From positions 1 through 34,973 of IMG/VR virus record IMGVR_UViG_3300020403_000039: a stretch of DNA of 34,973 nucleotides; one strand, given 5' to 3'. Position numbers and translations under genes: made by a program. Of the stretch, positions 1 to 34,973 are shown one piece after another (within the stretch, counting starts at the first letter, position 1; every line of letters starts with the position of its first letter). The notes below the pieces were generated by a model, which was not told where the DNA came from, made no database searches, and worked only from the letters and a program-made list of their open reading frames with translations. Source of the DNA: a virus. Taxonomy: Duplodnaviria > Caudoviricetes.

Positions 1-600
1 ATCAAGCTGAGCGCGGGCTGCGGCGACTTCCTCGGGTGGGACGTTGCCGCCTTGGATGGTTGTGTAGCACCAGCGCTGCCAGTCGCCGGTTTTGTCTTCT
101 GGGACATAACACCACATGTCGTAGAACCAGCTTGCCGTACCATCCGGCGTGCTGATGAACAGTGCCCAGCCTTGTTTGTCGGCGAGGGCGGGGCGGATGA
201 CTTCGAACCAGACAGCGGATTCCATGAAAGCCGCCTCGTCGAGTACTACACCAGAGAGGCTGCGGCCGCGAAGGGCCATGGCGTTTTCGGTGCCTTTGAG
301 TTCGATGGTTGCGCCGTTGACGAGTTCGATTTTGAGGTCGGTTTCGTTTTTGCTACGTACCAGGACAGGTGGGATTATCTTTTTTAGGACCTTCCAGGCG
401 ATGTCTTTCGCCATTCGGTAGGTGGGTGCGCAGTAAAAGAAGGTTTCGCCGGGGGAGTTGGCGGCCTTTTGTAGTAGTTCTATGCAGGCTAGGTAGGACT
501 TGCCGAAGCGGCGGCCGGCGACGAGGACGCGGAAGCGTTTTTGGCTGGCGAATACTTCGTATTGGGCTGGTTTTAGTGCGACATCAATCGTTTTCGACAT
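1..600 (-). CDS. terL: Terminase large subunit, N-terminal ATPase part (runs off window)
   Basis: Not in the ORF track. Manual translation from ATG at 600 gives MSKTIDVALKPAQYEVF...VAGRRFGKS (Walker A)...APTYRMAK...LRGRSLSGVVLDEAAF (Walker B)...FISTP. Overlaps terS. Confidence 0.95.
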   Translation of the reverse strand, partial: MSKTIDVALKPAQYEVFASQKRFRVLVAGRRFGKSYLACIELLQKAANSPGETFFYCAPTYRMAKDIAWKVLKKIIPPVLVRSKNETDLKIELVNGATIELKGTENAMALRGRSLSGVVLDEAAFMESAVWFEVIRPALADKQGWALFISTPDGTASWFYDMWCYVPEDKTGDWQRWCYTTIQGGNVPPEEVAAARAQLD

Positions 601-1099
601 CTTCGGTTTGGGTTACGTCGATTGGGGGTAGGGCGGTGGCGTCCGAACCAGTCATTTGGGTGGGTGGTTCGACGCGGACGCGGATTTCGGGCAGGGATTC
701 GGTGGCGGTTGGTTCGTCGCAGCCCACTTGACGTGCCAGGGAGTCGAGGATGCTGGCGGCGGTTTGTAGTTGGCCGCGTTTGATGGCGGCGTTGAGGACT
801 TTTTGGCGCATTGAGAAGATGCGGCTGGCGTATTTTTCACGTTCCAGCTCAAAGTCTTGGTTGTTGAGGTTTGCGACCTCACGCCAGTCGCGCCAGGCGG
901 TTTCTTCGCTGATTTGTTCTTTTTGGGCGTGGTCGAGGACTAGCTGTTTGGCGGGGAGTCCTTCGAGTTGGCGCATGTAGAGGCGCTTAATTCGCTGCTC
1001 TCGTTTGTAGTGAAAGCGCGTAATTTTTGGCGCGTGCTTGTTTTCCTTGGGTTCTTCGGAATGTCCCACAGGGACATCTTTGTTTTCCACGAGATTCAC
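584..1099 (-). CDS. terS: Probable terminase small subunit
   Basis: 171 aa directly upstream of and overlapping terL; HTH-like QISEETAWRDW segment followed by helical region. Confidence 0.7.
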   Translation of the reverse strand: MNLVENKDVPVGHSEEPKENKHAPKITRFHYKREQRIKRLYMRQLEGLPAKQLVLDHAQKEQISEETAWRDWREVANLNNQDFELEREKYASRIFSMRQKVLNAAIKRGQLQTAASILDSLARQVGCDEPTATESLPEIRVRVEPPTQMTGSDATALPPIDVTQTEDVEND

Positions 1100-1186
1100 A
1101 GAATCTTACGTCAAGAGTAACAACGTTCCAGCCAACTTAACTAGTGCTCGTATTTTTTGCCATAGCGGGTGTAGCACACCAAAAAC

Positions 1187-1215
1187 TTGACCCCTGCCCC
1201 CTAGTACAGTAGAGT
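1187..1215 (+). promoter_or_regulatory. Sigma70-type promoter (TTGACC-17-TAGAGT)
   Basis: Near-consensus -35/-10 with 17-nt spacer; no convincing ORF follows. Confidence 0.45.
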
Positions 1216-1460
1216 ATCTTTGTGATGTTCATGGAGGTTCCCTGTGTGTTGCCCAGTGCGCTGAGCAGCTGAACCCTACCCCCTGGCGTTGTTGCGAGCC
1301 GTTCGCAATAGGCCTGGCCCTTAACGCGGCGGGCCTATTGACAGCAGTTCGCAATAAAGAGCACAGCAGCCGGCCAACCGTTGCGCCGCAGTGGCCGCCG
1401 GCCCATGGGAGACGAGCGTGGCAGCCGGGCTGTCGGCAGAGAGGCAAAGCGCAGCGGATC

Positions 1461-1649
1461 TTACCGGCCGTAAACGGTGAGAACACACTGGTCTGCAGTA
1501 GCACCTGCGGTGATGCATCGGCGAAGTTTGCTCTCATCCTCAGCAGCAAAGACGAGAGCATATGTAGCGCAACAGAGCAAGAAAGCAGCAAGGGAGCCGC
1601 CAACGCGCCAAGCATCGAAAACGCTGGAATCGACAGAACGAAGGGACAT
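1461..1649 (-). CDS. Small hypothetical membrane protein (62 aa)
   Basis: ATG at 1649 downstream of a TACAAT -10; one hydrophobic segment (SLAAFLLCCATYALVFAA). Confidence 0.55.
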   Translation of the reverse strand: MSLRSVDSSVFDAWRVGGSLAAFLLCCATYALVFAAEDESKLRRCITAGATADQCVLTVYGR

Positions 1650-1698
1650 GATGTTGTGGGGGTTGTGCGGATGGGTGCCGCTTGCTGTCAATTGTAGC

Positions 1699-1735
1699 AA
1701 AAAAGAAGCCGAGACAGCGAGCGCCCCGGCTTTCT
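1699..1735 (-). terminator. Rho-independent terminator
   Basis: Minus strand GCCGGGGC...GTCTCGGC stem followed by TTCTTTTTT, just after the stop of 1742..2191. Confidence 0.65.
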
Positions 1736-1741
1736 TAAGGT

Positions 1742-2191
1742 TTACGGCCAAGACTTCGCCTTGGGATTGAAGCGGCTGTCCAAGTCATCCCGAAGCGTTA
1801 AACCTGACGCACCAGGTCGCCCGGTCTCACGCCAGCGCTTCCAAGTGAACAGCGCTAGCGCCTCAGCATCAGCGAAGCCTAGGGTCTCGACAGACTCCCA
1901 CCATTGCGCTTCACATTTCCAGCGGTCGAAAGCATTCAGCCCGCCATCACCAAAGGGAGCAACGGACCACGAATAAACCCGCAATACCACGTGGAAACCG
2001 TCATCCGTGGGATCCCGCAGAATCTCCATCTCACCAGCTAAGCCTATGTGATCGTGGACGGCCCACGGATGCAGGTATAGGCTGGTCGTCGCGCCCTCTG
2101 GGACGCCGCAACGGTTCACATAATGCAGCTGCAGAAAATCCGTTTTCTGTGCTTCAGTCGGAAACAGCGTCAGGGTTTCAGTGGTGCTCAT
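1742..2191 (-). CDS. Hypothetical early protein
   Basis: 149 aa ORF coupled (ATGA overlap) to the upstream gene and followed by a terminator. Confidence 0.7.
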   Translation of the reverse strand: MSTTETLTLFPTEAQKTDFLQLHYVNRCGVPEGATTSLYLHPWAVHDHIGLAGEMEILRDPTDDGFHVVLRVYSWSVAPFGDGGLNAFDRWKCEAQWWESVETLGFADAEALALFTWKRWRETGRPGASGLTLRDDLDSRFNPKAKSWP

Positions 2192-2673
2192 TGTGCGACC
2201 TCACCAACGAACCACACCAGCGCTTCCTTCTGTGCATCATCCAACCAAAGGAAGTCAGCAGCGGAAGCCCAACTAAACCAAAGCCGCAGACTGTCGGCGT
2301 CGACGTGACCATGGCGGCCAAAATCTCCGGTGATCCAGCAAGACGGACCACCAACAGTCAGCCACACTTTGAAACTGTCAGGCTGACCGTCGAAGTCGCT
2401 ACCAGCGGACCAGGTAGCTGAATAGTCCACACCTAGGCAAGCGCTGCGGCAAGCGTCCCAGGCAGCGTCGCGGATATGGTCGGCGGTCAGGTCGTCAGTG
2501 TCAAAGTTGAAGCCGGCGTCTTCGCAGATCTCGACGGCATCAGCAGACAAGGGGAAGAGCTTCTTGTCATCGTCCCAGAGCCTGGCGAAACGGTCCAGCT
2601 CATAGATGGCCTCAATGGTGGCAAGCTTTGCGCGTGCGTTCTCTTGGCCGGTGTTTTGTGTTGTGGTTGCCAT
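2188..2673 (-). CDS. Hypothetical acidic early protein
   Basis: Likely start ATG 2673 (MATTTQNTG...); Asp-rich; contains LTVGGPSCWI. Confidence 0.7.
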   Translation of the reverse strand: MATTTQNTGQENARAKLATIEAIYELDRFARLWDDDKKLFPLSADAVEICEDAGFNFDTDDLTADHIRDAAWDACRSACLGVDYSATWSAGSDFDGQPDSFKVWLTVGGPSCWITGDFGRHGHVDADSLRLWFSWASAADFLWLDDAQKEALVWFVGEVAQ

Positions 2674-2777
2674 AGGTAGCGGCGAACTCGACTCATACAG
2701 TAGAACACACAATTCGGCAGCCTGTCAACCGATCCACCTAAGAAAATCTGAGAATTCTCAAAATGTCTCAGGGGGTC

Positions 2778-2806
2778 TTGCGACAGGTCTCACCTATATG
2801 TAATGT
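2778..2806 (+). promoter_or_regulatory. Sigma70-type promoter (TTGCGA-17-TAATGT) within TCTCA repeats
   Basis: Direct read; lies 30 nt before ATG 2836, with a divergent TTGACA at 2728-2723. Confidence 0.5.
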
Positions 2807-2835
2807 GCTGCAGTACATGTCTCAACCTCTCACCC

Positions 2836-3120
2836 ATGGAGAAGACAGAAGCACTGGAGTTCATCCGCGCCAGGCTCGACGACGGTTGCATCCGTTCTGA
2901 GGTCATCGCTGAGCTAACGGAAGCTGGCGTTAGCCGTGCCACTGCCTATAGATGGTTCAACATGCTGGCCAAGCCAGAAGCCGAACCAACGCACTCAGAC
3001 CTTGTCTTGAATGCGCTCAAAGATCAGCTGTATCAGGCACAAGCGGTGGACGATCCAGAGCAGATTCTTAAAGTCGCCAATGCTTACGCCGCTGCCCTCG
3101 CAAAATTCAAACGCGTCTAG
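2836..3120 (+). CDS. HTH DNA-binding protein
   Basis: Likely start ATG 2836; GVSRATAYRWF matches the resolvase/Hin-type HTH recognition helix. Confidence 0.7.
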   Translation: MEKTEALEFIRARLDDGCIRSEVIAELTEAGVSRATAYRWFNMLAKPEAEPTHSDLVLNALKDQLYQAQAVDDPEQILKVANAYAAALAKFKRV

Positions 3121-3140
3121 AGGCTGAGACTCACGAGACC

Positions 3141-3169
3141 CAACACTAAACACACGAACCACTCAAAAC
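3141..3169 (+). repeat. 29-bp leader repeat, copy 1 (CAACACTAAACACACGAACCACTCAAAAC)
   Basis: Identical to 3586-3614; ends 1 nt before the ATG of 3171. Confidence 0.95.
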
Positions 3170-3170
3170 C

Positions 3171-3554
3171 ATGCACCTTGATCTCAAAGCCCAAGACTAT
3201 CCTCTCTTAATTGACGCAATCCACTGGGAGCTGGACCTGCTTGAGGAATTAGATGCAGACGCATCTCCTCGATACAAACGGTTAGTTGAAATCCAAGAGC
3301 ATATACAAGCTTTTGTTGATGACGTTCCAGGGAAGCAGAAAAGGGTTGGATCGTTTATACCCAGGCTGCGGCTCTCCAAACTGAAGCCGCCGTCCCGAGA
3401 GTTCCCCTACTACTTCTCAGAAAACGGCGTGACTGTTTGGCTAAACCAAAAGCAGTATTGGGATTTAAGGAAGGCTTTCTTAGGGCAGGCTAAAGAAGGC
3501 GATCCAGTTGCCTTAAAACGTCTTCAAGGTTTTGGGCCACTACCAAAAAAATAA
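3171..3554 (+). CDS. Hypothetical protein
   Basis: 127 aa ORF directly after leader repeat 1. Confidence 0.7.
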   Translation: MHLDLKAQDYPLLIDAIHWELDLLEELDADASPRYKRLVEIQEHIQAFVDDVPGKQKRVGSFIPRLRLSKLKPPSREFPYYFSENGVTVWLNQKQYWDLRKAFLGQAKEGDPVALKRLQGFGPLPKK

Positions 3555-3556
3555 AG

Positions 3557-3580
3557 TTAAGCGGCTAAGCCGTCAAAGTA
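3557..3580 (-). repeat. Orphan synonymous copy of exonuclease 3' end (YFDGLAA*)
   Basis: Minus strand TACTTTGACGGCTTAGCCGCTTAA versus the real gene end 3801-3824 TACTTTGACGGCTTGGCTGCCTGA; all 4 differences are silent. Confidence 0.85.
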
Positions 3581-3585
3581 GGACT

Positions 3586-3614
3586 CAACACTAAACACAC
3601 GAACCACTCAAAAC
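3586..3614 (+). repeat. 29-bp leader repeat, copy 2
   Basis: Identical to 3141-3169; ends 1 nt before the ATG of 3616. Confidence 0.95.
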
Positions 3615-3615
3615 A

Positions 3616-3825
3616 ATGAAAGCTAATCACCTTTCTGTTTCCTGTAGCAGGGAAATGGATTTCAGGATGATTCAGCACCTTGCTGAGTTAAGTGGTCAGT
3701 CAGTTTCAGCCATGGCCGGTAACTGCCTGTCTGAGTACCTGCAAGAAAACTATTTAAGGCTGGCGGAATTCTATGAGGAAGCACGTTCCAGGCTGGATGC
3801 TCAGGCAGCCAAGCCGTCAAAGTAA
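3616..3825 (+). CDS. Small ribbon-helix-helix-like DNA-binding protein
   Basis: 69 aa; beta strand LSVSC then helices IQHLAELSGQSVSAMAGNCLSEYL, a CopG/Arc-like pattern. Confidence 0.55.
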   Translation: MKANHLSVSCSREMDFRMIQHLAELSGQSVSAMAGNCLSEYLQENYLRLAEFYEEARSRLDAQAAKPSK

Positions 3826-4607
3826 ACCTCACAACGTTCCAGGAATCGAGATTCAGCGCCTCGCAGTTCAAGCTCGCTTAATTCGCGCAGCTGCGGGGCT
3901 CCGGTGCGACGTGCCACCACCACATACGCTCCAGCCGCTTTTATGCCGGTGAGACTCTTGAGACCCAAACTGTATGCGCCTAATTGGTCGATGTAGTTGG
4001 TGAGCATCTCTTCGCTTCTTTCGCGTTGACTGGTTTTCCAGTCGATAAGCATTGGCCCCTTGCCTTGAATGTCGAGTAAGGCGTCACACGTTCCAGCAAA
4101 ACCAGCTGAATGGTGAATGGAAAATTCGACGGCATGAATGGCGGTTACGTGTTTGCCGATCCAGCCGCGTAGGCCGCGTGCGTAGCCTGCTGCGCTCCAG
4201 GGGACTCTAGGAGCGCCTTGAATGGCTCTTTCGATACCCCATGAGGTGATGGAGCCGGGGCAACGTTCCAGGCCGTCTTTAGAGGTTTTCCAGACGTTGC
4301 GTTTGTTGGCGGCTTTGCGGGCTAATTGGGCTCCGGTTTTGAGGATGTATTCCGCGTGGTTGTGGGCAAGGGTGCCTCGTGTAGCAGCGGTTTCCCGATC
4401 TTGTTCGCTACCTGGACGAGCCAGCCAACGTTCCAGGGCTTGTTTTTGATGATCCGGTGCCGTAGCGCCCAGTATGTGGGTGACGCTATGAAACACGCCG
4501 CCAGCGTTGTCCCGATAAACGCGCCAGTTGAAATCGGTTCCGGAGTCATCACGCACCAGGGAACTTTTGCGTAACTTACTCAGCCTGGCTTGTGCTTCAT
4601 TAGCCAT
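3801..4607 (-). CDS. PD-(D/E)XK exonuclease (Cas4/lambda-exo-like)
   Basis: SVTHIL, RGTLAH, E...FAGTCDAL, IDWKTS and QLGAY motifs. Confidence 0.88.
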   Translation of the reverse strand: MANEAQARLSKLRKSSLVRDDSGTDFNWRVYRDNAGGVFHSVTHILGATAPDHQKQALERWLARPGSEQDRETAATRGTLAHNHAEYILKTGAQLARKAANKRNVWKTSKDGLERCPGSITSWGIERAIQGAPRVPWSAAGYARGLRGWIGKHVTAIHAVEFSIHHSAGFAGTCDALLDIQGKGPMLIDWKTSQRERSEEMLTNYIDQLGAYSLGLKSLTGIKAAGAYVVVARRTGAPQLRELSELELRGAESRFLERCEVYFDGLAA

Positions 4608-4744
4608 GTTTGCGTTAGCTGATTAACTTTTGGTGGGACTAGATGGTGTGAGCTTACCCAGCCAAATTCATCGCCAACATCTATACGAACCATCCCGTCA
4701 TCTGTATTAGTGATTACGGGTTCAGGGATTTTGTGTTCGGCCAT
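4580..4744 (-). CDS. Small hypothetical protein
   Basis: MAEHKIPEPVIT...GWVSSHHLV; fills the operon and overlaps both neighbours; start could be 4753. Confidence 0.6.
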   Translation of the reverse strand: MAEHKIPEPVITNTDDGMVRIDVGDEFGWVSSHHLVPPKVNQLTQTWLMKHKPG

Positions 4745-4895
4745 ACGTTCCATGGTTTTTATACAGCTCATATAAGCCGCAGAAGCGTCCGTGGAAAGGG
4801 TGTTCTGGCATATATCGGAGGTCTGCTTGGTAAAGACGTTCCAGGTAGTCCACTCGTGCCTGTTGTTCCTTTACGTCTTCCGCTCCGTAGGCCAT
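4722..4895 (-). CDS. Small cyanophage-type hypothetical protein (57 aa)
   Basis: Manual translation MAYGAEDVKEQQARVDYLERLYQADLRYMPEHPFHGRFCGLY...; resembles the 'LY...HP.HG..TGL' mini-proteins of cyanophages. Confidence 0.65.
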   Translation of the reverse strand: MAYGAEDVKEQQARVDYLERLYQADLRYMPEHPFHGRFCGLYELYKNHGTYGRTQNP

Positions 4896-4927
4896 GCAAA
4901 TACTATTTCCCAGTTGAATATACCTTG

Positions 4928-5491
4928 TTAAAGCCTTTTTGCCAACTGCCGCTCTGCGTTCTCAAGGAGTTGGCGAAGCCGGCGTTCCATTTCCTTTGGT
5001 GATTTTCTTGGGTTAGTACAAAACAAAATGCTGCCTTCACGTTCCAGGGAGGAGGCTTCTTTCAAAAGAGTTTTGAACTCACCTCTCTGCTCTAGTAAAA
5101 GCAGCTGCTCCCAACGCTGAATAGTCAGTACAGGAACAGGCTTTAAGCCGATGTCTTCCGTTCCATCCGCTCTGGTGTACCTCTTCAGGTACCCATTTGC
5201 ATATATCTGGTCGTAGAGGCAGTTGTCTCCTGTTTCATGCAGTTTTATGCCCCTCGCCTTTTCTTCTGTAGTTGGGAAAAGCCATAGATGATCGGTTTTG
5301 ACAGGCTTGCCGCGTTCAGGTTGTCCTTTCGCCTCCCACACAGAGGGTTGCTGGCCTGAGGTTTTGTAGACGTCCCAGGGATATATGCGTGGTTTGCTTA
5401 TGCAAGCCCGTTCTCGGCTTTTTATGACTGTGGTCACGTGACCGAAGACAACGACTGGTTTGTTGATGAGTGGTTTAAGTTCAGTTCTCAT
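4928..5491 (-). CDS. Hypothetical protein
   Basis: Likely start ATG 5491 (MRTELKPLINKPVVVFG), 187 aa; possible OB-like beta pattern. Confidence 0.65.
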   Translation of the reverse strand: MRTELKPLINKPVVVFGHVTTVIKSRERACISKPRIYPWDVYKTSGQQPSVWEAKGQPERGKPVKTDHLWLFPTTEEKARGIKLHETGDNCLYDQIYANGYLKRYTRADGTEDIGLKPVPVLTIQRWEQLLLLEQRGEFKTLLKEASSLEREGSILFCTNPRKSPKEMERRLRQLLENAERQLAKRL

Positions 5492-5492
5492 A

Positions 5493-5525
5493 AGGAAAAG
5501 CCGCCGGTGCTCGAATACCGACGGC
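5493..5525 (-). terminator. Terminator-like hairpin
   Basis: GCCGTCGGT/ACCGGCGGC stem followed by TTTTCCTT, downstream of the 39-aa peptide gene. Confidence 0.55.
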
Positions 5526-5559
5526 CCATGCACCCCAACCTTTTCTAGGTTAGTACAAA

Positions 5560-5679
5560 TTAACGGGTGTAGCAAACACCTCTGTAACAAAGATTGGCGG
5601 TCTTTGCGATTGCGTTTTGAGCAGTTTGAAGTGCTTGCTTCTTTTGCTGCTGCTTTTGAATGAGGCTGAGGACGTTCAT
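5560..5679 (-). CDS. DUF4278-like small protein (YRGV motif, 39 aa)
   Basis: MNVLSLIQKQQQKKQALQTAQNAIAKTANLCYRGVCYTR; the YRGVxY motif is typical of DUF4278/'downstream peptide' proteins of cyanobacteria and cyanophages. Confidence 0.75.
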   Translation of the reverse strand: MNVLSLIQKQQQKKQALQTAQNAIAKTANLCYRGVCYTR

Positions 5680-5686
5680 GGGTTTG

Positions 5687-5700
5687 GTAGCAACGGTTAC
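5687..5700. promoter_or_regulatory. NtcA-type box GTA-N8-TAC
   Basis: GTAGCAACGGTTAC (minus strand GTAACCGTTGCTAC), 7 nt before ATG 5679 and just downstream of a TATATA -10-like element. Confidence 0.6.
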
Positions 5701-5745
5701 TAAAAGGCTATATATCTTGCCACGGAGGTGGTGTTCGTCCCAGCA

Positions 5746-5775
5746 CAACAAAACCCCTAGCCGAAGCCAGGGGTT
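5746..5775 (-). terminator. Rho-independent terminator with C(UUCG)G loop
   Basis: AACCCCTGGC-TTCG-GCTAGGGGTT followed by TTGTTG. Confidence 0.8.
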
Positions 5776-5961
5776 CTGAAGCTTGCTAACAGGCGTGGTC
5801 TGTCAACAGATGCTGCACATAATGACCAGTCGAGCACGGCTAGTCAGTCCAACCGGTGATGAAGCGGATGGTATGTGATCATTAGTGGACCTCCAGGTTT
5901 CCCCTTTGGCGCTAATGGCAATGGCGTTACAAGGGCACGGAGTCCGCCGCAACGAAATTGC
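5746..5961 (-). ncRNA. Candidate structured small RNA (~215 nt)
   Basis: Extended -10 TGcTATTAT at 5976-5968, several hairpins, a terminator, and only a 12-codon ORF. Confidence 0.4.
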
Positions 5962-5978
5962 TCAAAAATAATAGCACA

Positions 5979-6566
5979 TCAGTCAGCCTTGAATGGGTGG
6001 CCGCCGGTGAGAAGGCGGCTGATGTCAAAGCCGTTGCTGACCGCTTCGTTCCAGGCAGCATCTACTGCGGCTTGGCTGTCCTTCTTGCGGGGGACAGGGC
6101 GCAGGCCGTACATGTCGGGAGAGACGGTGGCGGCCTTCGTCATGATGAAGTCCCACTCGGTCATGTCGCTGTACTCCTCGACTTGTGAAATCTCGTCGAG
6201 TTCCTTCTGCAGACCCTTCTGCGTCAGGCTCAGCACCTGCACACGTTTGATGTCGAAGTTGTAGATCGGCATTGCGATGGCAAACTTCTGCGGCTCTTCC
6301 GTTCCATCGTCTTTGAGGCGGCGGCGGTAGTTAGCGCCCATCTCCTGCTCGATCTCGTCGGCAGATGCTTCTGCGGCAAAGCGGAACGGCTTGCCTTTGC
6401 CAGTTTCGTCTTCGCCCCAGACCTCGAAGTAGCAGAGGGGTTCGTTCGCCAGAATTGCAAAACGCACTTGGCCGTCAGCTTTGACCTTGCTGGGGCTCAG
6501 GTAGTCGTTACGGCTGCCACCGCCGCCTTTGAAGGCGTCACTGTGTTCTTTGGGGATGAAGCTCAT
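5979..6566 (-). CDS. Putative single-stranded DNA-binding protein
   Basis: YLSPSK...VRFAIL...IYNFD..VQVL.LTQK...WDFIMTK pattern of gp32-like phage SSBs; located between exonuclease and primase. Confidence 0.6.
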   Translation of the reverse strand: MSFIPKEHSDAFKGGGGSRNDYLSPSKVKADGQVRFAILANEPLCYFEVWGEDETGKGKPFRFAAEASADEIEQEMGANYRRRLKDDGTEEPQKFAIAMPIYNFDIKRVQVLSLTQKGLQKELDEISQVEEYSDMTEWDFIMTKAATVSPDMYGLRPVPRKKDSQAAVDAAWNEAVSNGFDISRLLTGGHPFKAD

Positions 6567-6603
6567 GGTTTAGATGCTGCGGGCTATGCCCAGTGCCTAT
6601 CAA

Positions 6604-6692
6604 TCCTAGTACTTTTGCGGGGTTTGACAACCTTCGTAGAATAAAAAAACCCCCAGTGCCCGTCCCGGCAGCTGGGGATTTGGATAGTCCCG
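6604..6692. promoter_or_regulatory. Divergent promoter region with two hairpins before the primase
   Basis: Minus TTGTCA-16-TAGGAT; plus TAGAAT; hairpins CCCCAG..CTGGGG and AGTCCC..GGGACT. Confidence 0.45.
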
Positions 6693-6730
6693 CTTGGGAC
6701 TCGTTTTGTAGTTCTTTGAGACTGTAACAG

Positions 6731-9145
6731 ATGTCGAAGCTTCCTGCCTTCGTTCGTTCACTTCCTGCTGCCTGGGCTACATGCCCCATCTATGGCAAAG
6801 GCGTCAAGCTTCCCTCCGGTAAAGAGGCTTGCGGTAAATCTCCTCTCGGTAAGACGCACCACGAAGATTGGTCTCCTGCTGAGACTGCGCTGCACATTGA
6901 GCGCAACCCTGACCAGTTCAAAGCTGTTGGTGTCTTCACCGGACCACGCAGCAATGGCTTGGTCATTCTTGACATTGACGCCAACCTGGCTCAGCTGAAA
7001 AAGAAGTGGGGCAAAGACCTTGCTGCTGCACCGGTTATTGAGTCAACCAAGATAAATGCAGCCAAGTACCTCTTTTACGTTCCACGGGAGTACTGGGGTG
7101 AGGTTGATGGTCTGAGCCTTAGCGCCAGCAATGAAGGCTGGGAGGTGCTGTGGGGCCGTCAGGGGCTTGTAGGCGGCGCTTACAAGGATCAGGGTGTCTA
7201 TACGCAGGAAGGCGACTTCGAGGCGATTCCAGAGGCTCCTGAGTGGCTTCTGGCATATATGAAGGAGTCTTTTCGTGGCAAGCAAAAGACTGGCGAAGGC
7301 AAAAAGGATCCGCGTTATGGGATGCGCTCCACCGAGGAGCTTTGCCTGATCGTTAAAAACTGCCTGACGGTTGTGCAGCCGCAGGGACGTGGCAGTGAAG
7401 ACCAGTGGTGGCGCATTGGCGCAATGATTCACTCTGAGTTGCCTGGTGATGAGGGGCTCGACTTGTGGCGTGAGTGGTCGCAGCGTGACGATGAGTACGC
7501 CGACGACTGGCAAAACAACGATCCATGCGCTGATCGCTGGGAGTCCGGTTTTAAGTCAGGTGGTGGCTTGGGTTTGGGCAGCTTGATCACGCTGGCTGAT
7601 CACTACGACCCAGATAGAAACCGCTTCGTGAATGACCCTGCTGCAAAGCAGGTGATTGAAGAAATCAACCAGATGGCGGTTTCGTTCCGTCAGGCTGTTC
7701 TTCCGTTTGAGCAGGTCATTGAGAAGGCCAAGAAATATCTGGAGCTGGATAACCCTGCTGAGATGAATTACAACCTCAATAACTTGGCGCTCCAGGCCGG
7801 TTATCGAGACCAGATCTCGCTGGAGAAACTGATTGTTGATCAGATTCAGTTTGAGGGTGCAAAGGGATTAATGGGGGCGCAGGATTTGATGGATAGCGAT
7901 CAGGAACGCAACTACCTGATTCCTGATGTGTTGCCGCACCCCTCTGTGGTGCTGATCTATGGCGCTGGCGGTGATGGCAAGTCCATGTCGGCTTGGACTA
8001 TTGCGAAACACATTGCGACTGGTGCTCCCTTCATCGTCAGGGGTAAGCCCGTTCCAGTTGAAAAAGGTCCGGTGCTGCTGCTGAATGGTGATCAGCCGCT
8101 GGTGCAGCTCAAAGAGCAGCTTCAGGAGGTTGATTACCCGGCAGACAGCGAGACATTCATTCAGACCGATTGGCAGCTTCAGCGGTATGCGCAGTTCGTG
8201 AAGCTGATGCACGACATCAAGCCGAAGCTGGTGGTCATTGACTCGCTGATCGGCTGTAGCGGTGGTCGTGCCTTTGACGAAAACAAGAGCGACTTCGCCA
8301 CGCCGCTGTACTGGCTGACTCGCAACAACGGCGTGCTGTTCCCGGCCACCACGATCCTCATCGTTCACCACGCCAACAAGCAGGGCGGCTTCAGGGGCAC
8401 CTCAGCCATTCGTGACGCTGTAGATGAAACGTGGTCGCTGAAAAAGCCTGACAACGCTATTGGCAGCCTTCCGGCCCATTGCAGGCTCATCACTATTGAA
8501 AAAAGCCGCTCTGGGCGCTCAGGCACTCAACTGGTTATGCGGATGGAAGATGACCTGAGCTTCTCCATCAGTGATTACACGCCTGAGGTTGACTCGGGCA
8601 ACAACGCTCCAAGCAGCATCACCGACCGGGTGCTTCAGCGGTTGCGTGTAATCCATCCTCGAACCGCTACTCGTAGCGATCTCAACGCTGACCCTGTTAT
8701 TGGCGGCAACGTCGCCGCTATTCGCAAATCGCTCCAACGCTTAGAGAAGCGGAATTTGATTGAGGTGGTTGGTTCCGTTCCAACCGGTGATGGGAAGAAC
8801 ACTTCTGATGTCTATAAAGCAGTTCTCGCGTGCGGGGCCCTGCGAGAGAGTGTCCCACCTTCGGAAAACCCTGTTGCTGGAACGGATTTAGGATGGGACA
8901 CCTCGGTTAAAAACGAGGAAGTGTCCCACCTTGCTGGAGCGCAGGACGCCCCTGGAGCGGACGAACCAGATCAAGATGGGACACCTTCTCAAAAAACAGG
9001 TGAGTGTCCCACCTTAAAATCCAGTGCTGAAGCGGGAAGTGCCAAGATGGGACAGCCTGAGCAATATCCCCGCGCGAGGGAGGACGAACGGACCAAGGAT
9101 GAGTTGAATGGGTCTCGTGATCAGGCTTGGAACATGTGGGGTTGA
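6731..9145 (+). CDS. Primase-polymerase / PriCT-2 / RecA-like (AAA_25) helicase fusion
   Basis: LVILDID (prim-pol DxD); WWRIGAMIHSEL..GLDLWREWSQ (PriCT-2); GAGGDGKS Walker A; LVVIDS Walker B; IVHHANK. Confidence 0.88.
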   Translation: MSKLPAFVRSLPAAWATCPIYGKGVKLPSGKEACGKSPLGKTHHEDWSPAETALHIERNPDQFKAVGVFTGPRSNGLVILDIDANLAQLKKKWGKDLAAAPVIESTKINAAKYLFYVPREYWGEVDGLSLSASNEGWEVLWGRQGLVGGAYKDQGVYTQEGDFEAIPEAPEWLLAYMKESFRGKQKTGEGKKDPRYGMRSTEELCLIVKNCLTVVQPQGRGSEDQWWRIGAMIHSELPGDEGLDLWREWSQRDDEYADDWQNNDPCADRWESGFKSGGGLGLGSLITLADHYDPDRNRFVNDPAAKQVIEEINQMAVSFRQAVLPFEQVIEKAKKYLELDNPAEMNYNLNNLALQAGYRDQISLEKLIVDQIQFEGAKGLMGAQDLMDSDQERNYLIPDVLPHPSVVLIYGAGGDGKSMSAWTIAKHIATGAPFIVRGKPVPVEKGPVLLLNGDQPLVQLKEQLQEVDYPADSETFIQTDWQLQRYAQFVKLMHDIKPKLVVIDSLIGCSGGRAFDENKSDFATPLYWLTRNNGVLFPATTILIVHHANKQGGFRGTSAIRDAVDETWSLKKPDNAIGSLPAHCRLITIEKSRSGRSGTQLVMRMEDDLSFSISDYTPEVDSGNNAPSSITDRVLQRLRVIHPRTATRSDLNADPVIGGNVAAIRKSLQRLEKRNLIEVVGSVPTGDGKNTSDVYKAVLACGALRESVPPSENPVAGTDLGWDTSVKNEEVSHLAGAQDAPGADEPDQDGTPSQKTGECPTLKSSAEAGSAKMGQPEQYPRAREDERTKDELNGSRDQAWNMWG
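8825..9078. repeat. Iteron-like array (candidate replication origin) inside the primase-helicase gene
   Basis: AGTGTCCCACCTT at 8849, 8920 and 9003 alternates with inverted GATGGGACA(CCT) at 8892, 8975 and 9046; outer imperfect inverted repeat at 8825-8837 and 9068-9078. Confidence 0.75.
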
Positions 9146-9194
9146 CACAAGTTCTGGGTTGTACTACAAAAAGAGGGTCCTAACGGGCCCTTTT
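9142..9194 (+). promoter_or_regulatory. TTGACA-17-TACAAA promoter followed by hairpin
   Basis: Perfect -35; hairpin AAGAGGGTCC-TAAC-GGGCCCTTTT at 9171-9194, which may also terminate primase transcripts. Confidence 0.5.
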
Positions 9195-9207
9195 ACCTCA
9201 TTAAAAA

Positions 9208-9906
9208 ATGACTCGACTTACTTTTCACTCTGGCGAGTACCAAGTTCCCGATGAATGGAACGACCCTGAATGGATTATGAAGTTCAGCAACTTTCCTGAT
9301 CCTAAGTTTTTTCATTTGAGAAATGAATATGATTGGGAAAACAAAAACGATAAAGGACTCCTTTATGGGTACATAAAGCATTTGGCAGGGACTGAATACG
9401 CTAGAGACATTTACCAGCCTTTCAATCTTCCTGAAAAACCAAAAAGAGAGTACAGCGGCAGCCCTCACGCATATTTTTTGTTTGCTAAAGGGACGGCAAC
9501 ACTGTTAAATAAGCCAAGTTTGATTAGAAAACCTTACTTCAAATGCTTGTCTGGGAGCGACATTATCAACTTTGTAAATAAAGTACCCATTAAAGATCTG
9601 TTTCCTAACAGCTGGGACTGCCACCGCATTTTTTCTAGGTTAGACGCGAGTAAAAATATCATTCCTATGAAATACTCTGCTTTATACGCTAGAACTTTTA
9701 ATGCAACATCTGGCGTACTTAATGACGATGTAATAAGCACTAAAGATAGAGAACCCGCTTTAACCCAATGCAAAATTTGTAAAGGCATATATGAGCTGAC
9801 TGGTTCGGCTACCTACACTATGGAGCAAAACGCTTTTTCTTATAAATACGCTAAGAGAACACTTGAGAGGCAAAAAGCAGAACGTGCCAAGTTAGAAAAC
9901 CTGTAA
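9208..9906 (+). CDS. AT-rich hypothetical protein (moron-like)
   Basis: 232 aa; visibly more AT-rich than flanks; single CKIC motif. Confidence 0.75.
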   Translation: MTRLTFHSGEYQVPDEWNDPEWIMKFSNFPDPKFFHLRNEYDWENKNDKGLLYGYIKHLAGTEYARDIYQPFNLPEKPKREYSGSPHAYFLFAKGTATLLNKPSLIRKPYFKCLSGSDIINFVNKVPIKDLFPNSWDCHRIFSRLDASKNIIPMKYSALYARTFNATSGVLNDDVISTKDREPALTQCKICKGIYELTGSATYTMEQNAFSYKYAKRTLERQKAERAKLENL

Positions 9907-9946
9907 TATGTCTACTATTACTTTCTGTACTACTTAAACCCAGTCT

Positions 9947-10240
9947 ATGTCCTACGACATCACAATTCCTGACAAAGTCCTCAATGCTGCTGATCGACTC
10001 ACACTGAAAGACTTATTGGACTCACCCGCATTCAACATTTATTTGGTGAGTGCCATCGGCAACAGCCTTCAGACGTACCACAAGTTCATGGAAGTTATTG
10101 ATGAGCGTGACGAGTTTTTGATGTTCCGCCTGGATCAAATTTTCAAGGGCATCCCATACGAAACACGCAGGGCTTGCTTCGATGAGGTGGGGCGTCTGTA
10201 CCGCGAGAAGCGTGATGAGCGCCAAAACCAACTGCGCTAG
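9947..10240 (+). CDS. Hypothetical protein
   Basis: 97 aa ORF with phage-typical codon use. Confidence 0.7.
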   Translation: MSYDITIPDKVLNAADRLTLKDLLDSPAFNIYLVSAIGNSLQTYHKFMEVIDERDEFLMFRLDQIFKGIPYETRRACFDEVGRLYREKRDERQNQLR

Positions 10241-10419
10241 CGCCCTTCTTGCGCCTCACTAGGTAGCCAACCTTTTTTCACCATTTGATTGATGGTGTCT
10301 TGTTGGTGGAGGTAGAGCTGCATCAGTTTCACTGACATCTGCTGCAGCTCGCCTATATCTGTGCAACCCTCGATCTTGTTGCGGAAGCGCTGGAGCGCAA
10401 AGCTTCGGTGCATCTCCAT
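10237..10419 (-). CDS. nblA: NblA-like phycobilisome degradation adaptor
   Basis: 60 aa; SFALQRFRNKI..TDIGELQQMSVKLMQLYLHQQDTINQMVKKGW fits the two-helix NblA pattern by eye; RBS GAGGTGG. Confidence 0.6.
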   Translation of the reverse strand: MEMHRSFALQRFRNKIEGCTDIGELQQMSVKLMQLYLHQQDTINQMVKKGWLPSEAQEGR

Positions 10420-10496
10420 CGTCCCACCTCAATAACTACTACATTTTGTCCCGCTTCTTAAATACCGGCCACACTGGTAAAAGGCCGAGGCGTCCA

Positions 10497-10751
10497 ATGG
10501 AGCTTACGACCATCACTTACTACACAGTTTCTGAGGTCGAAGGCTTCCTTGCTGTGGTTCGATATACCGCCTACAACCCGGACGGATTGCCGGAAGCTAT
10601 CTGCGAAGATTTTTATGCAGACGATCCAGACGAGTTTTGCAGGCTTGAGGAAGACGTTGAAAAAGCGCTCAACGGCGGCATCGATACCTCCATAATGAGT
10701 TCTTACGAATCAGACACTTTCCCTGTCATCAACACCTTTCTCACGTTCTGA
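10497..10751 (+). CDS. Highly acidic hypothetical protein
   Basis: ATG 10497 after GAGG; 84 aa with about 18 D/E versus 3 K/R. Confidence 0.7.
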   Translation: MELTTITYYTVSEVEGFLAVVRYTAYNPDGLPEAICEDFYADDPDEFCRLEEDVEKALNGGIDTSIMSSYESDTFPVINTFLTF

Positions 10752-10787
10752 CGTGCTACATTTGACGAGTCCCTGCCAGACTAGGCA

Positions 10788-11048
10788 ATGACCGACACCT
10801 TGATTGAGCTTCAAAGCTACGAGCTTGTCGAAGGCCCCTGCGGTTACTTCGCTCGTTTCGTCGCCACCATCGCTGACGTCATCCAAACGTCACCTGCAAC
10901 ACGCTACGACCCACCGGAGTTCGGCAGTGCTACTTGCTGTGGCTCGACGCCCATCGGTGATGACGAGCCGCTACCTAAAACTGAACAGCAGTTTGTTGAC
11001 CTTGCACGCGAGGTTGACGACTGGCAACCCATTGAGGACCTCTACTAA
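10788..11048 (+). CDS. Acidic hypothetical protein
   Basis: 86 aa with PATRYDPPEFG motif; upstream TACATT -10. Confidence 0.75.
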   Translation: MTDTLIELQSYELVEGPCGYFARFVATIADVIQTSPATRYDPPEFGSATCCGSTPIGDDEPLPKTEQQFVDLAREVDDWQPIEDLY

Positions 11049-11296
11049 TGAACGACACCAGCTACATGGGCCGCAAAAAGCGGTATGACCAGTTTCCGTT
11101 TCAGGTGCAAGCTTGGCGTGAAGGCTGTTGGAACGTTGTGAGCTGCCACAAGACAGCTGTTACTGCTCAAAAAGGTCTCGCACAAATCCGCAAGTGCCAG
11201 CCTGGCTCACCTCACCTCTACCGCCAAGTTCACTGCACAAGCGACGACTACATCTGGGTCGATCCAGCCAGCAAACAAGCGCTTAAAGCATCATGA
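11048..11296 (+). CDS. Hypothetical protein
   Basis: TAATG-coupled ORF of 82 aa. Confidence 0.65.
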   Translation: MNDTSYMGRKKRYDQFPFQVQAWREGCWNVVSCHKTAVTAQKGLAQIRKCQPGSPHLYRQVHCTSDDYIWVDPASKQALKAS

Positions 11297-11598
11297 TTAT
11301 CTCCACCTACAAAGACGAATGCCCCTTCTACGCTCCAACGCGCTGGTCGCGTGAGGTGTCTGGTACGCCTGAGTTCATTCACACCATTCGTGAAGCTATG
11401 GAAGAAAGCGTCGATTACGTCGGTGTTTTCGATAATGCGGGTGTTTGCAAAGGTATTTGGTGCCGTGAAGCTGATGTGGACTTTGGGGAAGGTGAGTGCT
11501 ACGACGTTATGTATGTCGTCAATCAGTACTACGTCCTAGAACGACCCAATAGCAGTTTCAGCTTTGGTCATGCCCTTAAACGACTCGCCATCGAATGA
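11293..11598 (+). CDS. Hypothetical protein
   Basis: ATGA-coupled ORF of 101 aa. Confidence 0.65.
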   Translation: MIISTYKDECPFYAPTRWSREVSGTPEFIHTIREAMEESVDYVGVFDNAGVCKGIWCREADVDFGEGECYDVMYVVNQYYVLERPNSSFSFGHALKRLAIE

Positions 11599-11881
11599 CC
11601 TAGTCAATTCACCGGCTCACTACACGCAAGGCCGGTTTGAAGCGATTGATGTTATCGAAGATGTCATTCGCCACGCACCAGACCCGATTAGCGGTATGTT
11701 GCTTGGGAACACGTTGAAGTACTTGCTTCGCGTGTGGTTTAAAGCTTGTCCGCACCAGGACGCCAAAAAAGCTCGTTGGTATCTCGACCGCCTGATCCAG
11801 CATTTGGAATCAGAACAAGCGGCTGAGCTGTACAAGCGCCTCGAAGACAATCCACCGCCTTTCGATGACCCGCTGCAATGA
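11570..11881 (+). CDS. DUF3310 protein (T7 gp1.7/SaV-like nucleotide kinase family)
   Basis: DLVNSPAHYTQG.FEAIDVI...GNTLKYLLR...DAKKARWYLDRLI signature. Confidence 0.88.
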   Translation: MPLNDSPSNDLVNSPAHYTQGRFEAIDVIEDVIRHAPDPISGMLLGNTLKYLLRVWFKACPHQDAKKARWYLDRLIQHLESEQAAELYKRLEDNPPPFDDPLQ

Positions 11882-12048
11882 CCACGCCTCTTTTTGACAA
11901 TTCGCTCGAAGACCTCTCAACTGAGAAAAAAATCTTCGTTGCACGTACCAACGCCAATTGGTACCTCGATGACTCCGGCTGGTACGCACCAGATGGGACT
12001 CATGAGTCTGACTGGCAAGGCGTATTTCCTGAAGAGCACCTTTTTTAA
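11878..12048 (+). CDS. Small acidic hypothetical protein (56 aa)
   Basis: Manual translation MTTPLFDNSLEDLSTEKKIFVARTNANWYLDDSGWYAPDG...; abuts both neighbours. Confidence 0.65.
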   Translation: MTTPLFDNSLEDLSTEKKIFVARTNANWYLDDSGWYAPDGTHESDWQGVFPEEHLF

Positions 12049-13977
12049 ATGACCTACACAACCTATTTCGGCGTCGAGCATCTCGACAAAATTTCTACTG
12101 CCACTGTGATTGCGCTGGATACGGAGACGTGCCAGCTGCAGCCAGAAATTGGCAAGCTCCGGTTGCTGCAGCTTGGCGCTGAGTCGACTAAGTCAATCGT
12201 TGTGATTGATATGTTCGACTGCGACGAGGAAGCGAACCACAAGCTTGATCTCTTTTTTGAAAACGGTGATCGCCACTGGTTCGCGCACAATGCTGTGTTC
12301 GACTTGGCGTGGTTGCAGGAAAACGGTTTCAAGCCGCATGGCCGGTTCTACTGCACCATGCTCGCCAGCAAACTGCTCAACAACGGCATCCCAAACCTGA
12401 AGCATGGCCTAGCTCATCTAGCCAAGCGTTATCTCGACAAAGACATTTCGAAAGAACAGCAGGCGTCTGATTGGGGCGCACCAGTCCTGTCGAAAGAGCA
12501 GCTTGAATATGCTGCTAAAGATGTCGAGACTTTGCTTGAGTTAGACGCAATTCTTCCTGGGAAGATTGCTGCGGCAGGTTTAGACCCTGCTTACTCACTC
12601 GAATGCAAGGCTCTTCCGGCAATGGCGCACATGTGGCGCACCGGGTTGCCGTGGAATCGTTCCAGCCTTGAACAACTTCGTAAGGATTATGAGCATGACA
12701 TTGCTGCGCTTTCTAAGGACTTTCTCTACGAGCTTGACGAAGCCCTTCCGGCGGAACACAAGTTGCCAAGAGAAACAGATGCTCGATTGGCTTATCTCAA
12801 AGAGAAACTCACAGAAATGGGTAATGATGACGTACTTAGAGACAAGTGGTTCAAAGAAATTGATGATATTGAAACTTCCCCGGCGGTATTTAACTTACGA
12901 CCCAAGGATGAAGGCAGCATTAGGCTGGGAACCAAAAAGTACAAAGGGTTTAATATCAGTTCACCAAAACAGCTTTTGGAGAAATTCACGGCGTTACTCG
13001 GTGAGCAGCCCATCGACGCAAAAACCGGCAAACCGAGTGCGAGCAGAACTGCTCTTCAGGCTTACGCAGCTGACCACCACGTTGTCCAGACCTACTTGGC
13101 TTGGAAGAAAGCTGAAAAGCGCCGCCAAATGGTGGACTCAATCTTTGAAAAACTTGATCCCGATGGTTTTGTTCGTGCCAGCTATTTGCAGCTCGGAGCC
13201 GAAAGTGGGCGAATGTCCTGCATCAAACCCAACAACCAGCAAATCCCCAGAGACGAAGCGTTCCGTCAGTGTGTTGAAGCTCCTGATGGTTGGCTTCTTG
13301 TGGATGCTGATTTTGGTCAAATGGAACTTCGACTGGCTGCTGCAGTCGCGGAAGATGAACGCATGATCAAAGCGTTCCAGGACGGTGAAGACCTGCACAC
13401 CGTCACTGCGGAAGCTATTGGTTGCAGCCGTCAAATTGCAAAGTCAGCAAATTTTGGCCTGCTGTATGGCAGTGGTGCGAAGGGTTTGCGGAACTACGCG
13501 GCTGGTGTTGGCGTCACCATGCCGGTTGAAGAGGCAGCTGAAATCCGTAAGCAGTGGCTCGATACGTACCAGGGCATTGCGGAATGGCAGCGGGAAAATG
13601 GTCGCCTTGCGGAAGAAACTGAGGGCAATCAGTGGGCGCAGATCCGTATTCCGAAGTCGAACATGCGGCGGTTTTTGCCGGGTGACATGAATCGGCTGAC
13701 GGTAAGGTGCAACACGCCGATCCAAGGCGCTGGTGCGGCCATCCTTAAATGCGCTCTTGGCAATTTGTGGACTGAGCTGGTGAAGGTTGGTGAGGTCGAG
13801 GCCAAGATTGCCGCCTGTATTCATGACGAAATTTTGTTGCTCGTCAAGGAAGACAAGGCTGAGGGGTGGGCTGCGAAGCTAAAACGAATAATGGAGGACG
13901 CGGAAGCAATGTGGCTTGGCGATATTCCGCCGCTTGCTGAGCCGTCTATCGGTAAACGTTGGTCGGAGATTCACTGA
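12049..13977 (+). CDS. polA: Family A DNA polymerase with 3'-5' exonuclease
   Basis: Exo motifs DTET, HNAVFD and YAAKD; motif A DADFGQMELR, motif B RQIAKSANFGLLYG, motif C IHDE. Confidence 0.97.
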   Translation: MTYTTYFGVEHLDKISTATVIALDTETCQLQPEIGKLRLLQLGAESTKSIVVIDMFDCDEEANHKLDLFFENGDRHWFAHNAVFDLAWLQENGFKPHGRFYCTMLASKLLNNGIPNLKHGLAHLAKRYLDKDISKEQQASDWGAPVLSKEQLEYAAKDVETLLELDAILPGKIAAAGLDPAYSLECKALPAMAHMWRTGLPWNRSSLEQLRKDYEHDIAALSKDFLYELDEALPAEHKLPRETDARLAYLKEKLTEMGNDDVLRDKWFKEIDDIETSPAVFNLRPKDEGSIRLGTKKYKGFNISSPKQLLEKFTALLGEQPIDAKTGKPSASRTALQAYAADHHVVQTYLAWKKAEKRRQMVDSIFEKLDPDGFVRASYLQLGAESGRMSCIKPNNQQIPRDEAFRQCVEAPDGWLLVDADFGQMELRLAAAVAEDERMIKAFQDGEDLHTVTAEAIGCSRQIAKSANFGLLYGSGAKGLRNYAAGVGVTMPVEEAAEIRKQWLDTYQGIAEWQRENGRLAEETEGNQWAQIRIPKSNMRRFLPGDMNRLTVRCNTPIQGAGAAILKCALGNLWTELVKVGEVEAKIAACIHDEILLLVKEDKAEGWAAKLKRIMEDAEAMWLGDIPPLAEPSIGKRWSEIH

Positions 13978-13978
13978 C

Positions 13979-14167
13979 ATGGTCAGCATCCATCACACGT
14001 CCCAGGGCTGGACTTTGGTGCGTTCAGAAAATCTGGGCTACTACACTTCGCTTGGGGATGTGATGGATGCGGCTTATGCGGCCACTAACGGGACGGGAAA
14101 TAATGCTGCGATACCTGCAGTACGAAATCAAACGTGCCACGACAGCGGATCTACAGCGTGCGGCTGA
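13979..14167 (+). CDS. Hypothetical protein
   Basis: ATG 1 nt after the polA stop; long overlap with the next gene lowers confidence. Confidence 0.45.
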   Translation: MVSIHHTSQGWTLVRSENLGYYTSLGDVMDAAYAATNGTGNNAAIPAVRNQTCHDSGSTACG

Positions 14168-14282
14168 GTTTTTAGAAGGCGCAAGACATATACGAGAAGG
14201 CTGCACTAAGCAACGGCGTGAGTCTCGTAAGTCTCAGGCGCAGGGGTGGCGGAAACATGTGGATGAATCGATTAGTTGGTAG
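14076..14282 (+). CDS. Hypothetical protein
   Basis: Basic helical 68-aa ORF. Confidence 0.6.
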   Translation: MRPLTGREIMLRYLQYEIKRATTADLQRAAEFLEGARHIREGCTKQRRESRKSQAQGWRKHVDESISW

Positions 14283-14320
14283 CACATTGTTAGACTGCGC
14301 TGTACTAAAGAGTAAGGTTG

Positions 14321-14584
14321 ATGGCGATTCGGCACGGGAATAAGACGTACCTGCAGATTTTGTTGGATCCCAATCGTGCTCAGCTGTTGATGCAGTTGGC
14401 TGAGTCGCAGAAAGTACGTCCCACCGCCTGGATTCGAGACATGGTGTACAAGCAGTTGGAGCTTTGTTTTTCGGCGGATGAGTATGCCGAGGCTTTTGAG
14501 GCGGACAAAAAGGTGTGGGACGAGTCGATCCAGCGCAGAGTTGAGGGAAGGGCGAGACTCAAAAAAGAAGTAAAAGAAAGCTGA
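14321..14584 (+). CDS. Possible ribbon-helix-helix DNA-binding protein
   Basis: YLQILLD strand plus two helices; TAGACT -10 at 14291. Confidence 0.6.
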   Translation: MAIRHGNKTYLQILLDPNRAQLLMQLAESQKVRPTAWIRDMVYKQLELCFSADEYAEAFEADKKVWDESIQRRVEGRARLKKEVKES

Positions 14585-14640
14585 CATCGGTTGCAGACAC
14601 TGTCTACTGTGATATTTTACATGGGTACTCAAAACGTCCC

Positions 14641-14835
14641 ATGCGGTACGCTCTTTCACTTCAAAACAACACGTTTTTAGCCGCTTGCTACGAAGCGACT
14701 GGCAGCGGGATTATGCTCACGACCAATGCTGAAGACGCTTGTTCCTATGTCACGCTTGAAAAAGCGTTGGCTGTGGCTCAGGCAGTTAGTCAAAGCGTTG
14801 GTCAAGTACCTGCAGTGATTGAAGTCGGTTATTGA
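14641..14835 (+). CDS. Hypothetical protein
   Basis: 64 aa ORF immediately before the sigma gene. Confidence 0.6.
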   Translation: MRYALSLQNNTFLAACYEATGSGIMLTTNAEDACSYVTLEKALAVAQAVSQSVGQVPAVIEVGY

Positions 14836-14836
14836 T

Positions 14837-15682
14837 ATGGAGAGTTTTAGTGCCTACTTAAGAGATATCGGTAGGTACCCACTGCTTACCAAAGACCAAG
14901 AAATTATCTTGGCGCGTCAGGTTCAAGATTGGGTTCATGGTGAAAATCCTTCGCCGCGTGTTGTTAAGCGAGGGGAGCGTGCGTACCAGAAACTGATCAA
15001 CTGCAATTTGCGCCTGGTGGTGTCGATTGCCAAGCGGTATACAAATAAGTGCAAGCGCAGTGAACTGTCTGACCTTGTGCAGGAAGGCACCATGGGGCTT
15101 GCTCATGGCGTTAAAAAGTTCGATCCAGAGCGTGGTTATGCGCTTTCCACTTATGTGTATTGGTGGATTAGGCAAAGCATCACAAGGTATTTGGCTACTT
15201 ACGACCGTGTTATTCGGCTGCCGTCCCACGCAGTGGAGCTTTTGACTAAGCTGCGCAACTGGACGCCGATGTTCGAGAACACGCATGGCCGTAAGCCGAC
15301 CATCCAGGAGTGCGCAGAATTTTGCAAGATCAGCGCACCAAGGCTGCAGGAGTACCTCGACAGATCCAATGACGCGATAAGCCTTGACGCTCGTGTGAGT
15401 AGCACAGAAGATGACGTGCTGCTAATCGATAGTGTCTCTTCTGATATTGATGTCTTTGATGATGTCTCTTGGGGTATCGACCTCGAAAAAGTGGAGAGCA
15501 TTCTTTGCAGGCTGCAGCCCAGAGAAAGGTATGTGGTTGAGTGCTCCCTTGGCCTTGGTACGAATCCACCGATGACGTTCCAGGCAATTTCCAAGGAGCT
15601 TGGGATTTCGAGGGAACGCACTCGCAATATTTTTCACGGTTCTGTCCGCAAGCTGCGGGTGTACTTTCGCAAGGTTGACTGA
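14837..15682 (+). CDS. rpoD: RpoD/sigma70-family RNA polymerase sigma factor
   Basis: YLRDIGRYPLLT (region 1.2), NLRLVVSIAKRY and DLVQEG..KFDPERGY..STYVYWWIRQ (region 2), ISRERTRNI (region 4). Confidence 0.95.
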   Translation: MESFSAYLRDIGRYPLLTKDQEIILARQVQDWVHGENPSPRVVKRGERAYQKLINCNLRLVVSIAKRYTNKCKRSELSDLVQEGTMGLAHGVKKFDPERGYALSTYVYWWIRQSITRYLATYDRVIRLPSHAVELLTKLRNWTPMFENTHGRKPTIQECAEFCKISAPRLQEYLDRSNDAISLDARVSSTEDDVLLIDSVSSDIDVFDDVSWGIDLEKVESILCRLQPRERYVVECSLGLGTNPPMTFQAISKELGISRERTRNIFHGSVRKLRVYFRKVD

Positions 15683-15687
15683 GTCTG

Positions 15688-15945
15688 ATGGCAGCACGAG
15701 TTAACTATCCCGTACCACCTTGTCCTAAATGTGGTTGGAAGACGAACCGCGTTAAAAACACTTACTACAGCGAAGATGGGCGCATTGTGCGCTACAGAGA
15801 ATGTGACGATTGCCAATGGCGTTGGTGGACTTGTCAGTACCCGGAATTAAGTATCGACATGGGTAAATTCCGTATTCAAATTCCTACTTGGCGTGACCCG
15901 CATAGAAGCCGTAAGCAAGTCAAGATTATTCCAGTTAAGAAATAG
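15688..15945 (+). CDS. NrdR-like zinc-ribbon protein (no ATP-cone)
   Basis: CPKCG...RV..T....G.IVRYRECDDCQWRWWT. Confidence 0.75.
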   Translation: MAARVNYPVPPCPKCGWKTNRVKNTYYSEDGRIVRYRECDDCQWRWWTCQYPELSIDMGKFRIQIPTWRDPHRSRKQVKIIPVKK

Positions 15946-15967
15946 ACTTAGTCCCTAATGTCTGGGA

Positions 15968-16153
15968 ATGGATGACTCAACGTTCCAGGTAGAACGGTTG
16001 CCTGATGGGTGGTATCGAGTTTGCTCTCCCAGTGGTGCGGTGTGTATTGATAGTTTTTGTGAATTGCGTGCCTACTCCATCGGGAGAACGCTGTACTACT
16101 GTTCGAGCCACTCGGCTATGCGAGCCTCGCGTGCCTCCGTCCAAAACTCTTGA
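15968..16153 (+). CDS. Small hypothetical protein
   Basis: TAGACT -10 at 15943; 3' end overlaps the convergent HNH gene. Confidence 0.45.
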   Translation: MDDSTFQVERLPDGWYRVCSPSGAVCIDSFCELRAYSIGRTLYYCSSHSAMRASRASVQNS

Positions 16154-16404
16154 CCCAGGTACCACTGCTTCCAGTCGTGGCCTGACTTGTGACTATTACA
16201 GGAGAAACAGCAGCCAACCAGATTCTTCTGTTCGGTTAGGCCGCCTTTCCATTTTGGAATGACGTGGTCGAGGGTGGCGTTTTTGCCGAGTGGTTCGGCG
16301 CAGTAAGCGCAGCAGTAGTTCCACTCTTGAAGGATTCTGTCTCGGAAGCGTATCTTCGCCTGCTTCCTTGGTACTAACTCAGTTCCGTCAATTTGATGAT
16401 CCAT
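16096..16404 (-). CDS. HNH endonuclease
   Basis: CAYC...TLDHVIPKWKGG....NLVGCCFSCNSHK. Confidence 0.93.
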   Translation of the reverse strand: MDHQIDGTELVPRKQAKIRFRDRILQEWNYCCAYCAEPLGKNATLDHVIPKWKGGLTEQKNLVGCCFSCNSHKSGHDWKQWYLGQEFWTEAREARIAEWLEQ

Positions 16405-16467
16405 GCAGTAGCCCTTTTAAGGTCTGCAAGATCAACGTCCCAGCTGTTATAAGTGTAACTAGCTTTA

Positions 16468-17202
16468 CTATTCCTTTATAACTTTGCAGGCTCTCTTGTA
16501 AAGAGTAAGGCGGTCTTCGATGCCGTTATATCCGCCGTTTAGCACACGAGTTACTTGATATACGTCAGTTCCTTCACAGACTGCAGCCCAGTTGTTCTCT
16601 TCGATCCAGCAAACTGCGGATAGAAACGGGTACTGCTTTGCGACGTAGTCTGCGCCTTCTTCCATTACTTTGTCGTCGGCCATGCCGTTACGTTCCAGCC
16701 AGTTGCTGAAGCGTTGGTAGTTGTAGCGGCCGGTTAGTTGGATGCAACCACCGCCGAAAAAGATTTTGCCGTCGCCTGGTCCGTTGCCCAGGTCGCTGCG
16801 GTTGTCGTACATGCGGGTGAAGTAGTCGTCGTCGCCGAGTTCCTTCATCCAGCGGTAACGGCCGGTTTCGTGTGCTGTCTGAGAAATAAGGTGTCGGCGT
16901 TGTTGCACACTCGTCATGCCGGTGCTGTAGATGAGCTTGTTGAGGTCGCCCATAAACTTGTCGTCAAAATGATGAGGCTTCCAGCCTGAAATTTCTGCGA
17001 CCTGTTCAGCACTGACGAGCCACCTGCCTTCTTTGGGTGCTACAGCAGTTGACCAAGTTTTGTACCACTCTTGGTCGCGGTCAAAGCAGTCGGGGCATAG
17101 CTGCAGAATCTTCTGCTCGAGTTCAAGCAAGCCGGCTGTTTGGTGCCCAAGCTTCTTGTAGTACCTGAACAGGTCAAGAAGTCGGATCTGTCTCGTGCTC
17201 AT
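16468..17202 (-). CDS. Endolysin, glycoside hydrolase family 19
   Basis: QTAHETG, DLGN..GDG..F.GGGCIQLTGRYNY and TRVLNGGYNGIEDR motifs. Confidence 0.9.
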   Translation of the reverse strand: MSTRQIRLLDLFRYYKKLGHQTAGLLELEQKILQLCPDCFDRDQEWYKTWSTAVAPKEGRWLVSAEQVAEISGWKPHHFDDKFMGDLNKLIYSTGMTSVQQRRHLISQTAHETGRYRWMKELGDDDYFTRMYDNRSDLGNGPGDGKIFFGGGCIQLTGRYNYQRFSNWLERNGMADDKVMEEGADYVAKQYPFLSAVCWIEENNWAAVCEGTDVYQVTRVLNGGYNGIEDRLTLYKRACKVIKE

Positions 17203-17583
17203 CTAACCAGTGGTAGTGAATGCTTAGCGGCGGACCCAAACCAGTCGTATCCGTACCAGGGTGGTGCGTGACGATGGTGCGTGGTTTGTCTCCAGGTTGC
17301 GCGGCGTGCCAAGCATCAATCTCGGCGTCGATACGGGGCTTCAGCGCTGCGTGGAACTTGAAAGCCTGAGCGTGCTTTTTTAGGTGGTCGGTCCAGTGTT
17401 TATCACCAAACCGAACCAGCCAAACACCGTCTTCGGGTATGCCGCTTACTTTTTTGGGAACACGCGGGTCAGGATTTCCAGCACAATCTGAATGATGCTG
17501 TTGCTGCGAAGAGGCGACAACGCGATGATTTCAGATGCAGCGGCAAGGCCGATTGCGATCATTGCGGTGGTGACGGGATCCAT
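17174..17583 (-). CDS. Predicted -1 frameshift fusion of the holin-like protein (~136 aa)
   Basis: TTC CCA AAA AAG TAA slippery run, followed by a 91-codon open -1 frame with no early start codon. Confidence 0.65.
17446..17583 (-). CDS. Small membrane protein, holin-like (45 aa)
   Basis: MDPVTTAMIAIGLAAASEIIALSPLRSNSIIQIVLEILTRVFPKK; upstream of the endolysin; TAGACT -10. Confidence 0.75.
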   Translation of the reverse strand: MDPVTTAMIAIGLAAASEIIALSPLRSNSIIQIVLEILTRVFPKK

Positions 17584-17619
17584 TGACGACAGAACGGATT
17601 ACAAGCAGTCTAATGCTAC

Positions 17620-17865
17620 TTAGCGCCGCGATTCAAGCACTTTTAGGCGTGCGTTATGATCCACCATCATTTCTAAGACCATTTTGCGGTCGGTTTTCAT
17701 TTCCTCGCGCATTTGACTTAGCTGCTTATTGATGTTTTCGGCTACTGTACTAAGCCTGACAATACTCTCTTTTGCTTTTGTATTATTTTCTATGTTGGCG
17801 AGCCAAGCCGTACCACCTAGTCCGAGACTGGTTGCCGCTAGTGCTGCTGCGATTTCAATTCTCAC
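17620..17865 (-). CDS. Membrane-anchored coiled-coil protein (lysis module)
   Basis: N-terminal hydrophobic helix followed by a heptad coiled coil. Confidence 0.7.
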   Translation of the reverse strand: MRIEIAAALAATSLGLGGTAWLANIENNTKAKESIVRLSTVAENINKQLSQMREEMKTDRKMVLEMMVDHNARLKVLESRR

Positions 17866-17896
17866 AGCGGCAGCTCAGCCAACTCTCATAAGCAGT

Positions 17897-18025
17897 TTAC
17901 AGAAGCGGATCTTTTTTGCCCTCAAGGATTGCCACCGCACGTTTATAGAAGAAAGTGTCGGTACGGCCCTGTTGTTCCATAAGCTCTTTAATCTTTTTCC
18001 AGTTTTCGTATGTATGGCGGTCCAT
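17897..18025 (-). CDS. Cyanophage-type small protein (42 aa)
   Basis: MDRHTYENWKKIKELMEQQGRTDTFFYKRAVAILEGKKDPLL; TAATG-coupled. Confidence 0.75.
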   Translation of the reverse strand: MDRHTYENWKKIKELMEQQGRTDTFFYKRAVAILEGKKDPLL

Positions 18026-18159
18026 TACTTCCCTTGTCCCCGGTACATCTTTTTATTGTGTCGGGGGCGGGAGGTGTTGCCTTGACCTTGCCGAGTCTTT
18101 TTAGGTTTACCGGACTTGAATTCAGTGCGAGCAAGTCCGGTGCGTGATTTAACGGCCAT
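18025..18159 (-). CDS. Basic small protein ending YRGQGK (44 aa)
   Basis: MAVKSRTGLARTEFKSGKPKKTRQGQG...KKMYRGQGK; recognisable marine phage mini-protein. Confidence 0.75.
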   Translation of the reverse strand: MAVKSRTGLARTEFKSGKPKKTRQGQGNTSRPRHNKKMYRGQGK

Positions 18160-18162
18160 TAG

Positions 18163-18627
18163 TTAGGAAGGCTCAGTGGGCCAAACAACGTTCCAGGGGA
18201 AACCGCTTTGTTCTGGTACAGCGCGAAGCTGCTGGCGGTAAGTTGCCCATGCCGTTTTGTCGGCATCAGAAAGCGGGCTATCGAGAAGCTGCGTCCAATC
18301 GCAATCAGCTAAGCGCTGGTTCCGCAGAGCACGCACTTCATCTGACTTATCAGCTAGGCGTTCTGCAATTTCTTCTGCGCTGGCTGCTGTGACTTCCCAA
18401 GTCATCAGCCATTGGCCGCTGTCAAGCGTTGGGTCAACTTGATTGCAGTCCTGATTTGCCGGGTTGTAATCCGGTTTCGGCTGGTCAACAACAGGGAAAA
18501 CGTTCCAGTCTGCAAGCAACTCGTTCGATGGGTTGCGTGGAAAGCTGGTGTTGGGGTTGTCTCGTCTCAGGTCGCCGATTGAGTAGGGAAAAGTCTCGAC
18601 GGTCTGATTGGGGGCAAGAACGTACAT
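18163..18627 (-). CDS. Tail fibre assembly chaperone-like protein
   Basis: RALRNQRLADCDWTQL...WATYRQQLRAVP...FPWNVVWP. Confidence 0.8.
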   Translation of the reverse strand: MYVLAPNQTVETFPYSIGDLRRDNPNTSFPRNPSNELLADWNVFPVVDQPKPDYNPANQDCNQVDPTLDSGQWLMTWEVTAASAEEIAERLADKSDEVRALRNQRLADCDWTQLLDSPLSDADKTAWATYRQQLRAVPEQSGFPWNVVWPTEPS

Positions 18628-18659
18628 GATCGCTGCGGAGATAGCTTCAGTCTAGGTCG

Positions 18660-19322
18660 CTATAAAGCAACCTTACGGAATGGGCGGACTACCATGCCAC
18701 TTGAAGTTGTTTTAGTCTCTGGATAATCTTCACCAGTTCGAAACCTTACATACATTGCAGTGTATGTAAAAGGGGAAGAGAATTGTGTAGAACTCCAATA
18801 GTACTTACTAGCACCGGCCCTAAAAGCCTCGTCTCCACCTGTTTGAAAAGCAGTTACTGATGTTTGAGCAGGGTTGCTGGTTGTGTAGTTGCTAGTTCTC
18901 GCGGGAACTGAATAATCGTTTATGCCGTCACTGGTGTGGTTGTTTTGAGTGCCTGGTTTTAAATTGTAGTAGGCAATGTTAAGTTCTTCAACTGCAGGTA
19001 AGTACCAATCGGTGTAGCCGCCGCCAGTGTAATCAGCGCAGTATTTTGCTGCAGGGTGATCATTATTATTCATGTTGGCAGTATTTGCGGCGCCGTCATA
19101 AACGCTTGACGTACCACTTGTAGAAGAAGCGGTTGTTTTAAATTGGATAGTAAGAGACTCATCGTCTCGTGGTGCAACAATCAAAGCATGAGTGGCAACA
19201 CTATTCGCGGTGTGGCTAATTAAACCAGCGTAAAAGCCGCCTTGAAGTGCTCCGCCAATCGCTGGCAACACAAGACCGCTATCAGAAGCAGCCATAAACA
19301 TGCGGAAAGAATTGGGATCCAT
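18660..19322 (-). CDS. DUF1566/C-type-lectin-like adhesin
   Basis: GYTDWYLPAVEEL, YWSST and VRPFRK motifs; directly follows a fibre gene. Confidence 0.7.
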   Translation of the reverse strand: MDPNSFRMFMAASDSGLVLPAIGGALQGGFYAGLISHTANSVATHALIVAPRDDESLTIQFKTTASSTSGTSSVYDGAANTANMNNNDHPAAKYCADYTGGGYTDWYLPAVEELNIAYYNLKPGTQNNHTSDGINDYSVPARTSNYTTSNPAQTSVTAFQTGGDEAFRAGASKYYWSSTQFSSPFTYTAMYVRFRTGEDYPETKTTSSGMVVRPFRKVAL

Positions 19323-19337
19323 GCTGTTACCTCCTAA

Positions 19338-20966
19338 TCAGTTGCTGTAATCAACAAGGGCTGCACCACGGAATGTAGTGCCTCCATTGGAAGTGGCAAA
19401 CATAAATAAATGTGTGCGGGCATCTGTAATTTCCGGGGCGGTCTGGCCTGCATCATTATTCCAATAAACGGAATTGGGCCAATTGATTGCAGTATTAGTG
19501 CCAGTACACGTCACTTGAAGGGTAAAAGAATAGGCACGCGAGGATGGTACGTTGCTGAATGTAAAAGTCTGAGTAGAGCTTATTGATTTTGTGAAGTAAT
19601 TACCAGTAGAGCAGTCAATATCAAGTGCGCTAACGGCTTCGACGTTTGAGACGTATGTACCGTCTACATCCAGTCCTGCGCAGTCAACTTCACCGGTAAT
19701 ATCTACATCACCAGTCGATGAAATTGTTAGCCGCGTTGTCCCGTCAGTATCAAACGACAGCGAGTCGGTGCTGTGAGCATACGTAATACGACCAGCGTCA
19801 CTAACAACTGCGTCACCAAAAAAGATGAAGTTTCTGGCACTCTCTCCATCAATTTTTTGGCGAATAACTGTGTCATCACTAGCACCAGTACCGAGGTTAC
19901 GTAGCTGCAGCGTTGCATCTGTTCCTGTTGTGGTTCGGATGTCAACAGGATATGAAGGCGAGGTTGTGCCGATACCGAGTTCGCCAGCAATAGTGGCGTC
20001 ATTAGATATAACAGCATTAGTAATGTATGCAGTATTTGTCGTGAGAAAATCTGCAGTTACGCCACTAGCGAACGTGGCAGATCCATCTGCAAGGATTTCA
20101 CTATTTACAGTTCCATTTAGTTTTCCCTGATAGACGGCAAACCCACCAGCGGTAGTATTTGCACTAAATAATTGTGCATATACTTGTTGATCAGTGGTGA
20201 CGCTGCCGTCAAACGTAGCAGCACCATCACTGGCAATACGCAGTCTTTCGGTATAACTGCTGCCGTTGTAAGTGCGGAAAATATGGCTTCCACCGCCCGT
20301 ATTATTTCTAGCGTCGTAGTAAGTGCCTGCTCCCATTTGACGGAAACGGGAAAATTGATTGGTCCCATCAGCGTCTTGAAGTCTGATTTCAGGATTAGCG
20401 TCTGAAATATGCAGATCTGCTGAAGGGCTTGCAATGCCAATGCCAATTTGACCTGCAAAATAGGCGTCACCCGTTCCACCAAAAAACCTGACGTTGTTTG
20501 TGCCTGAGGAATCATCTAGGTAGATGTTTCCACTGTCGCTCGCATCTTTTGATATTTGGATGACGTTTTGCGTGCCGCTTACGTTTTTAACAAGTATTGC
20601 GTTCGTGCTGGAGTTAATTTCAAAATTTAGTGTGCCCGTTACGGTGTCGCCGTGGGCATTCACAAATTCGCCGGCCAAGCTGCGCCAAGCGCTACCGTCC
20701 CAAACCTTTAGATCGTAGTTACCGCCTGTTGTATCGAGCCATTGCTCGCCAACTGAGTTACCGGTTTCGCCGCCGGTTGCAGGAGTGCTGTTAGGTGCGG
20801 ACGATCCAACGTGGACTGGCCCGACTTTCGTGATGGTTCCGGCAGCATCTTTAAAAAACAAGCCAGGGCTTGTTGCGTTCGTGTTTACTGCAATCTGCCC
20901 ATCGGACATTGCACTGCCGGTGGGACGCTTATTTGCAGTATTGGAGCGCAGATTCTGCAGGGCCAT
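19338..20966 (-). CDS. Tail fibre protein
   Basis: Repeated GIGT.SP..L.I / ERLRI..G modules; C-terminal DCSTGNYF...WP.SV.W domain. Confidence 0.85.
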   Translation of the reverse strand: MALQNLRSNTANKRPTGSAMSDGQIAVNTNATSPGLFFKDAAGTITKVGPVHVGSSAPNSTPATGGETGNSVGEQWLDTTGGNYDLKVWDGSAWRSLAGEFVNAHGDTVTGTLNFEINSSTNAILVKNVSGTQNVIQISKDASDSGNIYLDDSSGTNNVRFFGGTGDAYFAGQIGIGIASPSADLHISDANPEIRLQDADGTNQFSRFRQMGAGTYYDARNNTGGGSHIFRTYNGSSYTERLRIASDGAATFDGSVTTDQQVYAQLFSANTTAGGFAVYQGKLNGTVNSEILADGSATFASGVTADFLTTNTAYITNAVISNDATIAGELGIGTTSPSYPVDIRTTTGTDATLQLRNLGTGASDDTVIRQKIDGESARNFIFFGDAVVSDAGRITYAHSTDSLSFDTDGTTRLTISSTGDVDITGEVDCAGLDVDGTYVSNVEAVSALDIDCSTGNYFTKSISSTQTFTFSNVPSSRAYSFTLQVTCTGTNTAINWPNSVYWNNDAGQTAPEITDARTHLFMFATSNGGTTFRGAALVDYSN

Positions 20967-21014
20967 TCCTTAACACCAGTTGCCTGGCCGGAAATTACTC
21001 TTGCATTCTAGTGA

Positions 21015-23690
21015 TCAGTATGTACCGTCATCCAGCTGGCTGGTTAGTGCAACCGTTCCAGTGGCGTTAGGCAGTGAGATTGTGCGGTCGGCTGTTGGGT
21101 CGATAAGGGTAAGCGTGGTGTCATTAGTTGTACCTTCAAATACAAGGCTGCCGGTTGTGCCGACCAAAAGCTGGCCGGTGATCGTTCCACCGGAGCCGGA
21201 AAGTGCCGCATCAGCAATGTCCTTGACGGTTTTGATTGCGTTAGCCGTTGCAGCCAGCGTTGTTGATGTGGATGAAGTGCTGTCGCTCAGTTGAACAACA
21301 CCTGCGGCTGATGTTGAGGCAGAAACGATTTTGCTGGCTGCGATTGCAGCAGAGCCGCTGATGTCAGCATTGACGATCGAACCAGCGGCAATCGACGTTA
21401 CGCCGGCGTTGGTGATGCTGATGTCACCCGTAATTGCTACTGCGGTTGGGACGTTAGTAGCACTACCAATCAGCAGGTGAGCATCAGTTAAATCCTCTAG
21501 TTTTGTAAATGCAATTCCGGCACTAGCACTAACGTCGTCATTAGTGATTGTGCCGTCAGCAATCATCGTGCTGGTGACAGTGCCGGTGTCGCCGCTAGTG
21601 ATGATCGTTCCACTCACATCGGGGAACGTCAGAGTGCGGTCAGCCGTTGGGTCGGCTACCGCCAGCGTTGTTTCGAACTCATCAGGTGTTGGACCTTCAA
21701 AAACCAATGAACCGGTATTACCGATCTCGAGGGTTCCGGTAATGGTGCTGGTACCTGCTTTAGATACTTTTTCGGTGTCTAGTTCTTGTAGTGCTGTTTG
21801 AACATTGGTGGATTGGATGCCGCCGTACGGCGTAAAACTGATGTTCGTTGCTTGCTGTGATGCAATAAAGCTCGAAACATCGAGTAGTTCCCAAGTTGTC
21901 CCGTTAGACAGCAAAATGTCCGGCGGGTTTAGTGCTACAGCAGGTGCAGGAGCTGTTCCTGTACCTTGCTCACTGACGACAACGTAGTACTGACTATTGG
22001 TTGATGCTGCAGCAGGAAGTGCAGAGCCAGCGGTCAAACCTGCGGCTTCGCCTGCGGTTGTTACTGAAGCAACAGTATTTGTTGAGGCGTCATACGTTCC
22101 AGAAAAAACAATTTCACCGCTGGTAATAGTGACGGGCTGCCAAGCATTACCGTCCCAGAGGTACAGATCGCGGTTGATCGCGTCAAAGAAAAACTCGCCT
22201 TTGAAGTACGCCTCGGGGAAAGTGACGACGCCTTCGCTAGAACCGGCGCCCGCAAACGTAACTGTTGATGAGTCGGCAAGTTTTTCGCCGGTGACAGAGT
22301 TATTGGCGATTCGTGCAGTATCTAGCGTTCCACTGGTGATCTTGGAGGTGTCAAGATTCGGAATGTCTGCCGCAACAAGGTTTAGTCCTGCGGTGACGAT
22401 TCCTCGTGCGTTGACGGTGACTTTTGCGTGAGTTCCGGCGACAACACCGCTATTTGAGATTGAAAGTGCGCCAGCACTGTCGACTTCTAAACCACCAGAA
22501 GCTGGAGTACTTACACCGCCGATTGCAGATGGGGTGGCTTTTGGCAGGTCACTTGCAGCCAGGCCAGTGGTGCCTGTGATTAGGCCGTTGCCGTCAAATG
22601 TAATACCGTTAGCCGTTGCACCGGTCAGTGTGTTGGTGATGCTGAGGGCGCCTGTTCCGCTAACGGTCAAGCCCGAGTCTGCGGCTGCGCTAACGGCACC
22701 AATGGTGGTTGTAGTTGCCACCGGCATGTCACTTGCAGTCAGTGCTGCGGTGCCAGTGACGTGGCCTTGGGCATCAAATGTAATACCGTTAGACGTTCCA
22801 GGGGTGACGGCGTTAGTGTGGCCGATGTCCCCTGTGGTTTTGTCTAAGCCACGATCTAGGGATTCCGCTGGGATTTTTGCGGCTGTGACGGTGTTATTGC
22901 TGAGTTTTCCACCGTCGATACCGCTGCTGAGTTTGGCGTCGGTGACTGCCGCGTCAATGATGGAGTTTGTATTGACTGAGATGTCAGCCAGCTCACTTGC
23001 ACCAACGGCGTTTGCCGCAATTTGAAGTGCAGTAATACTGTCGTTTTCTAGTTTTGCACCTGGAATAGATGCGTTGGCAAAGTTAGTTTTTGCGTAAGTA
23101 ACTGCTCCGCTGGCGATTTGACTTGTGCCAACAGCTCCAGCGGTGATTGTTGTGGCGAAGGTGCCGGTGCCGCTACCTGTAACCGGACCAGTCAGGATGA
23201 TGACTTGGTCGCCAGTGTTGGTGCCGGAGCTTGTGCCGCTAAAAGTGCCGTCTTGGGTGGCAAGCGTTCCAAGGCCAAGGGTGACTCGTTGCGCTGCTGC
23301 ATCAATGTCGTCAAGCAGTGCGCGACCTGCTGCGGTGCAGGGGATTTCTTCTACATCGCCGCTACCTGCACTGGAACGTCCCAGCAGGATGTCGGTGTTT
23401 ACGTTTTGAAATTTTGCAAAAGTGATTGCGTCGGCGGCAACCTTAATTTCTGTTACTGATAGATCAACAAGTTCAGTAGTGCCGACACTGCCAGCGCTGA
23501 TGGTGCTGCCTGAAATTTTTGCCGCTGGAATAGTGGCATCGTCTACTAGGTCAAAACCGCCTTCAAGAAAATCTTTGACGGTAATCTTTTTTGTCTCTGC
23601 TGCTGATAAATCAGCAACGGCCACTGGATCAGTGCCCTGCAGCGAGGTTCCAGCCAGTGCAGGCAGATTAGAAATCTCAAGATCTGGCAA
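21015..23690 (-). CDS. Long tail fibre / virion structural protein
   Basis: 891 aa, G/T/S/A-rich; VT.AK[IL] repeats, two NGITFD repeats, two GSLVFEG..DPTADRT repeats. Confidence 0.85.
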   Translation of the reverse strand: MPDLEISNLPALAGTSLQGTDPVAVADLSAAETKKITVKDFLEGGFDLVDDATIPAAKISGSTISAGSVGTTELVDLSVTEIKVAADAITFAKFQNVNTDILLGRSSAGSGDVEEIPCTAAGRALLDDIDAAAQRVTLGLGTLATQDGTFSGTSSGTNTGDQVIILTGPVTGSGTGTFATTITAGAVGTSQIASGAVTYAKTNFANASIPGAKLENDSITALQIAANAVGASELADISVNTNSIIDAAVTDAKLSSGIDGGKLSNNTVTAAKIPAESLDRGLDKTTGDIGHTNAVTPGTSNGITFDAQGHVTGTAALTASDMPVATTTTIGAVSAAADSGLTVSGTGALSITNTLTGATANGITFDGNGLITGTTGLAASDLPKATPSAIGGVSTPASGGLEVDSAGALSISNSGVVAGTHAKVTVNARGIVTAGLNLVAADIPNLDTSKITSGTLDTARIANNSVTGEKLADSSTVTFAGAGSSEGVVTFPEAYFKGEFFFDAINRDLYLWDGNAWQPVTITSGEIVFSGTYDASTNTVASVTTAGEAAGLTAGSALPAAASTNSQYYVVVSEQGTGTAPAPAVALNPPDILLSNGTTWELLDVSSFIASQQATNISFTPYGGIQSTNVQTALQELDTEKVSKAGTSTITGTLEIGNTGSLVFEGPTPDEFETTLAVADPTADRTLTFPDVSGTIITSGDTGTVTSTMIADGTITNDDVSASAGIAFTKLEDLTDAHLLIGSATNVPTAVAITGDISITNAGVTSIAAGSIVNADISGSAAIAASKIVSASTSAAGVVQLSDSTSSTSTTLAATANAIKTVKDIADAALSGSGGTITGQLLVGTTGSLVFEGTTNDTTLTLIDPTADRTISLPNATGTVALTSQLDDGTY

Positions 23691-23730
23691 GGTTTTGCCC
23701 CCTCAAGCTGTAGAGCTGTATAGGTGTATT

Positions 23731-24591
23731 CTAATCTTCCAAAAGTAAGCGGCTTCCGTCCTCTTGTAGCAAGAAATCGCCGCTCTCTTGTAGCAAATAA
23801 GCAGGCGGTTTGCCTTGCTTCAGCACAATTTGCTCAGAGGTGACGAAGTCAACCCGCGTTTCGATGGCGCGGTCGTTTGATACCGAAACAGCGACGTTGG
23901 TGATAACGCACTTGGTTTCGTACCAGACGCTTTCAGGTTGCTCTGGTGTTCCGGCAAAGATGAAAAAGCGGCCGTGGAAATCTGCGCCTTGCTGCACACG
24001 AACCACCAGACGTGCCAGGTAAGACGGGAACTCTGCGGTAGTTGCGCCGTAACCGCTGCCGGCGATTAAGCCGTTACTTTCCCACAGGCAGTTGAGGGTT
24101 CCTTGGCCGGAAATCAAACCTTTTTCGTACTGGTCGCGGAACTCGTTGCCGAGGGCTGTGAGGTCTACGGTGTCGCGACTGGTGGTTATTTCGAAGTCGC
24201 GAATCCGCGCCATGAAGCGGTAGCGATCGTTTTTGGTTTGGAGTGTGATGTTTTGGGCTGCGCTTGGTGCGACTAACTGAACAGCGTCGCTTTGCTGACC
24301 AGACAGCGAGGCATCAAATCTTTCAAACAGGCGGATGCCGCCTGCATCATCAATGTGGATATACCACGTTCCATCCGGGTAGCTGTGGTCAGATACGAGT
24401 TCTAGTGTTGAGCCGTCAGTAGTGGCGATTTCTACGCGATCGCCTGTAACTAAAGACGAGATATTGAAGTCTACGGAAAAGCGCCGCCTTGATACGTTGA
24501 CATCACTGGGGTCCAGTGTTGTCGCGATTGGGGAATCTGTTGAGTCGCGATCTAACTCAACGGAACCCGTGTATCCAAGGTAAACCGACAT
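23731..24591 (-). CDS. Structural protein with tail-tube-like segment
   Basis: IRDFEITTSRDTVDLTALG resembles the major tail protein; C-terminal LLQESGDFLLQEDG. Confidence 0.7.
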   Translation of the reverse strand: MSVYLGYTGSVELDRDSTDSPIATTLDPSDVNVSRRRFSVDFNISSLVTGDRVEIATTDGSTLELVSDHSYPDGTWYIHIDDAGGIRLFERFDASLSGQQSDAVQLVAPSAAQNITLQTKNDRYRFMARIRDFEITTSRDTVDLTALGNEFRDQYEKGLISGQGTLNCLWESNGLIAGSGYGATTAEFPSYLARLVVRVQQGADFHGRFFIFAGTPEQPESVWYETKCVITNVAVSVSNDRAIETRVDFVTSEQIVLKQGKPPAYLLQESGDFLLQEDGSRLLLED

Positions 24592-25046
24592 CAGACAAGT
24601 GTGCTTTGAATAGCTCTTCCGCTAACTTCGAATGAAACGTCTACAGACATAACTTCGCCGACTGCCATGTTCATGCTGACGCCTGTAATCCAGGCATAAA
24701 CCTCGATGTATTTGTTGGCGTCTGCGTGGAGCTTAAAAGTAACGCTCGCTGATTGTTGCGGGGTAATAGGATCTACTCCGTCGTCAATGCCGGAGCCACC
24801 AGTTTTGATAATGTTGTCGATAAATTTACTGGCGTCTGACGTTCCGCCACCAGTGCCAGTGGTGTAATAAAAAACGCGGCAGCTTCCGCTCATGCTGCGA
24901 ACACCGTTAACCAGTGTTCGGTCAGTATCTTCAAGGCTGGTTGTTTCCAGCACGGCTTGTGACGCATTCAGCGACCAGTTTTGGACCTTGCCAATTTTGT
25001 CAGGCCCTAGGTATAGCTGACCGTCAAGACCGCTGTAAAACGCCAT
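24591..25046 (-). CDS. Tail-tube-like minor protein
   Basis: FYSGLDGQL, VQNWSL..LETTSLED and VSFEVSG motifs. Confidence 0.7.
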   Translation of the reverse strand: MAFYSGLDGQLYLGPDKIGKVQNWSLNASQAVLETTSLEDTDRTLVNGVRSMSGSCRVFYYTTGTGGGTSDASKFIDNIIKTGGSGIDDGVDPITPQQSASVTFKLHADANKYIEVYAWITGVSMNMAVGEVMSVDVSFEVSGRAIQSTLV

Positions 25047-25062
25047 GATGCGTCACTTTACG

Positions 25063-25482
25063 TTAGTCGTATCCTACCCCTTCTAAATAACCGATAAATG
25101 TACACGTAACCGTGCTTACTCCGGGATAAACGCTCTGCACGCTTGGCGGATTTGAGTAGCGCCACTTGGTTGCAGTTCCTTGTTGGCTCATTTCTTGCGC
25201 TAGGCCCGTACTTGTTACACCGGCCATCGGACCAGACGTGCTGCTGATAATGAAAGTGGCGTTGTTGTAATCCCCATTTACCGACGCGTAGTGCTGCACA
25301 ATTTGTAGTGCTTCAGCGTCACTGATGTTTCTGAAGGTCAGCTGTAGGCGGTGGCCGACTTGGTTTGCACCAAAGCGGACAATCGACCTCGCTCCATTCA
25401 GTGCTAGAAACTCGGTCTCTGGGTATTCGCCTGGGGAATAGGACCGGCTGCTGGGAGTAATACTTGGGAATGCCGCTGCCAT
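25063..25482 (-). CDS. Minor tail protein (distal-tail-like)
   Basis: FPSITPSSRSY.PG...LQLTF.N...WRY..PP; position in the tail tip cluster. Confidence 0.65.
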   Translation of the reverse strand: MAAAFPSITPSSRSYSPGEYPETEFLALNGARSIVRFGANQVGHRLQLTFRNISDAEALQIVQHYASVNGDYNNATFIISSTSGPMAGVTSTGLAQEMSQQGTATKWRYSNPPSVQSVYPGVSTVTCTFIGYLEGVGYD

Positions 25483-28400
25483 CAGCCTGTTTCCTCTCTG
25501 AAATCATCTATACCCCAATCTAAAACTGCTAACGAACCTGAGCTTGTGCGTGGTACGTAGCTTCCGGCTACTTCGATAAGACCGTCTTCGCCGTAAGTAA
25601 TGCTTTCGGCTTTATACGTGCGGCGCACTGGATTTGATTGCGGGTCTCGTGTAAACACAGAGCCGTGAGCAAAACTCTCCCGTACCACTCCATCCGTAAC
25701 GTTGATTGTGTCTGTGTATAAAGCATCCGTTCCAGGCTTCCAGTAAACGATGTCTAGGCTGCCGTTCTCAATGTCGACGCCGTTGATGTAGCCGTTTTTG
25801 TCGATGGAGCCGTTTCTCAGGCGTTCACCCGAATCCGTTCCAGTCGTTGGGTGAGAAACGGTGGTGACGAGATCGAAGTAGTCACCTGGTTCGAGGGTTA
25901 ATGCGGACTGTGGTGTGGTCTCAAATTTCACGCCGTGATCCACAAGGGTTCTAGTTTTCAAGGCGTACTTGGCAAACTTCGCTGCGTGCTCTTGGCTTGT
26001 GCAGAACTGAGACATGTCAAAAGTCTCTTCAGGGTCATCTTCACTGCCGCCTGCGTGTCTTTCGAGCCGTACCACCAGAACACGTTTATCGGGAAAACCG
26101 TCAAGCTCGTCTCTTCGCCAGATGCACACCGCTTTAAACGGTTGGCGCTCTTCCGGTGACAGGAAGCTTGTTTGCAGACCTCTGATGTTTCCGTCGGTGA
26201 ACAGAGTTTTGATTTCGCCGCCTATGTCTTTTGTGTAGTCAATTTCGCCGCTGTTCTTGAATGGAACGTCAGGATAAAGGCTGAACTTGCCGCCTTTAAC
26301 GATAAAGCTCAACATGCAGAAGGCTGACTGTTCAAAAATCCATTGACGGATGTTCAAGCGCTCTGCAATAACGCCATCCCAGTAGAAGTTGTTTGCGGTG
26401 CAGAACTTGGCGGCTTTAGCCATGCTCTCTCTATCTATTTGATTACTGGGGTCGCCTGAGCTACTTGTTAAAAACGCACCAGCGCCGTATTTCGTGTTTG
26501 TAAGTAAGTCGTATGCGATGTCGGGGACTGTTGAGATCGTGCCAAAAGTTCTGTCGGCTTTAGTGCCGACAATCCCCTCGCGGAAAAATGCAGAAACTTG
26601 GCTAAAGGTTGACCACTCTTTGCCACTTGCAAGACGAAGCCCTGCGTAGGCTAAGTCTTCATATTGAGGCTCATTCACATCGTCAACAATTTCGTTTAAA
26701 TTAACGATTTCGTGTTCGGGTTGTTGTTGCGCTGATGTGTCTTCTGCGTCGTAAACCACATAGTCCTGGATAGCGTCATTTACACGCAGGTTGTTTTGAG
26801 AAACGTCTTTATTGACAAAAATTTGAACGCTTACAGGATTGGTTTGCGAGCTAGTGAATGTAAGGTTGATAGTTTCACCGTCTCGATAACCCGTACCAGG
26901 ATTTTTAATTGACCAGTGCGATGCGCCGTCAGGCCACTGGAATGTAAACAGCTCTAGACCGGTTCCGCTGCCTCCAGTAATGTTGCCTCCGGCTACGCTA
27001 ATTACCTCTTCAATGCTTGGCTTCTCTTGGAGAGTACGTCTTTCTCTAATAATTGATTTGAGGTTTGGTGACCCACCTACGGTCTGAGTGCCAATGGTGT
27101 ACTTGTAGTCACCATTAAAGACTACGTTGTTGTCTGACGAACCTACAGGATCGTTTGCGTCTCCCCAGTAAAAGTTGTTATCTGTGCCAAAAACAGATGA
27201 TACGTAGTATTCAGCGGCTACATCAAGCCGCTCTTCTGGCTCAACGTAGGTAATGTCTAAATTCGGTAAAAGGCCGTCGTTACCTACGCCCTCCGTAGCG
27301 CTAAAACTGAGTACGCCGCCTGTTTCAACAATGTTTGGTGGAAGCCCAAGAACCCACTCAAGGTTGCTGGATATAACTTGGTTTAATGTTATTGGGCGGC
27401 CAATTATTTGAACTTTTATTTGGCTACCGTCAGGTAAACTGCTGCCGTGAATTGTTGTTTTTTGCTCGCTATTTGAAACGGCATCCAGCAAGTAAGCTTC
27501 AATTCCTTCATTACGAAAGTAAAGTTCTAAAGCTGCGCCGGAAACTGGGTAGAGGCGAAACTCGAATTCGCCATCAGGATGGTTGACGCTAATTGTGTTG
27601 TATTGCGGCTCTGGCGTACGTCCCAAAACACAGAGCCACGCGGGGTATTGCCCATTGGTATTTAGGATTTGGGTAAAATCTTTAGTCGTACCAGCGCGCC
27701 TGACCCCTAGGGAGAATACACTTATGCGCTTGTTGAAAAGCTGCATAGAGCCCAGCGAGAACTGGGTTCCGTCTTCTTGGAAGTCTTGAATTACGTCGTC
27801 GTCTACTCGGCTGTTGACATTCGCAAAACCGTTGATCCGTCGAAAAACGGTTGATTTAAGAAGAATGTCGGTGCGGTGGCATCGCCTGTTATTAGTGACC
27901 GTGCCGATTGCTGCGCGTTGGACTGTAGTTCTCGCACCAGGTTCGTCTGTGCCCTCGATAGGTCCACACATAACATTGCCGCCGGGTTCGACGACTCGGA
28001 AGTATGCCCGTACAGGGTTTGGAGATTCGGGGTACCACGGTGAATTGTCTTTTTGGTAGCAAACGCAAAGTGCATCGCCGATCATGTAACTATCACCGAC
28101 CGCTAAAGCTGCATCGGCGTCATAACGTGTTCGGTCTTGCGCTTGAATAATATCTTGCGCTCCGTTGGATTCAAAAGTGTCGCCGGTGTATTTATTCGTT
28201 CCAATCACATACGTGATGATGTCTCCTTTTTGCACAACCCTTGGGTTTGGGTCAACATCGTAGCTTACGCCAGCTACGGTTTCGACGTGGCAGTAGCGGG
28301 GAAATTCCGCTGCAATTTTTCTGGCTTTTGCTCTGACTTCGTCTTTTGAGTCGCTGCTTGCATCGTCGTAAACAAGAGTTACTTGGTACGGAACTTTGTA

Positions 28401-29249
28401 CCGCATACCGTTAGGCAGCGGTGAATAAAGGCCGAATTGCGCTTGTGTTGCAGGTGTTCGTGCGCCGCTAAATGAAGGAACAGATTCGCCACTGAAATCA
28501 ATAACCTCAAAAGGTTGCTGCGACCCCGGCAGGACCGGCATCAAGCTTTCGCTATACCTGTTTTGAGTTTTGTTTATCCTGCCGCCGTCTTGTCGGTAAA
28601 ACAGTTCAATTTTTCCTTTGTTGTAGTTATTAAGCAGGGATTCGCCGATTGCGTAACTTGCAAACGTTGGTGCCTTACCTGGTTCTTCGCCTATTTTTCC
28701 ATGGCCGAAAAGCAGCAGAGCACGCAGTTCTTGGTATCGGCCTTTGCTGAGCATGTGACTCCACAGCAAAGTGGAATTGACACGCGCTCCACCGCCGACG
28801 TACTGGCCCTGGTTAAACCTTGAGTTGCAGTAAATCAGCGGGATAATGTCGCCTAAATTTGCAAGGTTCTGCAGTGAGTCAAAACCTGCGGTCGGTAGAT
28901 ACTTATCTCTGCCGTTGAGGTCAGGTGTCCTGATAGAGCCCGGTGCTTTGGACTGCCCAGGTACTGAAGGCCTAAGTAAGAGACTCAGCGCCGTGGACGC
29001 CAAGCCAATAACTAGAGAAATAATTGCAACAGTTAGACCACCATCCCCTGCTCTTATATCTGGAATAAGTTCGTATTCTTTGCCGCGTTCCTTTGACTCA
29101 TGAAGTAGGTCAACAAATGTCCAGTAATCATCTGCTGTGATGCCTAGCGCTTCACAAAGCTGGACTTCTGACGGGAGTAGTACACTTCGACGACCTCCAG
29201 GAGTCCGATGGGACTCCATTTCACCGCCGACTCGACGTAGCTCAGCCAT
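25482..29249 (-). CDS. Tail tip / host-specificity protein (lambda J-like)
   Basis: About 1250 aa after NlpC/P60; DIIPLIY, DLLTN..YGAG and LEPGD motifs. Start may be ATG 29219. Confidence 0.8.
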   Translation of the reverse strand: MAELRRVGGEMESHRTPGGRRSVLLPSEVQLCEALGITADDYWTFVDLLHESKERGKEYELIPDIRAGDGGLTVAIISLVIGLASTALSLLLRPSVPGQSKAPGSIRTPDLNGRDKYLPTAGFDSLQNLANLGDIIPLIYCNSRFNQGQYVGGGARVNSTLLWSHMLSKGRYQELRALLLFGHGKIGEEPGKAPTFASYAIGESLLNNYNKGKIELFYRQDGGRINKTQNRYSESLMPVLPGSQQPFEVIDFSGESVPSFSGARTPATQAQFGLYSPLPNGMRYKVPYQVTLVYDDASSDSKDEVRAKARKIAAEFPRYCHVETVAGVSYDVDPNPRVVQKGDIITYVIGTNKYTGDTFESNGAQDIIQAQDRTRYDADAALAVGDSYMIGDALCVCYQKDNSPWYPESPNPVRAYFRVVEPGGNVMCGPIEGTDEPGARTTVQRAAIGTVTNNRRCHRTDILLKSTVFRRINGFANVNSRVDDDVIQDFQEDGTQFSLGSMQLFNKRISVFSLGVRRAGTTKDFTQILNTNGQYPAWLCVLGRTPEPQYNTISVNHPDGEFEFRLYPVSGAALELYFRNEGIEAYLLDAVSNSEQKTTIHGSSLPDGSQIKVQIIGRPITLNQVISSNLEWVLGLPPNIVETGGVLSFSATEGVGNDGLLPNLDITYVEPEERLDVAAEYYVSSVFGTDNNFYWGDANDPVGSSDNNVVFNGDYKYTIGTQTVGGSPNLKSIIRERRTLQEKPSIEEVISVAGGNITGGSGTGLELFTFQWPDGASHWSIKNPGTGYRDGETINLTFTSSQTNPVSVQIFVNKDVSQNNLRVNDAIQDYVVYDAEDTSAQQQPEHEIVNLNEIVDDVNEPQYEDLAYAGLRLASGKEWSTFSQVSAFFREGIVGTKADRTFGTISTVPDIAYDLLTNTKYGAGAFLTSSSGDPSNQIDRESMAKAAKFCTANNFYWDGVIAERLNIRQWIFEQSAFCMLSFIVKGGKFSLYPDVPFKNSGEIDYTKDIGGEIKTLFTDGNIRGLQTSFLSPEERQPFKAVCIWRRDELDGFPDKRVLVVRLERHAGGSEDDPEETFDMSQFCTSQEHAAKFAKYALKTRTLVDHGVKFETTPQSALTLEPGDYFDLVTTVSHPTTGTDSGERLRNGSIDKNGYINGVDIENGSLDIVYWKPGTDALYTDTINVTDGVVRESFAHGSVFTRDPQSNPVRRTYKAESITYGEDGLIEVAGSYVPRTSSGSLAVLDWGIDDFREETG

Positions 29250-29542
29250 CCGCCTTCAAAGTAAACCGCCATGGCATAGCTCCCATCAGCAGCCTTGCAT
29301 AGCGCAACTGAACCGATTGTAGGCGTGTCTATAACATCACCCCATTTGTGTAGCTCTTCCTTGAATACTGCAGTATCACCTCGTCGCAACCTTCGGTACC
29401 AGTCACGTTCTCTTTTTGGGGTTTCGTAGCCGTACCAGTTCAAAACCTGCATTGCCAAACCGATGCAGTCGGTTGCACCGTGTTTGTCCCAGGTGGCGCC
29501 TAAGCGGTACTTGCCACCAATAAGTTCATAAGGAGTCTTCAC
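29144..29542 (-). CDS. NlpC/P60-like tail assembly protein (lambda K-like)
   Basis: YRLGA....GATDCIGL motif and position. Confidence 0.75.
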   Translation of the reverse strand: MKTPYELIGGKYRLGATWDKHGATDCIGLAMQVLNWYGYETPKRERDWYRRLRRGDTAVFKEELHKWGDVIDTPTIGSVALCKAADGSYAMAVYFEGGWLSYVESAVKWSPIGLLEVVEVYYSRQKSSFVKR

Positions 29543-29979
29543 CTACTGCTGATTGCTGCAGAAATAGGAAGCTCCCCAACCATGGCCTGAGTCAGTACAC
29601 GCCTAGGTGTTGTCACACCAACGGCGTCGATTGCGCTGGAAAGTACGACTTCGATTGTCTCTGCGTCGTAAGACATCCCAGTAACGATCCAGGTTTCTTG
29701 GGTGAGTCTTCTGGTGATTGATGTGAAATCAGAGTTCATTACGCATGTTTCGACTGTGACTGCGGCTTTGTCGGCAACCGCCTGTCGTACAGCGTTCATA
29801 CTGATCTGGTTCGCCGATAGGACGATGGCGGCTTCGAGGTTGTCGCCGTTTCGGTTTTTTGCTGCGCCTTGGTAGTAGAACGACAAGTACCCGTGGCCGT
29901 TAATCGAACCACCGATTTTGCCGTTCTGGTATTTGTCGCCTTCGACGTCGATGAATGTCGTTATTGCGGTGAGTGTCAT
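29539..29979 (-). CDS. Minor tail protein (lambda L position)
   Basis: Coupled to the tape measure gene; LSSAIDAVG..PRRVLT..VGELP. Confidence 0.65.
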   Translation of the reverse strand: MTLTAITTFIDVEGDKYQNGKIGGSINGHGYLSFYYQGAAKNRNGDNLEAAIVLSANQISMNAVRQAVADKAAVTVETCVMNSDFTSITRRLTQETWIVTGMSYDAETIEVVLSSAIDAVGVTTPRRVLTQAMVGELPISAAISSR

Positions 29980-32900
29980 CGCATTCCGATCCGGCTACGT
30001 TGCGACCTGCTGTTTTGCAGTGATTTCATCGTATTCGACTGACCCATCTGCGCACCACGCTTTGCAGATATAGCGCCCATTTCTCGGACTTGGTCGACTG
30101 TTGCGTACTCAACGCCGTTGATGACCGTGGTTTCCAGGCGGAATGTTGGGGTTGAGTCTGCGGTGTTCCCGCTGTTGTAGCGACTCATAAGATCACGGGA
30201 TTCAGAGTTACTAAGAATCATTCCAGGGCGATCGGGCATAAATAGCTCAGGCCCGCGCTCACCGACGATGCTTACCCTACCCATCGGTGGGCGGCCACCA
30301 TCAGCGAAGAAACTCATCCCCATGGTGCTGGGAACTGACGCCTTTGGAATACTCCAGCCGCCTGGTGCTCCACCACCTCCAAGCAGCTCACCACCACCCA
30401 TGCCGGCAAAGGCGCGGGCGATGCCGATGGCGATGTACTGCGCAATCATGGTTGCTGCTTGATCAATGAGCGCTTTGCCCATAGCTTTAAGCATGTCAGC
30501 AAATGCCTCTTCCGCTGACTTAGTTCCTTCAATAAGTCCCACCAAACCTTCAGTTAGGCCGTTGACGAAAGCGTTTACGGGACCTTGAACTAGTTCCAAT
30601 GTTTGATTGAATTTAAGCTGAGCTTGTTCGGCTGCAGCAATTTGCGGCAACATTCTTTCGTAGACACCGCGCTGACGTTCCAGGAGTTTTATTTTGGCTG
30701 CGGCTTCTATTTGGGCATCCTCACTGCCGTCTTTTTCAAGGGCTTTTTGAATTTCTAGTTGATCATTTATTTTTTGTATAGCGTTTGCATAGCGGTTTGC
30801 TTGTTTGGCTTCTAGTTGGTTTTGCTCGTCTAAGAAACGATCGCCAGTTGGTAAAGACAGGCCGGCTAGTTCTTGTCCCAAGCTGCGCTCTAAGTTGTCG
30901 ATTTGCTGCCGTCCTTTAATGCCTGTAATTTCTTTTTCAAGTTCTAAGCGTTCTTCGTCCAGTTCTTTTAGTTGATACAAAATGCTAAATTCTTTGTCAA
31001 GGTTTTTAAGTTTGAGTTCTTTAATTCGTTGGTCTTCCGTACCAAGCTCGATTTCTTTACGCTTAAGCTGTAGTAGGTCATCTAAGCGGTCCTTTTCAAT
31101 GCCTAGTTTCTCAATTTTATTGGCCCCAATAGTAATAAGTTTGGTGTTTAGTTCGAACTCTTTTGCTTTCAAACCTGCGATTGTTTTTTGGACTTTTGCT
31201 TCTTCATCAACACCCGCTTTTGGTGGTTTGTAGTTAGCTGCACGGTTACGAATAGCAGCAAGTTCTTTTTCATAAGTAAGTCTTGCATCCTCTAGTTCTT
31301 CGCGCAGAACACCAATCTTAATTTCGTCAATAGCGTACTGGTTGTATAACTGTTGTTCTTTGTTGATTCTGCGCTGGAAGGCTAGTTTTTTCTCTAAAGC
31401 AATGCGAGTCTCGTCATTAGCTTTAGCGTTGAGAAGTTCGATTTCAAGTTCAATGCGCTTTTCGGAAACTGTGCCTCGAATCTGACGAAGCTTAATACCG
31501 TCAAATTCCGCAAGAGTAGCGCGGACCTTTTCTTCGCGCGCAGCTTCAGCGTTAAGTTTGATTTGTGCAGCAATAATTTCTTGGATAATCTTTTCTCGTT
31601 CCTTGACTTTTGCTAAAGGGTCAGTTCCTGTTCCGAAGCCGACGCCTGCTTGCTCAAAACGTTCAAAACGAGCTTGTTGTTCCGCATCACCAGAGTTACG
31701 AGCTTGGTTAATAAGATTGGCACGTCCCAGTTGGTCGGCTATGGCTTTGAATAGCCCAACGCTGTTGATGACCTGGGCGACTGATGAAGCCATTAAGGTC
31801 ATTGCCTTGGCAAATTCGTTGCCTAGGCGTGTGCTGTCTTCGCCGAATTCTTTGAGAGCGTCGACGCCCTCTTGACCAATAAGGTCAGCCATTCTTTGGG
31901 TGGCTATTGAGAGGGCTAAAGCCTCGCGACCCGAATTCTCAAGACGCTCCACAAGAGAAGCAAAAGGAGTATTTGTTGCTCCAAGGGCTTCTACGAGCTT
32001 AGTAGTGTCGGCGGTGGCGGGATTAAGGGCTGCACCAAGTTCGCCGATACTTCGGATGTAGTCGTCGACTGCTTGTCCGATTGCGCCGCCGACAATCTGA
32101 CCCCCAAAGCCGCTACCTACAAACGATCCAGCGGCTGAACCAAGGACTGAACCCGCTCCGCCGCCAAAAAGTAACGGAAAACCAACGCCAAGAGCAATAC
32201 TTTCTGCCCGTTTCTGCCTTTCTCTATCTGCTGCTTTTTGTTGATCAGCGAGTTTTTTAATTCTTTTTTGCTCAAGTCTGTATATAGCTGCATTCTGCTT
32301 GACTTTTAAAGAGTTGATACTCTTAGTAAAGTTTTGATCAAGGTTCCCAGCGAGTTTAGTAAGTCGTACTCTTTCTTTGTACGCAGCTACGCCTTTTTCA
32401 TTTCCTGGACCAAAAACAGGTGATTTTAACTTTTGAGTGGATGCTACGGCTTCTTGAAGGCTGGCATTTACAATATCGAAGATTTTTGGAAGTTTATTTG
32501 CTTCGTTGGCTCCGTTTTTCAGGCCATTGACAAAATTAGCGACTTCTTGATTGGTGTAATCAAGGTCTTTCCCTAGTTGGTCACTAACTGACCGAATGCG
32601 CTTAATACCGCGAGTTGCAGCATCAAGCATTTCGCTGCTTGGAAGAGCCAGCGGCTGTTGATCAATGGCTACCTTGGGACGTCGTGCCAGCTCCCTGGCT
32701 ACTTTTTGTTGGTTGCGTCGAATGGACTTAGCAACAGGATCCCTAGCAGCAAAACCTGTGCCTGCACGAGAAGCACGGCTTTCTTCGACGTTTTGGCGGA
32801 TTCGCTGTTGCTGGGCAGTTAGCTCGTCGTAAATCCGCTTCCGTGCGCGGAGTTCATTGTTTACATTCTTTTCTGCTTCAATTAGACGTACTGTCTCTTG

Positions 32901-33611
32901 TCTAAACTCTTCTGCAGTGCTGTCCATTTCATCTAAGGACTTTTTGGCTTCCTTGAGTTCTTGTTTAAGGAAGCTCAGTGACCCTGAACCTTTTGCAAGC
33001 TCAATAAGACCTTTTCTAGTTATCTCAAACTTCTCGTTTAAAGAATTAAATGCAACAAGACCGTCGGCAGTAACAGAACTAACTAGATTTTTAAAGCTGT
33101 TTTTAAAACTAAAAATGTCCGCAGTGGCTTGCTTAATTGCAGGCGCAAACGCAAAAAGAGATGCAGTGGCAAGTCCGATACCTGCAGCAGTTGCCGGTGC
33201 AGATGAAGCAAAGTCAAGTAAAGCTGCGCCTAGTTTTCCTGCAGGACCAACAGCTTGCTCTAAAGAACCTCCAAAAGAATTGAGGGCTGCAGTTACCTTT
33301 CCAAACCCTGGTCCTAAATTGTTAATACCTTGAAGCGCTTGGGCTAACTTTTCAGCACCGCCAGCACCTGCAGCAAGAGCTGTGCTAATACCGCCGATAG
33401 CAGCGGTCGGTTTGATTCGTTCAAGACTCCTACCGATTGCGTCAACACGTTTTTCAAAACCCTTTAATTCTCTTGTTCCTTTTGCAACAGCGCCGATCTC
33501 TACATTATTGGCAGTGTTTTGCAGTCCTTGAAGTTTGCGCTCAATCCTCTTTACAGCCTTATCTACTTCAGTTTCGACAAGCCTGACGATAATATCGGCG
33601 TTATATGCCAC
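29976..33611 (-). CDS. Tape measure protein
   Basis: 1211 aa helical with Gly-rich hydrophobic stretches; C-terminal FADGG...VGERGPELF; follows the chaperones. Confidence 0.92.
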   Translation of the reverse strand: MAYNADIIVRLVETEVDKAVKRIERKLQGLQNTANNVEIGAVAKGTRELKGFEKRVDAIGRSLERIKPTAAIGGISTALAAGAGGAEKLAQALQGINNLGPGFGKVTAALNSFGGSLEQAVGPAGKLGAALLDFASSAPATAAGIGLATASLFAFAPAIKQATADIFSFKNSFKNLVSSVTADGLVAFNSLNEKFEITRKGLIELAKGSGSLSFLKQELKEAKKSLDEMDSTAEEFRQETVRLIEAEKNVNNELRARKRIYDELTAQQQRIRQNVEESRASRAGTGFAARDPVAKSIRRNQQKVARELARRPKVAIDQQPLALPSSEMLDAATRGIKRIRSVSDQLGKDLDYTNQEVANFVNGLKNGANEANKLPKIFDIVNASLQEAVASTQKLKSPVFGPGNEKGVAAYKERVRLTKLAGNLDQNFTKSINSLKVKQNAAIYRLEQKRIKKLADQQKAADRERQKRAESIALGVGFPLLFGGGAGSVLGSAAGSFVGSGFGGQIVGGAIGQAVDDYIRSIGELGAALNPATADTTKLVEALGATNTPFASLVERLENSGREALALSIATQRMADLIGQEGVDALKEFGEDSTRLGNEFAKAMTLMASSVAQVINSVGLFKAIADQLGRANLINQARNSGDAEQQARFERFEQAGVGFGTGTDPLAKVKEREKIIQEIIAAQIKLNAEAAREEKVRATLAEFDGIKLRQIRGTVSEKRIELEIELLNAKANDETRIALEKKLAFQRRINKEQQLYNQYAIDEIKIGVLREELEDARLTYEKELAAIRNRAANYKPPKAGVDEEAKVQKTIAGLKAKEFELNTKLITIGANKIEKLGIEKDRLDDLLQLKRKEIELGTEDQRIKELKLKNLDKEFSILYQLKELDEERLELEKEITGIKGRQQIDNLERSLGQELAGLSLPTGDRFLDEQNQLEAKQANRYANAIQKINDQLEIQKALEKDGSEDAQIEAAAKIKLLERQRGVYERMLPQIAAAEQAQLKFNQTLELVQGPVNAFVNGLTEGLVGLIEGTKSAEEAFADMLKAMGKALIDQAATMIAQYIAIGIARAFAGMGGGELLGGGGAPGGWSIPKASVPSTMGMSFFADGGRPPMGRVSIVGERGPELFMPDRPGMILSNSESRDLMSRYNSGNTADSTPTFRLETTVINGVEYATVDQVREMGAISAKRGAQMGQSNTMKSLQNSRSQRSRIGMR

Positions 33612-33641
33612 GGCTGCCGAAGATCAAATGCTCTATACACT

Positions 33642-34174
33642 TTAGCGACGGCGTTTGGCCTTCTCCATCGCTTTTTCTTGGTCTTCGTTTAGTACAGAAA
33701 AGTAGGCGCTCCAGCCCAACAACTCCTCGGGAGTCATAGTGGACCGTACTTGGGAAAGACTCATGCCTAGTTCTTTGGCTACGCCGAACTGAAGCATGAG
33801 CCAGTTGTCTTTCCTTAGCTGAGCGCTCAGGATTTTGGGTCCATGTCGACGTTGTCGTCGTCGGTCAAAACGCCCAGCATCAGTTGCTGCAAGTCTTTGT
33901 CTTTGACTTCGTGCTTAAGGACGTCGATTTCACCAGGGGAAAACATCTTGTTGCCGTTCTCGTCCTGTGCTTTAGCAATCAGCAGTTGTAGTGCAAAAGC
34001 GTTGGCATCGTCAGACTTTGCATTCTTTTGAGCACGCTCGCGCTCTGCCATGGTCAGCGGCGTTACGTACATTTCGAATGTCGTTCCATCCGAAAGCTCG
34101 ACTTTTCTTTTGACTGGTTCGAGGTTGGCTGCCTTACGGAGTTTGTCGATTGCACGCAGATTGCTGGCGGGCAT
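33642..34174 (-). CDS. Tail assembly chaperone, -1 frameshift product (gpGT-like)
   Basis: C CCA AAA heptamer at 33839-33833; -1 frame reads ILSAQLRKDNWLMLQFGVAKELGMSL...MTPEELLGWSAYF...KRRR*. Confidence 0.8.
33827..34174 (-). CDS. Tail assembly chaperone (gpG-like)
   Basis: Lies between major tail and tape measure genes; PLTMAER..DENG.KMF. Confidence 0.85.
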   Translation of the reverse strand: MPASNLRAIDKLRKAANLEPVKRKVELSDGTTFEMYVTPLTMAERERAQKNAKSDDANAFALQLLIAKAQDENGNKMFSPGEIDVLKHEVKDKDLQQLMLGVLTDDDNVDMDPKS

Positions 34175-34213
34175 TTGAATTACAGATGTATGCGTTTAAT
34201 GTAGCGGACTAGC

Positions 34214-34243
34214 AATAAAAAAGCCCCGGCGGATAACCGGGGC
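34214..34243 (-). terminator. Rho-independent terminator after major tail gene
   Basis: GCCCCGG-7-CCGGGGC followed by TTTTTTATT. Confidence 0.85.
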
Positions 34244-34268
34244 GTTCGTTTGTGTGGTTTGTACCTTA

Positions 34269-34973
34269 TCAGGACTTGGCAAAGTCGAAGGTAGGAGTGG
34301 TTGTTGGGCGGAAGCTAATTTCCACTGCCTGGGCGTCATCAGGGTTGATGGACAGGTTGGCGGAAATCAGGTTTGCTTCGAACTCGATGGAACGGGACAG
34401 GGTGTTGTCGATGGAGCCGCCGGTGAACACCTGGTCGGTGTAAAGCTTGAACTTGGCACCGGTTTGGATGCGTTGCAGCACGTCCTCGACCATCCGGTTG
34501 CCCAGAGAATCGTCGGTGTCGGTGAAGTAAACGGTGGCGCTGCCTGAACCGTCGGCGAAACCGGCGATGAAGGTTTTGAACGGCACGTACTGACCGGGGG
34601 TTTTGCCGATCGTCGTCACGTCAATCTCGTCGCGAGTGATTTCGAAGGACCACTCACGAACCTGTGAGACTGAGGTGAAGTCGTCATACTCAACCTGAAA
34701 CTTGTTGGGGGCGGTTGCCGTACCAACGTCGGTGAGATCGACAGCAGAACCGCCGTCAGTTGCTGAAACCTGCAGCACCCCGGTGCTGGCGGTGTAAGCG
34801 ATGACGTAGTAGGTGGTGCTGGTTGAGAGGCCGGCAGGCAGGGTGCCGCTGCCAGCGCCGCCGGTGGTGGTGTTGACAACGCTGAACTGGACGGGGTCGC
34901 CGACCTTGAAGTTCAGGTAAGGAGCAACGGTAATGTCGTCACCAGAGGTATCAACATCGGTCGTTGCAAACTG
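34269..34973 (-). CDS. Major tail (tube) protein, 5' end outside window
   Basis: Frame is open to the window edge; VREWSFEITRDEIDVTTIG...GFADGSGSATV; followed by a terminator and chaperones. Confidence 0.88.
   Translation of the reverse strand, partial: QFATTDVDTSGDDITVAPYLNFKVGDPVQFSVVNTTTGGAGSGTLPAGLSTSTTYYVIAYTASTGVLQVSATDGGSAVDLTDVGTATAPNKFQVEYDDFTSVSQVREWSFEITRDEIDVTTIGKTPGQYVPFKTFIAGFADGSGSATVYFTDTDDSLGNRMVEDVLQRIQTGAKFKLYTDQVFTGGSIDNTLSRSIEFEANLISANLSINPDDAQAVEISFRPTTTPTFDFAKS

Follow-up and report, generated by a model that had tools for sequence, protein, structure and literature searches.

The DNA analysed here (34,973 nt; hereafter the window), from a marine phage family, carries a gapped word, CG-NN-CCA(G), on the plus strand. 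The word is under selection as DNA, its polarity is zoned around an array of iterons, and its spelling changes between replicase families that differ in domain layout. Judged from genome sequences, the word probably marks the lagging-strand priming sites of the phage's own prim-pol-helicase, with replication running mainly leftward.

The first-pass annotation described the word as an octamer, CGTTCCAG. All 25 plus-strand copies (12 of them spelled ACGTTCCAGG), the two reverse copies (8877 and 23371) and the listed variants were verified exactly, and one more variant copy was found at 13564. Markov models of order 1 and order 2 predicted only 0.7-1.1 copies of CGTTCCAG in the window. In synonymous-codon shuffles (300 each), 0.5 copies were expected and 6 observed in plus-strand genes, and 2.5 expected and 16 observed in minus-strand genes. 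The excess was present in all three frames of both gene sets. The shuffles thus bore out the expected enrichment over a codon-preserving null as well as the earlier claim that selection acts on DNA, and they ruled out a protein or codon artefact as the source of the word. The octamer as the recognition unit did not stand. Single changes at the C, G, C, C and A positions were almost absent while changes at the two gap bases were common, so the octamer was replaced by the wider gapped word, of which CGTTCCAG is the most frequent spelling. CGNNCCA was the best-scoring family among the gapped words tested, with 161 plus-strand and 55 minus-strand copies in the window versus about 40 expected, and a z of about 12 over codon shuffles in both gene orientations. 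The preceding base tends softly to be A and the following one G, and the gap favours T or A. On a single-stranded template the word reads 5'-(C)TGG-NN-CG-3'; the proposed priming template is 5'-CTGGNNCG-3', and the template-strand oligonucleotide form is 5'-CTGGAACGT-3'.

The 161 forward copies, including the 25 of CGTTCCAG, extend along the plus strand from 356 to 34088 (span of the listed copies) and are densest at 2.5-5 kb. Forward words are spaced by about 200 bases along one strand. In G001, a complete genome of 42.8 kb, there were 189 forward and 67 reverse copies, and the median gap between forward words was 167 nt. The spacing was evened: among 15 genomes, 291 gaps were shorter than 60 nt, versus 464+-17 expected. 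The word specifies 5-6 bases and is enriched 3-5 fold in the genome. At fourfold-degenerate positions in nine genome pairs, 467 of 669 aligned core bases were kept (0.70), compared with 168 of 310 gap bases (0.54) and a background of 0.58. A second polarised word, TGAATGG, occurs nine times on the plus strand (4107, 4114, 4135, 4219, 5990, 8082, 9105, 9252 and 9267; span 4107..9273), and its role is unexplained.

The strand bias was initially taken to follow genome polarity throughout. The plus-strand bias is real, but it is not uniform along the genome, as reverse copies are zoned around the likely origin. There are none in 3348-8877; they are present from 8878 onward, and 49 of the window's 55 minus-strand copies fall in the zone 8878..34394. 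On the circle, this zone ends roughly at the likely terminase small subunit gene, terS (584..1099, minus strand), which was recognised by its position before terL and had no family match. The reverse copies begin inside an array of six alternating inverted iterons (8851..9054; TGTCCCA at 8851, 8922 and 9005, TGGGACA at 8894, 8977 and 9048) and remain enriched to its right. The array sits in the 3' end of the prim-pol gene, downstream of the winged helix, where the repeats are conserved as DNA and the protein tail has a pLDDT below 50. Its GC content is 0.53-0.56, with 0.46-0.49 immediately downstream, and it contains no AT-rich stretch. We consider the array a likely replication origin inside the replicase gene. 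A TGTCC...GGACA pair was found in 77 of 79 loci of spelling group A, 29 of 31 of group B and 14 of 19 of group C.

The reverse word TGGAACG (8878..8884, minus strand) lies between iterons 1 and 2, and more reverse copies are at 8935 and 8953. Of 77 A-type arrays, 60 had a reverse site at a fixed place, usually 26-27 nt away from TGTCC; such a site was seen in only 5 of the 29 B arrays and 7 of the 14 C arrays. Immediately left of the array are the forward words CGCTCCA (8730) and CGTTCCA (8776; 8730..8782, plus strand), which, together with the reverse word at 8878, give the polymerase gene inverted, paired sites at its end. The copy at 8730 is partly coding because it overlaps a conserved peptide. 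Pooled over 84 loci, the forward density in the 200-nt bin left of the array was 10.1/kb versus 0.5 in the control. In 53 of 57 A loci, 17 of 18 B loci and 14 of 15 C loci, the reverse word was denser on the right side of the array than on the left. In group A, its O/E was 0.80 across the gene body, 2.36 within the array and 1.62 over the downstream plus-strand genes; left of the origin it was below chance (O/E 0.53). In G012, the reverse excess faded near 30 of 56 kb, ahead of terS at 44 kb. The polarity switch falls within a plus-strand gene, so it is not an effect of transcription. Together with the shuffles in both gene orientations, this confirmed the first-pass view that polarity is independent of transcription, which was ruled out as its cause.

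The gene at 6731..9145 (plus strand) encodes an 804-aa replicase composed of a prim-pol, a PriCT-2 domain, a RecA-fold/SF4-like helicase, a winged helix and a low-confidence tail that carries the iterons. For the prim-pol catalytic domain (aa 1-186; 6731..7288, plus strand), the predicted fold matched the pRN1 prim-pol 3m1m (Z 12.2, rmsd 3.4, 163 aligned) and 1ro2 (Z 11.4), and some homologs carry PF09250. A single-sequence fold of aa 1-310 was uninformative (pLDDT 35), and a sequence search against solved structures gave best E values of 0.03 and 0.26. D81, D83 and E138 were kept in all 119 loci and match acidic motifs I (hhhDhD) and III (hD/E); we infer that E138 is the motif III residue. 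At motif II, K112 was present in 119/119 loci where His is usual. Families of the AEP superfamily with Lys, Arg or Gln at this position are described in the available text of PMC5862659, so K112 does not exclude the replicase from the superfamily. The PriCT-2 helical accessory domain (aa 209-289; 7355..7597, plus strand; Pfam PF08707, E 1.4e-11) is the candidate reader of the word. Directly after it, R298 differs between spelling groups A and B. According to the accessible parts of the sources, template reading in related prim-pols falls to helix-bundle domains (PMC8718748, PMC10250227), to which PriCT-2 is related (PMC5862659). The RecA-fold helicase domain (AAA_25; 7868..8587, plus strand) has T7 gp4, RSF1010 RepA, DnaB, KaiC and RadA as its nearest folds. 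The predicted fold of the winged-helix domain (aa 625-700; 8603..8830, plus strand) matched winged-helix regulators (Z 10.0-10.9, rmsd 2.8-3.4, 67-74 aligned) and makes it a candidate iteron binder.

Forward copies outnumbered reverse copies in all 119 de-duplicated loci, on the same strand throughout and over a GC range of 35-63%. These loci are related by descent, so p-values overstate their independence, and group C was selected by its word. The leading octamer of group B is GCTCCAGC, that is, GCTGGAGC. Group C is a sister family in which a CHC2 zinc finger takes the place of PriCT-2 and the word is spelled CG-NN-CTCG (CCGAGNNCG; template-strand form 5'-CCGAGAACG-3'). Despite the changed word, this group retains the iterons, which stay TGTCC/GGACA, and the geometry of the array. 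Within the frame CG-NN-C-xy-G, xy was enriched only as CA in the PriCT-2 families (5.0x and 2.7x) and only as TC in the zinc-finger family (3.1x). The zinc-finger pattern CP.H...C was found in 19 of 19 word-bearing C replicases and in 0 of 7 full-length replicases of the wordless N clade, which has the same scaffold and in which no clear word was found. Taken together, the regular spacing along one strand, the onset of reverse copies at the array in the primase-helicase gene and the sister family's pairing of another primase add-on domain with another word make it likely that the word is a start signal read by the phage's own primase during genome copying. We tentatively suggest that this widespread aquatic phage lineage uses a modular code, CG-NN-C-xy-G, in which the prim-pol core may read the constant letters and the exchangeable PriCT-2 or CHC2 domain may read xy.

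Among the first-pass proposals, priming by the prim-pol at 6731 was kept as the best reading on the strength of the polarity switch, the site within the array and the domain-linked spelling, with its details corrected. The winged helix would bind the iterons and load the helicase at the array. The helicase would then run 5'-3' on the lagging template, carrying the primase past the words, and the accessory domain (PriCT-2 or zinc finger) would set the two variable letters. For the leftward fork, the leading strand would be primed at the in-array reverse copy; for the rightward fork, it would be primed at the forward copies on the array's left side. Leftward forks, in one-way or rolling-circle replication, would cover the whole genome, which would place the forward word everywhere. 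Rightward forks would be less frequent and extend from the origin only as far as about terS, confining the enrichment of the reverse word to that stretch. Against priming stand the reverse depletion left of the origin, which priming alone does not explain, the low share of B and C arrays with the fixed site, the fading in G012, the motif II Lys and the wordless N clade.

T7 gp4 and DnaG are TOPRIM-type primases with 3-5 nt sites, which are read by the zinc domain. In them, as proposed here, the primase travels along the lagging template with a 5'-3' ring helicase to which it is fused or bound. The sister family likewise has a zinc domain, a CHC2 finger attached to an AEP core; the window's lineage differs in joining this core to two interchangeable candidate reader domains. 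The lambda origin lies inside gene O, and P4 alpha is a primase, helicase and origin binder. The window shares with these systems iterons within a replication gene, a primase, helicase and putative winged-helix origin binder in one protein, and, in the proposed model, two-way followed by one-way replication. Unlike them, it has alternating inverted iterons without an AT-rich stretch in the array and a linked genome-wide word. According to the available text (PMC8718748, PMC7102993, PMC10250227), NrS-1 likewise combines an AEP prim-pol with a ring domain at the C terminus and a helical accessory domain; its template word is long and contains TGG, and two inverted sites close to where the polymerase gene ends are the proposed origin. 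The first-pass annotation misquoted its 8-nt site, 5'-TTTGGTTA-3', as enriched in the genome; the consulted part of PMC7102993 gives two copies only, compared with the 189 forward and 67 reverse copies in the 42.8 kb of G001.

The window phage further differs from NrS-1 in its gapped word, in its RecA-fold helicase followed by a winged helix, and in the iterons within the gene. In pRN1 ORF904, a helix-bundle domain reads 5'-GTG-3', as far as the accessible text describes it (PMC10250227). The predicted fold of aa 1-186, the union of primase and helicase in one chain and the setting of specificity by an accessory domain are alike in both. However, a 3-nt site needs no enrichment, in contrast to the longer, enriched word of the window phage.

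Known Chi sites are read by RecBCD-type helicase-nucleases, and none is known to be read by a lone exonuclease. One rival is a Chi-like signal for the recombination module formed by the phage's own exonuclease and SSB, at which resection from genome ends or broken forks would stop or switch and which would therefore be polarised along replication. It is kept because both proteins are always co-inherited with the replicase; we regard it as unlikely. The PD-(D/E)XK exonuclease (3801..4607, minus strand) would be the reader, and the word's density peaks around its gene. The likely single-strand DNA-binding protein (5979..6566, minus strand) has a G012 homolog that matches the phrog_1607 SSB. Both were found in every A or B locus with enough flank and showed the same clade split as the replicase. 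Covariation had been proposed as a check on the reader. The spelling co-varies no less closely with the exonuclease and SSB than with the primase half. For the A-to-B shift, one labelling required 3 tree changes for the primase half, 5 each for the exonuclease and SSB and 6 for the helicase; with clear labels only, the numbers were 3, 2, 2 and 4. Nearest-neighbour prediction of the spelling scored 0.86 for PriCT-2, 0.88 for the exonuclease and 0.89 for SSB, and the distance correlation was 0.44 for the helicase, 0.43 for the exonuclease and 0.31 for PriCT-2. The flip of the polarised word at the likely origin is a Chi-type feature that this rival equally predicts. The minus-strand reading also resembles Chi (for group B, GCTCCAGC = GCTGGAGC), and the Chi of E. 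coli and of the Chi-rich lambdoid phages LLS and MD8 is likewise a short polarised word across genes with a CTGG core on one strand, in the portions available of PMC12315714 and PMC8022716. The same portions describe Chi as host-read, host-enriched and present once per 1.9-4.6 kb, whereas our word occurs once per ~0.2 kb, is spelled by phage clade and is not enriched in the sampled host-like DNA. A Chi-like role would leave the constant position of a reverse copy between iterons unexplained, and the C word CCGAGNNCG is unlike Chi. In addition, four loci with B-type exonuclease and SSB and another PriCT-2 (about two lineages) lean to the A spelling (CGNNCCA[ACT] O/E 2.13 vs 1.57 in that comparison).

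The word might instead be a KOPS-like directional loading, restart or pause signal for the helicase of the same replicase rather than a primer start, which we consider quite improbable. Such a signal would account for the reverse depletion left of the origin and for the even spacing, and the one protein carries all the domains. The spelling does not, however, track the helicase or winged helix: B words are kept across helicases that are anywhere from 40 to 74% identical to the window's, helicase trees require the most changes, and the iterons are constant as the word changes.

Mimicry of a cyanobacterial Chi or a similar host-read chromosome motif is very unlikely. The word resembles CTGG-type Chi, and a lambdoid phage genome may hold 20 or more of its host's Chi sites in one orientation (PMC12315714, in the part available). 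But in the small amount of picocyanobacterial DNA sampled it was not enriched: four high-GC psbD-psbC host-like loci, 75 kb in all, gave an O/E of 1.03. Low-GC psbD-psbC loci, 18 in number and many of them probably plastid, gave 0.89 over 253 kb, and 57 psbD loci lacking psbC, most of them phage, gave 0.95 over 535 kb. The spelling follows the phage module. It was not enriched as a polarised word in the cyanophages S-CBS3, S-CBS4, S-2L, MED4-184 and KBS-S-2A, of which KBS-S-2A and MED4-184 reached up to 1.5-1.75x on one strand. The distant prim-pol phages VP2, Tb, Bm1, pYD21-A, MW202675 and 1.210.O lack the word. A sigma-factor search named no host, and two single-protein searches for middle-distance replicases gave no matches. 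The six loci from a genome-collection scan seem to be phage contigs binned with unrelated taxa and thus provided no prophage with host flanks. As a negative control, a DNA-only scan for paired words yielded 120 loci from 3 of 64 collection parts; none of the 80 that were long enough matched the window's replicase, and the two with -log10 p >5 both had several clustered pattern matches and are probably repeats.

A packaging signal or T5/tf-type nick site, both raised at first, now seems highly improbable. The one-strand bias around the whole circle and the end of the reverse zone near terS would suit it, but the word is kept with a lambda-like phrog_15/phrog_57 terminase (G012) and with another TerL (G011), B phages whose TerL is 76-80% identical to the window's use the shifted spelling, and reverse copies are enriched right of the array (O/E 1.6-2.4). 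Nick sites of T5, tf and phiKMV are few, strict and on one strand (14 in tf, in the text available from PMC3517423), unlike the ~190 degenerate copies with reverse enrichment here. The word is also kept in G007, G014, G016, G017 and G019, in which neither Pol A nor a sigma factor was matched (of the five records lacking a Pol A match, four are <100% complete); Pol A, the sigma factor and the terminase were therefore rejected as readers. A functionless by-product of mutation bias or drive would fit the site turnover (41 to 83 percent of words kept between genome pairs) but is extremely unlikely, given the conserved silent core bases, the evened gaps and the recurrence of the pattern with another spelling.

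In the literature searched (few subscription papers, no supplements), neither this word nor an AEP priming grid spanning a genome was described, and no PriCT-2 domain had a stated specificity. The recognition of long template words by AEP primases is described as open for NrS-1 in the accessible text of PMC7102993. The iteron array in the prim-pol gene, the reverse-copy switch and the sister-family spelling are new here. If the exonuclease were the reader, the phage would encode a Chi system of its own, a result no less surprising. Under the priming reading, the genomes predict the sites used by two primase families that share one scaffold, and point to R298 as a candidate residue. If this is true, the origin, fork direction and replication mode of uncultured viruses could be read from sequence alone, the first two in hundreds of marine and freshwater phages. 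A domain swap could reprogram primase specificity, and the phage would shape its coding sequence to feed its own primase.

The strand-polarised octamer described in the first-pass annotation was found exactly at the coordinates listed there. CGTTCCAG occurs 25 times on the + strand and twice on the - strand, compared with a low-order Markov expectation of 0.7-1.1. It is the commonest spelling of a gapped word, in which five core bases are nearly invariant and two gap bases are variable. In the window, CGNNCCA was found 161 times on the + strand and 55 times on the - strand, with about 40 expected. Synonymous-codon shuffles, made separately for + and - genes, served as the null model. The suspected enrichment over such shuffles was borne out in all frames (48 vs 11.4 in + genes and 94 vs 39.6 in - genes; z ~12 in each), and the reverse-strand word was just slightly above them (z = 3.4 and 2.0). 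The forward excess continued all round the circle of G001 (189 vs 67), a record of 42,758 bases with repeats at its ends that includes the window at 99.9% identity. Fourfold-degenerate core bases were conserved at 0.70 (467/669), gap bases at 0.54 and the background at 0.58. Among 15 genomes, 291 gaps between words were shorter than 60 nt (464±17 expected) and the median spacing was 150-350 nt. Because silent core bases are kept, short gaps are rare and the strand excess is clade-wide, the word is selected as DNA and evenly spread. We found no published report of it in the literature searched.

The replicase gene (6731-9145, +; domain matches and predicted structure) encodes a predicted pRN1-like prim-pol fold (aa 1-186), PriCT-2 (aa 209-289), a RecA-fold helicase resembling T7 gp4 and RSF1010 RepA (aa 380-619) and a winged helix (aa 625-700). 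D81, D83 and E138 of the prim-pol are invariant and motif II has Lys, which the available text of PMC5862659 also reports for another AEP family. Replicase loci L419-L491 show repeated exchange, inside a single gene, of the half that encodes the helicase and winged helix; the primase halves of L436 and L470 are 98% identical and their helicases 49%.

Relatives with PriCT-2 (groups A and B) came from four viral-contig scans, one genome scan and loci L385-L416. Loci of 8 kb or more whose replicase had 700 aa or more numbered 160, and 119 after removal of near-copies. CGNNCCAG was more frequent on the replicase sense strand in all 119, and in 116 it was two or more times as frequent as the gap-shifted control.

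Six alternating inverted iterons, TGTCCCA/TGGGACA, lie at 8851, 8894, 8922, 8977, 9005 and 9048, in the last 300 bases of the replicase gene, where the encoded tail is of low confidence. Polarity had been thought uniform. The forward bias stood but the uniformity did not: 3348-8877 lacks reverse copies, and three then lie inside the array. In 86 pooled loci, reverse words stood close to the control or below it on the left of the array, at 4.9-8.9 per kb within it and at 2-4 per kb rightward. Reverse density was higher right than left of the array in 53 of 57 usable A loci (of 79), 17 of 18 in B (of 29) and 14 of 15 in C (of 19), a related family treated below. Transcription was ruled out as the cause of the switch, since the reverse observed/expected ratio changes within + strand genes alone (group A: gene body 0.80, array 2.36, downstream 1.62). 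A reverse word lies between the first iteron pair in 60/77 A arrays, mostly at offset 26-27, and in just 5/29 B and 7/14 C arrays. Among 20 long records (13 with a terL anchor), the reverse excess extends from the array across the structural genes (0.25-0.94 per kb); from terS to the array it is zero or negative, and the forward excess is maximal (2.5-5.6 per kb). The exception is phage record G012, where the reverse excess fades at ~30 of 56 kb. The word is a genuine signal, under selection and shared across the clade, and it goes with the array, a likely replication origin. Conserved CGCG-rich boxes flank the array in A, B and C loci (8827-8830 and 9071-9076 in the window) and may belong to the origin.

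A profile search of all representatives reached a sister family with a Prim-Pol, a CHC2 zinc finger replacing PriCT-2 (12/15 members) and the same helicase and winged helix. Among its 43 loci (L342-L384), CGNNCTCG was enriched in 30 and CGNNCCA in none. Group C comprises 19 de-duplicated loci selected by CGNNCTCG enrichment; its iterons are also TGTCC/GGACA, and in the array reverse copies reach 7.6 per kb. In the frame CG-NN-C-xy-G, CA is the sole enriched pair in A and B, and TC in C. In group B the first C is less strict (G[CT]NCCAG), and four residues within PriCT-2 or adjoining it are diagnostic, including R298W (82/82 ungapped rows vs 31/31). The zinc-finger pattern was present in 19/19 C replicases vs 0/7 full-length replicases of the N clade (L342-L350, L361), in which no clear genome-wide word was found. 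The N clade has the same scaffold and a degenerate zinc finger. Its iteron cores vary (TGTCC, TGCGACA, TCAGACA, AACGCTT), and it offers good material for pairing winged-helix residues with iteron spellings.

The source phage is siphovirus-like, occurs in marine metagenomes and, judged from sequence, likely has a cyanobacterial host. S-CBS3 and S-CBS1 are among its best named matches for sigma (37-39%), and its capsid matches S-2L and Prochlorococcus phages. Records G012 (L161-L163), G011 and G015 carry the same replication module beside different head modules; that of G012 is lambda-like (terminase, portal, fused protease-capsid protein), and G012 also has an NAD-dependent ligase fragment. The high-GC relatives L122, L124, L130, L135 and L310 have a strong excess of GCTNAGC/GCTTAG on both strands, which may be a site related to methylation or restriction. 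Two near-identical copies of a 30-nt AC-rich leader (3140-3170 and 3585-3615), possibly a common translation or promoter element, directly precede small + strand genes 3171 and 3616, each with a forward word inside. A second polarised word, TGAATGG (window 4107-9273; TGAAAGG in L121, L123 and L125), occurs in several frames and intergenically. In pooled loci it reaches 1.2-1.75 per kb on the + strand 2-5 kb left of the array; reverse copies, and copies to the right, amount to no more than ~0.1 per kb. It may be recognised by a second protein and be limited to the early/recombination region. In Vibrio phage VP2 (NC_005879; L322-L323), whose prim-pol is distant, all 24 copies of GGCGGCGG lie on the same strand, which suggests a Chi-like or another polarised signal.

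As to the reader of the word, the primase half, the exonuclease (3801-4607, -) and the likely single-strand DNA-binding protein (5979-6566, -) remain candidates from sequence comparison. Their clades are congruent, and their trees, with 3/5/5 or 3/2/2 spelling changes, do not separate them. Four loci combining a B-type exonuclease with another PriCT-2 have intermediate spelling. The helicase has the highest distance correlation. However, the B word is kept across helicases 40-74% identical to that of the window, and the helicase and winged-helix trees require the most spelling changes; probably neither domain is the reader. The host is probably not the reader either: polarised word enrichment was absent from five other cyanophages examined, and the observed/expected ratio was 1.03 in 75 kb of high-GC psbD-psbC DNA, a small sample from presumed hosts. 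The terminase was excluded (G012 has a lambda-like head module and G011 another TerL), as were Pol A and sigma.

We regard a priming site as the probable function of the word. A phage Chi-like signal seems unlikely. The Chi-rich lambdoid phages, as described in the accessible part of PMC12315714, fit less well than NrS-1/pRN1 priming, and so do the nicked phages in that of PMC3517423. Some other replicase signal is a little more doubtful still.

As a priming site, the word, read 5'-CTGGNNCG-3', would be found throughout the genome on the strand that templates lagging synthesis at leftward forks; at rightward forks this would hold just between the array and roughly terS. A 5'-3' ring helicase that brings its primase along (T7 gp4, DnaB) meets exactly the lagging-template strand. 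The in-array reverse copy would start the leading strand of the leftward fork. Chance copies of 5-6 specified bases would come only every 1-4 kb, so selection would have reason to add copies. Priming does not explain TGAATGG, the depletion of reverse words to the left of the origin or the lack of a clear word in the N clade. In its working, the closest known system is NrS-1/pRN1 priming, combined with an origin of the lambda or P4 type. Soft base preferences beside the word (G, then G or C, few T) would fall on the side where primers begin, and fit NrS-1, whose prim-pol starts just upstream of its site according to the available text of PMC8718748. The NrS-1 site had been called enriched in its genome; this is contradicted by the accessible parts of PMC7102993 and PMC10250227, which give just two copies, proposed as its origin. 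The genome-wide grid of sites is thus the new part relative to NrS-1. Because the polarity of the word is zoned, it suggests that replication is two-way first and then leftward one-way or rolling-circle.
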